A stretch of 64,000 nucleotides of DNA, taken from the IMG/VR virus record IMGVR_UViG_3300009873_000012, positions 6,136 through 70,135 of that record. One strand, written 5' to 3'. Under the pieces are notes generated by a model, which saw only the letters and a program-made list of their open reading frames with translations, did not search any database and had not been told where the DNA came from. The translations under genes and the position numbers were made by a program. Positions 1 through 64,000 of this stretch are shown in pieces (the first letter of the stretch is position 1; every line of letters begins with the position of its first letter). The DNA comes from a virus (taxonomy: Duplodnaviria; Caudoviricetes).

Positions 1-2
1 AC

Positions 3-500
3 GAAATCGAGGACCTCCAACAGGACGCCTACTTTTGGGTTGTCTCGTGCCTCGACAACTATAATCCTGACAAAGGAACGCTCTTTTCCTTCTTATTTGT
101 GCAAATTCGGCGCCGCCTCATGAATTTAAGGAGAGATAAGCTCGAGCGGATTTCCCCCCCCTGTTATGAGTGCCCTCTCAACGCATACTGTGAAACCTCC
201 GGTTGTCTCGCGTTTAGTGAGCGCGAAGAATGCCCTCACTACTCCCTCTGGCTAGTGCGCAACTCTGCCAAGCGCAGCTTAATGGAACCGGTTTCCCTCA
301 TAGACGCGCCCTTTCACGAGGCGCCCCTCGAGCGCATTATAGAGGCGGAACGTATGGAGTTCGTCCGGGCTAAGCTCGAAGAACCCGGTTGTGAGAAAGT
401 TAAAGAGACTTTCGAGCGCGTACTTGCGGGTAAGCGAGTTTTCATTGCCGACCGCGAAGCTATGATGTTATGGGTGCTTCGCACAATGGAGGATTTCTAA
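3..500 (+). CDS. Sigma-70-family region-2-like transcription factor, 5' end truncated by the window edge
   Basis: Frame 3 is open from base 3 and reads EIEDLQQDAYFWVVSCLDNYNPDKGTLFSFLFVQIRRRLMNLRRD, matching the sigma region 2 pattern (EDLxQ...YDPxKG..F...I...L). A Cys cluster follows (CYECPLNAYC..C..C). The ORF track start at 99 is internal. Confidence 0.65.
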   Translation, partial: EIEDLQQDAYFWVVSCLDNYNPDKGTLFSFLFVQIRRRLMNLRRDKLERISPPCYECPLNAYCETSGCLAFSEREECPHYSLWLVRNSAKRSLMEPVSLIDAPFHEAPLERIIEAERMEFVRAKLEEPGCEKVKETFERVLAGKRVFIADREAMMLWVLRTMEDF

Positions 501-1384
501 TGGCATTTAAAGAGCGCGACCTAACAGACGAAGATTACGAAGTGATTAAAAATCATTATAAGAAGAAGACAGTGGGTCAAATAGCGAACCGCCTAAAATG
601 TCAAGTTGGGCAAGTACGCGACTATGTGAATACACTATCAGGAGTAGCGCCTGTTGAGGAGACACGGGGGCGTAAGACTCGACTTCCGGGCGACCCCAAA
701 CGCGAGAGCGACGTAATGCGCGAACTTCGAAAAAAAACATTTTTTAAAAATCTTGCCCTAGAGTTTTCCCCAGATGAAGTTGCGTTTTTCTGTGAACAAT
801 GGGCGCAAATCGTCCTCCAATTCGGTGGTGACATTCTTCCCTCTGAAGAACTTCAGCTCAAAGAAATGTTAACCTTGGAAATTTTAAAGGGGCGCATCCT
901 TGTAGAAAATCGCAAGTTTGCCCAAATTGAGAATGAGGCGCGCGCTCTCATAGAGGCTGCCCTCTCTACAGTTTCCGACGATGAAGACCCGCGCGTTAAA
1001 AACCGCCGCAAGGTCGAGATTATGGGGTGGAAGGGTGATATTAGTGAGGCTCGCAAGGTAATAGCGGATAATAACAAAACTATGATTGCGCTCGCAGAAA
1101 AGTCGCAAAAAATGCAGGAAGCTCTTAACTCATCCCGCCAACAGCGTACTAAGGATATGGAGCGCTCCAAATATGACTTTTTATCCTATTTACGACTACT
1201 CCAAGACTACGAGTTTAGAAAACACGCGGGCGAAGAGATGGAAATTATGAAGCGCGCCCAACGTAAGGCATTTGAGAAACACGGCTCTTACTATAAGTAT
1301 GCTGATAACCAGCTAGATTTACCGATTTTAAACGAGGAAAGTATTACGAGGGTTAAAGATGAAAGTACTGATAACGGGGATTAA
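500..1384 (+). CDS. Putative terminase small subunit (N-terminal HTH, coiled coil)
   Basis: The ATG at 500 overlaps the upstream TAA (TAATG). An HTH-like segment (KTVGQIANRLKCQVGQVRDYV) is followed by a long helical region, and the gene lies just upstream of the large terminase. Function is inferred from position. Confidence 0.45.
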   Translation: MAFKERDLTDEDYEVIKNHYKKKTVGQIANRLKCQVGQVRDYVNTLSGVAPVEETRGRKTRLPGDPKRESDVMRELRKKTFFKNLALEFSPDEVAFFCEQWAQIVLQFGGDILPSEELQLKEMLTLEILKGRILVENRKFAQIENEARALIEAALSTVSDDEDPRVKNRRKVEIMGWKGDISEARKVIADNNKTMIALAEKSQKMQEALNSSRQQRTKDMERSKYDFLSYLRLLQDYEFRKHAGEEMEIMKRAQRKAFEKHGSYYKYADNQLDLPILNEESITRVKDESTDNGD

Positions 1385-2321
1385 TGGGCAACTGGGCTGG
1401 TACGCCCAACAATTATGGGCGTCACAAGGTTATGAGGTAGTTGGAACAACGCGGACTTCCTCCACTAGGATGAGCGGTGACAATCGCGAACTCGATATTT
1501 TGGACAGCTCGGCGGTTTCCGCCCTAGTTCGTGAAACGAGCCCTGACTATCTCATTCACTATGCCGCCCAATCTATGGTGGGGACATCCTTTGCGCAGCC
1601 CTCCTTAACTATGGGCGCCAACGTAGATGGCTCTTTAAACATTTTAGAGGCGCTTCGCACTCATTCACCCGGCACGCGCTCTGTCTTCCTGGCAACCTCC
1701 GAGATGTTCGGGCGTGAATACACCCACAGTGATGGTAATGTACGTTATCAAAATGAGCTTACCCCTATGATACCCGTCTCTCCTTACGGAGTGAGTAAGC
1801 TCGCCATGTATCACTTAGTACGCATTTATCGAGAGTCCTACGGACTCCCGGTGTATAGCGCCATCCAATTTAACTCAGAGTCGCCACGAAGGGGCGCCTA
1901 TTTTGTTACGCGAAAAATTACAAGCTGGCTAGGTAAATACAAGGCAAACTCTGGTAAGTGCGAGCGCCTCCCTCTCGGAAACGTAGACGGGGTCTATAGG
2001 GATTGGAGTCACGCTTTAGACAGTGTGCGCGCCCACTACTTAATGGCGGTTTACGGAGATACTGATTATGTGGTGGGGTCGGGCGAGACACACTCTCTTA
2101 GTGAGTTTCTAGAGCGCGCCTTTAAACACGCGGGAGTCGATGACGTATACTCGCACTTCTATCAAGATGAACGCTTTATGAGACCAAATGAACTTTTTTA
2201 CCTTGCCTCCGACCCATCAAAGATAAAGCGCGAATTAGGGTGGGAGCCGCAAATCTCGTTTGACGATCTAATTAAAGAAATGGTAGAGAATGATGTTCAG
2301 CTTTTTTCAAAAAATGTTTAG
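1359..2321 (+). CDS. gmd: GDP-mannose 4,6-dehydratase
   Basis: Rossmann motif TGINGQLG, AAQSxV, TSEMFG, catalytic YGVSK, NSESPRRG.FVTRKIT, RDWSHA, GDPSK-like ASDPSKIKRELGWEP. Confidence 0.9.
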   Translation: MKVLITGINGQLGWYAQQLWASQGYEVVGTTRTSSTRMSGDNRELDILDSSAVSALVRETSPDYLIHYAAQSMVGTSFAQPSLTMGANVDGSLNILEALRTHSPGTRSVFLATSEMFGREYTHSDGNVRYQNELTPMIPVSPYGVSKLAMYHLVRIYRESYGLPVYSAIQFNSESPRRGAYFVTRKITSWLGKYKANSGKCERLPLGNVDGVYRDWSHALDSVRAHYLMAVYGDTDYVVGSGETHSLSEFLERAFKHAGVDDVYSHFYQDERFMRPNELFYLASDPSKIKRELGWEPQISFDDLIKEMVENDVQLFSKNV

Positions 2322-2505
2322 TTGGTCTGTTGTTAATCCAGAACTTGCTCTGTTACGGCGTATTTTTACCACAGAAAAACAGCTTTTTCTATTGACCGAG
2401 CGCCAGCTCCTTGAAATTGCGAGCGCACTCAATTTAGAGGCTACTATAGAGGATTTAAAGAGGGATACCGTCGCCAAAATTTGGAGGTCTATATCGACAT
2501 TTTAA
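2290..2505 (+). CDS. Small hypothetical protein
   Basis: 71-aa ORF that fills the gap between gmd and the ERCC4 gene with short overlaps. The start could be the Met at 2314. Confidence 0.5.
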   Translation: MMFSFFQKMFSWSVVNPELALLRRIFTTEKQLFLLTERQLLEIASALNLEATIEDLKRDTVAKIWRSISTF

Positions 2506-2942
2506 TTGATACGCGCGAGAAAAACCCCTATGAATTTGCACGCGCTAACGTAGAACGCATTAAACTAGAAACGGGCGACTATACACTTCGCGGATATGAG
2601 AATATACTCGCTATTGAACACAAAGCTTCCTGCTCTGAGTTGGCAGGTAACGTCACAGAAAAACGCTATGTAAACTGGACGTCGCGCCTTGCAGCCTTTC
2701 CACATAAATTCCTTATTTGTGATTTTTCACTCCATGACATACAGGTTTACCCGGCGGGCGCCAATATACCGCGCCGATTGCGACGTAAAGTAAGAATACG
2801 GGGACCCTTCATATTAAAAAAGCTAGGCGAGCTAGAAGAACTGGGAATTAATATCATATTGGCTGGAAATAGAGAAAGTGCAAAGCAATTTATTTTAGAC
2901 ATTTTTGAGAGGGCTTTAAATGGAAAACTTGATCAAGTTTGA
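2481..2942 (+). CDS. ERCC4/XPF-domain nuclease
   Basis: IDTREK..., LETGDY, AIEHK (ExK motif), then ELAGN...RL, and FLICDFS. Confidence 0.8.
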   Translation: MEVYIDILIDTREKNPYEFARANVERIKLETGDYTLRGYENILAIEHKASCSELAGNVTEKRYVNWTSRLAAFPHKFLICDFSLHDIQVYPAGANIPRRLRRKVRIRGPFILKKLGELEELGINIILAGNRESAKQFILDIFERALNGKLDQV

Positions 2943-4953
2943 TGTGGCGTCAGATGCGTGGTTAGGTTTAGACGACAATGATTATCTCATTCAAGACAAT
3001 CCGCTCTTAGGAATGGAGCCCGAGGACTTCTTCCGCAAAAATTTAGGCACCTATGAAATTTCATTATTGCGCAATCCTGACTACCTTGGGTACACCGCCT
3101 GGGTGATCCTCGGCATGAAAATACCGCCGTTTCAACAACTTATTCTGCGCGAACTTTGGACGCGTCCCTTCCCCATGTTGATCGGATCGCGCGGTCTATC
3201 TAAGACTACGTGCCTCGCCCTATATTCGTTATTACGCTGTCTTTTATATCCCGACTACAAAATAGTGGTGGCGGGCGCCTCCTTCCGTCAATCTAAAATG
3301 ATATTTGAGTATGTTGAGAATATGTTTCACACTTCGCCTGTTCTTCGCTCGATGTGCCGCCAAAAAGACGGCGCCGTTAGAAATGCCGATAAGTGGGAGT
3401 TTCATATTAATGACTCGCTAATTACGGCGATCCCCATTGGTCCTACCGGTGATAAAGTGCGAGGTTTGCGTGCTAACTCTGTAATTTGCGATGAGTTCTC
3501 CTCACATACCCCGCAAATCGTAGAAGAGGTTCTGTTCGGGTTCGGTGTAGTCTCTAGTACTCCCGTAGAAAAATTAATTAATATTGCGCGCCGCGAAAAA
3601 ATGCAGCAAATGGGGTGCGATATGACCGAGCTAGAAGCCCTTAAAGATATAGGCTATAGCAATCAATCTATTATTGCCGGTACGGCTGACTATTACTTTA
3701 ATCACTTTTATGATTATTGGATGCGTTATAAGCGCATTATAGAAAGTAAGGGTGACCCCCAAAAATTAAAGGATGTTCCTGGTGCTGACTCTGAGGCATT
3801 TGATTGGAAAGACTTCTCTGTTATTAGAATTCCCTACTCGATGTTGCCTAAGGGCTTCATGGATGACAAAGTTATAGCGCGCGCCCGCTCTCAAATGAGC
3901 ACGAGTTTGTACAAAAAGGAGTACGAGGCTATCTTTATTGAGGATTCAGATGGGTTTTTCAAGCGCTCAATCATAGAGGCGTGTACAGCTAAAGAAAAGA
4001 ATATAAGTAAGGAGAGTTGGGTAGAGTGGTGTCCTACCCCTTTTGATCCCGTAAGGGCGGGCGATAAAAACCGCCATTACGTATATGGAATAGATCCCGC
4101 CTCTGAAGCCGACAATTTTGCCGTTACCATTTTAGAGTGTTATAAAGATCATGCTCGCGTAGTATACGTTTGGACTACAAATAGGTCAGACTTTATAGAG
4201 CGCCAAAAAGCGGGCTATACAAAAATAGAAGATTATTACAACTTTGTTGTGAGGAAGGTGCGCGATCTCATGAAAATATTTCCCTGTATGGGAATTTCCA
4301 TAGATGCCCAAGGTGGTGGGCGCGCTGTTATAGAGGCATTCCACAATAAAAACTATTTAGAGGGGAATGAGGAACAAATTTGGGAGACCAAAGATCCTAA
4401 TAAACCCAAAGACAGTGATGACAAGCGCGGTATTCATATTTTGGAAGCTATAGAGTTCTCCAATTATACTTGGTTAAGAGATGCCAATTACAATTTATTA
4501 AAAGACATGGAGACAAAAACCCTTTTATTTCCGCGCTTTGATAATGCTTCCGTAGAACTATCCGTTATTGAGGATATGGCGCGCTCTGAACGTTTTCAGC
4601 GGGATAATCCGGGCAAAAAAATCAAACTTTTTGACTCCCTTGAGGATGTTCTCGAAGAGGTAGAGCGCCTAAAAGACGAACTTACAAATATTATTCATAA
4701 GAGGGGCGGCTCAAAAGGACGTGAAAAGTGGGTAGTTCCAGATGTATCCGACGAGCGAATTACTAAGAAGAGCGGGCAAAAAGACAGGTATACCGCCCTT
4801 TTACTCGCCAACGATAAGGCGCGCCGCATACGAAACGAAGAGGTGGTAGCGCACGAATATAATTATGGTGGCGGTCTAATTACAGATATTAAGGCGAATG
4901 GCGGCGAACTTTATAGTGGTCCTACATGGTTCACTGATAAATTTTATCGATGA
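2920..4953 (+). CDS. terL: Terminase large subunit
   Basis: Walker A-like GSRGLSKT, Walker B VICDEF, nuclease motifs YGIDPASEADNFA and KDRYTALLLA; 677 aa; upstream of portal. Confidence 0.9.
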   Translation: MENLIKFDVASDAWLGLDDNDYLIQDNPLLGMEPEDFFRKNLGTYEISLLRNPDYLGYTAWVILGMKIPPFQQLILRELWTRPFPMLIGSRGLSKTTCLALYSLLRCLLYPDYKIVVAGASFRQSKMIFEYVENMFHTSPVLRSMCRQKDGAVRNADKWEFHINDSLITAIPIGPTGDKVRGLRANSVICDEFSSHTPQIVEEVLFGFGVVSSTPVEKLINIARREKMQQMGCDMTELEALKDIGYSNQSIIAGTADYYFNHFYDYWMRYKRIIESKGDPQKLKDVPGADSEAFDWKDFSVIRIPYSMLPKGFMDDKVIARARSQMSTSLYKKEYEAIFIEDSDGFFKRSIIEACTAKEKNISKESWVEWCPTPFDPVRAGDKNRHYVYGIDPASEADNFAVTILECYKDHARVVYVWTTNRSDFIERQKAGYTKIEDYYNFVVRKVRDLMKIFPCMGISIDAQGGGRAVIEAFHNKNYLEGNEEQIWETKDPNKPKDSDDKRGIHILEAIEFSNYTWLRDANYNLLKDMETKTLLFPRFDNASVELSVIEDMARSERFQRDNPGKKIKLFDSLEDVLEEVERLKDELTNIIHKRGGSKGREKWVVPDVSDERITKKSGQKDRYTALLLANDKARRIRNEEVVAHEYNYGGGLITDIKANGGELYSGPTWFTDKFYR

Positions 4954-5057
4954 AATTTAAGCATTTATGAAAATCAGAAGAATGTGGAGTAGGCAGTGAA
5001 GGCATTTAAGTATAGGATTTTTCCCAATGGCAATACTTCAACGATAATACTATTGTC

Positions 5058-5069
5058 GGTGTATATAAT
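5058..5069 (+). promoter_or_regulatory. Putative phage late promoter element GGTGTATATAAT
   Basis: Lies in the intergenic gap, followed by AAAGGAG and the ATG at 5093. The same motif recurs upstream of five other starts. Confidence 0.6.
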
Positions 5070-5092
5070 ACTATTAAAGGAGAAACAAAATA

Positions 5093-6937
5093 ATGTCGCA
5101 TATTTTCTACATTAATAATGACAATAGTGGGTTCACCGGAGTCGGTGGCTCTTATTCTACAGGTTCCGCCAAAGAGATGGAATCTGAGCCAGTTGAATTT
5201 TTGGGTGGCGAGAGTGGCGAACCAGACACCGGTGGCTGTTGCGGCGGAAGTTCTGCCGACATAGACATTAGTGGATGTTGTGACCAGCTCGTAGATAATG
5301 GAGATGGAACATTTACATTTACTCCTTTATTGGACCCCCCTTTCACAGTTTATGGCGGGCTATCCTCGGTCACCCATAATGCGGGCAACTACGTTTTTGA
5401 GGACGAAGAGGGCACCTCTACAACTATAGGTTATGATATTACGGCAGTTGGTGCTGAAATTCGCCTTTTATCTCAAGCTGGCACTCAAACTAGTGCAGTA
5501 AACGTTTGTACATTAATTAATGATAATTGTAATGTTGGTGTGGCGCTTTCGCTAGTAAGCGGAAATCAACTTAAATTACATGATGGAGCGGGTGACGTTC
5601 TAAGTGCGGTAATTTTGCCTAGCGGCGCATCTGGTGGCGAAACAGTCACCATGATCTCGCAAAATATTCCTGGTGGCTCATTTACTTATACTAATGAGTT
5701 GGGCGCGCCAGAACTAGTGAGTATTTGTACGCTTGCTTATAGCGGTTGCGACTTGGGTACCGAGCTAACTTATACTTCTGGAACGCGCACTCTCGAACTA
5801 TTAAACGGTAAGGGCGACTCAATAAGTAGCGTTATACTTCCTTCCGGCTATACTACAGATATTACGCGCAGTGGTGGAAACTACTTATATAGTAATGGGG
5901 CGGGTCAGACTCTTACTATTGGGTATGATATAAATACGTCGGGCTCTTCAATTCAGCTCGTGGATGCAAGTGGCACGGTAGCTAGTTCAGTCGACGTTTG
6001 TACTTTAGTTACCTCAAACTGTAATGTGGCTACCAATCTAACTATTGTTGGTGATACACTCTCCTTAAGGGACGGGCAAAATGACGTGCTTGCTACTGCA
6101 GCGGTGCCCGTAACTTCTATTACGCGAAGCGGCGGCAATTACTTATATGACAATGATAATGGTCAAACTTTGACTATTGGATATGATATTGATACGGTTG
6201 GTACGGCGATTCGCTTGCTCGATGCCAGCGGTACCGTAGCCAGTTCTGTTGATGTTTGCGCGCTTATTACTGCTAACTGTAATGTTGGTACTTCACTATC
6301 TATCTCTACTTCTAATTTATCTCTATTGGATGGGCAAACTGATACGTTGAGTACGGTGGCATTGCCAGTTACTACGATCTCTCGAAGTGGCGGCAATTAT
6401 ATTTATTCTAATGGGGCAGGTCAATCACTAACAATAGGATATGATATTCAGGCTAACGGAGCTAGCATAGAGTTGATAGACGCTAGCGGCACGGTTGCTA
6501 GTTCAGTTAATGTTTGCACTTTGGTGACTTCAAACTGTGATGTGGCGACTTCGCTTAACTTGGTTAGCGGCGATAAAATCCGCTTGATGGACGGGCAAGG
6601 CGACATGTTGAGTGTTGTTACGCTTCCTGCATCTAGTGCATGTATAGCCCCCGTCGATTATGGAATTGTTGGAACTATTCCTACTTCGGTACCCGGTCCA
6701 GCCAGTCATCACTTTTGGGCACTCGAACACTCGGGCGGTACATTAAGCTTAACAGCTTCTGCGGGAAATTTGGCAGCAGAAATTACTGGGGCTGGAGACT
6801 GTGATGAATTTCACATTTTGAATAAAGGTCCAGACGACATGACGTGGGAAAATGGTTATGGTTACACTTATACATTTTTTGAAGGAGACATCGTTAGCTT
6901 TGTAAAAATTCTTGGGACTAACTACGACTTGATATAG
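5093..6937 (+). CDS. Repeat-containing virion fibre/spike-like protein
   Basis: 614 aa rich in Gly, Ser and Thr, with 86-aa repeats each carrying VCxxxxxxC. It has a good RBS and a promoter motif. Confidence 0.6.
   Translation: MSHIFYINNDNSGFTGVGGSYSTGSAKEMESEPVEFLGGESGEPDTGGCCGGSSADIDISGCCDQLVDNGDGTFTFTPLLDPPFTVYGGLSSVTHNAGNYVFEDEEGTSTTIGYDITAVGAEIRLLSQAGTQTSAVNVCTLINDNCNVGVALSLVSGNQLKLHDGAGDVLSAVILPSGASGGETVTMISQNIPGGSFTYTNELGAPELVSICTLAYSGCDLGTELTYTSGTRTLELLNGKGDSISSVILPSGYTTDITRSGGNYLYSNGAGQTLTIGYDINTSGSSIQLVDASGTVASSVDVCTLVTSNCNVATNLTIVGDTLSLRDGQNDVLATAAVPVTSITRSGGNYLYDNDNGQTLTIGYDIDTVGTAIRLLDASGTVASSVDVCALITANCNVGTSLSISTSNLSLLDGQTDTLSTVALPVTTISRSGGNYIYSNGAGQSLTIGYDIQANGASIELIDASGTVASSVNVCTLVTSNCDVATSLNLVSGDKIRLMDGQGDMLSVVTLPASSACIAPVDYGIVGTIPTSVPGPASHHFWALEHSGGTLSLTASAGNLAAEITGAGDCDEFHILNKGPDDMTWENGYGYTYTFFEGDIVSFVKILGTNYDLI
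5372..6640 (+). repeat. Coding tandem repeats of 258 nt / 86 aa
   Basis: Three well-conserved units start at 5864, 6122 and 6380 (258 nt spacing; (T/S)RSGGNY.Y...GQ.LTIGYDI...I.L.DASGTVASSV.VC.L.T.NC.V.T.L....L.L.DGQ.D.L....P). A diverged unit starts at 5372 and a partial unit lies between. Confidence 0.9.
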
Positions 6938-6947
6938 GATTTTTTAA

Positions 6948-8954
6948 ATGGAAAAAGTAAATCAAGAAGAGTATTACAGCGCTATAGCCTCAATTGGTGA
7001 TAATGGATTTTATACCAATGTGGACGGGCGCGGTACCTCAATGCGCCATGATTATTCATATAGTGATTATAGCGCAGAAAAACCATCTTTAGTTTTACCG
7101 CGTACACAGCGCGATATAATTCTAACTATGGATGAAGTCTACGAGAATTTTGGCTTAATCAAACAAATTATAGATTTGATGGCTGACTTTGTAATTCAAG
7201 GTATACGTATTGTACATCCGCGCCCTAACATTCAAGAGTTTTATGAAAATTGGTTTAATAGGGTTGACGGGCTTCACGTATCAGATAGGATAGCGACCGG
7301 CTTATTTAAGCACGGAACATGTATAGTAAGGCGTAAGTATGCTTCTCTAAATAAGAAATTAGAGCGCGACATAAAAACCGCGCGCGCTGACTTAGAACCT
7401 TTAGAAATACCGCGCCGATCTATACCGTGCCGCTATTCATTTTTAAATCCCGCCGTAGTAGATGTAGTCGGCGGTAGTATTTCGTCTTTTGTCTCTGGCA
7501 ATAAAATTTATGGAATTGTACTACCAGAAACCATCAAATCAATGATTTTAAATCCCTCAACAACGGAAGAAGCTAGCGCAATAAATGCACTTCCAGAGGA
7601 AATAAGGGCGGCTGCCAGAAAAGACGGGATTTTCCCTCTCTCAGTCAACGATACCATCGTACTCCACTATAAGAAGGACGACTGGAAAAATTGGGCTAAA
7701 CCCATCATTTATTCTATTTTAAAAAATGTGTTTTTGTTGGAGAAGATGCAGCTGGCGGACTTTTCCGCATTAGATGGCGCTATAGATAGAGTAAGAATTA
7801 TTAAGTTGGGTGATCTAGAACACCAGTTAGTGCCCAACTCTGACGCGTTTGCCAAACTAAGAGATGCCTTACAAGGAAATGTAGGTGCTGGAGTTAGAAC
7901 TATTTTGTGGGGACCCGACATTAAGATGGAGGAAAGTCAAACTGACATTCACCAATTTTTAGGCGACGACAAATATAAACCCGCTCTTAATGGAATTTAT
8001 GGTGGAATGGGTATCCCTCCTACTCTAACAGGTAGTGAAAATAGTGGGGGTGGTACTACAAATAACTTAGTTTCTCTTAAAGCGCTAGTTAAGCGCTTAG
8101 ATTATGTGCGAAATCAAGTAGTGAGATTTTGGACACGAGAACTTACAATTTTAAAGAAAATATTAGGGCATAACCAGAATGCCGAGATAGAGTTCGATAT
8201 TGCAAACTTTGGTGACGAAGAGGCGGAAAAGAAACTTTGGATTGATTTGGCAGACCGCAACATTATTAGTCACGAAGCTCTTCAAGTTAGATTTGGCGCC
8301 AAGCCCGAAGTTGAAGAAGCTCGTATGCAACGTGCCGAAAAAATGCGTAGTAGCAAGAGGCGCGCTCCTAAAGCTGGTCCGTGGCATAACCCAGAATGGG
8401 AAAGGATGGCTCAAAAATCCTTATTAGATAAAGGAGTGGTGGACCCTTCACAAATAGGAGTTCGCCTAGAGGAAAAGGGTGATGACGACCTGAACGAGGT
8501 TGGCGTTACTGCGCCGACTCCCAAAACCGAGCCGGCACCAAAATTGGACAATCCTGGGGGAAGACCCGCCAATACAAAGGACTCGTTACCGAGAAAGCGC
8601 CGCCTCTTTAAGACACAAGTGCGCGCTACAAAAATTTGGGCTGATGATTGTCACGCCGCCTTAGATGATCTAATTAATCCTTTTATTCTTAATCAATTTA
8701 AAAAGAAAAATATGCGTAGTTTATCCAAGGAAGAAATACTTTTGTCTGAAAGATTGAAGTTGAGTGCATTCTTTGGATTAAAGTTAAATCAAGAAATTGA
8801 TCCGAGCGTACTAAAAAGCTTAAATAATGATATGTATGAGGAATACCTCAAAAGTGTAAGCTCTATAGAGAGCGAACTAAATAAAAAGTTAACGCTAGAA
8901 GAAAAGCGCGATATAGCCTCAGATATGCTAGTGGAGAAATTTTATGTCATGTGA
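6948..8954 (+). CDS. Portal protein
   Basis: 668 aa downstream of terL, with a helical portal-like pattern (YENFGLIKQIIDLMADF..QG; WA.PIIYSIL....LEKMQLAD.SALDG; GIPPTL.G) and a Pro-rich C-terminal extension. Confidence 0.8.
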   Translation: MEKVNQEEYYSAIASIGDNGFYTNVDGRGTSMRHDYSYSDYSAEKPSLVLPRTQRDIILTMDEVYENFGLIKQIIDLMADFVIQGIRIVHPRPNIQEFYENWFNRVDGLHVSDRIATGLFKHGTCIVRRKYASLNKKLERDIKTARADLEPLEIPRRSIPCRYSFLNPAVVDVVGGSISSFVSGNKIYGIVLPETIKSMILNPSTTEEASAINALPEEIRAAARKDGIFPLSVNDTIVLHYKKDDWKNWAKPIIYSILKNVFLLEKMQLADFSALDGAIDRVRIIKLGDLEHQLVPNSDAFAKLRDALQGNVGAGVRTILWGPDIKMEESQTDIHQFLGDDKYKPALNGIYGGMGIPPTLTGSENSGGGTTNNLVSLKALVKRLDYVRNQVVRFWTRELTILKKILGHNQNAEIEFDIANFGDEEAEKKLWIDLADRNIISHEALQVRFGAKPEVEEARMQRAEKMRSSKRRAPKAGPWHNPEWERMAQKSLLDKGVVDPSQIGVRLEEKGDDDLNEVGVTAPTPKTEPAPKLDNPGGRPANTKDSLPRKRRLFKTQVRATKIWADDCHAALDDLINPFILNQFKKKNMRSLSKEEILLSERLKLSAFFGLKLNQEIDPSVLKSLNNDMYEEYLKSVSSIESELNKKLTLEEKRDIASDMLVEKFYVM

Positions 8955-9525
8955 TTGCTCAGGTAATGATGATATTCAACTTGATCCGAGCGGCTATGTA
9001 ACGCCTTCTGATGCGTGGAATACTTGTATTGTTAATATGGTGCGCGCACATATAGGTGACTATAGTGACCCGCCCGAGTACACAGATGAACGAATTTTAC
9101 AAATTGCCGCTGCCGCAGCCTATTTCGTTTCCGTCGATATAGCCAGCTGTGATGTGACGGCGCCCTCGGTCGCCTGTGATGGCACTATGTCGTTTGATCC
9201 AATGAGTTATCCCTCTTTTGTAAATTTAGTGGTTTTAAAGGCAGCCTGTATGTTAGACAGGGGAATGATGAGGTCGCGGTTTCAAACGGAAGGAATTGCC
9301 GCTACTTGTGGACCAGCCGCGTTAAGAATAACGGCGGGTTCTGGTGCTTATGACGCCTTCGCAAAGTTCGGTGCTTGCGCAGCTTACGCCGAACTGAAAA
9401 AAGAACTGTGTTTTATGGCGCCACTTAGAAGTGCGCGATGCGCCATCCAAATTGTTTCATTTTTTGTAAGCGATCATTATCATCCGGGTTGTTGTAACCC
9501 GTGTAGGGGACCACGACATGTATAA
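8944..9525 (+). CDS. Putative head-tail connector/adaptor
   Basis: Follows the portal gene; contains VRAHIGDYSDPPEYTDERILQIAAAAA and LVVLKAAC. 13 Cys in 193 aa. Confidence 0.5.
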   Translation: MSCDCSGNDDIQLDPSGYVTPSDAWNTCIVNMVRAHIGDYSDPPEYTDERILQIAAAAAYFVSVDIASCDVTAPSVACDGTMSFDPMSYPSFVNLVVLKAACMLDRGMMRSRFQTEGIAATCGPAALRITAGSGAYDAFAKFGACAAYAELKKELCFMAPLRSARCAIQIVSFFVSDHYHPGCCNPCRGPRHV

Positions 9526-11512
9526 TTTAATGACAGAACAATCTAGTGCATGGGCTACAGCTATTTCTACTAATAGTTTCAATGCTGTTATTCAGCTTGG
9601 AATTACGGCTGCGAATGCTGCCAAAACCATGCTTTATATTCCTCAGGGATTTGGAGCTAATACCGTAAGTTTACCTCTTACTGCCCCCATTACCTTTCCT
9701 GCCGGTCTGTCGGTGTGGATTGAGGGCAATCTCACGTATATGCCGGTAGACAATAATGCTGTAGTAACTTTTGGAAGTAATGATGAGCAAAATTATTCTA
9801 AACGAATACGCTGTATTGTAGTTAGAAATACTCAATCAGATTGGACTAATGAAGGTGCTATAGGAATTAAAATTTGGCACTTGGCTAGTTCCGAAGAAGT
9901 TTATTTGGGGGCAACTAAGCATTGTGTGGGTGTTATTTTTATGGCACAGCAGTTTGGATTTGTATATAATAAAGGAATTCATCTTTGTGATTTTAACGAT
10001 AATATGGTTCATGTTATTATAGACGCTAATCAAGTTGGTGGTGTTAATGGACAAAATGGTTGGGTGAACGAAAATATTTTTCATGGCGGCTCATTCAGAA
10101 TTACTACTGATTTAAATGATGGAAATGCAATTTCAAATAGGGATAATAAATTACCTACTGGTTTTAGATTGAAAGGTACTTCTGATAAACGAATTAATTC
10201 CAATACTTGGATTGCTCCATGTTTTGAGGGAGCTGTATCTAGTTTCTTGCTTGGTTATAGATGTTTCCATATACAAAAAAGTACAACATATAATCATGTT
10301 ATTGGAGGGCGAGTTGAGATAGATAGAGTCAATGATGAAGAGCAGAATCCAACAACTAGACCTCTAATTAGAGTGGATATAGACACGGATTTGGAGTGGG
10401 TTGCTAATTTTGTTTGGGATGCTTTATATGATATTCCACATACTGCACTTCCAAATGATTGTGTACTTGATAGATCTAATGTATTAGCTTCGTCTAATAT
10501 TGGAAATACAGTAAGAAATATCTATAATAGAATGGGGCGACCAGAAATTGCTTCAGTTATAGGTGGTGAACTTTTAGTAACTAGGCTAACTCAAGCTTAT
10601 GTCGATGGAAAAATGTATTTACCAGGATGGAATTGGTATGCAGGGAGTGGGGCTCCGTTAACAGTTTCAGACACTAGGGGTATTTTCGCCGATTCTAACA
10701 ATAATATCGTTATTGGGCGCAATGGTAACTTTGGTATTGGAAAGCGCGTAGATTTAAGTAATTGTCATCATATTACTGTTGTACCAGATTCAGATCCTAT
10801 TAGACTTGGCAGAGTTGTAATTCGTTTATTCGATGAGAATTTAAATCTCATAACCTATAATACTGAGTCTAAATTTGGACAAAATGAATCAAGAATGGTT
10901 AGTGGCAATGTTTACTGGAGTTCTAATATTTCAGCGTGGGTAGGTTCAGTTTTAATAGATCCAGTAGTAGTACAAATTAGTAATACGGCTAGATATGCAG
11001 ATATTTATTATTCAGGTTCTACTTCGGATTTTGCATTGCGTACTTTTACTATCTATGGACATTATGGGTCTCTCCTCGAAAAACCTATTCCATCAATTGG
11101 AGTTAGAGATAATACAACACGATGGGCATGGCAAGATCCTAATACTTTTCAAGATTCGGCTATAGGGTTTGCATTGACTACTAATGGAGTCATAGACTCT
11201 ATTGTTCAGCAATATTCTCCAGTTTATGTATCTGCTCCAGCCATAACAGTAGGGAATGCTCAAGTAACTTGTCAATTATATACTAGTGGCGATAATGCCG
11301 GAAGGATAGATCCTAGTACCTATAACTACATTAATAGAGGTACTGGAATTAACAATGGAGCCGGTGTTAGTTATACGGCAATTAATGCAGACAAAACCAT
11401 AGCAAATCCTGGCGACATAATTCATAATGCTGCCTATACTGGTGCAGTGTCTGGTTTAGGTTCAATTAAAGGATGGGTTCGTAAGGGGTGGAGAGACTAC
11501 GCAACTTTATAA
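9518..11512 (+). CDS. Tailspike/depolymerase-like beta-helix protein, paralog 1
   Basis: N-terminus resembles the start of a pectate-lyase-like beta-helix (AVIQLGITAANAAKTMLYIPQG). The protein is rich in Asn, Gly and Ile and is collinear with the next ORF. Confidence 0.5.
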   Translation: MYNLMTEQSSAWATAISTNSFNAVIQLGITAANAAKTMLYIPQGFGANTVSLPLTAPITFPAGLSVWIEGNLTYMPVDNNAVVTFGSNDEQNYSKRIRCIVVRNTQSDWTNEGAIGIKIWHLASSEEVYLGATKHCVGVIFMAQQFGFVYNKGIHLCDFNDNMVHVIIDANQVGGVNGQNGWVNENIFHGGSFRITTDLNDGNAISNRDNKLPTGFRLKGTSDKRINSNTWIAPCFEGAVSSFLLGYRCFHIQKSTTYNHVIGGRVEIDRVNDEEQNPTTRPLIRVDIDTDLEWVANFVWDALYDIPHTALPNDCVLDRSNVLASSNIGNTVRNIYNRMGRPEIASVIGGELLVTRLTQAYVDGKMYLPGWNWYAGSGAPLTVSDTRGIFADSNNNIVIGRNGNFGIGKRVDLSNCHHITVVPDSDPIRLGRVVIRLFDENLNLITYNTESKFGQNESRMVSGNVYWSSNISAWVGSVLIDPVVVQISNTARYADIYYSGSTSDFALRTFTIYGHYGSLLEKPIPSIGVRDNTTRWAWQDPNTFQDSAIGFALTTNGVIDSIVQQYSPVYVSAPAITVGNAQVTCQLYTSGDNAGRIDPSTYNYINRGTGINNGAGVSYTAINADKTIANPGDIIHNAAYTGAVSGLGSIKGWVRKGWRDYATL

Positions 11513-11522
11513 GGAAAATAAA

Positions 11523-13415
11523 ATGTATAATTTAAAAATGGAAAAACCAAAAGAGTGGGCAGAAGCGATTCAAAATAATGATTTTACCCCTGTTATTAAA
11601 GCGGGCATTATAGAGGCTATAGACTTAGAAACTTTACTTTATATACCTTCAGAACGTGGTATTAATGGTTTGCCACTACCATTTAAGACGCCAATTTTTA
11701 TTCCACGAGAACTGTCTATATGGTTTGAGGGAACTATCACTTACACTGCAAAAACAGATGATGTTGCAGTTACTATAGGCGATGACAAAAATTCTAATTA
11801 TGCAAAAAGAATTCGTTGTATATTGAATAGACTTAATCAGTCTAATTGGGCAAGCGATTCAAATGTGGGTATTAAAATTTTTAATTTAGTGACTGCAGAA
11901 GAAGTTATTGTTGGCGCAAGTAGAAATACCGTTGGTGTCATTTTTGCTGCGCGAGATAGAGCATTCGCCTATAATAAAAATATTAAGTTGGGAGATTTCT
12001 ACGATAATTTAGTTGCCGCAAAGCTAGAAAATATTGGCGGTGGATGGGTTAATGAAAATATGTTTCATGGAGGTTCATTTAAAGTAAGTAGCGGATTAAG
12101 TGCTAACGAAACTATAGATAAAAGAGGAAAAATTATTACAGCTTTTCAGTTATTCGGTAGTAACGTTCATACGATCAATGCTAATGAGTTTATTTCTCCA
12201 TGTTTTGAGGGGGCAGCTAGAACTTTTGAAGGATATCGTTGTTTTCATATTAATAAGAGCGCAGTTAAAAATATTGTTAAGGGTGGTCGTTTAGAGGTAG
12301 ATATAGATCAAAATAAACTAATTCGTGTACATTTGGATGGCGGTCTTAGTCCAATTGTCGATTTTAGTTGGGATCTTTTATACGATAGTTATGATGTTTT
12401 GGCAAAAGAAGCTATTGTAGATTGTTCTCATCCAGAAGTAAGTAGTAATGCTAATAATCTTTTTATTAAAAAGTATGTACCGGTAAGTAACGTTATTGGC
12501 GGCGAAGTTCTAGCGGGTTTATTTACGCAAGCCTATGCAGACGGGCGTGCCTACATACCGGGTTGGAATTGGTATGGGGCTAACAGCGCACCAACTTTAT
12601 GTTCGCCAAACAATGCGGTAAATACTGATGGTTCTAACATTTATATTGGGCGCGATGCTAATTTCGGAATTGGAAAGCGCCTAGATTTAAGTTCGTGCCG
12701 CCATATAACAATTGTGCCCGATGGACAAAATGGGCGCCTTTACATTAGGCTTTTAGATGAAAACAAAAATTTAATTAAGGATAATGTTGAGACTGTTGGC
12801 ATTCTAAATAACGTTCGTTTGGTTAGCGGCGGTGTCTATTGGACCAAAAATTCTTTTGCCTGGATAACTTCAGTAAATGCGGGACCAGTTACGGTGGCAA
12901 TTAGTAAGCGCGCTAAATATGCTGATGTTTTCTATATTGGCTCCACAAAGGATTTTGCCATGCGCTCTCTTACTATTATTGGGCATTATGGTGCTTTGCA
13001 GGAAAGCCCAATAGATGGATATAGGGGCAATACCTCGCGCTGGATGTGGCAGGATCCCAACACCTTCCAAGATTCTGCTTCAGCCTACTGTATTACTAGT
13101 GGCGGCAAAATTATAGAGGTAATACTGCAATATTCTCCAATTTATCATGAGCCGCCGCAAATTTCCCTACCCGGGGGCGCTAAGGCTACTTGCACCTTAG
13201 TGAATGGGCGGATAGATAAAATTCTTATTACTAATGGTGGGATTGGGGTAACGGGATACCCAAGTGCGGGTTTCTCAAAAGTTGATTCCGACAAGACATT
13301 TGCTTATAATGGTGAAACTTTTAAAAACGCATCTTTCAATGGAGCAGAGTCCGGTCTTGGCTCAATTAAGGGCTGGGTTCGTTCTGGACCAAGGAATTAT
13401 AGCGTTTTGGTGTAA
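11523..13415 (+). CDS. Tailspike/depolymerase-like beta-helix protein, paralog 2
   Basis: Shares blocks with 9518-11512: KRIRCI, GWVNEN.FHGGSF, PCFEGA, QAY.DG..Y.PGWNWY, WQDPNTFQDSA, GLGSIKGWVR.G. Confidence 0.5.
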   Translation: MYNLKMEKPKEWAEAIQNNDFTPVIKAGIIEAIDLETLLYIPSERGINGLPLPFKTPIFIPRELSIWFEGTITYTAKTDDVAVTIGDDKNSNYAKRIRCILNRLNQSNWASDSNVGIKIFNLVTAEEVIVGASRNTVGVIFAARDRAFAYNKNIKLGDFYDNLVAAKLENIGGGWVNENMFHGGSFKVSSGLSANETIDKRGKIITAFQLFGSNVHTINANEFISPCFEGAARTFEGYRCFHINKSAVKNIVKGGRLEVDIDQNKLIRVHLDGGLSPIVDFSWDLLYDSYDVLAKEAIVDCSHPEVSSNANNLFIKKYVPVSNVIGGEVLAGLFTQAYADGRAYIPGWNWYGANSAPTLCSPNNAVNTDGSNIYIGRDANFGIGKRLDLSSCRHITIVPDGQNGRLYIRLLDENKNLIKDNVETVGILNNVRLVSGGVYWTKNSFAWITSVNAGPVTVAISKRAKYADVFYIGSTKDFAMRSLTIIGHYGALQESPIDGYRGNTSRWMWQDPNTFQDSASAYCITSGGKIIEVILQYSPIYHEPPQISLPGGAKATCTLVNGRIDKILITNGGIGVTGYPSAGFSKVDSDKTFAYNGETFKNASFNGAESGLGSIKGWVRSGPRNYSVLV

Positions 13416-13420
13416 ATAAT
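13409..13420 (+). promoter_or_regulatory. Putative late promoter variant GGTGTAAATAAT
   Basis: Overlaps the upstream stop codon and ends 3 nt before the ATG at 13424. No SD sequence is present. Confidence 0.4.
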
Positions 13421-13423
13421 AAT

Positions 13424-14788
13424 ATGAAAATATATAAAGAAGAACTTGCACTAGCTGAACAAATTTTCGCACAAAAGTCGGTGGCGTTTTGTACGCAAGT
13501 TGTTGAGGCTGATAGTGTTCCTGAAGTCGAGAGCGAAAGTGCGTTTGCCGCACTAAAAATCAATATTGAGACGCCTAAGACAGAAGACCTCTATTATACT
13601 CGTTCAATTTTAGTTAGTACCGGCTTTAATAATAACGACGATGTTTTTCATCCGCACGAAGTGTGGAAAGCGCGAAAGACTCCAGTCGACAAACCGACCA
13701 ACATTGAGCATGACGATAGCCGCATAGTTGGTCATATCACTTCAAACTGGGTTATTGACAATCAAGGAAACATATTAGAAGACAACCTGAATATAGAGGA
13801 TGTTCCTTCTGTTTTTCACATTGTTAATGGCGCCGTTATTTATAAACAGTGGCAGTCACAAGAATATAAGGATATGGCTTTTGACCTAATTAAAGAAATT
13901 AAAGAGGGATCCTACTATGTAAGTATGGAGTGCCTATTTAATGATTTTGATTATGCTATTAAGGACGGCGACAAAATTCGAGTGATTCCACGCGATGAGA
14001 CTAGTGCGTTTCTTACTGCCCACCTAAGATTGTTTGGTGGGTCCGGCATTTATGAGGATAAGCGCTTGGGGCGCCTTCTCAAGAATATTAATTTCTCGGG
14101 AAAAGGATATGTTAAAAAGCCAGCAAATCCAAAGAGTGTAATATTTGAAAATGACAATATTAATGAGTTTTCTTTTGCTGGTGTATATGATATTTGTAGT
14201 GCAAAAATAAAGGAGAGTGACATGTCACAAGAGATAATCGAAGATCTAAAAGGGCAAATTAAAGAATTGAGCAAGGCAAACCAGTCCTTAAAGGACGAAA
14301 TTGCTTCCGCCGATGCTGCCCGCTATCAGAATCAAGTAGAAGAGCTGAAAGCCTCCCTAAAGAACGAGCAGGAACTGCGTGTTAAGGAACAGGAAGCTAA
14401 GGCTTGTATGTGTGATCAATATGAAGAGCTGGCTAAGAAGAACGAAGAGCTTGTAGCCGAGCTAAATTCTATGAAAGAGTGCAAGAAGAAAGATGCGCGC
14501 GTTGGCGCTTTTATTGAGCGCGGCTTTTCCAAGGAAGATGCCGAAGCTAAGGCTGGCGAACTTTCAGCACTTGATGACACAACTTTTGAAAAAGTTATTA
14601 AGTTAATTCCGGCAGTTGCTTGCTGCCAGAAGGTAGCTCCCATTAATTTGGAAGAGCTTGAAGAGGAAGTAGAAGTTGAAGCGTCTGTAGACGTTACAGA
14701 TGAGAAAGAGAATGTCTTTGCTGCACTCGTTGAAAGTACAGACAAATATTTTTCAGAAAAGTGGTCTAACCACAAAGGAGATGAGTAA
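13424..14788 (+). CDS. Prohead protease with C-terminal coiled-coil scaffold domain
   Basis: Contains N.N.D.F, KP.NIEH, VSMECLF and FSGKGYVKKPANPKSVI protease-like blocks, followed by an acidic coiled coil. It lies directly upstream of the decoration and capsid genes. Confidence 0.75.
   Translation: MKIYKEELALAEQIFAQKSVAFCTQVVEADSVPEVESESAFAALKINIETPKTEDLYYTRSILVSTGFNNNDDVFHPHEVWKARKTPVDKPTNIEHDDSRIVGHITSNWVIDNQGNILEDNLNIEDVPSVFHIVNGAVIYKQWQSQEYKDMAFDLIKEIKEGSYYVSMECLFNDFDYAIKDGDKIRVIPRDETSAFLTAHLRLFGGSGIYEDKRLGRLLKNINFSGKGYVKKPANPKSVIFENDNINEFSFAGVYDICSAKIKESDMSQEIIEDLKGQIKELSKANQSLKDEIASADAARYQNQVEELKASLKNEQELRVKEQEAKACMCDQYEELAKKNEELVAELNSMKECKKKDARVGAFIERGFSKEDAEAKAGELSALDDTTFEKVIKLIPAVACCQKVAPINLEELEEEVEVEASVDVTDEKENVFAALVESTDKYFSEKWSNHKGDE
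14180..14215 (+). promoter_or_regulatory. Internal late promoter motif (GGTGTATATGAT) and SD (AAGGAG) for a nested scaffold gene
   Basis: Motif at 14180-14191, AAGGAG at 14210-14215 and an in-frame ATG at 14222. Confidence 0.55.
14222..14788 (+). CDS. Nested in-frame scaffolding protein (188 aa)
   Basis: The ATG is Met267 of the protease ORF, has its own SD and promoter motif, and begins exactly where the coiled coil starts (MSQEIIEDLKGQIKELSK). Confidence 0.6.
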   Translation: MSQEIIEDLKGQIKELSKANQSLKDEIASADAARYQNQVEELKASLKNEQELRVKEQEAKACMCDQYEELAKKNEELVAELNSMKECKKKDARVGAFIERGFSKEDAEAKAGELSALDDTTFEKVIKLIPAVACCQKVAPINLEELEEEVEVEASVDVTDEKENVFAALVESTDKYFSEKWSNHKGDE

Positions 14789-15258
14789 TGGCACTTAAAG
14801 GGTATCGAAATCACGGGTGCGGCACCGGTTCGGTGGTTAAACACTTTATGAACGAAGTCGCGGAAAAGGGTATCGTTGTAACGCGAAAGTCTGGGTCCAC
14901 TGGATCTGGTCTTCCGGGCGATGCTCAAAATATCGTCGAGGTTCCTGCTGCTTCTGGTAATGGCGATGCTATCGGCATCCTATTGACTGATGTAGTTGAC
15001 ATTGACGTAACTAGATTTTGTCACATTGGTCGCTCACATCGCAGTGAAACCACGCCTTGTAATCCTGTAGAAATTATGGACAAGGGCGAGGTTTATACTA
15101 ACATGTTGGCTGATGGAGCTACTCCGGCAGCTGGTGACGACGCTTACTACACAGAGGGTGGTCTTCTGACTGATGATAGTGGCGAATTTGGTCCAATCGG
15201 AAAATTCGAAGGTCCGGTTCAGTCCAATGGTTACGTTGTAGTCAAAGTCGATCTATAA
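14788..15258 (+). CDS. Capsid decoration/cement protein
   Basis: 156 aa Gly-rich beta protein between the scaffold and capsid genes, translationally coupled (TAATG). Confidence 0.65.
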   Translation: MALKGYRNHGCGTGSVVKHFMNEVAEKGIVVTRKSGSTGSGLPGDAQNIVEVPAASGNGDAIGILLTDVVDIDVTRFCHIGRSHRSETTPCNPVEIMDKGEVYTNMLADGATPAAGDDAYYTEGGLLTDDSGEFGPIGKFEGPVQSNGYVVVKVDL

Positions 15259-15275
15259 TATAGGAGATAGGAAAT

Positions 15276-16274
15276 ATGTTTAAGTCAGCACCTGAAGAGC
15301 TGAAAAAGCTTTGGGTAGCAGGTAGTTCCCACAATTTGACAGAAGCAGCTGAGCCGACCGCTAAGTTAGCTAAAGCGTTGGAACTTCCTCTCCGAAAAGG
15401 CATTATGAGCTGTGATACGGTAAAAAACATCTTTGAGATGCAAGATTACCGCGATTGTCGTTGCGTCGAGTATCCGCTTGACTTTGTTCAACCAGGTACC
15501 GAAAAAGAGTATACGGCGTTTGTTGTACCTGATTGCGGTTACATTCCCCATCGCTTGGTAGAAGGTGATTATGTCACTGTTCCTACTTATACTGTAGCCA
15601 ACTCAATTGAGTGGTGTCTAAAGTATCAGCGTTGTGCGAACTGGAATGTTATGGAGCGCGGTCTTAAGGTATTGCGCGACGGTTTCACGAAGAAGTTGAA
15701 TGATGACGGCTGGCACGTTATTTTGGCAGCAGGTCTTCACCGAAATATTGTTGTTGTTGATGATGCTGCGGCTGAGGGTCAGCTTACAAAGCGGCTCGTT
15801 TCTTTGATGAAGTTGGTTATGCGTCGAAATGGTGGAGGTAACTCTACCTGCTTGAATCGCGGTACTTTGACGGATCTCTATATGTCGCCAGAAGCGATGG
15901 AAGATATTCGCAATTGGAACGTTGATCAGGTTGATGAGTTGACACGGCGCGAAATTTTCGTAGGCGAGGGCGATGCAGGCATTAGCCGCATTTTCCAAGT
16001 TAACTTGCACGCAATGGATGAACTTGGTGTAAACCAGGAATATCAATTGTACTATGAGGATGAGCTGAGTGGTGCGATGCCTCCGAATAAGCTCGAGCTT
16101 GTTGTTGGTTTGGACCTCTCTCGTAGAGACAGCTTTGTATTGCCAGTAGTTAAGGAACTAGAAATCATCGAGGACACCTGCTTGCAGCGTCACTTGAAGA
16201 GAGGTTTCTTCGCTTACTGGGAACACGGTATCGCAAGTCTCGATAGCAGACGCGTACTTTTAGGAGCCATCTAA
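15276..16274 (+). CDS. Major capsid protein (HK97-like fold inferred)
   Basis: 332 aa with a strong RBS (TAGGAG), canonical position, and an intrinsic terminator immediately downstream. Confidence 0.8.
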   Translation: MFKSAPEELKKLWVAGSSHNLTEAAEPTAKLAKALELPLRKGIMSCDTVKNIFEMQDYRDCRCVEYPLDFVQPGTEKEYTAFVVPDCGYIPHRLVEGDYVTVPTYTVANSIEWCLKYQRCANWNVMERGLKVLRDGFTKKLNDDGWHVILAAGLHRNIVVVDDAAAEGQLTKRLVSLMKLVMRRNGGGNSTCLNRGTLTDLYMSPEAMEDIRNWNVDQVDELTRREIFVGEGDAGISRIFQVNLHAMDELGVNQEYQLYYEDELSGAMPPNKLELVVGLDLSRRDSFVLPVVKELEIIEDTCLQRHLKRGFFAYWEHGIASLDSRRVLLGAI

Positions 16275-16285
16275 GTCCTTACTAT

Positions 16286-17446
16286 TTAACGACTTACAGA
16301 GAGATGCCGGACGGAAATTTCGTCCGGCTTCTTTTTTAGTATGTTCATAGCCTGTTCATATTTACGATCCAAATACAAGTGTCCCGCACAATCGCCATAT
16401 AAAAATTCTAAAACGCTATGTATATTATTTATTCTAAAAATTGAAAGTTTGTGTGCGCATAGGTCTGGATTATCAGGGTTTGAGCCATTTTTAGCTTGAT
16501 ACATGGCAAAATTTTCCGATGGTAAGACTTCCTTGAACGAATTACACATTGATAAATTTCCACAAAAAGAACAAGAGTGCCCACTTTTAGCTATGCTTCC
16601 ATCTCCATCCCAACATCCCCTAATAAAATGTTTAATTAGGTGTTTTGGCACCATATCTTCCGTTGGGAATCTTAATTTAAAAGTCTTGTTTGGCATACAT
16701 CCTAATTTTTCTAAGTCACAACACATTTTAGCGCTATTGATTCGAAGTAGTTTTTGTATTTGACCTCCGTCTTTTAGATTATTTTTTATATTTTTAATTG
16801 GCGCTGTAGACTTAATTTCTCTTTTTATTTTATTTAGGATATTTATGTCGCCACATTGTAATCTTATTCTTATAGAAGTACGACAAACATTACCATCAGT
16901 ATATAAAAGTCCAAGTATATAAGCTTTATTAGGCGTATCTATTTTTTCAAAATAACTTTCATCTACATCATATTTTTTATTACCATAGGCACGCATTTTA
17001 ACGCCTTGTTCAAGTAATTTATTGCGAACAGTACACCCATTAGTATTGAGTACTCTCCCTATACTTTCTATGCCCATTCCACTCTCATATAGTTCGCGCG
17101 CTTTTTGTTCAATGTCGGGGTCTCCATGATATCGGCGCGCACCACGCGAGGTATTACTATAACCCCATTTTTTTAGACTGTAAGAAACTGCGGTTATACC
17201 AATGGTTTTTTCTATTTGTCCTATAGAGGATCCTTCCTCCCACATTTTTATTATTTCGTCTTTGAAATTTTCTAGACTACGAGCTTCTTGTTTAATTGAG
17301 TCTTTCGACTTAAGCCCGCGCTTTTTTAAAAACTGCCCTATAGACGCGCCATGACATCCTATTTGTTCGCCAATCTCTTTATTAGAAACGCCATCGGCAT
17401 TCATTTGGAGAATTTTTTGCTCATTATTTTCTATAATATGTTTCAT
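16286..17446 (-). CDS. Free-standing LAGLIDADG homing endonuclease with three N-terminal HTH repeats
   Basis: Two LAGLIDADG helices (AYILGLLYTDG, HFIRGCWDGDG) and three HTH-like repeats at the N-terminus. The start is re-assigned to the ATG at 17446, just downstream of a sigma70 -10 box. Confidence 0.85.
   Translation of the reverse strand: MKHIIENNEQKILQMNADGVSNKEIGEQIGCHGASIGQFLKKRGLKSKDSIKQEARSLENFKDEIIKMWEEGSSIGQIEKTIGITAVSYSLKKWGYSNTSRGARRYHGDPDIEQKARELYESGMGIESIGRVLNTNGCTVRNKLLEQGVKMRAYGNKKYDVDESYFEKIDTPNKAYILGLLYTDGNVCRTSIRIRLQCGDINILNKIKREIKSTAPIKNIKNNLKDGGQIQKLLRINSAKMCCDLEKLGCMPNKTFKLRFPTEDMVPKHLIKHFIRGCWDGDGSIAKSGHSCSFCGNLSMCNSFKEVLPSENFAMYQAKNGSNPDNPDLCAHKLSIFRINNIHSVLEFLYGDCAGHLYLDRKYEQAMNILKKKPDEISVRHLSVSR
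16306..16337 (+). terminator. Rho-independent terminator of the head operon
   Basis: GCCGGACG-gaaattt-CGTCCGGC perfect 8-bp stem followed by TTCTTTTTT, 32 nt after the capsid stop codon. Confidence 0.85.
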
Positions 17447-17453
17447 ACTCATA

Positions 17454-17482
17454 AGTATAAGGCACATATATGCCTTTGTCAA
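17454..17482 (-). promoter_or_regulatory. Host sigma70-type promoter TTGACA-N17-TATACT
   Basis: Reverse complement of 17477-17482 is TTGACA, the spacer is 17 nt, and the reverse complement of 17454-17459 is TATACT. The ATG lies 7 nt beyond the -10 box. A near-perfect palindrome AAGGCAcatataTGCCTT spans 17459-17476. Confidence 0.8.
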
Positions 17483-17489
17483 CCACTTT

Positions 17490-17501
17490 GGTGTATATAT
17501 A
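17490..17501 (+). promoter_or_regulatory. Putative late promoter GGTGTATATATA
   Basis: Followed by AAGGAGG and the ATG at 17521. It restarts + strand transcription after the capsid terminator. Confidence 0.6.
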
Positions 17502-17520
17502 TTTAAAAAGGAGGCTTTCA

Positions 17521-18063
17521 ATGTTATCATTTTTATTTTTATTTGCTGTGACGGCGCAAAAAATTGAGATAAATGAGAAAGCCCATATGACAGGATTTGT
17601 CTATGATAGTACGGAAAAATATGACTATGTGATAACGGCAGGTCATATAATGGATACTGAACCTGAAAAAATTGTTATTAGTGGAGATGAGGCAAAAATT
17701 ATAGCGCTCGATTATGACAAGAAAAACGCCGAATCCGACTGTGCTTTACTACGCAAAAATAAAGGTAGTGAAAGTAAGCGCGCCATTTTTCGAACTAGCG
17801 AGCCGCTAGAAGACGAAGCACTAACTTATTTTGGATTTGGACACAAAGATAAGTGTTATATAAACGTTACTGATGATTATGTCGGCGATGTATTTAGTTT
17901 TGTTCCGCCGCCCATTCCAGGTGACAGCGGATCCCCAGTCTTAGACGATAAAGGGCGCGTTGTTGGTATCGTAGTTTCATACGTTCCTGGCTTAGAGGTG
18001 CGCGTAGGTCTTGCCGTTAGATCATCTCGAATTGTAAAATTTATACAAGAAAAGAGAAAATAA
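17521..18063 (+). CDS. Trypsin-like serine protease with a short hydrophobic N-terminus
   Basis: Catalytic triad motifs ITAGH, SDCALL and GDSGSP are present. The start is placed at the ATG after the SD AAGGAGG; the N-terminus is MLSFLFLFAVTAQ. Confidence 0.85.
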   Translation: MLSFLFLFAVTAQKIEINEKAHMTGFVYDSTEKYDYVITAGHIMDTEPEKIVISGDEAKIIALDYDKKNAESDCALLRKNKGSESKRAIFRTSEPLEDEALTYFGFGHKDKCYINVTDDYVGDVFSFVPPPIPGDSGSPVLDDKGRVVGIVVSYVPGLEVRVGLAVRSSRIVKFIQEKRK

Positions 18064-18064
18064 C

Positions 18065-18196
18065 ATGATTTTTATCATAGATGAGGATTATTTAATAAAT
18101 AGATATACGACCGTTGTGCTGGTTGGCGCTTGCTTTGACTATGAAGAAGATGGCGACGGTCCACAAGAAATACTTGATCTCTCTGGGAGACTATAA
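18065..18196 (+). CDS. Small acidic protein (43 aa), below the ORF-track cutoff
   Basis: MIFIIDEDYLINRYTTVVLVGACFDYEEDGDGPQEILDLSGRL starts 1 nt after the protease stop, and its TAA overlaps the next ATG (TAATG). Confidence 0.55.
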   Translation: MIFIIDEDYLINRYTTVVLVGACFDYEEDGDGPQEILDLSGRL

Positions 18197-21100
18197 TGAG
18201 CATATTCAAGCCTAATGAAGGCATTCAAAATATTGGGGCGTCAACCGTTCTTGGTGGAACGACCTGCTTTACATCTACGACGGAGGCTTCGGGTGAAGCC
18301 CTAGACTATAGTGGGCGCCTAGATTACGTACCACTTTGCGATTGTGATGTCTCCGGCAGCGTATACGCTGACTTTGTTGGCGCCGACCCCAGTGGTAATG
18401 GCGAACAGGGTTTAGTGCCCGCCCCTATGTCGGGAGAGGAAACTTATTTTCTACAGGGCGATGGTACGTGGGCTCCTATACCAGGTCTTTCAGATGGAGA
18501 TAATGGCGACATCCTAGTTAGTGGAGGTGGAGCTACCTGGACTATAGATGGTAATGCGGTCGATAACACAAAGTTGGCGGATATGCCCACCAATACAATA
18601 AAAGGGCGCGTTACCGCAGGAACGGGCGATCCAGAAAATTTAACTACGACACAAGCCACAACCCTTATAAATACTTTTACCGATGTATTAAAAGGTAGTG
18701 TTCCGGCAAGCGGAGGCGGCACTACTAATTTTTTAAGGGCAGACGGAACTTGGACAACAGTTCCTTGTTGCTTGCCAGACCAATATGAGTTAAGTGCTTT
18801 ACCGGACCCGAGTGGATTCGCCGTAGGCGATCCGATCTGGGTCTTAGATAGTCCCGATGGAGATCCCGCCATTGCCTATTCTGATGGTTTAGTGTGGCGC
18901 CTAGCAGACGGCGAAATTATAGACGACCCAGCTATCGCCGGGATGTGGTTTTGGGTTAATGGGTTTAGCACGGATGGACTAAAAGTACAAGATGACTTCA
19001 GAAATGGAACAGTGCGTCCACTACAACCTGGACGGTGCGTGGACTTGAACGGGTCAACTCAGTACATTGATTGCCCACTGGCGACCAGCATCACAGCCTA
19101 CCCACTAACGATTTTTGCGAGGATCAAAGATCCGGCTGGCAATACTTCCTTGGTGATGCCTTTGAGCCTTCTCACGCGAGCTGCTGGTGACAGGTACCTT
19201 ACCCTTTCATCGTTTGACGGGAGAACTCCTGGGACTAATCGCCGTAATACCACAGATACGCAGTCAGCATTTGGGTCGGACTGGACAAACGCGTGGGACA
19301 CCGTTGCTATTTGTTGGCTATCCGCAACCTCGTACAAGTGGTCCCAAAACGGTTCGGCATGGGTCACTGTATCTGGATTGACGAGCGTTGCGTGTCCGAC
19401 GATTGACACATTGATTATCGGACAACTGCGACTTACCGTACCCACGGCTTACTTTGGTGGTCATCTGTCTGATGTCAGACTATGGTCAGACGAACTGTCA
19501 CAAGCAGAACTCGATACCGTTGAAGCGTTTGGGTCGCACACCGATAATCTTGTCGGTCATTGGAAACTGGACGACGTATCCTCCACCCTCTTCCAAGACT
19601 CCAGCGGCAACGGCAATCACGGCACGGCAGTTGGTTGGTTAACTACCATGCATTATGAAGGTAAAGACGTTCCATATTCCTGGCAGAATGAAGTAGGATA
19701 TAGCTCGGATAATAAAACTAACATAATAATTGGTGGAACCGACTTAAGTAATGGTGCATGGGCAAATATTCGATCAAGCGAGTCTGTTAATCAAGATTAT
19801 AGTCCTGTAACGGGCACTTTAACAGCTGATAAACTGATAGAAGACGGCACAGCAGCAGCTTCACATTTTATCTATAATAGTACGGCAAAGGCTGCAACAG
19901 CCTTACCATATTGCTGCGAATTATATGCAAAAGCAGCCGGGCGCTCAGAAATTAGAGTATTGCTTTCAAGAGCTAATAGTGCAAATTATGCTGGCGCGTT
20001 TTTCTTGCTAACTGGAAGTGGATCTGCACATACATTAATTACTTCGGGATTTTCTGGAATATTCGCAGAAATTTTACACGTTGGTGATGGTTGGTATCGT
20101 TGTCGTATAGGTTCAGTTTCAGATACAGATACATGGATCACAGTATCAATTTATACTAGTGCTGGAGGTGCCGTTACAAGCTATAATGGTGACGGCGTCA
20201 GCGGAGTATTAATTTCAGATGTTCGTCTGTTTAATGGTTCTTTCTATACGGCAAGGAAAGAGTCAGCTCCCACTACAGATAATCTTGGTAACGCTCTCCA
20301 ATATACAGGTCAGTGTCCACTAGAACTCCCAATGAACAGTAGTAATTGCTTAACATTAAATGGCACGAATCAGTATGCCGATTGTGGGACGGACACATGG
20401 GATACAGATGGAACGCAGGCAATGGTATTGCGTGCTAGAATTAAATTTACATCTTTAGTTGGTAATCCAGTATTTTTAAGTTACATTAATGCAGCTGGAA
20501 CTATAGGGTGGTATGCTCAAGTTAGCGATACTGGAAGAGTATTTTTCTATCTAGTAAATAATGGTGCTACGAATGGACTATCTATATATACGGCGGCTGG
20601 TACGATTACTACTGGTGTTTGGTATGAATTTGAATTAACGTATGATGGTTCGCGGACAGCCGCAGGAGTAACACTTCAATTAGACGGAATTCCAGTACCT
20701 ATACTTACAAACTATCAAACATTGACGCTTAGTACGTCAGTATCAACAGTTTCTTTTGTTGGAGCTGCAAGTTGGTTTGGCTCATATGTGTCTGGCTCAA
20801 TTTGCGATATAACTATAACAATAGGTAGCAAAACTTGGGAATACTGGTGCGCGGAAGGTTCTGGCGCCACAATTTACAATAGAAATTCCAACGTTACTGC
20901 TGGAACTGGACATGGCACCATAGCTAATCCTGGTAGTAATTGGGGTACCCTCCAAAACGTGTTTCATGGAAACATGCTATATGGATTCCGTGATAGTGGC
21001 GGTGTAAAAATTCCAGCGCGCGATAATTATGTTGCCGCCGATGGGAACGCTCTAACTAATCCCGCCGCTTTGCCGGGCGCGAAGGACTTCCATAATGGAG

Positions 21101-21258
21101 CTGAAACTATAATCGACTGGGAAGCTGGAGAACCCGACGCTACAATTTGGGCGACCTATAATGTACCGAGCGCGTATTCCTTTGGTGGCGCCCTTGAAGA
21201 CCTACAAAATAGAAATTATTCCGCTGTCCGCAAGGACCGCTTTATATTGAGGAGTTAA
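18196..21258 (+). CDS. Fibre/receptor-binding protein with two LamG (concanavalin-like) domains and a carbohydrate-binding-like domain
   Basis: Fibre motifs (TKLADMPTNTIKGR, TTNFLRADGTW), two LamG-like starts (CVDLNGSTQYIDC, CLTLNGTNQYADC), and LSDVRLWSDELS...HWKLDD...DSSGNGNHGT. Confidence 0.7.
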   Translation: MSIFKPNEGIQNIGASTVLGGTTCFTSTTEASGEALDYSGRLDYVPLCDCDVSGSVYADFVGADPSGNGEQGLVPAPMSGEETYFLQGDGTWAPIPGLSDGDNGDILVSGGGATWTIDGNAVDNTKLADMPTNTIKGRVTAGTGDPENLTTTQATTLINTFTDVLKGSVPASGGGTTNFLRADGTWTTVPCCLPDQYELSALPDPSGFAVGDPIWVLDSPDGDPAIAYSDGLVWRLADGEIIDDPAIAGMWFWVNGFSTDGLKVQDDFRNGTVRPLQPGRCVDLNGSTQYIDCPLATSITAYPLTIFARIKDPAGNTSLVMPLSLLTRAAGDRYLTLSSFDGRTPGTNRRNTTDTQSAFGSDWTNAWDTVAICWLSATSYKWSQNGSAWVTVSGLTSVACPTIDTLIIGQLRLTVPTAYFGGHLSDVRLWSDELSQAELDTVEAFGSHTDNLVGHWKLDDVSSTLFQDSSGNGNHGTAVGWLTTMHYEGKDVPYSWQNEVGYSSDNKTNIIIGGTDLSNGAWANIRSSESVNQDYSPVTGTLTADKLIEDGTAAASHFIYNSTAKAATALPYCCELYAKAAGRSEIRVLLSRANSANYAGAFFLLTGSGSAHTLITSGFSGIFAEILHVGDGWYRCRIGSVSDTDTWITVSIYTSAGGAVTSYNGDGVSGVLISDVRLFNGSFYTARKESAPTTDNLGNALQYTGQCPLELPMNSSNCLTLNGTNQYADCGTDTWDTDGTQAMVLRARIKFTSLVGNPVFLSYINAAGTIGWYAQVSDTGRVFFYLVNNGATNGLSIYTAAGTITTGVWYEFELTYDGSRTAAGVTLQLDGIPVPILTNYQTLTLSTSVSTVSFVGAASWFGSYVSGSICDITITIGSKTWEYWCAEGSGATIYNRNSNVTAGTGHGTIANPGSNWGTLQNVFHGNMLYGFRDSGGVKIPARDNYVAADGNALTNPAALPGAKDFHNGAETIIDWEAGEPDATIWATYNVPSAYSFGGALEDLQNRNYSAVRKDRFILRS

Positions 21259-21259
21259 C

Positions 21260-23134
21260 ATGATACCAATTTTAAGACCGCAAACAACAAATGTGAATGG
21301 ATATCCACTCCACGTTTGGCAGGTCAATGGGAGTGATGTAGTCACTCTAAGTAGTAGTGGGTTAACCTCTACGGAAGTGCTAGGTCTAAGCGGCGTAGGT
21401 CATATTTTGTTTGACCCTGATAATACTTATGATATTGGGGCGTCTGGCGCCAACAGACCGCGCAATCTTTATATGGGCGGTCATATTACGCTAGCTAATA
21501 ATGGTATGGTATCAGTTGGAAATTCTGGGGGTACTATTACTTTAGGGAGCAATGGAACCATTCAATTTGGATCGGGCGGTATTTTGACTTGGTCTTCTAC
21601 CACCGATCCTACTGCTACCAAAGACGTTCTATTGTTTAGAGATGCCGCCAATTCACTAGGACAGCGAAATGGGGTAAGCGCCCAAAGTTCGGCAATTTAT
21701 AATACGTATTCGGATACGTCTAATTACGAGCGATTGCGTATGTATTGGAGTGGAAATTCAGCTTGGATTGCATCTGAGGCAGCGGGAACTGGCACTGGAA
21801 GAAGTTTATTTCTTCTTGGCGGAACAACACAAGTAGCTATTCCATATTCTGCTTCTGGTGGAAGAGTAACACTGACACAAAACAATGCCTATGGAGCTAT
21901 TCATCTTCAAAATACTTCAGGGGCAACAGCTTTCACAATTTTAGAAGGCGGTTATCTTGGCTTAAACTATCAGATTAATGCCGCAATGAGATTTGGTACA
22001 AATAGTACTTATCGCTGGCAAATTTCAGCGGCGGGACACTTGTTAGCAGAAACAGATAATACTTATGATATTGGAGCCGTTGGAGCTACACGACCACGTC
22101 ATTTATACTTGGGTGGCGGAATTGCAGCAATTGGAAATATTGTAAGTTCAACTGGATATATTAGCGCATATGCGGATATTCGATTGTGGGATTTGCCATA
22201 TATGCGAGTTGCCATACCGGGAGCTTCTGCTCAATGGGCTGGTGGTTATAACGTAGAAGGTAATGCGACTCCATTTACTTCGCTCAGACATAATGCAACA
22301 GCTCCGGCAACATATATAATGCATTTTAATGATGGAAGTATACAATTTGGAACGGCTACATCACAAACTGCTGGAACGACTATTGGATCACGATGGAAGT
22401 TTGATCCAAGTGGAATGTTTACTCCCGTTACAAATGTGGTGTACGATGTTGGAACAGCTGCCGCCCGCGTTCGTAATGTAATTTCTAGTGACTTTACTAG
22501 TTATAACGCTTATACTGATGCGAGTAATTATGAGCGTTTACATATGTTTTGGTCAACTAATACAGCTTATTTAGGCACCGAACAATTAGGAACTGGAGTA
22601 GCTCGTTCTCTATATTTGGGTACTTTTGGAGCGGCAAATCTTGCTCTAATCAGTAATAACATAATTAGATGGATTGTAGATAGTACTGGACATTTAGTCG
22701 CAGGAGCTGATAACACTTATGATATTGGCTCTAACTCCCTAATGTGTCGCACTGTTAACACTAAAGAGTTTTGGAGCTGGAACACCTCCAGTGAAAAGGG
22801 TGGCATAACATGGTCATCCAATATTATGCGAGTTGGCACTGTTGCTGCACGAGCATTGGCGCTTGTTACAAGTGATACGGCTCGAATAATTATACCGTCT
22901 GGCGGATATATACAAATTGTTGACGGGAATAGCTTAGAATTTGGAACTACAACTGGAACCCAACTGGGTACTACTAGTAGTCAAAAATTATCATTTTGGG
23001 GCGCTACTCCCGTAGATCGTCCAACTTTTATTGCGGACCCCGCTGGTGGTGGTACCGTAGACGCTGAAGCTCGCACGGCAATTGCGGCAATTTTAGATTT
23101 GTTAATCGAAGTCGGCTTAATGGCGGCTTCCTAA
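21260..23134 (+). CDS. Tail/head fibre protein with internal repeats
   Basis: Four DNTYDIG-type repeats, two Y..Y.D.SNYERL repeats, and the common fibre C-terminus GTT..QKLSFWGATP...AILDLLIEVGL. Confidence 0.7.
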   Translation: MIPILRPQTTNVNGYPLHVWQVNGSDVVTLSSSGLTSTEVLGLSGVGHILFDPDNTYDIGASGANRPRNLYMGGHITLANNGMVSVGNSGGTITLGSNGTIQFGSGGILTWSSTTDPTATKDVLLFRDAANSLGQRNGVSAQSSAIYNTYSDTSNYERLRMYWSGNSAWIASEAAGTGTGRSLFLLGGTTQVAIPYSASGGRVTLTQNNAYGAIHLQNTSGATAFTILEGGYLGLNYQINAAMRFGTNSTYRWQISAAGHLLAETDNTYDIGAVGATRPRHLYLGGGIAAIGNIVSSTGYISAYADIRLWDLPYMRVAIPGASAQWAGGYNVEGNATPFTSLRHNATAPATYIMHFNDGSIQFGTATSQTAGTTIGSRWKFDPSGMFTPVTNVVYDVGTAAARVRNVISSDFTSYNAYTDASNYERLHMFWSTNTAYLGTEQLGTGVARSLYLGTFGAANLALISNNIIRWIVDSTGHLVAGADNTYDIGSNSLMCRTVNTKEFWSWNTSSEKGGITWSSNIMRVGTVAARALALVTSDTARIIIPSGGYIQIVDGNSLEFGTTTGTQLGTTSSQKLSFWGATPVDRPTFIADPAGGGTVDAEARTAIAAILDLLIEVGLMAAS

Positions 23135-23146
23135 AGGAGAGAGAAA

Positions 23147-23446
23147 ATGATCGAAGTATTAAGTGCAGAAGAACTAGTGGGTGCTAAATTTGCAACACAG
23201 CTTGCTAATGAAGGTAAAGAAGAAGAAATGACGGTTGATCAATATTTAGAAGGAGTATTAAAGTCAGCTTGTCAACATTATTATAATACTTATTTGTTGG
23301 AAGATAAAAAAGTAATAGTGGAAACTATTGAGAAGATGACAAAGGAAGACAAAGAAGCTCTACGTACCCAAATTGGAGCGCCGGAAGTTATTAAGAAAGA
23401 AGTTGTTGTAGAAGAAGTTTCTCCAGTAGTTGAAGAGATTAAGTAA
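23147..23446 (+). CDS. Small acidic hypothetical protein (possible fibre assembly chaperone)
   Basis: 99 aa with a strong SD (AAAGGAG), directly after the fibre gene. Confidence 0.55.
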   Translation: MIEVLSAEELVGAKFATQLANEGKEEEMTVDQYLEGVLKSACQHYYNTYLLEDKKVIVETIEKMTKEDKEALRTQIGAPEVIKKEVVVEEVSPVVEEIK

Positions 23447-23448
23447 AT

Positions 23449-23994
23449 ATGCTAGATCCATCAGGTAATCCCGCTCCATTATACGCCACCAATCCGTTCG
23501 CTGGAATTATTACTCCGGCGTTTCACCGCACTTTTATAAATGCGATTGATGCGCTTTTAATGGACGGGGCTCTCACCTCACCATGCGATTTAGTGTTCGG
23601 TAATACTAAATTCACGTATTGTGTGAACTGTTTAAATGGAACTTACAAGGTGGGCGGACCTATTCCCTTTCCTACGGGGAAGATTTGCCCGCTTTGTGTA
23701 GGACAACCTTGCCAACCTGTTTTAGAAACAGAGTGCTTCTCTCTTATGGTCATACAGGATCCAAAACAATGGCGACTTGTGTCGAAAACACTCGCCGCGC
23801 CTGCTATTAAGCAAGGATACCTAGAAACCATGTGTCGAATAGAACTAACTAATAAGTTGAGGGCGTGCGAGTATATCATACCTAATAAGTGTGACGCTTG
23901 TATTAATGGGGCACACTTTAAAAGAGTTAGTGAGCCGCTCTTTATTGGGCTGGGTAAACCTAACTATATAATTATTGGGTGGGAGCGTGTGTAA
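23449..23994 (+). CDS. Putative head-closure/neck protein, Cys-rich
   Basis: Located in the neck module; CxNC and CPxC motifs; 11 Cys in 181 aa. Confidence 0.5.
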   Translation: MLDPSGNPAPLYATNPFAGIITPAFHRTFINAIDALLMDGALTSPCDLVFGNTKFTYCVNCLNGTYKVGGPIPFPTGKICPLCVGQPCQPVLETECFSLMVIQDPKQWRLVSKTLAAPAIKQGYLETMCRIELTNKLRACEYIIPNKCDACINGAHFKRVSEPLFIGLGKPNYIIIGWERV

Positions 23995-24015
23995 ACACAC
24001 ACAGGGAAGAAGAAT

Positions 24016-24723
24016 ATGGCTAGAAGAGTCAGCATAACAGAGAATACGCGCCGGTTTGAAGCGCGTCTTGCTACGATTATGAAGCAGACTGCTGAGGAAA
24101 TCGCGCCAAAAATTAGCGAAGTTGTGCAGCGAGAAGCGTTGCGCGAATTTGAGAAGGATCCCACCATACTCGCAATGAGAGAGGATGATAGTCTAAGAGG
24201 ACAAATTGGATTTTTTACAAAAACTGAGAGAAATAATACGCGCTATCTAATTAATTATATTGGAAAAACGGCTGGCGCTAAAGAGAACAACGAAATTAAA
24301 ATAAAGGGACAAAGATCTGGCAAAACCGTAATTGAATACCGTCTCCTAATAAACTTTCACGAATTTGTTGATAGTGCGCCCGACTGGCAATACATTCAAT
24401 ATTTGAATAGAGAAACAGGTCACTTAGTTTCACTCCCCTGGCTTAAGTGGTTTATTTTAGGTGGACAGGGTATTATTATTAAGGGGTTTGATGCCGTGAG
24501 AACTAGAAATATTGGAGCTTCCCGCAGTAGAACGGGCTACTTAATGAAGAAGGGCACTAGTTGGCGTGTACCGGCAGAACATGCTGGCACCTCAGTTGAT
24601 AATTTTGTGACGCGCGGTTTAAGGCGCATTTTAGATAATGGCGGTCCTTTAAGAAAGTCTATAAATACACAAATTAATTTGGCAATTAGGCGTACTCAAC
24701 GCAGATTTACGAGGACTAGATGA
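24016..24723 (+). CDS. Putative neck/tail-completion protein (basic)
   Basis: 235 aa between the head-closure and tail-terminator-like genes; contains LPWLKWFILGG and WRVPAEHAGT..DNFVTR. Confidence 0.45.
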   Translation: MARRVSITENTRRFEARLATIMKQTAEEIAPKISEVVQREALREFEKDPTILAMREDDSLRGQIGFFTKTERNNTRYLINYIGKTAGAKENNEIKIKGQRSGKTVIEYRLLINFHEFVDSAPDWQYIQYLNRETGHLVSLPWLKWFILGGQGIIIKGFDAVRTRNIGASRSRTGYLMKKGTSWRVPAEHAGTSVDNFVTRGLRRILDNGGPLRKSINTQINLAIRRTQRRFTRTR

Positions 24724-25652
24724 GCTGTAATTGTGATCATAAATTTGGACGAGTTTCCCACTTTGGGCTATCTCCCGTTATAAACAAGTTAGAGAAAAAT
24801 ATAAAAGCTTATTTAGATTGGGCGTTCTTAGGTATAGGGGCATGGTCTGATATTCCAGCTTCGGGCACCGTAATGAGTGAGTTAAGACAAACCGACTATG
24901 CGGCGGGTTATACTACAGGTGAAGCTTGGGAGGCGCGCCGCAAACACTGGGTTTATGAGTCGGCAGAGTACACTGATATGAGTGGAGTTACTCACTCCCC
25001 CGTAGACGTAGAAGTTTATGTAGACTCAGTCTTAATGCCTTCCGGCTATGACGTTGACTATGTCAACGGCAGAGTAATTTTTGAGACGCCAGTGTCAAGT
25101 ACAAGTACGGTCACCGCTAAGTACCCCTTTAGGAACGTTCAAGTTTATATTGGAGATGAGCAGAAGTGGTGGCAAACAATCCAAGAAAGAATGTGGGATT
25201 TGGAGGGAGATTTTTTTGAACAAGCTCAGTGTGGCGAGTGGATTATTAACCAACACCATAGAATACAATTGCCTTGCGTTGTTATAACTTCGAGACCCTC
25301 CGGGTCCTTAAGAGGGTATGGATTGGGCGAAGCTTGTGTAAAGCGCACCCACTCCGTTGATTTACATGTTCTCGCAGAAGATAAATGCACGCGCGATAAT
25401 ATTGTAGATATTTTAGTTGCCCAATCAGAAAAGTGTGTGTGCCTATATGATACTGATGCGGTCACTATGAGCGGGGAAAACCCACTAGATTGCAACGGCT
25501 TCCATGTCGGAGACAAAGACTTTCCTGAACTAGTGGAGTATTTCCCATGGACTATTACGCGCCCAGAAAATGCGCGAATAAGCGCCATAGGAACTCTACA
25601 ATGTGGCTTGTATGAGGGTATAGTTTCTATCGACTATATTCTAATTTGTTAA
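24720..25652 (+). CDS. Putative tail terminator/completion protein
   Basis: Immediately upstream of the tail tube gene; contains YLDWAFLGIGAW, VDYVNGRVIF and QLPCVVI. 11 Cys in 310 aa. Confidence 0.5.
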   Translation: MSCNCDHKFGRVSHFGLSPVINKLEKNIKAYLDWAFLGIGAWSDIPASGTVMSELRQTDYAAGYTTGEAWEARRKHWVYESAEYTDMSGVTHSPVDVEVYVDSVLMPSGYDVDYVNGRVIFETPVSSTSTVTAKYPFRNVQVYIGDEQKWWQTIQERMWDLEGDFFEQAQCGEWIINQHHRIQLPCVVITSRPSGSLRGYGLGEACVKRTHSVDLHVLAEDKCTRDNIVDILVAQSEKCVCLYDTDAVTMSGENPLDCNGFHVGDKDFPELVEYFPWTITRPENARISAIGTLQCGLYEGIVSIDYILIC

Positions 25653-25656
25653 TAAC

Positions 25657-25668
25657 GGTGTATATAAT
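25657..25668 (+). promoter_or_regulatory. Putative late promoter GGTGTATATAAT
   Basis: Exact match to the 5058 motif, in the short gap before the tail tube gene, followed by AAAAGGA and the ATG at 25689. Confidence 0.65.
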
Positions 25669-25688
25669 TTTAAAAAGGAACAATATAA

Positions 25689-26930
25689 ATGGCATGCACA
25701 CCTAATTCATGCGGAACAGTAAAATGGGCGGCTCAACAGTTTGGCATCAAGTCGTATTGCGACGTGGTTGATGCTCCATCTGGTCAGGCTTACACATATA
25801 CTGCCGATCACGTTATCAAGGGCGTTCAGTCTGTTGGTTTTGATAGCAACTTCGAACTTACCCCGATTTTCCAGCTTTCTCAAGGCGAAATTTATGAAAC
25901 AAACGAGGGGTTGCCTCAAGTAGATATTTCAGTTAATAAAGTGCTTGATGGATATACTCCCGTTTATTTGGCAGCTACACAAGACTCGGTTTCTCCCACA
26001 TTATTTGGTAGAGCCCCGGTCAAGTGTGTGCCTGCCATTGCTATTTTTCCCTGTACTGTAGATAGTGCCACTGGTGCTCCGAACGCAACCGTAGTGTTTC
26101 CACAGGCTCAGGTTAACTCGGTCTCATATACGTTTGGTAATGACGGTCCTTTCACTGAGGACGTTTCCTTTATTGCAAATAACGTATTGTGGAGTAATCC
26201 GGCTGGTCACCCTGGACACGACGCCAACTGCCCTGGCGGCGGCTGCGAATTAAGCGCCCAATTTTTAGCAGATATTGCATCCATCAGTTTTAGCGGTTTT
26301 AATACCACGAACAGTGAAAGTCCTAATCCTAAAGTTCAGTTCCGCGAAGACTTGATCTTCGGTTATGATGAGCTTGCCCCGCTAGACTTGAACTGTATGG
26401 TGGCTGATCCTGACGCTACTGTGCTCCCCCCTGAAGTTTATGGGATTACTGCCTCTGGCGTAAATGATGATGATATTTGCGTTAACAATATAACGATTTC
26501 TGTAGATCTTTCCCGCGAAGAGATTTTCTGCTTGGGAACACGCGGTCCTCGTAATCGTACTATCACAACTCCTGTTACGGTTTCCACCTCGATTGAGGTT
26601 AATAGCGAGACCGGCGACAACGTTTCCGCAACTGACTATGGTATTTGCGAGTATCCTGCCTACTCGGGCACTTTGTGCTCCAACCTAGGTATTAACTTGC
26701 CAAACCGCACTATTCGCGTTGCAACTTGCGATGGTTTGCGCGTATATACCGGTATTCGTAATAAGCTAGTAAGCTCGAGTCAATCGGGCGGTGGTACTGA
26801 CGGTTCAAACTTGACTGTGACCTACAACTTCCAGACTTTTAATACATTTACTGTTCTTCATGAGAACGATGTACACCCCTCGGGGGCGACTTGGTGGGCT
26901 AACAGAGACACATGGTTGACGGACGTTTAA
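25689..26930 (+). CDS. Major tail tube protein
   Basis: 413 aa beta-rich acidic protein (GVQSVG.DSNFELTPIFQLSQ.EIYE; ITISVDLSREEIF.LG.RGP) with its own promoter, upstream of the chaperones and tape measure. Confidence 0.7.
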   Translation: MACTPNSCGTVKWAAQQFGIKSYCDVVDAPSGQAYTYTADHVIKGVQSVGFDSNFELTPIFQLSQGEIYETNEGLPQVDISVNKVLDGYTPVYLAATQDSVSPTLFGRAPVKCVPAIAIFPCTVDSATGAPNATVVFPQAQVNSVSYTFGNDGPFTEDVSFIANNVLWSNPAGHPGHDANCPGGGCELSAQFLADIASISFSGFNTTNSESPNPKVQFREDLIFGYDELAPLDLNCMVADPDATVLPPEVYGITASGVNDDDICVNNITISVDLSREEIFCLGTRGPRNRTITTPVTVSTSIEVNSETGDNVSATDYGICEYPAYSGTLCSNLGINLPNRTIRVATCDGLRVYTGIRNKLVSSSQSGGGTDGSNLTVTYNFQTFNTFTVLHENDVHPSGATWWANRDTWLTDV

Positions 26931-27799
26931 GCAGATTATTAACGCAATATATACAATTTGATAATTTAGATTATAAACAAAACATAGAGTGGGATCTTCG
27001 CTATCGCGGGGATCTCCTCTATAAGGATTTAATTTACAAAAACCGCTTTACAATTATGACGCGCGATCAAGCAACCAACGTGCTAATCGAGCGAGGAATT
27101 CTTGCAATGGATTATAAAGCGCAAATTACCCAGATGAACGCGCAAATTAGGCGCGCCCAAATGCAGCTGGCGGATAGTTTTGATAATTTGTTGTTGCGCA
27201 AAAGACACAAAAATACAATTAATGCTATTCGAAATTCCCTCTATAAGCTTTTTTCTACCGCGCAATGTCTAGACGCTTATACTTTAGAGGGATACGCCAC
27301 CCAATATGTCCATCACTATATTATACAAAATTCACTTTATAGAAATGGGCGTAAATTAAAGGTAAAGTTTGCTACTGCAAACCGCGTTTATAACGAGTTG
27401 GCGTTTTATCAGGAAGAGCCGCGCGAAATAGCTAAAGATGAAGAATGGCGCGCTATTTGGGGAGTTAAGCGCGTTAGCGCTTTCAAGTATAGCCCACTTA
27501 CTCATGCACAAATTATGCTTGCGTCTTTTTCAAAAATGTATGATAGTGTTTATAAAAGTCCGGAAAAACCAAATGACGAATTAATAGCGGATAATGACGC
27601 GCTTGATGGATGGTTTCACAATCAAAATGCGCGCTCTAATAAGGGCGGCATAGCTGATAAGGTAGCGAGTAAAAAAGAAGTTTTTGTAATGGTTAATAAT
27701 CAAGAAGAGGCAAACGAGGTCTATATGAGTAATGGGGCTAGGGAGCAGGCTATACAGTCTGCGCGATTAAAGCAGGGGGTTTTAAATGTCAAGCGATAA
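26912..27799 (+). CDS. Hypothetical protein (tail assembly region)
   Basis: 295 aa helical ORF between the tail tube and tape measure genes. Confidence 0.55.
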   Translation: MVDGRLSRLLTQYIQFDNLDYKQNIEWDLRYRGDLLYKDLIYKNRFTIMTRDQATNVLIERGILAMDYKAQITQMNAQIRRAQMQLADSFDNLLLRKRHKNTINAIRNSLYKLFSTAQCLDAYTLEGYATQYVHHYIIQNSLYRNGRKLKVKFATANRVYNELAFYQEEPREIAKDEEWRAIWGVKRVSAFKYSPLTHAQIMLASFSKMYDSVYKSPEKPNDELIADNDALDGWFHNQNARSNKGGIADKVASKKEVFVMVNNQEEANEVYMSNGAREQAIQSARLKQGVLNVKR

Positions 27800-28076
27800 T
27801 ATTAATGACAAACAGAAGTTAAGGCGCATAGTATCTACTTCATTAGAGACGGTGGCTATTGGTGCCCTTGTCGCAATGGAAGAGGATATGGGTGATTTGT
27901 GGGGGCATGGCAAGCCAGAAGACGAACTAACAGAGGATGAAATTTTAATGTATGAGACATGGAAGGGCATCAGAGATAGAATACTGAAGCGATTGAGTGA
28001 TTCTAAAAAGGCGGCGTTTTTGCATATCGATGGGTTTAATGTACGAAGTAAGAAATTTTTTGGAGATTTAAGATGA
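27786..28076 (+). CDS. Small hypothetical protein
   Basis: 96 aa ORF coupled to its neighbours by short overlaps. Confidence 0.6.
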   Translation: MSSDNINDKQKLRRIVSTSLETVAIGALVAMEEDMGDLWGHGKPEDELTEDEILMYETWKGIRDRILKRLSDSKKAAFLHIDGFNVRSKKFFGDLR

Positions 28077-28735
28077 AGACTATTGAATTTGAGATTCAGG
28101 GTGAAGATGGTAGCGTAGTTAAGTATAAGGTTGATAGCCCCTCTGTAAAGGAGCGTCAAGAAGGCAAGCGCGTATACAATCAAACTTTTCGCGAAGCGGT
28201 AAAGAGCGGTGCTTGGTTGCGCGCCCAAATTAATGAGTTAGCTAAGGAAACCGGAATTTGGAATGAGAGTAAGGAGGCGCGCCTTAGTGAAATTAATGCA
28301 GAGATGGTGCGCCTTGAGAAAAAGCTTGAGGCGGGCGGCTATGAGTTAGAAGAGGCTAAAAAGGACGCCCTTGAAATGAAGGCACTGCGAGAGGAATCAT
28401 TCTCGCTAAGTCTTGAGTTCGCCACATTACTACAGCATACTGCAGAGGGTCAAGCCCAATCTGTCGAAAATGACTATATGGTGTATTTATGTTTAAAGGA
28501 TATGAACGGGAAGCGCTATTGCTCTTCCTTTGATGATTATATGCAGAAGAAAGATGCGGACGATTTAATAGTTGCGAGCGCCCTAATTAGATATAGTTAT
28601 GATGTTGACTTTTATGATAAATTGCCAGAAGTTAAATTCATGAACAAATTTATGCCAGAAACTAAGGTGGAAGTTAAGGAAGAAATAGTAGTACCTCAAC
28701 CCTTCTTAGTTAATGGAATTGCTATAAGCGAGTAA
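28073..28735 (+). CDS. Putative tail assembly chaperone
   Basis: Acidic helical 220-aa protein directly upstream of the tape measure gene. Confidence 0.55.
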   Translation: MKTIEFEIQGEDGSVVKYKVDSPSVKERQEGKRVYNQTFREAVKSGAWLRAQINELAKETGIWNESKEARLSEINAEMVRLEKKLEAGGYELEEAKKDALEMKALREESFSLSLEFATLLQHTAEGQAQSVENDYMVYLCLKDMNGKRYCSSFDDYMQKKDADDLIVASALIRYSYDVDFYDKLPEVKFMNKFMPETKVEVKEEIVVPQPFLVNGIAISE

Positions 28736-28738
28736 AAT

Positions 28739-31700
28739 ATGGCTGATCCAGTAATCGGTATTAATGTTGCATTAAATCCTCCTACGGATATAAGGGGGAC
28801 CTTAGCGGCTGTACAGAGAGAACTGGATAGAGTTGGTCTAAGAGTCAAAGTTGGTGTACCTCGAGATATACAATCAGCCATTCAAGCAAAGGCTACAGCT
28901 GGTGCTCGCGCTGTTTCTAGACTATCAACTGCCCAAATTGATGATTTGTATAAGGCAACTGCAGCTCTAAAGGATTATGAAAGAAGAAGTAGAGAAGCAA
29001 CTAATGTAAGTGAGGATTTAGGTAAACAGGCAGCTATTACTTTTCGTCGTTTTGCTGGTTATCTTTTAGTTACGCGCACTATGTATGGATTAGCTGGCGC
29101 TATTAGATCAGCTACTGGAGAAGCTTTAAAACTTAATCGCGAGTTTGTTAAAATAGCGCAGCTTACAGATACTAGTGCGCGCGGAGTTTCTTCATTAAAA
29201 AGTACTACACTAGAACTTAGTAAAGCTTATGGTACTTCAACTCTAGAAATAGTTAAAGCCGCTCAATCGTTAGCTCAGGCTGGTAAAAGCATGAGTGATA
29301 TTGATCAGATTTTACGCGCCATTACTCCGGCTACTTTAGTAGCTGAATTTGGAGATCTCGCTAAAAATACTGAGAATATGCAGGCTTTACTTACTCAGTT
29401 TAATTTAAAGGCTAGCCAAACTGGTGATGTTTTAGACGTTTTAAACGTTATTACCAAAGAATATGATGTTAGTGTTCAAGAACTATTCGATGGGTTAAAA
29501 AGGTCTGGTTCGGCGTTCGGAGCATTGTCGGGCGCTATTAATAGTGTGGATCCAGCCAAAAACTTGCAAAGTTTGCGTGAATTTGCTGCGATATTTACTA
29601 CTATTATATCTACATCTCGTGAAAGTGCCGAGTCTGTAGGTACGGCACTAAAAACTATTTTGCCGCGTTTACAAAGACCTACTACTATTAATGCATTGAG
29701 AGAAGTAGGAATAAATATCCTTGATGAGCAAGGAAACGTAGATAAACCGTTTGAAGCATTTAGAAAAATATCTAGTGCCATTAAAGATATGAATGTTAAC
29801 GGACTACAATTTAGTAAGATTTTGGAAGAAATAGGTGGGTCTCGCCAATTTAATAAAGTTGTTGCTTTAGTTACTCAATTTGAAAAAGCGGAAAGAGCAC
29901 TAGCCATTTCTCAGAACGCCGCTGGTTCTATTGGGAAAGATGTAGAGATAGCTCAACAAGACTTCTTAGTACAACTCAGTAAAGTGCGCGCAGAATTTCA
30001 AGCGCTTTTTGTAGAAATTGTTAATACTGGCGCATTTGAGAGATTAGCAAGTTCGTTCATTACCGCAGCTAATGCTGCAGTTAAATTGGCAGACGCTCTA
30101 GTTCCTCTTTTGCCCTTGCTTTCAATTATTGGTGCCGGAGTTGCACTTTCTGGATTAAAAGGATTTGCAACTAAGTTTCGTACTAATTTTGGACCATCTC
30201 AATTATCTGGACTTAATAGTGGTGGACCCGTTGGATTTGCTAGAGGTGGTAAAGTTTCCGCAATTCTAACTCCTGGTGAAATAGTAGTGCCGCCAAAGGA
30301 GGCTAGTCGTTTAGGTTTATCTAAATTAGAGAGCGCTAATTCTTCTGGGAGTTTAGGTGGTTCTTCTTTGCGTTCATTTGCTGTAGTCCCAGGAACTGGC
30401 AACACCGATACAGTACGAGCAGGACTCGATGTTGGTTCTTATGTAATTAAGAAAAATTCTGCACAAAAAATTCTTCGCTCCCAACTTCTCGCAAGAAAAA
30501 ATAAGGGTGGGGCTATAGGTTTTGTTAATGGAGGTTCTTTATCTGCAGAACAAAGAGCTATTGGTTTGTCTTTTTCCAGAGAGTTTCGGTCTCTTGGTGG
30601 AACAGCAAAACAATTAGATAAGACATTAAAAGCTATTGTTGGGTCTACTAGAAATGCCGGCGACGCTATGGGTAGCCTAAAGAATATTTTAGATAAGTTA
30701 AGGAGTGGAGAGGTATCGCGGACTCCTACTGGGCGAGCGAAACAAAGTTCTTTAGATAAAGCCATATTAGCTGAACAACAAGCCTTAGGTAGAGCGCAAA
30801 AGAAGAGGCAAGCTGATGTTCAAGCAGCGATTGAACGCACTGCTATTCAAGAAGAAAGAACGCAGAGGCGCCTAGAAAAGGCGAAATTGAAAAATGCTGT
30901 ACAATTTGGTCCACAGCGTAATCCTCTTTTAGTTTTAAATAATCAAGAAGATATAACTCCTATTATTGCCAATTCTGATAATTTATCAAATGCGCAAAAG
31001 CGCGCACAAAGAAGAGCTGGTAAAAAAGGTCAAATTTTATCGTTTAACGCGTTATCACGAATTAATCAAGCGGCATTATTAAATAACGAAAGTCCTTTCT
31101 TCGAAAGAGATAGCCAAATTACTCGGGCTAGCGGTAAAACATTACCTCCCGGTTTTTTCTCAACAAAGACGCCCAACCTATCTAGATTTGCACGTTCATT
31201 AGGTACGCCTTCATTGTCTGGGCTAAATAACTTGTTGAATAAGCCAGGTGTTGGAATTGGAGCAGCTGTTTTAGCGGGATCGCTAGCACAATCTGAAAAT
31301 AAAACCGCTCAGGGAGCTTCTACTGTTTTGGGCGGCGCTTTAGCGGGTGGCGCCGTGGGTAGTGGTATTGGTGGACCTTTTGGTACTGTGATTGGCGCAG
31401 TAATTGGTGGACTAGCGGGTTTAGTGTCGGCGCTTGATAAATACAACAAAGAAATAGTTGTTGCAGCTATAGATAAACAAACTAAACAACTTAAAGAGGT
31501 AAAAACTATACGGGAGTTTACAAGTACATTCGATAGTAAACTTTTAGGACGAAGTAATGAAACAGGCGCTGGAGAAAAAGCGCTACAAGCTGGTACATTT
31601 TTTGCAACTGCGGGAACTTCTTCATTATTTAAAAAACTAGACCAATCAATAGGATTTGGGATAACTTCTGGAGCGCGCGGAAGAAGCGGCAGTATAGAGT

Positions 31701-33694
31701 TTGCGCAAGCTGCGACATTTGATGCGTTCGCGCGCTTAATAGGTAATAGTGACGACGTTAATTTAAATAAACTAGATAAAACCGTTAGAGAGAGAGAAAT
31801 AGGTACAGAGCGCGGTAACTTTCAGCAAAGCTTTGAACTCGCTATAGCGAAGGCGTTAGAACAGATTCAATCATCGCCGGGCAGTATAGGTAAAACTACC
31901 GAGTCTGTAAAAACCTTATTACAAGAAGATGCTGGTCTACTTGCTTTATTTTCTGAAAATTTAAAAGATGTAACCGACTTAGATAATCCGACGATCAAGA
32001 TGAAATTATTTGCCGAGGTTTTTAATGAAAAAATTGGTAAAGTTGCTCAAAAAGCCTCTGAACTTGCAGATAATTTAGAAAAAATGGGTCGAAGTTTATT
32101 AGATTGGGATGGAATACTAGATAAATCAGCAAAAAGACTAAATGATTTACAGTTTTTATCTTCTCAAGAGCAGCGAATTAATGAGCGACTTTTTGCGAGA
32201 GGGAGTAATCAAAATGAGTTTACGGGATTAGCCCCACTAAAAAATATATTTAGTGATTTGACTGGACGTTCTCAAAAAGAAATTATAGATAGTATTTTAC
32301 AAGTTCAAGAAAGGTCGGGAACGGGTGGGCGTTCTCCTATTTTTGATGCAGCGCTAGCCGCTGGCTTTGTACAAAACGATTTACAGCGTTCTATATTTAG
32401 CGCGACTCCTACTGATGATGCTGAAACCTTTATTCGTTCACAATTTAATGGCTTGCCAAGCGAGGCTACTGATTTAATAGAAAAACAATTAGAGTTATTT
32501 TTTCAAGATGAAAAAGGACTCGGTAAAAAAATTGGCGATTTACAAAAAAATCCAGAACTCTTACAGCAACTGAAGGACACACTTAACAGTGGTACTTTAA
32601 AGCAGGCACAAGATACTGCCGCCAAAGGCGTAGACGCGTTAAACGCGCGCACCGAAGCTTTAAATGAAGCTTTTAAGAAGTTAAGCCTGGAAGTTGTACG
32701 CGTGCAAACTGAAGCGCTTCGCATTAATGAAACGCGCAATAATGCAGCCGACTTTCAACGCAGTCTTCGCGGAGATACTAGCGCCAACATAGGTTTAGCT
32801 CAAGGTAGAGAAGCTTTCGATTTAAGACAGTTAACTGGACAAGGCGATGTTAGTGTAGCTAATTTGACTAGCCAACTAAGAAAATTAGATCAGATAGAAA
32901 CATTAAGCGCAGATGAAGCGGCACAACAAGCGCGCCTTATTAAGGCATTAGAGCTAACGGCGAGCGAAACACGCGTATTAGCCGAAGTAGAAAAGAAGCG
33001 TGCCGAAGTAGAAAAAACTAAAGGGGAAGCTCGCTCCCTAATAGAAAGGTTAGCTACGGGTGACAACAAAGCCATCGGACAATTTAATAGGGGTTTGCAA
33101 GATTTTGGTATTTTAAGTAAAGGCGGGGCTGCTTCTCTCACACCTGAAAGACGCGCTAATGCGCTCGAGGCATTTCGTGCAGTCAGTGGTCAATTTGGTA
33201 TAAAAGATGAAGATAGAGAAAGAACAATTAGTAGTTTATTGGGGAACTTTTTAACTCAGCGTGGTTTACCCCAAAACATAGTAAATAATGCCGTTAATGG
33301 TGGAGCGGAAGCTAAATCACTTTCCGTAATTGCTGAAAGTGCCTTTGAAAGAATGGCTGCCGCCCAACAAGTTTTAATTGATAGGCAGCTCGCTGGATTG
33401 GAAGTTGAGCGCGCTCAATTACAAAATCAGAATGCTATGACGCCCGCAATATTTGCGGAAATCTTCCAAACTAGTTCAAACAATTTAAATACTGGATTGA
33501 CAAAGTTTAATAGTTTAGTAGAGGGTGGTTTATCATTTGAAACTACGATTAAGCCGGTAACGATAAACTTGGCAATTAGCGCGCCTGATTTAGCGGGCGT
33601 TGCCGATGGATTGCGTCCCTTTATGGAAAGTTTAATTATGAATACCGTTCAAAAGAACGCCAGCCAAATAGCGGATACACTAAAAAATGTCTAA
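28739..33694 (+). CDS. Tail tape measure protein (TP901-like core)
   Basis: 1651 aa rich in Ala, Leu and Gln, with a core pattern (ELSKAYGTS..EIVKAAQSLAQAG; ESAESVGTALKTILPRL), a glycine-rich hydrophobic segment, and no Cys. Confidence 0.9.
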   Translation: MADPVIGINVALNPPTDIRGTLAAVQRELDRVGLRVKVGVPRDIQSAIQAKATAGARAVSRLSTAQIDDLYKATAALKDYERRSREATNVSEDLGKQAAITFRRFAGYLLVTRTMYGLAGAIRSATGEALKLNREFVKIAQLTDTSARGVSSLKSTTLELSKAYGTSTLEIVKAAQSLAQAGKSMSDIDQILRAITPATLVAEFGDLAKNTENMQALLTQFNLKASQTGDVLDVLNVITKEYDVSVQELFDGLKRSGSAFGALSGAINSVDPAKNLQSLREFAAIFTTIISTSRESAESVGTALKTILPRLQRPTTINALREVGINILDEQGNVDKPFEAFRKISSAIKDMNVNGLQFSKILEEIGGSRQFNKVVALVTQFEKAERALAISQNAAGSIGKDVEIAQQDFLVQLSKVRAEFQALFVEIVNTGAFERLASSFITAANAAVKLADALVPLLPLLSIIGAGVALSGLKGFATKFRTNFGPSQLSGLNSGGPVGFARGGKVSAILTPGEIVVPPKEASRLGLSKLESANSSGSLGGSSLRSFAVVPGTGNTDTVRAGLDVGSYVIKKNSAQKILRSQLLARKNKGGAIGFVNGGSLSAEQRAIGLSFSREFRSLGGTAKQLDKTLKAIVGSTRNAGDAMGSLKNILDKLRSGEVSRTPTGRAKQSSLDKAILAEQQALGRAQKKRQADVQAAIERTAIQEERTQRRLEKAKLKNAVQFGPQRNPLLVLNNQEDITPIIANSDNLSNAQKRAQRRAGKKGQILSFNALSRINQAALLNNESPFFERDSQITRASGKTLPPGFFSTKTPNLSRFARSLGTPSLSGLNNLLNKPGVGIGAAVLAGSLAQSENKTAQGASTVLGGALAGGAVGSGIGGPFGTVIGAVIGGLAGLVSALDKYNKEIVVAAIDKQTKQLKEVKTIREFTSTFDSKLLGRSNETGAGEKALQAGTFFATAGTSSLFKKLDQSIGFGITSGARGRSGSIEFAQAATFDAFARLIGNSDDVNLNKLDKTVREREIGTERGNFQQSFELAIAKALEQIQSSPGSIGKTTESVKTLLQEDAGLLALFSENLKDVTDLDNPTIKMKLFAEVFNEKIGKVAQKASELADNLEKMGRSLLDWDGILDKSAKRLNDLQFLSSQEQRINERLFARGSNQNEFTGLAPLKNIFSDLTGRSQKEIIDSILQVQERSGTGGRSPIFDAALAAGFVQNDLQRSIFSATPTDDAETFIRSQFNGLPSEATDLIEKQLELFFQDEKGLGKKIGDLQKNPELLQQLKDTLNSGTLKQAQDTAAKGVDALNARTEALNEAFKKLSLEVVRVQTEALRINETRNNAADFQRSLRGDTSANIGLAQGREAFDLRQLTGQGDVSVANLTSQLRKLDQIETLSADEAAQQARLIKALELTASETRVLAEVEKKRAEVEKTKGEARSLIERLATGDNKAIGQFNRGLQDFGILSKGGAASLTPERRANALEAFRAVSGQFGIKDEDRERTISSLLGNFLTQRGLPQNIVNNAVNGGAEAKSLSVIAESAFERMAAAQQVLIDRQLAGLEVERAQLQNQNAMTPAIFAEIFQTSSNNLNTGLTKFNSLVEGGLSFETTIKPVTINLAISAPDLAGVADGLRPFMESLIMNTVQKNASQIADTLKNV

Positions 33695-35189
33695 CAATAT
33701 TGTATTTAAAATTAATGAGTATACGATGGAACCGGCGCCTATGATAGCGCTGACCAAGAACTTTATTCGTACGGGTTCTGGTGAGGTTATCAATGTTGTT
33801 TACAATGCCGAAATTACTGGGGTATTAACTACACTCAGTATAGGGTGTATTGGTGGGATCGGGATCACAATAGACTTGTTGAATGAGATGAGGAGCGCGC
33901 TTTGTAATTGTAGTTGCGCCGACATGGAGTTGACTTGTAATGATGAAGTTTTATTAAAGGCGAATGTACGTATTAATAGTATCCAATTTGATAAAAGCAA
34001 TGATAATTGGGTGTTCACTATACCTTACAGTATGTCAGTCGAGTGGGATTCTCTTGAAGAGACACTACCTAGTGGCTCTGAGTATTTACTATGTCACTCT
34101 TGCTTACGTCAGGTGAATGAAACGTGGGAAGTCTCATACTTAGATGGTTATCATAAATACATTTTAGATTGTTCGGGTTTTACCAACCCAGAGTATCTTT
34201 CGGTCTCTCATAATGTAAGCGCGACTGCCGTAGACTGCTGTGTTGCCTCTGGCGACCCTATTCCGGGCTGGGAAGTTGCTCGCTCTTGGGTATTAGACCA
34301 TATCGGATATGATGCTGACATGGTTGATTCGTCCGGTGTATTCGGATTTGATGCGTCTACCTTTTCGGGGTGTGAACACGTTCGCGTAAAAAATATTGAT
34401 AAATATAATGGGAGTTTCTCCGTTAATGAAACTTGGATTGCCGTCTCAAATTCTGGAAGTCCGACTTGTCTTGAAGAATTCACCATAGAGACCACTTCAG
34501 ATAATACGAGAAGAACAAAGTCACACAGCATAAGCGGGACTATAACGGGCTTGGAAAAGCGCGATGCAGATTTTAATTTAATAACGACCAAATTTGAATC
34601 AGCGTTAGCTTGCTGGAGCGGAGTAGAACCAATACTTTATGAGAGAATAGAATGTGCGGGAAACTCTGGTATTTGTCCGGTTAATCCTATTCCAGTATCG
34701 TCTACTGTGGGAAAGAATCCGGTGGCTGGGGTTGTGACGTACAATTATAGCTATGATGATAGACCGCTCTCTCTAATTAGCGGCGCATTATCCGAGTCAA
34801 TAAATTTTTCAGATACCCGTCGTAGTGAGCAGTACGCACCGATTCCTATTTTGGGGCGCTCTCAAGGACCTCTGATCATGAGTTGTGGAAGTACGAATGA
34901 ATTTGTAAAGTCAATTTCTATTTCAGCTGTATTGCCATATCCTTCTGGTTGTGCTCCCGCAACAGCTAATGCGTGTTCGCGCTTCATGTCGTTATTGGAA
35001 GCTGAGCCAAATTCTGAGACTGAGGAATTTTTGTGTTGTTATGAAGCCATATTGCTGAGTGGTTATGATGTGGTGATCCGCAATAATGATAGTTCTAGTT
35101 ACGATATAAATTCTGGTGCGTATTCGCGCTCAGTAAGTTGGGTAGTCCAAAATTGTAATGATGGGTTGCCTGGAGGTTATTGCGATTGA
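33687..35189 (+). CDS. Distal tail/hub-like protein
   Basis: Follows the tape measure gene; beta-rich; 22 Cys in 500 aa. Confidence 0.55.
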   Translation: MSNNIVFKINEYTMEPAPMIALTKNFIRTGSGEVINVVYNAEITGVLTTLSIGCIGGIGITIDLLNEMRSALCNCSCADMELTCNDEVLLKANVRINSIQFDKSNDNWVFTIPYSMSVEWDSLEETLPSGSEYLLCHSCLRQVNETWEVSYLDGYHKYILDCSGFTNPEYLSVSHNVSATAVDCCVASGDPIPGWEVARSWVLDHIGYDADMVDSSGVFGFDASTFSGCEHVRVKNIDKYNGSFSVNETWIAVSNSGSPTCLEEFTIETTSDNTRRTKSHSISGTITGLEKRDADFNLITTKFESALACWSGVEPILYERIECAGNSGICPVNPIPVSSTVGKNPVAGVVTYNYSYDDRPLSLISGALSESINFSDTRRSEQYAPIPILGRSQGPLIMSCGSTNEFVKSISISAVLPYPSGCAPATANACSRFMSLLEAEPNSETEEFLCCYEAILLSGYDVVIRNNDSSSYDINSGAYSRSVSWVVQNCNDGLPGGYCD

Positions 35190-35214
35190 CAGAAAATTAC
35201 TTTTATAGTATAAT
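35186..35214 (+). promoter_or_regulatory. Perfect sigma70 consensus promoter TTGACA-N17-TATAAT
   Basis: TTGACA at 35186-35191 includes the upstream TGA stop, the spacer is 17 nt, TATAAT is at 35209-35214, and the SD AAGGAG at 35241 precedes the ATG at 35253. Confidence 0.85.
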
Positions 35215-35252
35215 AAAAAATTATTGTAGAAAGACTTTTTAAGGAGATTAGA

Positions 35253-36029
35253 ATGACTAAAGTAATAAACTACGGGCAATGCCACTGTGGGTGCCAAAAT
35301 TTCACCGCTATTGCTAAACAGACAGATAAGAAAAAAGGACATGTTAAAGGTGAGCCTAAAAAATATATTCAAGGACATAGTGAACGATCCAGTGATTATC
35401 ATGATCCTATTTTGGAAAGAATGAAAAAGCGATTTATAAAGCGCGAAAACGGATGCTGGGAGTGGATAGGAACTAAAAGTCAATGTGGCTATGGAGTTAT
35501 TAGCGTTGGTGGTATCAAAGTTTTTGCTCATAGATTAATGTATACATTATTTAATGGAATAATCCCAGATGGAATATTTGTGTGTCACAAGTGCGACAAT
35601 CCTTCGTGCTGCCGATGGGACCATTTATTTTTGGGTACAGTTCAGGAAAATTCACGGGATATGGTGAATAAAAATCGGCAAGCCAAAGGTGAGAATATTG
35701 GATCGGCAAAATTAACGGAACATGATGTTTTAAATATTAGACAAGATACTAGACCAACAAAAGAAATAGCCGCTGAGTATAATATAGATTCAGCATATGT
35801 TTGTAGATTAAAAAAACGATGTAAATGGAGACATCTTGATGGACCACCAAGTTCTTTTATTAATTATGGCGTGGGAGAAAAACACGGAATGGCAAAGTTA
35901 CAAGAATCAGACATACTAAAAATAAGAAATGATAATAGAACTCTTCAAGAAATAGCTAAAGACTACGACGTTACTAAAACAACAATCTGCAATGTGAAAA
36001 ACCGTCGAACTTGGAAAAATATAAAATAA
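35253..36029 (+). CDS. HNH homing endonuclease with N-terminal CxCGC motif and two C-terminal HTH-like repeats
   Basis: CHCGC, CWEWIG...GYG...AHR...VCHKCDNPSCCRWDHLFLGT..EN..DM, then two GE..G.AKL.E.D.L.IR repeats. Confidence 0.9.
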   Translation: MTKVINYGQCHCGCQNFTAIAKQTDKKKGHVKGEPKKYIQGHSERSSDYHDPILERMKKRFIKRENGCWEWIGTKSQCGYGVISVGGIKVFAHRLMYTLFNGIIPDGIFVCHKCDNPSCCRWDHLFLGTVQENSRDMVNKNRQAKGENIGSAKLTEHDVLNIRQDTRPTKEIAAEYNIDSAYVCRLKKRCKWRHLDGPPSSFINYGVGEKHGMAKLQESDILKIRNDNRTLQEIAKDYDVTKTTICNVKNRRTWKNIK

Positions 36030-36038
36030 GGTTGAATA

Positions 36039-39000
36039 ATGAGCCCGCTTAAATATTCCGGATGTGACGATTGTATCACAGTAGACAATAGTGTCCAAAC
36101 AATGTACTTGGGTTGCTCGATATCAACAGTGAGCTGTTCAATCGGTTGGAATGGCTCGGGCTCGTCTTACAGTGTAGTTTTGGCAGAGGACAGCTGTGTT
36201 GGACCAAGAGTCTACTGGGACGAATGCCTAGAGCATCACAGTGAGAATACCGCCGACTTTGGCTTCTTTGGTGAAGATCGTTATGAACGCGCAAATGGAA
36301 CCCAATACAGCTCGTGTATTAAAGAGGATCCTTCGGATACCTTAGTGCGTGCCGCAATCGAGCTTAATGGTCTTCCCTCTTTCCTTAGAATTGGCGAATT
36401 TGAAATTTGCGGAATCATCTCTAGTTGGACTCGTAATAATACTTGTCCCGTCACTTACAGTGTAACTTTAGCAGATACGAGAATTATTTTGCAGGGTGTC
36501 TCTCTTATAATTTCTGATTATGCTGGACGTGTTGACCAAACAATTCCACTAATTGATGGGGGAACTAACTGCCCATCTACAAATTTATTTAATGTTTTTG
36601 GATTTGCTGAGCAATTTGGATTATATTGTCCCGAATTTTCCCAGTGTGCGCCTTGTGTTTACGCAAGTAGTGCAACGTGTCCTACGGCAGTAGATGGAAT
36701 AGTACACGGTTCGCCCTTTAATGGATTTGGCGGCTCTAATTGGAATGAGCAAGGAATGCCTTGTTCTACAATACAGTTAGCTTTTAACTTAATGGCTAAT
36801 ACCTTACCGGCTACCCCAACTGTATTTTCTCCTTATGGGCGCGTCGTATATGCAAAAACAGATATTCCAATATCTCTAGTTGGAGATGCTTGCGGCTTAA
36901 TGCAGCCTGACGAATCTGTTGATGCGTGTACAGATTTAAATAATTTCTATTTTGTCGACATTAGCGAGTTACCCACACCTCCCATAAATTATAGATTTTC
37001 CGGCACCGCCGTTACCCTGATGGAAGTTATAGATAGGTTGTCACAGGATTTCGGCTTTGAATATTATGTTGATTTGGTCCCTGTCAAAGTAGAGGGAACT
37101 CCATGTGTCTACAAATTTATTAAAATTCGAGTAGTTTATAGGACTACCCAACCTAATTTGGACGCCATTTGTTCATTTATAGAGAGTGCTGACTGTCAAG
37201 TAGAATCTACAATAGGAAGAGAATTACGCAGCGAAACTACTTCGCGCTTCATCATAGGTGGTAACAAGTACAGTATTTATCAAGCTTGTCAAAGTACGGA
37301 TCCAGAGGGCGTAGGCGATGGAACTATAGCCTCCATCGATTCTTGTGCGGGCGAAACTTCTTATGTCACCAATACGGGATGTACCGCCATTGATGATATG
37401 ATTGTGCCATACTTCGGCACCCACTATAATGGGGATTTAATAGATGCATGTTTAGATGCTAGTGGCTACTGGTATTTTAATGCGCCCACTTTCGAGGTTA
37501 ACTCCAGTCTACAATGTACGGGATTTTCCTCGCCCACTATTACGATAGGGGAAAAAGAGCTTCTTTCAGCGCTAGCTGGTTTTGAAAACTGGAAGACTTA
37601 CATAAGTGTGTTGAATACACCGACTTGGCAGGCAATAAGTCAGGTTACTCCCACTCTAGCATTACGAAGTTTTGGTTTAACTATAAATGCGCTTGTAGCA
37701 GATGGTAAAATAGCGGCGCGTGATTTGGTTAACCCACACGTAGATAAGTTTGGCGTAGCCGACGATCCGTTGGATGCGCGCTGTATGGATGACGAGGAGA
37801 ACATTTACCAATGGGTATTTAAGTATGCTAGCGACTATTATGGAAAAAGATTTGCCGTCAGAGTGCCTTTCTCATGTTGTTGGGCGGACTACGAGAACGG
37901 TAAACTAAGAGTAAGCGATTTACCCTCTAATGATGGTGGATGGACCGAAGTCCCAACTGTAATAGGTTTATATAATGGTGGTCCTCTATCAGTGGGCGCC
38001 TTCGAATATTTAAACTTTTTCCGCGCTGAAGACGGGCGCATTTTACCATTTGTTAAGTTCACCTGCGCCCTACTTTTGGATACTACCTCGCTCGCCGTAG
38101 ACGACTACTTCTACTATTATAATATAACGGATGGGCTTAGCGACGTAGATAGTGGAGCAGGACCCCCCTCAGCAGTACCAATGGCGGGCGCCAACAGGGT
38201 TTATATAGACACTCTCTCCAACCAAATTTACATTTATTATTATACTACTGCAGAGTGGTTGCCTATACAGGCTGTTCCTACTTTAGTAAATAGCGGCGTG
38301 CCCTCTAATACGACAGTATGCGCTCCAGCATCAAGATTTGGAACACTTCCTGTAGATATTCCTATCTATATAGATAAGGATACTTGTACAGTTTATATCT
38401 CTTATAAGTTGCCAGACTATACAGAGACTGACGGAACAGTGTGCGCCAATAGTGATATCGATTACACAATAGAGGCTACTGTCGACCTATACGTTAAGGC
38501 TCAAGTAGAAGAAACTTATAAGTTTTTCGATCATCATTGCTGCTTTGCACCACGCGTCGTTGTTGAAATACCACAAGCTATCATGTTTAGAAATAATGAG
38601 GACTCGTGGTTTATTAATGGGATTGAGGAGGCGGTTTGTAACTATATAGATTTGGTTAATAGTGATCCTGTAGCAGCTGGTGTTGAGTTATGTGTGCCGG
38701 GTCCTCTAGATTGCGAAACTTTAAAAGCTCAATTAAAAACCTCAGTCTTAAATAGTATTGGTGGTCCAGATGCCTGGATAAATATACAGAGAAGATCACC
38801 TCTTATTAGTGCGGCGGCTTTTCCAATTAGGAGCACCACTATTTCTTATGGACCGTGGACTAATCCTAGCTCTGCTGGCGGCAATATAGAGGTTACTCAA
38901 GACCCAGGTTTAGTACCGTGGAATTTTGGCAGTTACGCTGGAATGAATACCGCTGGTCAATTTTTGGCTGATGCTGGTCGTACTGACATGCTAGTTGGAG

Positions 39001-41189
39001 AAGTAGGATCCATAACTGTGCCTGGACATCCCAGCTTGCCACTAGGCGCAGAAATTGGAGCCGTCGCCGGTGGTTATTATGGAGCCGGCACTCACTTAGT
39101 AGAAAATAGAAGTTTAGCTACTACTAACTATAGTGGAACTAGCGTAGAATCTAATCCTAGCGGGGCTCCCTACGTAGCAGATTATGGCGGGGTTACCTTT
39201 GGATCATGGACTGGATTATATGGACCCAACATAACAAGTATTAGCGTTAGTGTGGGTTGCCCAATTCAAACAACCTATCAAATGAGAACTTTTTCTCCGC
39301 GTAAGCTAGGTCTTGATAAATGGCTGGTAGATCAAGTTCAAAAAATCAATACAAATACACAGCGCCAAGTAGAATATGTTAGGAGACTTCTAGAATTAGA
39401 GCGAGGAGCGCGTCTCACAGCCTCTATAGGCGCACGTGCAGCAGATAAGCGCCAGAATCCCCAGGGAGAAATAAAACGCCTTGTGAAGCCAATGTCGTGC
39501 TTTGTGGGGCAGAATATAGATATCAATGGGAATACGCGCCCACTAGTTGAGGGTTCTCAAACTGCTATGCTTTCTGAGGAAATGCAGAATAGTTATGACA
39601 ATAAAGCGTTTATGTCTATTGACGGTTTATTAAGACCCGTTTCTATGGATGGTGGTGGAGGTTTACCCGCATTTTATCAATATGGTGATTATTTCACTTT
39701 AAGTGCTACTACCGCAGATATATTCCAGGATGACCTAATACCTCTCACTAATCCGGGCGGTATGAGTAGAAATATTGTATCTAATGTTAGAAGCGACACG
39801 CCAAATGTTGGGCACGATTTTGATATGGTTGGCAGGAGTGGAATTTCCGAGGAGAATCCTACTCCTAGTGGCGGTCTAATAATGAATTGTCACAATAAGG
39901 GCTTATGTAGTGTTAGTGGTGCCTATACAGATGACTATAGATATATGGCGCTTCGCGGACCATTAGTTATGCAGAGCTGGGGTTATGATTTAGATGGTAT
40001 ACCAGTTCCCAACAAAGTAGATACTCAAGAAGATGCAGTACAAGGTATTTTTGAAGACGATCCCAACGTATTACACCCCTCAAAATTTATGGATGGACAC
40101 CTACAAAAAGCTCATACTTGGGCTGTCGCTCCCATAGATTTAAGATTAGATAGAGAGCGCGGTGTCTGGGTTGCTGGTAGTGGAGGTTATCCTATCAAAG
40201 CCTCTTATGAGTGCGTAGTGGGCAACTATATTAAATTAGACAACTGTGAGGTTGAAGCTACACCATTTAGACCTAAAGCTCTATGTTTTGGCGCCGGTAT
40301 TTCTATTGATTTGCCATGTTCGGGAGATGAAACTTCTTGGGAAATCGATGAGACAACGGGCGATCTAATTATTTGCGATCCTATATCTACAACAAGTCCT
40401 TCTGTACTAAAAATAGGCGCCTCTATATTTATTACTAACGCCTTAGAAAATCCAGATGTTGGGTGTATTTATCAGGATTATACTGGTTATGTAGGCACAA
40501 TAGATAATCCTCTCGGGCAATTCTATAGAGAACGTAACGCCAACATAATTGTTTTGGATAATGGATTTATCACACAAGCTGACATAACAAACCCTTGTAA
40601 ATTAACCATTGGTTTGGCGGGTATAACATATACACAGCAATTTTATTCTGATTTGCGCTGTGAATCAGTTATTACTGAACCCACTGGAACTGAGGCGCCA
40701 TTTTTACAGTCTTTCCGCCTGCTAGCTACAGATAATAATGCGCAGTTTAATTGCGGCTTATTGGGAGATACGCCTACTTCAGTTGAAGATTACATAATTT
40801 GTGATTTTACAAAGTGCTGCTCACAAAGCGATAGTGTTAATGATTTTGAAGTGGTTGGTGTAGATGGCGGTACTGGTCAAGTATTAGATCGCAGTATTCA
40901 GCGCGGTGCTACTTTGGCAGTAAACTCTAATAATACCGACTTTTTAAACTTCACCGTTACTAATACTACAGATCACTGGATTGAAATAACCGGAGTAAAT
41001 GTTGTTGGAGACTACTTTGACAGTGGACCGACGATGTCACCAACGTTAATAACACAAAATCAAGCATTTCTAATTCAAGTTCCAACTAATACTACCGGTA
41101 GTTCCGTTACTTTGCGACATGGGCTTTTAGAGGTAACTCAAACTAGCGGTACGCCATTTGTCTTTGGGGTTATGGGGTTAGTAATATGA
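36039..41189 (+). CDS. Large tail-tip/baseplate protein
   Basis: 1716 aa acidic beta-rich protein at the end of the tail operon, with about 53 Cys by hand count. Confidence 0.65.
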   Translation: MSPLKYSGCDDCITVDNSVQTMYLGCSISTVSCSIGWNGSGSSYSVVLAEDSCVGPRVYWDECLEHHSENTADFGFFGEDRYERANGTQYSSCIKEDPSDTLVRAAIELNGLPSFLRIGEFEICGIISSWTRNNTCPVTYSVTLADTRIILQGVSLIISDYAGRVDQTIPLIDGGTNCPSTNLFNVFGFAEQFGLYCPEFSQCAPCVYASSATCPTAVDGIVHGSPFNGFGGSNWNEQGMPCSTIQLAFNLMANTLPATPTVFSPYGRVVYAKTDIPISLVGDACGLMQPDESVDACTDLNNFYFVDISELPTPPINYRFSGTAVTLMEVIDRLSQDFGFEYYVDLVPVKVEGTPCVYKFIKIRVVYRTTQPNLDAICSFIESADCQVESTIGRELRSETTSRFIIGGNKYSIYQACQSTDPEGVGDGTIASIDSCAGETSYVTNTGCTAIDDMIVPYFGTHYNGDLIDACLDASGYWYFNAPTFEVNSSLQCTGFSSPTITIGEKELLSALAGFENWKTYISVLNTPTWQAISQVTPTLALRSFGLTINALVADGKIAARDLVNPHVDKFGVADDPLDARCMDDEENIYQWVFKYASDYYGKRFAVRVPFSCCWADYENGKLRVSDLPSNDGGWTEVPTVIGLYNGGPLSVGAFEYLNFFRAEDGRILPFVKFTCALLLDTTSLAVDDYFYYYNITDGLSDVDSGAGPPSAVPMAGANRVYIDTLSNQIYIYYYTTAEWLPIQAVPTLVNSGVPSNTTVCAPASRFGTLPVDIPIYIDKDTCTVYISYKLPDYTETDGTVCANSDIDYTIEATVDLYVKAQVEETYKFFDHHCCFAPRVVVEIPQAIMFRNNEDSWFINGIEEAVCNYIDLVNSDPVAAGVELCVPGPLDCETLKAQLKTSVLNSIGGPDAWINIQRRSPLISAAAFPIRSTTISYGPWTNPSSAGGNIEVTQDPGLVPWNFGSYAGMNTAGQFLADAGRTDMLVGEVGSITVPGHPSLPLGAEIGAVAGGYYGAGTHLVENRSLATTNYSGTSVESNPSGAPYVADYGGVTFGSWTGLYGPNITSISVSVGCPIQTTYQMRTFSPRKLGLDKWLVDQVQKINTNTQRQVEYVRRLLELERGARLTASIGARAADKRQNPQGEIKRLVKPMSCFVGQNIDINGNTRPLVEGSQTAMLSEEMQNSYDNKAFMSIDGLLRPVSMDGGGGLPAFYQYGDYFTLSATTADIFQDDLIPLTNPGGMSRNIVSNVRSDTPNVGHDFDMVGRSGISEENPTPSGGLIMNCHNKGLCSVSGAYTDDYRYMALRGPLVMQSWGYDLDGIPVPNKVDTQEDAVQGIFEDDPNVLHPSKFMDGHLQKAHTWAVAPIDLRLDRERGVWVAGSGGYPIKASYECVVGNYIKLDNCEVEATPFRPKALCFGAGISIDLPCSGDETSWEIDETTGDLIICDPISTTSPSVLKIGASIFITNALENPDVGCIYQDYTGYVGTIDNPLGQFYRERNANIIVLDNGFITQADITNPCKLTIGLAGITYTQQFYSDLRCESVITEPTGTEAPFLQSFRLLATDNNAQFNCGLLGDTPTSVEDYIICDFTKCCSQSDSVNDFEVVGVDGGTGQVLDRSIQRGATLAVNSNNTDFLNFTVTNTTDHWIEITGVNVVGDYFDSGPTMSPTLITQNQAFLIQVPTNTTGSSVTLRHGLLEVTQTSGTPFVFGVMGLVI

Positions 41190-41755
41190 AAATTCACTTG
41201 GTTGATGAGAACCCTTTACAAAAAAAATTTATAACCTATTTTATTAAGGACTATGAGTACGTCCCATTGGAAGACTCCGACATTGTTCTTTATAGAAACG
41301 TATATCCTATAGTGCCCATCTCACACTCTCGTCAACCTCGTAATTTTTATATGAGTGGAAGATTAACTAAGTTGTTTTTTGGCATAGTATCAGACGAAGC
41401 TAAGTTTTCCAATGAGGGATATTGTTATTGTGAACACGACATAGTTATGAATAACTTTTTGGAGGCACTTCCATATAGACAAAACAAATACTATTCTTAT
41501 TATTATATTTTTATGGTTTTGCGCTACCTAATAGAAAAGGCGCGCCACATGATTCATGGCGCGCCTTTGAGAAGTCCGCTCGCTATTTCAGAACGTTATT
41601 CAGTATGTAGTGAATGTCCGTTCTTTGATAGAATATCAGAAGGTGAAGGACAGTGTTCTATTTGTTGTTGTGGTTTAAAGCGCGAGGGGAATGAGATGAA
41701 TAAGTTGGCTTGGAAAACTACAGTTTGTCCACACAATCCACCTAAGTGGTTTTAA
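41186..41755 (+). CDS. Hypothetical protein with C-terminal Cys cluster (possible Zn binding)
   Basis: ERYSVCSECPF...CSICCCGL...KLAWKTTVCPHNPPKW; last gene of the + arm. Confidence 0.6.
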   Translation: MKIHLVDENPLQKKFITYFIKDYEYVPLEDSDIVLYRNVYPIVPISHSRQPRNFYMSGRLTKLFFGIVSDEAKFSNEGYCYCEHDIVMNNFLEALPYRQNKYYSYYYIFMVLRYLIEKARHMIHGAPLRSPLAISERYSVCSECPFFDRISEGEGQCSICCCGLKREGNEMNKLAWKTTVCPHNPPKWF

Positions 41756-42368
41756 AGTCTTTAACCACATCTTTATTATTTATTGATTCTAAAATTTTAA
41801 TAGCCTGATCCCTAGTAATACAACTAATATCTCTTTCTACTGTATCTAGTGTAACGCCAGCGAGAGCAATTAAAACTTTATTTAGGTCCAGAGATTTATT
41901 TTTACAGAAGTTTTTTATACCCGTCCATTCTTTGGATGTCATTAATTCAACTTTAGATTTTACCGTTGTAGCTTCTTCTGCAGAAATCGTGCTCAAATTT
42001 AATAGCTTGCGGAATGCGCGAGATTCAGCACGGGTTTCGGCGGTAGAAACCGGATGAAATAGGTAGGGTTCCTCAGTATTGTGTTTTGATACGTCGGCAG
42101 CTCCACTTTGACAAATCATATTAGAAAGAGTAACCTGTTCGCCATTCTCTCCAGTTTCCTCTTTAGTAATTTCAACATAAACTGTACATACAGCTACTGC
42201 TGACAACTCTGAGGAAGACTTAATTTCAGTTACACATGAAATGATTTTACCAAGGGCAACTTCTACTACGCGGCGCAATCCACTTACTGTTGGGTGCCCC
42301 TCAACTAGTTCTGAGGCATCAAACAACCCCATAATATGCTTTTGCCATTCTTTGTCTGTTCTATCCAT
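41742..42368 (-). CDS. Putative Rad52/Sak-like single-strand annealing protein
   Basis: P.V.GLRR, a beta-sheet core, and SGAAD...AETRAESRAFRKLL resemble the Rad52-fold helix. This is pattern recognition only. Confidence 0.4.
   Translation of the reverse strand: MDRTDKEWQKHIMGLFDASELVEGHPTVSGLRRVVEVALGKIISCVTEIKSSSELSAVAVCTVYVEITKEETGENGEQVTLSNMICQSGAADVSKHNTEEPYLFHPVSTAETRAESRAFRKLLNLSTISAEEATTVKSKVELMTSKEWTGIKNFCKNKSLDLNKVLIALAGVTLDTVERDISCITRDQAIKILESINNKDVVKDFKTT
41746..41768. terminator. Weak hairpin at the junction of the two convergent arms
   Basis: GTGGT-tt-TAAA-gtc-TTTA-ACCAC followed by a T-rich stretch on +. It overlaps both stop codons. Confidence 0.3.
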
Positions 42369-42780
42369 TAAAAATCTCCTCTAAAAAATCAACATTAATA
42401 TTTCCAGCGAGCGGCTCAACATCCCACACGCACTTTACAACTTCTTTATATTCTATCGGGCAAACTAGTTGGAGTCCCCTATATGTTCTCATATTTAATT
42501 CTGCCGCTCGCCCATTCTGCCAATCCTCTGGAGAAGATACAAATAAATACTTTTTCAACGGCACATTACAATTAATTAAAAATTGCGCACTGTCAACACA
42601 AGTAGCCATTACGGGAGCGCGCCATTTCCATAAATGAACAGCATGGAATTGGGCTAGTGGCAACTCTATAGATAAGGGCGCATTAAAGAAAACAACCTTA
42701 TCAGTATTTAGCTTTTTGAACTCTTCAAGTAATTTATTAAGTTTAGAGTGAAAAGAATGAACATATATTGCAGCTGTCAA
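42361..42780 (-). CDS. Hypothetical protein (glycosyltransferase cluster)
   Basis: 139 aa alpha/beta ORF coupled to neighbours. Confidence 0.55.
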   Translation of the reverse strand: MTAAIYVHSFHSKLNKLLEEFKKLNTDKVVFFNAPLSIELPLAQFHAVHLWKWRAPVMATCVDSAQFLINCNVPLKKYLFVSSPEDWQNGRAAELNMRTYRGLQLVCPIEYKEVVKCVWDVEPLAGNINVDFLEEIFNG

Positions 42781-43399
42781 TGAGAAACTCCTTATATGTA
42801 TTGAATTTTTGTCTTGGCAAGATAGAAAGCGCGTTCAAGTCATCAATTACTGGTATATCCAATATTTGTAAAACTTTGATGAATTCCATGTCTTTAGTAT
42901 AGCACATTTTAGTAGAGCTGACAAGCTTCATTATATCGTTTTGAGTAAAATAACCAATAAAGTTTGGAAGTTTGGGACCATTGCCAACAATTAATACATT
43001 GTAATTTTCTACTAACTCATTTACAGAACTAATGAGAGTGGGGTCATTTTCCGTATTGATTATTAGAATATCTGAACGTAAAATTTCTTCCGGTTCAAGT
43101 TTACTATATACGGCATCATTAATATAGTCGTTTGGATCCAACTCCAACTGGAATACGTTTTCTTCATTATCTAAAAGGTGTTTGGGCGCCTTACAATTAA
43201 TAAAATAGATGGGCGTTTTTGTCTTATTGAAGCGGAGCGCCTTTTTGCCTATTTCAGATAAATCACTGATAAAGACAGCTTTAGGATTGACATGATCCCA
43301 CATTTTCACCGGCGCAACACGATGTTGTATCCCCATCGCACTCGCAGCTACAGCTAGATTGGCTAGCACTTGGTCTTTGTTCTCTTGAAATAATATCAT
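42743..43399 (-). CDS. Hypothetical protein, possible degenerate GT-B fold
   Basis: 218 aa alpha/beta pattern (LIVGNG...YFTQNDIMKLVSSTKMC) within the GT cluster. Confidence 0.5.
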   Translation of the reverse strand: MILFQENKDQVLANLAVAASAMGIQHRVAPVKMWDHVNPKAVFISDLSEIGKKALRFNKTKTPIYFINCKAPKHLLDNEENVFQLELDPNDYINDAVYSKLEPEEILRSDILIINTENDPTLISSVNELVENYNVLIVGNGPKLPNFIGYFTQNDIMKLVSSTKMCYTKDMEFIKVLQILDIPVIDDLNALSILPRQKFNTYKEFLIDSCNICSFFSL

Positions 43400-44066
43400 G
43401 TCTCTTTAACTCTCTTATAAAGTAATAGAATGGTTGATTCTGCATTAAATATAGGGTTTTTGATGCAATATAGTTATTATAGTCATCGTCTGAAAGCAAA
43501 AAGAAGCGAAATCCCTCATCATTTATTTGGCGGTCTAGATTCTCAAAATAGTTATCATTAATAATTGGATCGGGTTGAGAAAACCACACTAAATTAGTTT
43601 GTGAAGAATTTACTAAAATTCCATAAATTTGATTGGGCTCATAAAATCTAAAACTTTGCCAACGTATAGCTCCGTCTTTCTTCATTGAATTCCATAACTT
43701 ATATTCGTCGTGATTGTGGAACGCGAGAAAGACACTGCGTGGAGGCAGAGATTGCCGGCTGGCAGCCTCATAGAAAGTATTAGCGTCTTCCGCGCGATCA
43801 ACAATAGAAATAGCAGTATATTGTATGGTACATTCTTTGCGGGCTTCCTCCCACATTTTTTCTACTTCGCCCTTATAACCAGTCCAATCTTTTGTGCGCT
43901 TAAATTGACAAATTTTTCTCTTAAATATAAAGTTTGAACTATCATAGTCTATTAATTCTTCTAAACTAATGTCTTGTCCATAACATCCAATTTGCTTTTT
44001 ATCATTTCGAACTTGAAAAACACAGTCCTTACAGGACGTCGGAGATGCGGTTTGCAACTGATTCAT
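43281..44066 (-). CDS. Hypothetical protein with N-terminal CxxC, possible degenerate GT-A fold
   Basis: SCKDCVF...C...C followed by an alpha/beta region. The last 119 nt overlap the next gene. Confidence 0.5.
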   Translation of the reverse strand: MNQLQTASPTSCKDCVFQVRNDKKQIGCYGQDISLEELIDYDSSNFIFKRKICQFKRTKDWTGYKGEVEKMWEEARKECTIQYTAISIVDRAEDANTFYEAASRQSLPPRSVFLAFHNHDEYKLWNSMKKDGAIRWQSFRFYEPNQIYGILVNSSQTNLVWFSQPDPIINDNYFENLDRQINDEGFRFFLLSDDDYNNYIASKTLYLMQNQPFYYFIRELKRHDIISREQRPSASQSSCSCECDGDTTSCCAGENVGSCQS

Positions 44067-45099
44067 AGCTGTGTAATTCCTGAATAGTTTCTGTATTGTA
44101 AATATATACGTCGTTAGGTACGCTTTTACTATAAAACGCCGATCTCATATGAACTTGTAAATCAAGTATATTTATTTTGCGCCAAGTTTCCCAGCCCGTA
44201 TAAATATTTTTTAGCGGAGGATAACTACATACGCAGATATCTTCTACAGATTTAACGCGTCGCATCTTATAGTGCTTGTCGTCACACCCTATCCCCTGTG
44301 TGCAGATTACGTCCTTTCCAAAGTATAGGGCTTCTACTAGCGGAATACAGGTTGATTCACCATAACTGGGCATTATAAAGCAATCACATTGATGATGTAT
44401 ATCAATCATTGTTTCATAATCCAAGAAATCACTTATTAAGTAAACCGTTGGATAGTCTTCCTCAGAAGGATATAATCTCATAGTTCCCTTAATATTATAT
44501 AGGTATTTGGAGAACTCTTCGCGCATTTTAGTGCCGCCGCTAAGCTTCAATAAGAGTTTAGTGTTTTCTTCCTTTTTAAACTCCCTAAAGTAAGCCATTA
44601 TTAAATCGCCTATATTCTTTCGAATACACCACTCTCCAATAAAGTAAAAGATATAAGCATCAGATTGTTTTTCGTTTAATGGAGTTGAATTAAGACGCTC
44701 TAAATCTAGTGGCATTGGAATATGATGCACGTTAGTTAAACCTTCCAGCTCAAGCTTTTCCTTTTCTTGTACAGTTGGGCACCAGCATTGGTCGTATTGG
44801 GCTAGAGCGTCTAACCAGCCAGTATTTTTTAGATTACGAGTTTCCGTATATCCTATCCAAATATTCTTTTTATCTTTTGAAAGTTGAACGGTTCCAGGAA
44901 GCACATGATGAACTTCTGTATCAACTTCTCCAGTTTTAGCCTCCAGGTCCTTGATCCATTGATCTACTTCGCCTATTTTAGTACTTAATAAAAGTGTATT
45001 AGCACATACATCATTATCTAATGAGAGAGCTTTTAAATAGTTTTTAGCTCCATTACCCCATCCGTCGTTTTGTCTGTAAGTTCCTACAAACCTAATCAT
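44029..45099 (-). CDS. Glycosyltransferase, GT-B fold (family 4-like)
   Basis: GWGNGAKNYLKAL, FYFIGEWCIRKNIGDL.MAY, DCFIMPSYGESTCIPLVEAL. The start is placed at the ATGA overlap (45099). Confidence 0.85.
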   Translation of the reverse strand: MIRFVGTYRQNDGWGNGAKNYLKALSLDNDVCANTLLLSTKIGEVDQWIKDLEAKTGEVDTEVHHVLPGTVQLSKDKKNIWIGYTETRNLKNTGWLDALAQYDQCWCPTVQEKEKLELEGLTNVHHIPMPLDLERLNSTPLNEKQSDAYIFYFIGEWCIRKNIGDLIMAYFREFKKEENTKLLLKLSGGTKMREEFSKYLYNIKGTMRLYPSEEDYPTVYLISDFLDYETMIDIHHQCDCFIMPSYGESTCIPLVEALYFGKDVICTQGIGCDDKHYKMRRVKSVEDICVCSYPPLKNIYTGWETWRKINILDLQVHMRSAFYSKSVPNDVYIYNTETIQELHSYESVANRISDVL

Positions 45100-46664
45100 T
45101 TCATCCACTCCTCTTCCTTTAATTCGGCTCCACCACATCTTATATTTTCGATGTAATTAAAATATTTAAGTTTATTTTTATATTGTTCTATAGTATTTTG
45201 TACATTATTTGGCATGTATTCATTACCAATGTAGCGCCCTCCATGATAAAGTTCTTCCAGTTTTGCCACCGTTTTATAATTATATTTGTCTGGAAAAGCG
45301 CTAGAAGTTCTAGTAATAATGTCTACTTGTGGCATTCCATCATTTATTTTTTCAAAAAGCAGCGTACGTTTTGACGCGCTCCACTTATCTTTTAGATTGA
45401 GTGATTTAATATAAGAAATCCATTCATCAGTACATTTAGTTTTCCAATCATAAAGGCTGATAGCCGTTTCTCTAGGCTTAAATTTATTATCTAAAGCCTT
45501 TCTCATGCAAAGCGCCAAATCTTCTATATCTATTTGGGCGCGATAAGATCCTATGCTTTTGTCTTCGACCATCATTTTGGGTTTATTTAATATAGCGCCT
45601 ACTGAGGATCCCACTTCTTTCATAGCACTATAACTTACTACAATTGTTGATAAGTCACAAAGTGCCGCCTCAACTATAGGGCTGCCAAACCCCTCACAAT
45701 TAGACGCTTGAATATAAACGTCAAATAAATTATAAACATTATTTAAATCTGAGATTGTTGGCGAATCCGTGTTAACATCTACAATGCGCCCAGTTATAGA
45801 ACCAGTAAATGGACAATAAACTAATTTGTCTGAGAACTTTCTAGCAAAGCACATTCCAGTTTTTGTACACTTATATGTAAATAAGACTTTATCAGAGAGA
45901 CCATATCTCATCAAATATTTTGGAATATCCCATGGATCTAAATCTGGATAGGTTGTATGAAAGTATAAAATGGCGCGATCTTCTAAGTCTGGATTGTTGT
46001 CAAGAAATACACGAAATGCAGCCATAAGATCAGGAATGCGCTTTCGGGGTTGATTGCGTGCCACAAAACCAAATACTATTGCATTATCTGGAACGCCAAA
46101 TGCTCTCCTGTTTTCTAGCTTTTTTACTTCATCAAGCGGATAAAAGTCTTTTGAGGAGACCCCCATAGGAATAACTTTGTCGACTATTAAGCCGGCGTTT
46201 TCCATACTCTTTTTACCATAATTAGTATAGGCTACAAGGCTATTAGCTTCTGCCAAAATTGCTACGTTTTGATCTTTAATTGGATCAGAGTCTATTGGGG
46301 GTGACGCACAAAGATGATAAAAATCCCTTAATGGAGACGTTGTTTGAAATTTAATTTGCCAGGGGTCAATTGGAGAAATAACTATGTTGGGTTTAAAATG
46401 CAAGAGAATTTGATCCCACCTCCAAGCCCCATATTTGTTTTCCACATTAGATAAATAGTTTTGATATTCTTTATCGTTTTTATGGACTGTACTAGGATAG
46501 TATCTCCAAGGAACTTCTTTCTTATGTATAAAATACCCAGAGTATGCTAATTCGGCAGCCTCGAAATCAGGATGGTCGTGTAAAGCTTGTAATAAATTTT
46601 TTTTATAAACGGCGTAACCAGTGTTGGCATTAGACCTATCACCGGTTACTAAAACTTTAATCAT
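45096..46664 (-). CDS. Glycosyltransferase, GT-B fold (family 4-like)
   Basis: TGYAVY, GFVARNQPRKRIPDL, YNLFDVYIQASNCEGFGSPIVEAALC. Confidence 0.88.
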   Translation of the reverse strand: MIKVLVTGDRSNANTGYAVYKKNLLQALHDHPDFEAAELAYSGYFIHKKEVPWRYYPSTVHKNDKEYQNYLSNVENKYGAWRWDQILLHFKPNIVISPIDPWQIKFQTTSPLRDFYHLCASPPIDSDPIKDQNVAILAEANSLVAYTNYGKKSMENAGLIVDKVIPMGVSSKDFYPLDEVKKLENRRAFGVPDNAIVFGFVARNQPRKRIPDLMAAFRVFLDNNPDLEDRAILYFHTTYPDLDPWDIPKYLMRYGLSDKVLFTYKCTKTGMCFARKFSDKLVYCPFTGSITGRIVDVNTDSPTISDLNNVYNLFDVYIQASNCEGFGSPIVEAALCDLSTIVVSYSAMKEVGSSVGAILNKPKMMVEDKSIGSYRAQIDIEDLALCMRKALDNKFKPRETAISLYDWKTKCTDEWISYIKSLNLKDKWSASKRTLLFEKINDGMPQVDIITRTSSAFPDKYNYKTVAKLEELYHGGRYIGNEYMPNNVQNTIEQYKNKLKYFNYIENIRCGGAELKEEEWMK

Positions 46665-48880
46665 AGTGGGATTACCTTTTCTACGGAAAACGAGTCTTTA
46701 TTAGAGCGCCCCTCAAGTATAACTTTTTCTTCTGGCGCCAAAAGATGCTCGTATTTAGCATAACTTTCCGGAAATATAACGATGTTAGTAGAGGCGCCGG
46801 TCGCATCATATGCAATTAAGAATGCCATATCTTCCTGCTTTTTCTTAGTCTTGCATTTTTTAACTTCTCTTATTATAACAGCCGCAGAAATTTTGTCAAC
46901 CTTGTCACCATGTATTTTAGAGATTTGGCGGCATGTTTTTCTATTTTTTAACATACTAAGATCGCCCAAATTAAGTGGGGTAAACTCGCGTCCTATAAAT
47001 TCACGCTCCCAAAACAGTTTTTGCCCTATAGTATCATTTAGTGAGGTGGGCGGATGCTCTAACTTTTTGATTAAGTTTTCTATTTTTCTTTTGCTAACTA
47101 TACTATGACACAGTTTCCCCTTCCCAGTAGGCAAAGTTAATATGTTTTTCAAACCATCTAATAACTTGAACTTATTTTTAGAAAGATAATCTATTATTTC
47201 CTCGGAAAGATTATTTATCACTTCTTTTAATTCATAATACATTTGTCTACGCGGCACATTAAAAAAGTCACAGCTTCCACTTTTTATTAGAGATTCGGCA
47301 CACAATGAATTTATTTTGTTAAGATGGTTATATAAAAACTCATAATAAGAGACTTTTTGTTCTGGCAATACATCTATACATGATTCATTAACATACTTCA
47401 TATTACCAAGACCTATTACTACATTATTTTTGTCAATAACAGAGTGATAATTTCTATAGCGGATATCTGGTGGCGCGATTTTGACGCCCATTAAGGCGGC
47501 ATCTTCAATAATTTCGCATATTTTTTCCTGTTTGGTTAGGCGCGGATCTTTTGCATTATCTAGCTCGGTACAATAAAATACTTTTGGAAAATGGGCTTTT
47601 GGGTAAGCGCTGTAGTAATAACCGTCGAGCGCATAAGCTACGGCATGGCTTTTATTAAATGCATAGCGTCCTGAAGCCTCAATACCTCCAAATATTACGT
47701 TGGCTGTTTCTTCATTAATGTTATTTTTAGCACAACCAGCGATGAACATTTTTTTAGCTTTTTCGATAAGATCTAGATTCTTTTTGCCAATCGAGTTGTG
47801 AACTATAATTCCATTAACGTATGCCCACGGTGTTTCTTCGTCAATAGTAAAATCATATACTTCTTCCTTGCCATATTTTTCTATTTTTGTTATTTTTGAA
47901 TATTTAAAGTCATAGTTTAAAACTTCTTCTAGAAGATCACTGTCAATAATGGTGTTTAAATAGGCGGCTTTTTCGTAAATAGATGTGATTTTTTCTATAA
48001 TCTCTAGATCTGCATTTGTAATTTTTAGTAGAGATTTATCCGTATAACATCCCTCGCTTATAAAGTAAGCGTACAACGTAGCTAAATCTGGGTCAATTAC
48101 CTGTTTAACGGTTTTAACCGTTTTAAATCTATCGATAGAGCAGATGTAGTCATCTAGAGTTAAACACTGAGCCTCTTTCCATCCATTGTTTGTCAATATT
48201 TTATGATCATATGTACATCTTATTGTTCTTCCATTACTTGTTATTTTTAATGTTCTTCTTTTGTTTTTTTGCTTCCAAGCTTTAGAAATTTCTTTAAAAA
48301 TATTTTTTCCGTCGTTATTAACAGTTAATACTTTTATTTTTTTATCACTATTGCAAATTTCTTCTATTGACATTGGACCATGTTCGGTATGGAAAATACT
48401 ATCCCTAGAGATGCATTTGCGCACATAAATATCTGCCTCGTTACCACTAAAACCCGCAAGCTCTTTCGCAATCTTAATAGCTTGCTCTTGATAGACCATA
48501 ATTCCATTAGTAGTTTTTAAAATAGGTTCTAGATCTGGATGCTCATAATAAGTGTCCATTCTACCAAACTTGCGCTCTACGAAAACATCAGATAGTTTCT
48601 TGCCATCTAATTCTGCGTCTAGCGTGCCCGGTCTAATAATGGAGATAAGAGCAGCCCACTCCTCAATAGAAAGTGGCTGTATCTCTTTAGAGTACTTTTT
48701 ACCCAAATATTTATCTAATTGGAATACGCCGCCAGTTAAGCCCTGACATACCATCCCCCAAGTTTTACCGCAATCTAGCTTAACTTTAGACGGGTCCCAA
48801 TCTAGCCCAATCATTTTGCCTGTCGAGTCAAGGGTAACGTCAAACTCGCAGCCACAATCAAATTTTTTCTTCTTTTTCAT
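46661..48880 (-). CDS. dnaE: DNA polymerase III alpha, C-terminal part, intein-containing
   Basis: GVFQL, LISIIRPG, T.GIMVYQEQ, AGFS..EAD, GKK, YAFNKSHAVAY, KAHFP..FY, and a C-terminal OB fold (MAFL...D.TG...VIFPE.Y). Confidence 0.9.
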   Translation of the reverse strand: MKKKKKFDCGCEFDVTLDSTGKMIGLDWDPSKVKLDCGKTWGMVCQGLTGGVFQLDKYLGKKYSKEIQPLSIEEWAALISIIRPGTLDAELDGKKLSDVFVERKFGRMDTYYEHPDLEPILKTTNGIMVYQEQAIKIAKELAGFSGNEADIYVRKCISRDSIFHTEHGPMSIEEICNSDKKIKVLTVNNDGKNIFKEISKAWKQKNKRRTLKITSNGRTIRCTYDHKILTNNGWKEAQCLTLDDYICSIDRFKTVKTVKQVIDPDLATLYAYFISEGCYTDKSLLKITNADLEIIEKITSIYEKAAYLNTIIDSDLLEEVLNYDFKYSKITKIEKYGKEEVYDFTIDEETPWAYVNGIIVHNSIGKKNLDLIEKAKKMFIAGCAKNNINEETANVIFGGIEASGRYAFNKSHAVAYALDGYYYSAYPKAHFPKVFYCTELDNAKDPRLTKQEKICEIIEDAALMGVKIAPPDIRYRNYHSVIDKNNVVIGLGNMKYVNESCIDVLPEQKVSYYEFLYNHLNKINSLCAESLIKSGSCDFFNVPRRQMYYELKEVINNLSEEIIDYLSKNKFKLLDGLKNILTLPTGKGKLCHSIVSKRKIENLIKKLEHPPTSLNDTIGQKLFWEREFIGREFTPLNLGDLSMLKNRKTCRQISKIHGDKVDKISAAVIIREVKKCKTKKKQEDMAFLIAYDATGASTNIVIFPESYAKYEHLLAPEEKVILEGRSNKDSFSVEKVIPL
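47795..48415 (-). mobile_element. Intein (207 aa) in DnaE with a remnant LAGLIDADG motif
   Basis: Begins at Cys156 (CISRDSIFHT), includes block B (IRCTYDHKILT..GW.EA), and ends VYDFTI...YVNGIIVHN followed by Ser. Removing it restores ADIYVRK|SIGKK. Confidence 0.9.
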
Positions 48881-49617
48881 TTACAAAATTCTGGAACTTT
48901 ACTAATTACCCGCTTTTGTAGAGTCAGAAATCTTTTAATGAGGTCGCCACAATCCAATACATCTTTTAGAGCTTCGTGTCCACCTTCAGTTGGAATACCA
49001 AAGTATTTACGCAAGCTATCAAGAGAATAATTATAGGGTGGTCGTTTAGAGAATTGCAACCAAGTTGGCGCTATATAACGCAAATCTAATTCTTGTCCTT
49101 GTGCAAAAGGATATTTATTGCCAGTTTCATCACAATCGCGCTTAATAATGGGATTGTCGTAAAGTATGATGTTTTGTCCACCAGCAGTAGGCTTGCTGCC
49201 ATCCTTAAATTCCGCACAATAATCACAAAACATTCTCAAGGCTTCCTTTTTAGCAAAGCCAGCCTTCCAAATATTTATTATTTCTTCGTGTGTTTTACTA
49301 GTATTTTTAGAGTGAAAATTAAGAACTTGCTTGTGAGCGTCACTAAAATCATGGTTGTCTACTCCATCTGGTTTGACATTAATATTAAAAACGCGATCTG
49401 TCTCCATTTCGAGCGTCTTTAAGTTCATGGGAACTGCCGCAATTTGTACTATTTGAAGTTCCTGATACTGTGGCGCCGAAACAAGTTTTATAAGATCGGT
49501 AGAGCTATATGCAGTATTAGGGCATAATTGTTTTTCAAGACGTTTTAAAATTTGTCTTGCGTCTTCTTGAATATCTAAGCCAGTAGTTTCTAAATCATAA
49601 ATTATACAATATTTCAT
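48877..49617 (-). CDS. DEDDh 3'-5' exonuclease (DnaQ/epsilon-like)
   Basis: IYDLETTG, GQNIILYD, and HEALKDV motifs; adjacent to the DnaE C-terminal gene. Confidence 0.85.
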   Translation of the reverse strand: MKYCIIYDLETTGLDIQEDARQILKRLEKQLCPNTAYSSTDLIKLVSAPQYQELQIVQIAAVPMNLKTLEMETDRVFNINVKPDGVDNHDFSDAHKQVLNFHSKNTSKTHEEIINIWKAGFAKKEALRMFCDYCAEFKDGSKPTAGGQNIILYDNPIIKRDCDETGNKYPFAQGQELDLRYIAPTWLQFSKRPPYNYSLDSLRKYFGIPTEGGHEALKDVLDCGDLIKRFLTLQKRVISKVPEFCK

Positions 49618-49946
49618 TCATTTAACCTTATGTCGTTCGCTAATAAAATTATGTGCATTTTTATATCATCTATAGAGGCAGCTTTATGAGTAAAGCAAAA
49701 ATAGTCAAATTTAAGAGAAAAATTAAAAAAATTGTTTAAGTTTATACTGTCATTTTTTATAACTGTTGTTGTTTGACATAATAGAGTCTGAATAGGTGTC
49801 TTTTCAAATTTAGCATCTATATACCAATCATCAAGGATATTAACATATATTATATGCTCCATATCTAGACTATCAAAATATTTTTTTGGAATAGAATACT
49901 TATTACAGTGATCCAGTTCTTTTATTTTGATTATTTTTTCTAACAT
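49614..49946 (-). CDS. Tandem paralog family member 4 (unknown function)
   Basis: ELDHCNKYSIPKKYF ... YFCFTHKAASIDDIKMHIILLANDI. Confidence 0.75.
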   Translation of the reverse strand: MLEKIIKIKELDHCNKYSIPKKYFDSLDMEHIIYVNILDDWYIDAKFEKTPIQTLLCQTTTVIKNDSINLNNFFNFSLKFDYFCFTHKAASIDDIKMHIILLANDIRLNE

Positions 49947-50239
49947 ATATCATTTGCTAGTAAGATAAGGTGCATTTTAATATCATTAATAGATACGGAT
50001 TTTCGCGCAAGACAGAAAGATGTAGCTATTAATTTATATTTAACATAATCACCAATTTTTATTTGTTTAACAGTAAATTTTTGATATATTACTATTTTTA
50101 AGTCCCACTCTTCAAATAAACTATCTACCTGCTCATCGTCTGAAACGCGCTACATCTCTTTTCTGGGTATATTCATGAAATATCTATTAGGGATAGAATA
50201 CTTATTGGAATATACTAATTCTTTCATAAGTTCAATCAT
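49940..50239 (-). pseudogene. Tandem paralog family member 3, interrupted by an in-frame TAG
   Basis: Manual translation gives MIELMKELVYSNKYSIPNRYFMNIPRKEM*RVSDD...SFCLARKSVSINDIKMHLILLANDIC*. The TAG is at 50150-50152, and both conserved ends are in the same frame. Confidence 0.8.
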
Positions 50240-50564
50240 ATGGATTTATTTCATTCGCCCACATAATACAGTGTAGTCTAATGTCGTCTATGGTAATTTC
50301 TTTTGAGGCAAAACAAAAATAGTGATTTTCACATTTATGAATATCGTATACTACTTGATTATTTATAGTAGTGCCAGAATTAACATAAGTAATAAATGGT
50401 GTTGCGCAAAATACCATTCCAATAACATTTTTAAAAAAGTCTGCTTTTGTTTCATCAAATATACTATATAATTGTATACCTAGTATATTGACACAGTATC
50501 TAGAAGGCACACTATATTTATTACAGTATGGCAATTCAAGTATTTTTTCTATCTTCTCAGTCAT
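50232..50564 (-). CDS. Tandem paralog family member 2
   Basis: ELPYCNKYSVPSRY ... YFCFASKEITIDDIRLHCIMWANEI. Confidence 0.75.
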   Translation of the reverse strand: MTEKIEKILELPYCNKYSVPSRYCVNILGIQLYSIFDETKADFFKNVIGMVFCATPFITYVNSGTTINNQVVYDIHKCENHYFCFASKEITIDDIRLHCIMWANEINPYD

Positions 50565-50949
50565 TCAAATCTATCCCATTTGCTAACATAATCATGTATA
50601 TCTGAATATCTTGTATAGACATTCCCTTTCTAGCAAAACAGAAAAAATTAACTTCTGGTTCAAACACTCCTTCGAAGTATGATATTAACCAACTAACTAT
50701 CTCTAAATTTGCACATAATAGTACATTCATTTTGCAATCATATGTAAATAATAACACGTTAGTATCATAAATACTTGTATAATCATCGTAAAATTTAACA
50801 TCTATTTTCGAGTTTTCAGAATCTGAAATTGGCGTTATCTTATGTATATCTAAACTTTGAATATATTTTCGCGGTATCAAATATTTATCAGAGTATTCTA
50901 ATTCTTCTTTAATGATTTTATTCAAACTCTGTGACTGTGTCATCTTCAT
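50557..50949 (-). CDS. Tandem paralog family member 1
   Basis: ELEYSDKYLIPRKYI ... FFCFARKGMSIQDIQIYMIMLANGI. Confidence 0.75.
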   Translation of the reverse strand: MKMTQSQSLNKIIKEELEYSDKYLIPRKYIQSLDIHKITPISDSENSKIDVKFYDDYTSIYDTNVLLFTYDCKMNVLLCANLEIVSWLISYFEGVFEPEVNFFCFARKGMSIQDIQIYMIMLANGIDLND

Positions 50950-51172
50950 TTAAATCCTCAGAAAACTCAAAAATCTCAGGCTCTGGATCTGGTTCTCTCT
51001 CTATCTTAACAGCCTTAACCTTTACCATAGTTGGTTCTACGATATCACGCGTATTAAATGTTTCTGGAACGCCCTTTTCATCCGTGGCACTTCTTACGCC
51101 GGTCTTTGTATAAACTTTGCGACCACCGGGCTTCTTAAACGTGCTGCCTACCTTTAGGAATGCGAATTTCAT
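50918..51172 (-). CDS. Small KOW/SH3-like protein with acidic tail
   Basis: The ATG at 51172 follows the SD AAGGAG; sequence MKFAFLKVGSTFKKPGGRKVYTKT. Confidence 0.6.
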   Translation of the reverse strand: MKFAFLKVGSTFKKPGGRKVYTKTGVRSATDEKGVPETFNTRDIVEPTMVKVKAVKIEREPDPEPEIFEFSEDLNEDDTVTEFE

Positions 51173-51182
51173 ATAGTTCTCC

Positions 51183-51359
51183 TTATAGTTTTTGTACTTG
51201 ATCGGAAGGTCTGAAAATTTTAGTTGTGCTGGGCGTTTCATCTAAAGTTGCATTATACAATATAGTACAGCAGCTTTTCTTTTTAGGTGTAACTTTAACC
51301 CACGTTTGACCATCGCTAACAAATTTGTCACCAACTTTTAGACTTGCAAATGCTACCAT
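51183..51359 (-). CDS. Small KOW/SH3-like protein (58 aa), not in the ORF track
   Basis: MVAFASLKVGDKFVSDGQTWVKVTPKKKSCCTILYNATLDETPSTTKIFRPSDQVQKL shares the F..LKVG..F start with the next gene. Confidence 0.6.
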   Translation of the reverse strand: MVAFASLKVGDKFVSDGQTWVKVTPKKKSCCTILYNATLDETPSTTKIFRPSDQVQKL

Positions 51360-53001
51360 TTTTAAGTACCTCTCTCATATATTCTGCTTTTTCTACAAGG
51401 TCTAGACCAAGCAGGTCAAGTTTAAGTAAGCCTAGTGCCTCAGAACTGTTCATTTCGGTACCCACGACATAATGCTCGTCCCAGATTAATGGAGCTTGCT
51501 TATAAAGCGGTTCATTAGAAATAACGAATGCTGACGCATGTTTTCCAATTGAAGCTATCACCTTGTCTAGTTTAATTGCCTGTTCAAATTCCTTAGCGTA
51601 TACGCCACTAAAGTTCTCATTCTCTAATATACACCATTTGGAGACTTTTTTAGGCTCGTTCATTAAAGTCCATAGAACCATGCTACGAGTTCCGTGCTTT
51701 TTCTCCTGATCTTTTAGGTCAGCATCGATTACGCCTTCCTTTTGAAAATCCTTGGTAATCTCGTTTTGCTCATAAGCGGGGACTTTTTGAGGCGAAACTC
51801 TAAGGGCGGCTTTTAGGGCAGCGGCACCCTTTAAAGTATTAAAAGTGCATAATTGCGCAAATTTATCCTCGCCATAATTCTCATAAATATACTGAACGAG
51901 AGAATCTCTACTAGAGGGCGGTATATCTATGTCTATATCTGGAAAACTACCCCTATCATCACTATAAAAACGCTCAAACAGCAAATCATATTTGATTGGA
52001 TCTACCTGTGTAATGTTCAATAAATACGAGATTAAGCAGCCTCCAGCAGATCCGCGACCTACTCCAATTAGTCTATTTCTCTTAAGTAGAAAATTTGTGA
52101 TATCCTGAACTATTAAGAAGTAACCAGCCATTCCAGCTTTTTTAATTACCGCCAATTCATATTTGAGTCTTTCCTTATACGGTTTACCTAAACCTCGTTT
52201 TATTAATTCTGATTCACATTTTTTCTCTATAAACTCGCTCTCGCTCAATCCTCCTAGTGAGTGATATTGGGGAAGAATTTGTTTCTTTTTAATGTCGAAT
52301 TGTTCTATTTTATCAAAAATTTCTAAGGTGCGCTTAAATGCCGCATCATCAAATCCAAGAGCTTTTAATTCTTCATAAGAGTGAATATTGGCGTGATTAG
52401 GAAATGGCGCATCATTTCTATTATTTTTATGTAGAATGTGAACTAGGTCCAATCTGCCGTCAATGCACAAATTGTCAGTAATAGGCACGCCCAAAAAATT
52501 ATCGTTTGTGTATCCATGATATGGGTTTACTCCCTTATAAAAGTCTTTAAAGATTCGCGAGCATTCTTTTTCTTGTGCTATATTTAAGTTGACGCCCACA
52601 CATATTAAATTTGTTAAGTCAAATTCGGCTATTTCACTTATTGATATCTTTTTAGATCGTTCTGGATTATTATAATAGTAAAGTATTTCTAATAATGATT
52701 TCCAACCATCTAAATTTTTACAATATACAATTATTTTTCCATTAACAAGATTTGGCAATTTAACCGATGTATGGTCAGGACACACTAGTAACTGACAACC
52801 AAATACCGGTTTTTTCTCGTATTTAATCATCTCATTGTAATAGGATACACATTGAGAAACATTACTAATATCTGTTAGTGGAAGTCCAGGAAACTCAGAA
52901 GTTTCCAAGAACTTGCCTAGAGTTTCCGTACGAGTTGACGATTCTAATATTGAGCCATGTGTAGCGCATGTTAACGGAAAGTACTTAAAATGGGATGTCA
53001 T
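51328..53001 (-). CDS. dnaE: DNA polymerase III alpha, N-terminal part (degenerate PHP domain plus catalytic core)
   Basis: LTD, KPVFG, RL.YEL.VI, GVGRGSAGG.L..YLL.IT..DPI, LLFERF, FPDIDID, GKHASA, LLKLDLLG. The start is placed at the ATG at 53001. Confidence 0.9.
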   Translation of the reverse strand: MTSHFKYFPLTCATHGSILESSTRTETLGKFLETSEFPGLPLTDISNVSQCVSYYNEMIKYEKKPVFGCQLLVCPDHTSVKLPNLVNGKIIVYCKNLDGWKSLLEILYYYNNPERSKKISISEIAEFDLTNLICVGVNLNIAQEKECSRIFKDFYKGVNPYHGYTNDNFLGVPITDNLCIDGRLDLVHILHKNNRNDAPFPNHANIHSYEELKALGFDDAAFKRTLEIFDKIEQFDIKKKQILPQYHSLGGLSESEFIEKKCESELIKRGLGKPYKERLKYELAVIKKAGMAGYFLIVQDITNFLLKRNRLIGVGRGSAGGCLISYLLNITQVDPIKYDLLFERFYSDDRGSFPDIDIDIPPSSRDSLVQYIYENYGEDKFAQLCTFNTLKGAAALKAALRVSPQKVPAYEQNEITKDFQKEGVIDADLKDQEKKHGTRSMVLWTLMNEPKKVSKWCILENENFSGVYAKEFEQAIKLDKVIASIGKHASAFVISNEPLYKQAPLIWDEHYVVGTEMNSSEALGLLKLDLLGLDLVEKAEYMREVLKNGSICKSKSW

Positions 53002-53338
53002 CTTCGCTCGTTTCCGGTCGAACTTTCTCCGTCTTTTCACTATTTTGGGAGACGGGTCCACCAACAAAGTTCCAAGAATTACACACTATACCCAAATAGG
53101 TTTTGCTTTGATACTCTCTTGAAGTCAGGGCGCCGCTTACCATTATAGGATCGCCATTTTTCAAATACTTCTTACTTCGCTCAATTAACTTACTATCGAA
53201 AATCTTTACATCATAAAAAAGATCTACTGCATCCTTACCAAAAGCCTTATCCAAAACTCTAAAACTAAGAAATGAATTAGCGTCATTCGTCTTCAATTCT
53301 GTTACAATCTTACCAACTACCGTAATATTATTTGCCAT
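52985..53338 (-). CDS. ssb: Single-stranded DNA-binding protein
   Basis: OB-fold pattern (N.ITVVG; YLKNGDPIMVSGAL..REY) and an acidic C-terminus ending DDIPF. Confidence 0.88.
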   Translation of the reverse strand: MANNITVVGKIVTELKTNDANSFLSFRVLDKAFGKDAVDLFYDVKIFDSKLIERSKKYLKNGDPIMVSGALTSREYQSKTYLGIVCNSWNFVGGPVSQNSEKTEKVRPETSEDDIPF

Positions 53339-54332
53339 TTTTACAATTCTCCACTACCATCTCTATAGGTCTCTTGTTTAAAAAATAATGAGTTGCATCA
53401 CAAACAGATTTACATCCATCAACCGGCTTAAATTGATCATAATCGTCAGCTTTTACATCCACGCCTTGTTTACCCCAGTCTGAAAATGAAGTTTTAGAAA
53501 ACGGGCAGAAATTATTACACTTCCACGTTATAGTCCTTTTAGGATTACTCATGGATTTTATTTGTAGATAAATATCTTTAACGTGTGCTAATGCTTTTTT
53601 AATATGACTGTCATCAAAAAATAAGGAAAATGGTTTATCTTTATTCACATACCAAATATGGGTATTTATATTGTCAAGTGAAAATTTTTGCAGTAAAGCC
53701 CAATAGTAAAGGGCTAGCTGTATATCTTCAGATAGAGTAGCATAGGTATGCTCTACTCCGGTATTCCAATCTTGAGTTCTTCCAAACTTATAATCTAAAT
53801 AGTTAATATCGCCATTATTGTCTTCAAAAACTATATCTATAATTCCGTTGATATGAAGATATCCCTCTTCGACCTTATCTCCTTTTAAGTAGGCATACTT
53901 TGCCCAGTCTTCCTTAATTGGAATATTGAAAAATTGTTCTGTAGATATAATCCTTTTATGATTTTCTGGAAAAAATTCGTGGTTTCTAGCCTTATCAATA
54001 TAATCATACAGCGTGTTTTTATCTGCTCCAGACCACTCTATATGTCTTTCCTTTTTTGTGAAGTGTTCAAACGACTTCTCTATAAAGTCAAATATATTAT
54101 AATCGGATTTGATGCGTCCAACTATTTTGTCGTTTTGCCACTTTTTACCTTCGTCCCTCAGTTTTTTGGCGCGCGCTACACACTCTAATACGTAGTGCCC
54201 CATAGTTCCTAAGGCGGCAGCTTTTCCTGTTGGCTCTCTATATCCTAATATATAAGAGAGGAACCACTTCATCTGGCACCCCTCAAATGTCTTGATGGAG
54301 GACGGACTAACTTTTTTAATAGGAATGGTCAA
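53328..54332 (-). CDS. PD-(D/E)XK (RecB/Cas4-like) exonuclease
   Basis: SPSSI..F..C, G..GH..LE, GIIDIV, LDYKFG, QLALY, and C-terminal CNNFCPF...C. Confidence 0.85.
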   Translation of the reverse strand: MTIPIKKVSPSSIKTFEGCQMKWFLSYILGYREPTGKAAALGTMGHYVLECVARAKKLRDEGKKWQNDKIVGRIKSDYNIFDFIEKSFEHFTKKERHIEWSGADKNTLYDYIDKARNHEFFPENHKRIISTEQFFNIPIKEDWAKYAYLKGDKVEEGYLHINGIIDIVFEDNNGDINYLDYKFGRTQDWNTGVEHTYATLSEDIQLALYYWALLQKFSLDNINTHIWYVNKDKPFSLFFDDSHIKKALAHVKDIYLQIKSMSNPKRTITWKCNNFCPFSKTSFSDWGKQGVDVKADDYDQFKPVDGCKSVCDATHYFLNKRPIEMVVENCKNGK

Positions 54333-55132
54333 ATTATAAATCTCCTTGGATTAAGGACGTCAATTTTGCGCATTCCATTAATTAAACTTTGCTTTAACTT
54401 ATTTATGTCGCCATCCCTATTGTCAATAACGAGGTCCCATTCGTAGTCTGGAATAGAAAGAAAATCATTTTCACTTGAATGCTTTTCATCATTTGGCGCT
54501 ATATCGCGCAATAATTTAACGCAGCATGCTCCAGAATTCTTAAGTTCCTTAAACTCGTCAACAAATCTTAAATCTTTAATAAAGGAATAGGCTGGAGCTT
54601 CACTGAAAATCCTCTTAATCGTTGACTCTCTCCATGCGGGCTCATATAGTTTGCGCACAATGTCGGTGCCAAAAAACTGCATAACTTCTCTTCCTGTCAT
54701 AAAGCCCGCTTCGTGATAGAAGAATTTATCTTCGAAATTCAGTGTTTCGTCTAACTTGCTTTTGCGTTTTAAAGTTTTAATTAACCATTTATAGGTTTCT
54801 TCATCTGTTATGATGCCCGGCATATCTTCCCACTTTATATGAGTTAAGCTATTTTTTTCCTCATCACTACCATATACTTGCTCCCTTTTGAGATTAAGAA
54901 TATTTACTGCAAATTCTTTGAGGGCATCAGCAAAACTATAGGTTTTTAATAGTAGTGGATCTACAGAGTTAACTTCTATTTTAGAGTCGCCGCTATAAAT
55001 TGCCGAATCGGGCTTTAGAATAAAATCGTTAATTCTACCGAATTTTGTTAGTAGAAGCCCAGACAAGAAATTAGCAGAGCTGTCTTTTCCTGACTGTTTG
55101 GCACCACCGAATGCCACTATAATTTGTTTCAT
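54329..55132 (-). CDS. Deoxynucleoside monophosphate kinase
   Basis: G.KQSGKD, SFADALKE, REVMQFFGTD..R, DLRF..E, H.SE. Confidence 0.85.
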   Translation of the reverse strand: MKQIIVAFGGAKQSGKDSSANFLSGLLLTKFGRINDFILKPDSAIYSGDSKIEVNSVDPLLLKTYSFADALKEFAVNILNLKREQVYGSDEEKNSLTHIKWEDMPGIITDEETYKWLIKTLKRKSKLDETLNFEDKFFYHEAGFMTGREVMQFFGTDIVRKLYEPAWRESTIKRIFSEAPAYSFIKDLRFVDEFKELKNSGACCVKLLRDIAPNDEKHSSENDFLSIPDYEWDLVIDNRDGDINKLKQSLINGMRKIDVLNPRRFII

Positions 55133-56034
55133 ATAATTTTCCTTATTATTGGTTCAATATTATTTAGAACCCAGTCTACACTCATCGAGCCAATATCGTC
55201 TTTATAATCTAAATCAGGTATATATAATTTGTATAGGTTCGATAATTCTTTTTTTATTTTTTCAGCACCCAGCTCACCAGCTGCGCCCTTATCCTTCAAA
55301 TAAACTATGTTCATAATTCCCATTCTACTGAGAATTCTTTTTTGGGTACGAGATATAGAACAGCCCAATGTGGCTATTGAACAGTGAATGCCCGCCTCTT
55401 CTAATCTCCATACATTACCGGGACTTTCTACTATGATGGCGGTCTTTGTATCAAAAATATAATCTTTAGCATACCAACTATTATATAAGTAGCTGCTTTT
55501 TTTAAAGCCCTTACTATGTATCCATTTTTCCTTTGACTTATTAGTTGTGTCGCGCCCAGTAAATCCTATTGCAAACTGATGATCTATTGAGTAAACTGGG
55601 ACTACTGCGCGCCTATACATCATTTTGCCGGGCGTATTGCAGTATCCCACATCATACTTGTCTATTATATCATAGCTGTAGTTTCTGTCAAGGTAATAAG
55701 TGGCGGGCAACTCAGAAAAGGACGAGCGAACTTTATCGCGCGGAATAAGCTTTTTTAGTTCTTCATCAACCAAAATTATGTCATCATAGCGCGGCTCGGG
55801 CATCTCAAAATCAATTTCGTCATTGCTAAGATTTAGTGCTCTCCGTAGTCCTTTAAAGGTACATCCCCAAGTATTATGACATAAGTGCGTGAAGCATTGC
55901 CATACGCCATTCTTATATAGGACGAAAGAAGTTGGATTATCTCCACCATGGATAGGACAACATCCCTGATATCTATTTCCATATTCTTTTAAGTCTAGTC
56001 TAGAAATTAATTCTTTCTTCATTATCAATCTCAT
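55129..56034 (-). CDS. dnaG: DNA primase (Zn finger plus TOPRIM)
   Basis: CPIHGGDNP...CFTH.C, R...P, GFTGR, KW.HS, IVES...VWRL, and D...G. Confidence 0.85.
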   Translation of the reverse strand: MRLIMKKELISRLDLKEYGNRYQGCCPIHGGDNPTSFVLYKNGVWQCFTHLCHNTWGCTFKGLRRALNLSNDEIDFEMPEPRYDDIILVDEELKKLIPRDKVRSSFSELPATYYLDRNYSYDIIDKYDVGYCNTPGKMMYRRAVVPVYSIDHQFAIGFTGRDTTNKSKEKWIHSKGFKKSSYLYNSWYAKDYIFDTKTAIIVESPGNVWRLEEAGIHCSIATLGCSISRTQKRILSRMGIMNIVYLKDKGAAGELGAEKIKKELSNLYKLYIPDLDYKDDIGSMSVDWVLNNIEPIIRKII

Positions 56035-57418
56035 CTACTCTGGTAACCTCTGATTTAAGTTTACCTTCAGTAATTCTAAAATATTCTTCTTCTATTTTTA
56101 TGTTTATATAGTCGCCACTTTGTAGTCCTTTGCCATGCCTACAAGCTTGTGTTACTATTTTAAAGTTATCTCCTCCATCGGCAGCGAGTTCTTCTATGTC
56201 TTTTCTTTTTAAAATAGATAAGTTAGAGCAAAACCATAAAATTCTATCTGATTGGGCAATAATGTCTGTAGATTCTCGACTTAAACCATCTCTATTGAGT
56301 TGTACAAACGTTAAAATTGGGACCCTGTACTTTTTTGAGAAGTTATGTAGAGAGGAGACCATAAAACCAATAGCCTGATCTTCTCTTAAATTTTTTAAAG
56401 GCGATTGATCCAATAGCTTGATATAATCGAATATAATCATACAGGGATTTGCCGAGCCATCAAAATTTATTCCGACTTTCTTATATAACCATCGGCGCAT
56501 TGTAGAAATTTGTTCTTCTGGACTAATGTCGCCTATATACTTATGTTCTAATTTTAAATTTTTAAGCTTCTCTCCTGCGGACTCTACAGATTGTTTTTTA
56601 CTTATACTTCTTGTAAATTGCCCAGTTTCTATTTCATTAATACTGACGCGTGATTCGCACGCGATTAGGCGCGGCAACTGCTCATATTCTTGGAGTTCTG
56701 TATCCATATAAAGAACCGGTATATTCATCATAGATACGTGTTTTCCCACGTTCAAGGCAAAACCTGACTTAAAGTTTTTTGCGCGTGCTCCTATAACATT
56801 AACGGTTCCGGGTCTTAGCCCGCCTCCAATAGCTGTATCGAACAAGGGAAACCCCGTAGATATACCAATTTGCTCTACTGGATTTTCTTGCTTTTTCTTT
56901 ATATAATCACATACAAGATTGCCCAATGAACATGGATCTTCATCATGACTATTAATTAACTTGCTTAAGTCAAATATTGGGTTTTCAGCTAAACCTATAA
57001 TAGTAGCTATTGATTCATTGCCTGTAATCTCACTAATTGTTTTTTTGGCTTCCTCTAACTGGTTGTTGATGAGGCGCGCTATTGCCAACTTTCTTACTTT
57101 AGAAGCGAATCCAAATACATTGCTTTGTTCTACTGAAAAATTTAATACTTGTTCTATATGATCTTTTGCTTTATTGTTCTTAAGTAGATGATCAACACCC
57201 AGATCTTGAGCGGCGCTATAAATTGAGGCTAGATCTAATTTAACAGCTGACAACTTTTCAAATATATGTGAAAAACAAGAATACAGAATTTGATTTTCCA
57301 AAACTATGAATGAGCTTGGCTGCTGGATAATGTCCGCTATATCTATATAACAATCCTTGCCGTATTTATATACGCCGGCTAAACATGCTTTCTCAGCCGC
57401 CGCATCAAATAACTGCAT
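56000..57418 (-). CDS. dnaB: Replicative DNA helicase (DnaB family)
   Basis: GISTGF..FD..IGGGLRPG..NVIGAR, LYMDTE, IIFDYIKL, QLNR, SDRI.W. Confidence 0.88.
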   Translation of the reverse strand: MQLFDAAAEKACLAGVYKYGKDCYIDIADIIQQPSSFIVLENQILYSCFSHIFEKLSAVKLDLASIYSAAQDLGVDHLLKNNKAKDHIEQVLNFSVEQSNVFGFASKVRKLAIARLINNQLEEAKKTISEITGNESIATIIGLAENPIFDLSKLINSHDEDPCSLGNLVCDYIKKKQENPVEQIGISTGFPLFDTAIGGGLRPGTVNVIGARAKNFKSGFALNVGKHVSMMNIPVLYMDTELQEYEQLPRLIACESRVSINEIETGQFTRSISKKQSVESAGEKLKNLKLEHKYIGDISPEEQISTMRRWLYKKVGINFDGSANPCMIIFDYIKLLDQSPLKNLREDQAIGFMVSSLHNFSKKYRVPILTFVQLNRDGLSRESTDIIAQSDRILWFCSNLSILKRKDIEELAADGGDNFKIVTQACRHGKGLQSGDYINIKIEEEYFRITEGKLKSEVTRVDEIDNEERINF

Positions 57419-57853
57419 TTACATACGCCCTTTCTTCATACACTTATCACACTCATAATAGTAACCATCTCCATCGTGTTTCATCAAAGTGCCAGATACC
57501 TTAAATGTTTTGTTGCATGATCTACATTCAGTATTGACTAAATTTGATCTTTCTGCTCTTGGAGTTACTGTTCTCTTAATCTTTTTGTCAAAGTCTTTAC
57601 TGTCTTTATCTATTGCTTTTACCTCATTTGAAACTTCGCCCTTAATCCAATTATGGAATTCATTAACGTGCTTATCTTTGTTTACTGGTACTGAATCTTT
57701 AGAGGTTGTTTTTGCTGGCACAGCACAACTTTTTGGCGGACGCTTTTTCTTTTTAGTCTCTGTGGACGTTTCACTATCCTTCAATAGTTGTTCGGCAATT
57801 TGTTTTTTAATGTCTGCCGGTAGTGACTCTAATATTTTTGCTAGGTTTTCCAC
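57419..57853 (-). CDS. Hypothetical Zn-finger protein
   Basis: C-terminal CRSC...CDKC. Confidence 0.6.
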   Translation of the reverse strand: MENLAKILESLPADIKKQIAEQLLKDSETSTETKKKKRPPKSCAVPAKTTSKDSVPVNKDKHVNEFHNWIKGEVSNEVKAIDKDSKDFDKKIKRTVTPRAERSNLVNTECRSCNKTFKVSGTLMKHDGDGYYYECDKCMKKGRM

Positions 57854-58329
57854 GATTTTACCTTCCCATAATTAGAAAATAAATCTGAATAATTTTTTAT
57901 AAGATTAGGTAAATGTTCTACAGATTTAATTAAACATTCTGCCTTACTTTTTATTGAAAGCGCCTTTTTAAGGTTTGGATACTCTTCAGAAATTGCCGCA
58001 ACCTTTATATCTTTTGGCATATACTTATCATAATTATTCCAATGCTTAGATACTACATTAGATATATAAGCATCGCACCAATTAATTCTGGACTGCTCTC
58101 TATTAATCTCGCGCTGTAAAAAAATTGAATATTGTAATAGTTCCATGCTGATTTCATAACAGGTTTCTGCATCTAATTTGTCTAGCTGGTCGCGCGACAT
58201 AGATGAATACATTTCAAAAGATTCTATTGGAGAGGCATTTCCCTTTAATTTCAAATGATCTGAATACTCATTTAAGATTATGTCCAATTGATGATCTAAT
58301 GATGTCACCCCACTTTGCGATTCCGTCAT
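57841..58329 (-). CDS. Coiled-coil protein, possibly a UvsY-like recombination mediator
   Basis: All-helical 162-aa protein two genes downstream of recA. Function is inferred. Confidence 0.4.
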   Translation of the reverse strand: MTESQSGVTSLDHQLDIILNEYSDHLKLKGNASPIESFEMYSSMSRDQLDKLDAETCYEISMELLQYSIFLQREINREQSRINWCDAYISNVVSKHWNNYDKYMPKDIKVAAISEEYPNLKKALSIKSKAECLIKSVEHLPNLIKNYSDLFSNYGKVKSWKT

Positions 58330-58678
58330 ATTTTAGTTCCACCAATTCTATATTATTGAGTTCACACCAACGTCTTTTAAGTTCGTCGGTGTTTTTCTGT
58401 TTTAAAAAGCCGCGCTTATCTGAATGAAAAAATGAAACTAATTTGTAGTGTTGTTGCCCCTGAACTTCAAAAGCTATTCTAAGGGTGGGGAGAAAAATAT
58501 CTAAATAAAGTGTAGTTCTTCTATTTACTCTTATTGGAATTTCATGACATAAAACAATGGCGGGAAATAATTCTAGTATTTTTTCTTCTGCGGTAAGGTG
58601 TAGCTTAGAGGCATTATCACGAGGACAATTTGTTACCTTCAACTTATATTCTAAGCCATCCAAATCCTTAACTTTCAT
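58268..58678 (-). CDS. Vsr/DUF559-like endonuclease
   Basis: LYLDIFLP...AFEVQGQQHY...D..K..WC..NNI.LVE pattern. The start is placed at the Met at 58678. Confidence 0.7.
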   Translation of the reverse strand: MKVKDLDGLEYKLKVTNCPRDNASKLHLTAEEKILELFPAIVLCHEIPIRVNRRTTLYLDIFLPTLRIAFEVQGQQHYKLVSFFHSDKRGFLKQKNTDELKRRWCELNNIELVELKYDGIAKWGDIIRSSIGHNLK

Positions 58679-59645
58679 TGAATAGGGCAACCCCTTCAGA
58701 TATTTGATCAAAAAGCTCTTTGTCTTCTTTCATCGCCTGAATGAATTTTGCCTTTCCTTGAAATTGTTTATCCCCAAAATTATACCATGCGCCCTTTGAA
58801 TTGACAACCTTATAAGTGTCAGCTATATCAAATAATTCGGCAACATCATCAATACCTTCTGGAGTTTCTGGCGTTCCATATCTAAACTTTCCAACTCCAG
58901 TGCGCCCCTTTGTAACCAAAATAGAATTCTCACATTTCCAATGGATGTCTTGCCCTATAACGGGACCATCAACAATATCTTGCCATTTTGTAGCGTGACT
59001 CACCTCTATCTTAAAATCCATTGCATATTGAATTTTATTACCAGATGCCTCTATCCTAGTTTTATAACCCTTACCAGAAGTATTAGCAATAATATGGGTG
59101 ATCCCAATAAAAATATTGTTTGTTATACCTAAGTTAGATGCCAATACCTTAGAAAGTCTAGATAGAATGCCTGGGGTTTGATCGCGGTAATTATCGCCAA
59201 TTTCGCCGCTTCTTAAATCGCGCGGGCATAGCTGCGAAATAGAATCGGCAATAACAATTAATTTGTCTTCAGTTTGCATTTTCTCGTAGATCATCTCAAC
59301 AAAGTCTTCTGCATCAAGAATATTACCTTTAGACGATCTCATCACACTAAAGCGTTCTGGAGACAAGTCTAGTCCTTTAATTGACGCTAGATCGCGCTTA
59401 TGAACGCGATGCTCAATATCTGCATATAATATATTATAGCCTACCTTCTGGGCTCTTGCAGCTATATCTAGACAGGTGATTGTTTTACCGCCTTTTTGGA
59501 TGCCCGTTACAATTACAAAGCTTCCTCCTAGAAGCCCACCCATTATATCATTGAGAGTGGGACTTAGTTTAATATACTCTCGCTGTCTTTCAATAACGCA
59601 CGAGGCAGGAAATATAGCCTTAGATAGTTTCTTTTCTTTGCTCAT
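58668..59645 (-). CDS. recA: RecA/UvsX-like recombinase
   Basis: G.QKGGKT, YADIEH, IADSISQL, FIGITH, SGNKIQYA.D, and the C-terminal KGAWYNF...FQGK. Confidence 0.88.
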   Translation of the reverse strand: MSKEKKLSKAIFPASCVIERQREYIKLSPTLNDIMGGLLGGSFVIVTGIQKGGKTITCLDIAARAQKVGYNILYADIEHRVHKRDLASIKGLDLSPERFSVMRSSKGNILDAEDFVEMIYEKMQTEDKLIVIADSISQLCPRDLRSGEIGDNYRDQTPGILSRLSKVLASNLGITNNIFIGITHIIANTSGKGYKTRIEASGNKIQYAMDFKIEVSHATKWQDIVDGPVIGQDIHWKCENSILVTKGRTGVGKFRYGTPETPEGIDDVAELFDIADTYKVVNSKGAWYNFGDKQFQGKAKFIQAMKEDKELFDQISEGVALFNES

Positions 59646-60021
59646 CTATTTTATCCAATACCGTTTTCTTTTTTGAAAATTCACCCTTGCTATTGTAAAT
59701 GCGTTTTGGATTGACTGTAGGTTCAGGTTTTTCTATCTTAATGGTTTTACAGATTTTTTCAAGGTATGGAGAATTAATAGAAGATAGTATTTTGCAAGTT
59801 TTATCGTCTAGTGCCTTTAGAACAACCTCTATTGGGAATTTTTTTAATAGTTTATTTGCACTGATAACTTGATATCGGAAATATTTTTTCCAGTTTGGTA
59901 AATTCCAAAAATTATCTATTAAGTCTACATTTATTTGTTTGGCTCGCCGCTCGCACATTAGCTCAGCTAAGTATTGAGCTGGCGTTACTTTCTTGGTTGT
60001 GTACTTAGATTGAAATTTCAA
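59620..60021 (-). CDS. Hypothetical protein
   Basis: 133 aa basic helical ORF coupled to neighbours. Confidence 0.6.
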   Translation of the reverse strand: MKFQSKYTTKKVTPAQYLAELMCERRAKQINVDLIDNFWNLPNWKKYFRYQVISANKLLKKFPIEVVLKALDDKTCKILSSINSPYLEKICKTIKIEKPEPTVNPKRIYNSKGEFSKKKTVLDKIDEQRKETI

Positions 60022-60749
60022 TAGAATATTGTTTCAAGAAGTACCGCACTTTTAAACAAAGCCTTTAATTGGTCTTGCTGTACTGGTACTAGACTATCAG
60101 CCGTTATAATTTCGCACTTCTCTTTAATGGAGAACATCTTATCTATAAGTAGGTCTATAGAATAGTTGTAGAAGTTTTCACACGTGAATTTATTCAACTC
60201 TATAAATACATAGCGAGCCCTACTGAAAAACTCTGGGGCGGCATTGATCGTGTCTAATTCGGCACCCTCAATGTCAATTTTAATCAAATCATAATCGTTT
60301 TCCAAAAACTCGCTTAGTTTGCGCGTCTTAACGGTGGTTCTCACTTCGTTGGATTGCTTATAAGAGCTAGTACAACTAAAAGAACAAGCGTGGTTATTAG
60401 GGTTAAAGCTAAAGTTAACATATTTTCCATCTCCAACAAATTCGCGGTGTGTAATTAACATAGAGTCGTTCATGTTGGCATTTTGAATTAAGAAGGCATT
60501 GTTTTCTTCTGAGCCTTCTATGCAATCAACACAAAAACCAAGTTTGTCTAATAAGATTGAGTGGATTCCTATGTTTGCTCCGATGTCTAGAGCGCGTTTA
60601 GATCCTACAAAACTTTTGGAAACTAAAGCCATAGCCTTTTGAACGTGCGGTTCATATACTCCACGACTTAATTGTCCAGAAATACTTTTATCTCCTTCAA
60701 AATTCAGGACTTTGATTGGTCCAGCAGGACTTTGTATACTATGAATCAT
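60018..60749 (-). CDS. FkbM-family SAM-dependent methyltransferase
   Basis: ALDIGANIG, and DLIKIDIEGAE...FIELN. Confidence 0.88.
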   Translation of the reverse strand: MIHSIQSPAGPIKVLNFEGDKSISGQLSRGVYEPHVQKAMALVSKSFVGSKRALDIGANIGIHSILLDKLGFCVDCIEGSEENNAFLIQNANMNDSMLITHREFVGDGKYVNFSFNPNNHACSFSCTSSYKQSNEVRTTVKTRKLSEFLENDYDLIKIDIEGAELDTINAAPEFFSRARYVFIELNKFTCENFYNYSIDLLIDKMFSIKEKCEIITADSLVPVQQDQLKALFKSAVLLETIFY

Positions 60750-61240
60750 TCGTACTGTCCAGTCTTTGTATTAAAAATAGAGTTTCTAGTGCTTCGATTA
60801 GGCTTTGGAGTAAGTGGTTTATCGCCTGTTGCTGAGGCGGCGCCCGTCATAACGGTGACACCGTCGCGAATCCCAAATTGAGTCTTATGAGAAAACTTAC
60901 TAGACTTAGATTCACTTACAATATTATCATAAATGGTTTTTACTTCGGGAACCGAGTTGCCCAAATCAATCTTTTTAAGGGCGGCGGACACCATTTGTTC
61001 GGCATTCTCGTTAGTATGTCCTTCCTTAATTAAATAGCTGATTGCTCCCTTGGCGGCATTTTCCCATTCTTTAACAATGTCGTCCTCGTTCTTTGAAGCG
61101 ACAGCTTTCTCTTCTAAATATTTTTCCACTAGCTTACTCCCCTTCGTTTTGCCTAATTCATCCTTGATTTCTTCTAGGGTTTTTCCCGCACTAATCATTC
61201 CATCAATTGCATATTTTTCTACGTTGCTTAGTCCAGCCAT
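60746..61240 (-). CDS. Hypothetical protein with N-terminal HTH-like segment
   Basis: GKTLEEIKDELGKTKG.KLVEKYL. Confidence 0.55.
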   Translation of the reverse strand: MAGLSNVEKYAIDGMISAGKTLEEIKDELGKTKGSKLVEKYLEEKAVASKNEDDIVKEWENAAKGAISYLIKEGHTNENAEQMVSAALKKIDLGNSVPEVKTIYDNIVSESKSSKFSHKTQFGIRDGVTVMTGAASATGDKPLTPKPNRSTRNSIFNTKTGQYE

Positions 61241-61241
61241 C

Positions 61242-61616
61242 TTAAGACCTCTTTGCTAAATTTAAGAATGCTTTATTGCCAGTAGAGATAAAGTCAATGT
61301 AGGCTTCGAATGTTGCCTTCTTAACTTCTTTTAGGCGCCACTTTGGCATTCCCATACTCTTTTGACTTGATTCGGCTATAAAGCTTTTATTATTAGGATC
61401 GAAAAATTCGCCCTTGTCGTTCATCTTAATAAAGAACTTTGATACAAGCCCATTTACTATGCGGCGAGCACAAGCATATTGACTGTCTGCGGCGCCGGGT
61501 TCTGTTAAAAGTCCGTACCCTTGAACTTCCATGTCTGCGTGTCGTCTATGACAAATTACTTGATCTATGAATTGGGTTTTTTCTACGTCTTTATTTGGTA
61601 CAAAGGAATCACTCAC
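61242..61616 (-). CDS. Hypothetical protein
   Basis: 124 aa ORF coupled to neighbours. Confidence 0.6.
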   Translation of the reverse strand: MSDSFVPNKDVEKTQFIDQVICHRRHADMEVQGYGLLTEPGAADSQYACARRIVNGLVSKFFIKMNDKGEFFDPNNKSFIAESSQKSMGMPKWRLKEVKKATFEAYIDFISTGNKAFLNLAKRS

Positions 61617-61866
61617 GTTTTGTCCTCGTTTTCTCTTTCAAATACTCTAGTTTATCACTAGAGAATCTCTCAGAATTCCGATCAGCAAGCGAGCCGAGGG
61701 TTTTTGGTCCCTCGTACACGCTCACTGACTCCGCAAGGAAGTCTCGATGAACCTGTTTGGTTTTCTTGCATTGCGGACACTCTGGCAACAAATGGCATTC
61801 TGACATGTAGGAAACATTTTCAAAATACACTTCACATTTATCACATCTATAGCAATATGTAGGCAT
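61609..61866 (-). CDS. FmdB-family zinc-ribbon protein
   Basis: MPTYCYRCDKC...F...CPQC. Confidence 0.85.
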   Translation of the reverse strand: MPTYCYRCDKCEVYFENVSYMSECHLLPECPQCKKTKQVHRDFLAESVSVYEGPKTLGSLADRNSERFSSDKLEYLKEKTRTKRE

Positions 61867-62516
61867 TATAGTTTTATTATCTTATTGTAAATTTTACCCA
61901 TAAGGTTGTGCCGGCAAATGTCATCCTCGGTAAAAAACACCTTACGAATATTTTCATCTTCTAAATTATCCATAATTTTGGCGAAAAAACATTCATTTGG
62001 ACTATCGGTCTGATGACGATCTCCACAAACGATAATTTTTGAGCCATTACTCATTCTGGATATAAACGTTAAAATGTCGTGTCTGGAACAATTTTGGGCT
62101 TCATCTAGAATCATAATAGTATTTTCGAAATTCCTGCCGCGTAATAGTTCAGTAGCCGTAATCTCAATAATGCGGTCTTCCCAAAGCTTATCAAATATTA
62201 GAGCGCCTCCCAAAAAATCTTGAAAGTACTCAACGTGCTGCTCAAAATAATCTAGACACTTTTCTCTAAAAGAGCCGGAAGTATATCCCATAGCTCGCGA
62301 AGTATGCATTGTTGATTGACAAACTACCACCTTTTCGGCATTATGTAGTGCTAATGCTTGAGCGGCAAGTCCAACACTCATGTAGGTTTTTCCGCAACCG
62401 GGTAATGATTCTAAAAATACAAAGTCACTAAAATTATAAGCCTCGATAAACTTTTTCTGATTTTCAGTCCTTGGCTTGATCTTCACTGTTGGTAGAGTTA
62501 ATTGCTTTTTTGACAA
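61866..62516 (-). CDS. phoH: PhoH-family ATPase
   Basis: P.TENQ, PGCGKTY, LRGRNF, ILDEAQN, RMSNGSK....GD..Q.D, and DICRH.L. Confidence 0.9.
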   Translation of the reverse strand: MSKKQLTLPTVKIKPRTENQKKFIEAYNFSDFVFLESLPGCGKTYMSVGLAAQALALHNAEKVVVCQSTMHTSRAMGYTSGSFREKCLDYFEQHVEYFQDFLGGALIFDKLWEDRIIEITATELLRGRNFENTIMILDEAQNCSRHDILTFISRMSNGSKIIVCGDRHQTDSPNECFFAKIMDNLEDENIRKVFFTEDDICRHNLMGKIYNKIIKL

Positions 62517-62676
62517 GTTCGAGGATCTCCAGGGGCAAGGTGGCGGTCTTTCTTAGCTCGCTATAACCAATTACCATAAGTGCGACCCCTATAGCAAACT
62601 GAATATTAGAAGTAAGTACTAGAATGACACCTACTAGGAAGAGGGCTGCAAAACCGAGCTTTTTGTATATTTCCAT
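62464..62676 (-). CDS. Small two-TM membrane protein (holin candidate)
   Basis: Two hydrophobic helices (LGFAALFLVGVILVL; FAIGVALMVIGY) and a charged C-terminal tail, preceded by the late-promoter motif. Confidence 0.5.
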   Translation of the reverse strand: MEIYKKLGFAALFLVGVILVLTSNIQFAIGVALMVIGYSELRKTATLPLEILELVKKAINSTNSEDQAKD

Positions 62677-62731
62677 CTTTAAACCACTTATTTTTAAGCT
62701 TAATTCGGGAAACCCAAAGTTACCCGGACAC

Positions 62732-62743
62732 TATATATACACC
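62732..62743 (-). promoter_or_regulatory. Putative late promoter GGTGTATATATA on the minus strand, with a 5' UTR hairpin
   Basis: The reverse complement reads aataaacGGTGTATATATAg, compared with aataacGGTGTATATAAT at 25651. A hairpin CGGGTAAC-tttgg-GTTTCCCG lies at 62706-62726. Confidence 0.55.
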
Positions 62744-62745
62744 GT

Positions 62746-63102
62746 TTATTCTTCTTTGCCTGTATTTTTGTTAAAGCGGACCCAGCCATTATCAGGCAGC
62801 CAATTGTTATCAGCATCCTTAACTTTAGGAAACAAGGTTCCACCCTTCTTATGTTGTCCAAAGGCACGCTTAACACCATATAGTTCACCGGGCTCTACGC
62901 ATCGGAGTTCAAAATATTTGTTATTTTCTGAATCTTCTCTTACTACAAAACGTACATTATCCGAAGATTTACCGTATTTTTTACAGACCCGGTCTTCAAA
63001 TACTTCCTGAAATTCAGACAATTGTTCTACGATGTCAGTTTGAGTTTTGCCTTCGATCTCCACAGAAATTCTTCCATCTTTCGTTGTGTAAACAACCTTC
63101 AT
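62746..63102 (-). CDS. Hypothetical protein
   Basis: 118 aa with a strong SD (AAGGA); contains VRFVVRE...NKYFELRC...FGQHKKGGTLFPK. Confidence 0.65.
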   Translation of the reverse strand: MKVVYTTKDGRISVEIEGKTQTDIVEQLSEFQEVFEDRVCKKYGKSSDNVRFVVREDSENNKYFELRCVEPGELYGVKRAFGQHKKGGTLFPKVKDADNNWLPDNGWVRFNKNTGKEE

Positions 63103-63998
63103 TTGTTTTTCCTTATTAAAGAATAATTCATATAGCGCTCATCAGGGTCGAAATTAACCACAGTATCAGATTTTACTGGAATAATGATACCGCCGCCATA
63201 ATCACTAGAGACATTATAATCTACGAACGCGTTCAAGTTAACCATTTTTTGGTTAGATTTGAAATTAATATAAAAATTAGCACTGTCTGAGTTTAGTTTA
63301 AGACCGCTATTATAGTAATGGTAGTTTTCATCGCTATACAGGTAGTCTAGAATTTGTAATTCGTCTAAGATGACTATAAATTTGTCAGTTTGTAAAAAAT
63401 AGATTTCTGGATGAATTAAAACTCTTTTTCTTCCATGAATAGCTGGTTTGTAATTATGCCAGTTTAAAAATCTTTCATATTTTCTTTCAAGTTTAAATTT
63501 TGCTCCTGAGTATATTCGTGTTAAAAAATCTAAACATTTTTGCGAATTCCATGCTAGTCCTACGCTGCTAATACCCCCGCCATAAATTTGTTGAATAGAA
63601 TTTTTCATATTTGTTGAAGATGTAGATATTGAACATTTCGGACTTTTTACTCGCGTTAATGTAGATGAAACGCTACCATCTCCATCAAAATATCCAAGCA
63701 TAAAAGCATCGTAAAATTCTTCATTGATTTTAGGAAAACATATTGTGTGTGATTTTTTACCTGGATTAATTTGGAGTAGACTACAAAGATTTTGCATTAT
63801 TTCTACTGAATATATTTTAAGCAAAGCTATGTCATTTGTATTGATAGAAATTTTCATATTTGGATCTAAAATAGATTTTATGTATTCTAGAACACATTGA
63901 TCTCGCTTGTGAACCCCTATGTAAATCGTGCCATTTTTATAAATATTACCATCACTTGCGATCCACCCAAGAATATAAGCTTTTTCCCAGCTATCGAT
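63099..63998 (-). CDS. LAGLIDADG endonuclease fused to a degenerate dUTPase-like C-terminus, 5' end truncated by the window edge
   Basis: The frame is open to the window end and reads IDSWEKAYILGWIASDG (motif 1), then AFMLGYFDGDG (motif 2). The C-terminal YYNSGLKL...SDYGGGIIIPV resembles dUTPase motifs. Confidence 0.7.
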   Translation of the reverse strand: MDSWEKAYILGWIASDGNIYKNGTIYIGVHKRDQCVLEYIKSILDPNMKISINTNDIALLKIYSVEIMQNLCSLLQINPGKKSHTICFPKINEEFYDAFMLGYFDGDGSVSSTLTRVKSPKCSISTSSTNMKNSIQQIYGGGISSVGLAWNSQKCLDFLTRIYSGAKFKLERKYERFLNWHNYKPAIHGRKRVLIHPEIYFLQTDKFIVILDELQILDYLYSDENYHYYNSGLKLNSDSANFYINFKSNQKMVNLNAFVDYNVSSDYGGGIIIPVKSDTVVNFDPDERYMNYSLIRKNK

Positions 63999-64000
63999 AG

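Follow-up and report, generated by a model that had tools for sequence, protein, structure and literature searches.

Before the structures of Milano, Jabs and the NBD2 tube became available, tailed phages with covalent disulfide networks were regarded as rare curiosities. In the Agrobacterium phage Milano, as well as in 7-7-1 and OLIVR4, a disulfide network runs through the capsid, neck, collar and tail (PMC10491603, PMC10811340), and the Cys content of the Milano structural proteins is approximately 2.1%, as quoted in PMC13576161. Jabs has approximately 1,700 disulfides (PMC13419713). The gp39 tube of the siphophage NBD2 is held by inter-ring disulfides, which occur in only ~14% of the PF08813 family and raise thermostability (PMC13576161), and disulfides are also present in the Pam3 baseplate (PMC9942802). 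With such networks solved in Milano, Jabs, NBD2 and Pam3, the premise of the initial annotation of this locus, that disulfide-stabilised virions are described for poxviruses and some thermophilic viruses, is outdated. Disulfide-networked tailed phages are already known, and the phage described here is likely to be a further case.

The source is an uncultured aquatic siphophage, whose virion module is carried on the 64,000-nt stretch analysed here (the window). As in Milano, Cys residues are conserved in close relatives, and the trait extends over capsid, neck and tail; on the other hand, Milano has a contractile tail, a collar and cement proteins and shows no sequence relationship to the window phage, and its bonds are visible by cryo-EM and have been probed with DTT, whereas the window phage is known from its sequence alone. 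Jabs is likewise a siphophage, and the network proposed here would, as in Jabs, cover all outer parts from the capsid to the tail tip, but Jabs belongs to another host and lineage and has two major capsid proteins (MCPs). Similar to NBD2 gp39, whose family is otherwise Cys-free, the window tube belongs to a Cys-rich branch that looks like an evolutionary add-on within its family; however, gp39 is a single-domain protein with 2 Cys, whereas the window tube is a tandem protein with 13 Cys and no Pfam match. The HK97-fold MCP and the idea of covalent shell reinforcement also recall the HK97 capsid, although its catenated chainmail is made of Lys-Asn isopeptide bonds, whereas the bonds proposed here are disulfides.

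The record that contains the window has 70,135 bp and is ~47% complete, with related contigs reaching ~140 kb. Relatives were found on 12 MAG contigs, none of which (0/12) encodes a Cys-rich MCP; five of them are binned as Bacteroidota, a weak indication of a Bacteroidota host, as the binning of phage contigs is unreliable. Over the 69 genes of the record, Cys amounts to 2.05% and is spread among the genes far more unevenly than expected by chance (chi2 = 257, 68 df, p = 9e-24); binomial p values against the genome mean are 2e-15 for the tape measure protein (TMP), 1e-3 for the portal, 2e-4 for the 193-aa protein and 1e-3 for the distal-tail (Dit)-position protein. The whole virion module has 1.8% Cys and its seven outer proteins 3.6%, and the hand counts of the initial annotation were identical to an exact recount for every listed ORF. 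By our own tally, even non-zero Cys counts occur in 23 genes and odd counts in 31, so that an even-number bias, which is a sign of intrachain disulfides, is absent among the genes of the record. Because most of the Cys-rich proteins have odd totals (13, 11, 11, 13, 53), some thiols are unpaired within a chain.

All genes for which coordinates are given below lie on the plus strand. Several of the labels were checked. The portal protein (6948..8954; 3 Cys in 668 aa; phrog_2739) has a PHROGs match, as does the terminase. The 1651-aa TMP (28739..33694; 0 Cys) matches PF10145 (PhageMin_Tail) at 84 bits (cut-off 33), together with phrog_4211 and phrog_28. The MCP (15276..16274; 8 Cys in 332 aa, 2.4%) gave a model with pLDDT 81 that matches the HK97, T5, DT57C and D3 capsids in Foldseek with a probability of 1.0 and E ~1e-8, indicating the HK97 fold; a tblastn search with it against INPHARED phages returned no match. 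The 413-aa tail tube protein (25689..26930; 13 Cys) was modelled with pLDDT 92 and matches the tubes of SH-Ab15497, T5, P74-26 and DT57C. Full-length matches to 8xan, 8ed0 (P74-26), 9iny, 5ngj (T5 pb6) and 8hrg (DT57C) extend over 400-450 columns, and single-domain tubes align over ~160 columns only; in the predicted structure, the tube is composed of two tube-fold domains in one chain, of the T5 pb6 / P74-26 type.

The remaining labels are more provisional. The protein initially called a connector (8944..9525; 193 aa, 13 Cys, 6.7%) is a probable head-tail adaptor, according to Atlas structure leads to the SU10 adaptor, T4 gp13 and Phage_connect_1 (TM ~0.45). The labels head-closure, terminator, distal tail and tip were assigned by gene order only and are therefore used here as positions, namely for the 181-aa head-closure-position protein (23449..23994; 11 Cys), the 310-aa tail-terminator-position protein (24720..25652; 11 Cys), the 500-aa Dit-position protein (33687..35189; 22 Cys) and the 1716-aa tail-tip protein (36039..41189; 53 Cys). 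Searches of these four proteins and the 193-aa protein by Pfam, PHROGs and PDB sequence gave no usable match: the 310-aa protein has weak matches to DUF2460 and Dit-like proteins, the 500-aa protein a weak Dit_like lead, and the tip protein no Pfam or PHROGs family. A 156-aa cement/decoration-like protein (14788..15258; 3 Cys) matches the virion structural protein phrog_563 and, with 24.6 bits and below the cut-off of 27, PF22758 (Phage_cement); its relatives have 0-2 Cys, and the homolog in L024 has 5. The module also encodes a 235-aa neck-position protein (24016..24723; 0 Cys), three chaperone-like or assembly ORFs of 295, 96 and 220 aa (26912..28735; 1, 0 and 2 Cys) and a 189-aa ORF that overlaps the end of the tip gene (41186..41755; 9 Cys).

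The window proteins were compared with their homologs from four related phages, G001-G004. In the outer set of seven proteins, namely the capsid protein, the probable adaptor, the head-closure- and terminator-position proteins, the tube, the Dit-position protein and the tip protein, Cys amounts to 3.59%, compared to 1.70% in the homologs, an excess of approximately twofold (ratio 2.11, Fisher p = 3e-10). The corresponding values are 0.92% and 0.89% in the assembly/internal set (ratio 1.03), and 2.30% and 1.98% in the non-structural (replication) set (ratio 1.16, p = 0.14). Over aligned columns, Cys reaches 2.05 times the homolog mean, and all other amino acids remain between 0.83 and 1.16; His is not co-enriched with Cys (1.08), nor are W, G, V and F, whose codons are G+T-rich, enriched. 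Measured against reference phage MCPs, whose median Cys content is 0.21% (bioRxiv 10.64898/2026.07.03.736451), the window MCP at 2.4% is ~11 times higher. A Cys richness of the whole genome rather than of the virion, which was our own initial reading, was rejected on comparison with whole relatives, and mutational or compositional bias was rejected because Cys alone differs from the homologs.

The same gene-wise pattern is found in the divergent relatives L022 (MCP 55% identical), L024, L026 and L069. In their heads, Cys amounts to ~6-8% of the adaptor homolog, ~5-7% of the head-closure homolog and 0 in the neck protein; in their tails, it amounts to 3-4% of the terminator-position protein, 3.4-3.8% of the tube and 4.4% of the Dit-position protein, with ~1% in the chaperone-like proteins and 0 in the TMP. 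The relatives also form a graded series: Cys is scarce in G002-G004, abundant in the tail of G001, whose MCP has only one of the pairs, and abundant in all outer parts of the window group. Among Cys-rich relatives, the homologs of the adaptor and head-closure proteins retain 60-91% of the Cys residues, compared to 34-57% of other residues (69-85% in the adaptor-like protein, against 34-57% identity elsewhere), whereas retention is 0% in the portal and chaperone-like proteins and 0-50% in the protease/scaffold, at or below the background of 37-51% for other residues. The claim of gene-specific selection rather than mutational bias is thus upheld, since only Cys is enriched, only the outer virion proteins are affected, and the pattern recurs in divergent relatives.

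The same comparison does not sustain the contrast that the initial annotation drew between the Cys-rich shell and a Cys-free tape measure. The TMP has 0 Cys, 0 His and 1 Trp in 1651 aa, and the TMPs of G001-G004 likewise lack Cys and are low in H, W and Y; since the TMP is Cys-free even in Cys-poor relatives and uses a reduced alphabet, it offers no contrast to the shell. Similarly, the low Cys content of the portal and neck proteins is a family trait in both: portal homologs have 0-8 Cys, and the 3 Cys of the window portal are not conserved, while the neck homologs have 0 Cys in L022, L024, L069 and G002 and 1 in G001. The homologs of the chaperone-like ORFs are equally Cys-poor.

Another finding is that, in the capsid, tube, adaptor-like and Dit-position families, Cys columns were gained and retained pairwise, in an all-or-none manner. 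Such paired gain and retention is the classical disulfide signature. Most of the 120 MCP homologs (113) carry 0-4 Cys; the other 7 carry 9-12. At the positions of C46 and C192, all eight Cys-rich MCPs have CC (8/8) and all 113 others have GS, and at C87 and C114 the pair is CC in 30/30. Half of the MCP Cys columns (50%) have a same-residue partner column (Jaccard >= 0.8), compared to 0-12% for other residues. The eight Cys-rich MCPs may form one clade, as a test of their polyphyly gave AU p = 0.34; with one clade, each MCP pair may represent a single event.

In the tube, the joint states at positions 8/122 are ND in 51 homologs and CC in 30, with 0 half-pairs, and those at 264/281 are HE in 39, CC in 12 and PV in 8; C330 and C347 go together in 72/74. 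A same-residue partner (Jaccard >= 0.8) exists for 33% of the tube Cys columns. Independent contrasts on the tube tree gave ~4 changes in the same direction and 0 in the opposite direction for both 39/204 and 264/281, and 2 in the same direction for both 330/347 and ins558/392, with no single pair reaching significance. The Cys content of the 193-aa adaptor-like family is bimodal, with a majority at 2-6 and a minority at 11-23, and its pairs are C102 with C145 (CC in 135/138) and C69 with C156 (19/19). The Dit-position protein has 18-22 Cys in its nearest 8 homologs and 1-11 in more distant ones; 50% of its Cys columns have a same-residue partner (Jaccard >= 0.8), compared to at most 18% for other residues, and its pairs include C450 with C499 (CC in 15/15) and C84 with C422. 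Terminator-position homologs have 2-8 Cys, and the tip homologs 37 in 1721 aa in G001 and, split into two genes in L069, 21 in 1100 aa and 22 in 663 aa. The all-or-none pairs of the MCP, tube, adaptor-like and Dit-position proteins point to disulfides.

Metal binding, the "stapling" that had been offered as an option for the whole lattice, is plausible only for the 181-aa protein. Its C58-x2-C61 ... C80-x2-C83 set is kept in 5/6 relatives, including Cys-poor ones, with no family match, and Cys 129, 148 and 151 are kept in Cys-rich relatives. Part of its Cys complement is ancestral and resembles a metal site; the set may bind zinc, and two disulfides are equally possible. The C-terminus of the 189-aa ORF, C141-x2-C144-x12-C157-x2-C160, has the spacing of a zinc ribbon. 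This ORF was considered as an Erv-type oxidase and rejected, as it has that spacing and matches neither a motif nor a family of Erv, Trx or DsbA. The initial annotation had suggested a search for Erv/Dsb/thioredoxin-like oxidases elsewhere in the genome; in the 70-kb record (~47% of the genome), PF04777, PF00085 and PF01323 gave no match at E <= 1, and a scan for Erv, thioredoxin, DsbA and glutaredoxin motifs found none. A 12.5-bit match to PF00462 (glutaredoxin) was rejected because the 85-aa ORF concerned is a Zn_ribbon_8 protein, and no Erv was found in four relatives. With no thiol oxidase or isomerase in the 70 kb, oxidation would have to be spontaneous or host-dependent.

Based on the results presented above, selection has probably added paired Cys to the outer shell of the window phage and its clade, giving a disulfide-stabilised particle. 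Several points weigh against this reading: the odd Cys totals, the possible origin of each MCP pair in a single event, the absence of a thiol oxidase from the 70 kb, the mostly buried, isolated Cys in surveyed gut-phage MCPs, and the ancestral, metal-site-like Cys of the 181-aa protein. It is highly improbable that the virion was not selected at all and that a Cys-rich genome (2.0%), shaped by host or composition, merely displays the family traits of its genes: the genome-wide 2.05% and the ~2.3% of the replication genes would fit, but replication proteins are equally Cys-rich in Cys-poor relatives (1.98%), only the outer set departs from its homologs (2.11, against 1.03 and 1.16), W, G, V and F do not follow, and compositional drift would not produce pairwise gains. 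Most of the added Cys could instead be free thiols in buried packing or zinc ligands, which we consider quite unlikely. The conserved Cys-x2-Cys set of the 181-aa protein and the zinc-ribbon spacing of the 189-aa ORF would agree with this, as would the fact that ~40% of the lineage-specific Cys of the window substitute for hydrophobic residues; in a survey of gut-phage MCPs, the enriched Cys were mostly buried and isolated (83% buried, nearly all isolated), not disulfide-bonded (bioRxiv 10.64898/2026.07.03.736451). However, the gains seen here are all-or-none pairs, distant in sequence, in place of the polar N/D, H/E and G/S; His is not co-enriched, few Cys-x2-Cys motifs occur beyond the 181-aa and 189-aa proteins, and 6/8 MCP Cys and ~10/13 tube Cys lie at loops or strand ends in the models.

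A further question is whether the disulfides would remain within single chains, stabilising the subunit fold with no covalent lattice link and no "lock". The members of several pairs lie near each other in sequence context, the tube pair 264/281 brackets a predicted beta-hairpin, and a Cys-x6-Cys pair recurs in every repeat of a 614-aa repeat protein, all of which would suit intrachain bonds; pair covariation itself is blind to the difference. On the other hand, the monomer models place C8 of the tube and C46 and C192 of the MCP in loops or terminal segments of poor order (pLDDT <50 to ~70). Segments of this kind typically become ordered only on contact with a neighbour. In addition, an odd number of Cys means that at least one thiol in each chain is available to a partner on another chain, and both kinds of bond occur in Milano and Jabs (PMC10491603, PMC13419713), so that exclusively intrachain bonding appears rather unlikely. 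At the other extreme, inter-subunit bonds from the capsid through the adaptor, tube and Dit-position protein to the tip could constitute a redox-gated lock that would have to be opened by reduction at the host envelope before the Cys-free TMP and the DNA could leave. Such a lock is unlikely; if it existed, capsid pairs such as 46-192 could join neighbours into a covalent chainmail-like shell, and the series of relatives from Cys-poor through a Cys-rich tail only to the whole virion would record its stepwise evolution.

In the favoured reading, that of a disulfide-stabilised particle, selection would add Cys pairs to the capsid, adaptor, head-closure- and terminator-position, tube, Dit-position and tip proteins, and the internal or assembly-only proteins, namely the portal, the scaffold/protease, the chaperone-like ORFs, the TMP and the 235-aa neck protein, would remain Cys-poor. 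We infer that the paired Cys would form disulfides on meeting oxidising conditions, at or after lysis, and that these would staple loops within subunits and, for some share of the positions, join neighbouring subunits. The particle would then withstand mechanical and thermal stress better, as shown for Milano, Jabs and the NBD2 tube.

The trait would then be recognisable from sequence in uncultured phages, through virion-specific enrichment, a conserved gene pattern and all-or-none pairs. The natural series points to residue pairs (N/D, H/E and G/S to C/C) at which the shell and tube could gain stability, and it may help in designing robust nanotubes and capsids from protein. More than 4,600 relatives of the MCP are present in public metagenomes, marine and freshwater samples among them. 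The large environmental family to which the window phage belongs spans Cys-free, intermediate and fully Cys-rich members, and the trait would have arisen within it.

The window corresponds to bases 6136-70135 of a single linear viral record of 70,135 bp, which has linear ends and is estimated by CheckV to be ~47% complete; relatives of 85-94 kb are rated 57-62% complete, and related MAG or Logan contigs reach ~140 kb. About half of the phage genome is probably absent from the record. The siphophage morphogenesis module forms a plus-strand block from ~2.9 kb to 41.8 kb, in which the terminase and portal have PHROGs matches, the major capsid protein (MCP) is the 332-aa product with an HK97 fold (AlphaFold model pLDDT 81; Foldseek matches to the capsids of HK97 and T5 at probability 1.0), the tail tube is a 413-aa tandem-domain protein of T5 pb6/P74-26 type (model pLDDT 92, full-length Foldseek matches), and the 1651-aa protein is the tape measure protein (TMP; PF10145 and PHROGs). 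The 193-aa "connector" has adaptor-like structural leads only, and the 156-aa protein encoded immediately 5' of the MCP gene has a weak cement-like match. The labels head-closure, terminator, distal tail (Dit) and tip follow from gene order alone. The 454-aa ORF initially called protease/scaffold gives a coiled-coil-like match only and no protease match; shortly after the MCP gene (17470-18063, +), both here and in the related contig L027, lies a gene for a trypsin-like serine protease of 197 aa (PF13365, 41 bits).

Cysteine makes up 2.05% of residues across 69 genes and is distributed non-uniformly among them (chi2 = 257, 68 df, p = 9e-24); every Cys count of the initial annotation was exact on recount. 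Of 21 IMG/VR relatives retrieved using the MCP, four were taken whole (G001-G004). Compared to these, the seven outer proteins (adaptor-like, MCP, the 181-aa protein in the head-closure position, the 310-aa protein in the terminator position, tube, Dit-position and the 1716-aa tip) contain 3.59% Cys versus 1.70% (ratio 2.11, p = 3e-10), although part of this difference should reflect regression to the mean, as the seven were chosen for high Cys. With all structural genes that have homologs pooled, the values are still 2.3% and 1.2%. On the other hand, the replication and other non-structural proteins show 2.30% versus 1.98% (ratio 1.16, p = 0.14), and the assembly/internal set (portal, protease/scaffold, cement-like protein, neck protein, chaperone-like ORFs and terminases) is equally poor in both, at 0.92% and 0.89%. 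A general richness in Cys, as the ~2.3% of the minus-strand replication genes might indicate, is rejected by this comparison, and the homologs of the outer virion proteins are not equally Cys-rich. In aligned columns, Cys stands at 2.05 times the homolog mean and every other residue at 0.83-1.16 times, including the four residues that G+T-rich coding strands favour (Trp, Gly, Val and Phe). Since only Cys is raised and these four residues are not, mutational bias is excluded, which agrees with the initial argument for selection from the gene-specific pattern.

The contrast originally drawn with a Cys-free tape measure is consistent with a disulfide-locked particle and gives no evidence for it. 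The TMP contains no Cys among its 1651 residues (binomial p = 2e-15), and the same is true in G001-G004, the Cys-poor ones included; it also has no His (~27 expected) and a single Trp (~22 expected). Judging from these sequences, the absence of Cys from the TMP is both part of a reduced alphabet and characteristic of the family. The low Cys of the portal and of the 235-aa neck protein is likewise a family trait, and equally lacks weight as a contrast.

Among the 120 best MCP homologs the Cys count is bimodal, with 0-4 in 113 and 9-12 in 7. Four contigs with Cys-rich MCPs or Cys-rich tube/Dit-position homologs, namely L022 (MCP 55% identical; from a marine-biofilm BioSample, PMC6355793), L024, L026 and L069, repeat the pattern gene by gene: Cys amounts to ~6-8% in the adaptor homolog, ~5-7% in the head-closure homolog, 3-4% in the terminator-position protein, 3.4-3.8% in the tube, 4.4% in the Dit-position protein and ~1% in the chaperone-like ORFs, and both the 235-aa neck homolog and the TMP have none. 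Within the Cys-rich group, 60-91% of the Cys in the adaptor and head-closure homologs are kept, compared to 34-57% of other residues; the portal and chaperone-like ORFs have few Cys, none of them kept, and in the protease/scaffold retention does not exceed background. Cys content is graded among the relatives: G002-G004 are Cys-poor in all proteins; the closest whole relative, G001, combines a Cys-rich tail (16 in the Dit-position protein, 37 in the tip, 10 in the adaptor) with a single Cys pair in its MCP; and the window group is rich in Cys all the way from capsid to tip.

The strongest clue to the mechanism is that Cys columns occur as all-or-none pairs in the MCP, tube, adaptor-like and Dit-position alignments. 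In the tube, positions 8/122 are N-D in 51 sequences and C-C in 30, with no half-pairs; 264/281 are H-E in 39, C-C in 12 and P-V in 8; and 330/347 and 39/204 are C-C in 72 and 22, respectively. In the MCP, 46/192 are G-S in 113 and C-C in 8, and 87/114 are C-C in 30 and otherwise H with N or L. The adaptor-like pairs 102/145 and 69/156 are C-C in 135/138 and 19/19, and the Dit-position pair 450/499 in 15/15. A partner column of the same residue at Jaccard >= 0.8 exists for 50% of Cys columns in the MCP (0-12% for other residues), for 50% in the Dit-position protein (at most 18% for others) and for 33% in the tube. On the tube tree, independent contrasts are all concordant (~4 in the same direction and 0 opposite for both 39/204 and 264/281; 2 in the same direction each for 330/347 and ins558/392), with too few events per pair for significance in any single pair. 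For the 8 Cys-rich MCPs, a single clade was not rejected by the AU test (p = 0.34), and therefore each MCP pair may represent one event; even so, no half-pair survives across the divergence of these sequences. The joint replacement of N/D, H/E or G/S by C/C would be expected if a contact were converted to a disulfide. Most lineage-specific Cys map to loops or to the ends of strands in the MCP and tube models, and tube C8, MCP C46 and MCP C192 fall in segments of low monomer-model confidence, which would fit contacts formed only in assembly.

Metal binding, the other reading initially offered, has a candidate in the 181-aa protein, whose C58-x2-C61 and C80-x2-C83 are kept in 5/6 relatives whatever their overall Cys content and look like a putative zinc site or two ancient disulfides; a 189-aa ORF overlapping the end of the tip gene also has zinc-ribbon spacing. 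Cys-x2-Cys is rare outside these two proteins, and there is no parallel enrichment of His. The Erv/Dsb/thioredoxin-like oxidases named in the initial annotation were sought in the roughly half-complete genome, where neither the PF04777, PF00085 and PF01323 profiles (E <= 1) nor a six-frame motif scan for thiol oxidoreductases gave a match; no Erv was found in the four relatives. One weak glutaredoxin match was rejected, its source being an 85-aa ORF with 6 Cys (61609-61866, -) that matches Zn_ribbon_8 (FmdB-type) at 31 bits. On present evidence, oxidation would be spontaneous after lysis or host-dependent. G001 encodes a thioredoxin-fold protein (G001:C1:86749-87267, equivalent to L056:1489-2073, -; PF00085 at 57 bits) whose hydrophobic N-terminal stretch ends in a lipobox-like FAGC and whose active site, WCGYC, is PDI-like, suggesting a putative exported thiol-disulfide oxidoreductase; it has no homolog in the sequenced half of the window phage's genome. 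The Cys-poor G004 carries a 358-aa ORF with WCPHC, a DsbA-type motif (L052:1339-2412, +).

Several other genes were observed in and around the module. Between the terminase and portal genes, a 614-aa ORF (5093-6937, +) contains two CC doublets close to its N-terminus and five repeats of ~80-86 aa, each with Cys-x6-Cys (139/146, 212/219, 303/310, 389/396 and 475/482); homologs are absent from G001-G004, its Pfam matches are all sub-threshold, and it resembles an extracellular-type fibre or decoration domain, possibly looped by disulfides. Another ORF, of 254 aa with 18 Cys (7.1%) and no Pfam match (L070:5271-6035, +), lies shortly before the window and adjoins a sigma-like ORF running into the window start. 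Two HNH/endonuclease genes break the structural module, one following the MCP gene in opposite orientation (16286-17530, -) and one separating the Dit-position gene from the tip gene (35253-36029, +), with matches to phrog_4645 endonuclease and to PF13392 HNH_3 with HTH; because neither has a homolog in G001-G004, recent homing-endonuclease insertions are suggested. Their own Cys richness (3.4% and 4.7%) has nothing to do with the virion. The adaptor-like gene directly follows the portal gene here (8944-9525, +), directly follows the MCP gene in L022:11144-11929 and L019:11076-11609, and lies one gene further downstream in L024:6747-7403; in L026 it is found, together with the genes for the head-closure and terminator-position proteins, upstream of the protease/scaffold gene. 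The head module has thus undergone several rearrangements.

Structures with disulfide networks are known from several tailed phages. In Milano they extend across capsid, neck, collar and tail, and reduction by DTT abolishes resistance to sonication and heat (PMC10491603); in the NBD2 tail tube, inter-ring disulfides raise thermostability and are present in only ~14% of the tube family (PMC13576161); in Pam3, disulfides attach the fibres to the baseplate (PMC9942802). According to a survey preprint, median MCP Cys is 0.21% in reference phages and 0.51% in gut phages, where the cysteines are mostly buried and isolated (10.64898/2026.07.03.736451). In contrast, those of the window MCP reach 2.4%, are paired and replace polar residues. 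The initial observation is confirmed, and the proposed disulfide-locked particle is supported in part. With disulfide networks already described in this way, the window phage would be a further, uncultured case, and it gains interest from the natural series of relatives, in which the trait builds up step by step, and from residue pairs explicit enough to be tested.
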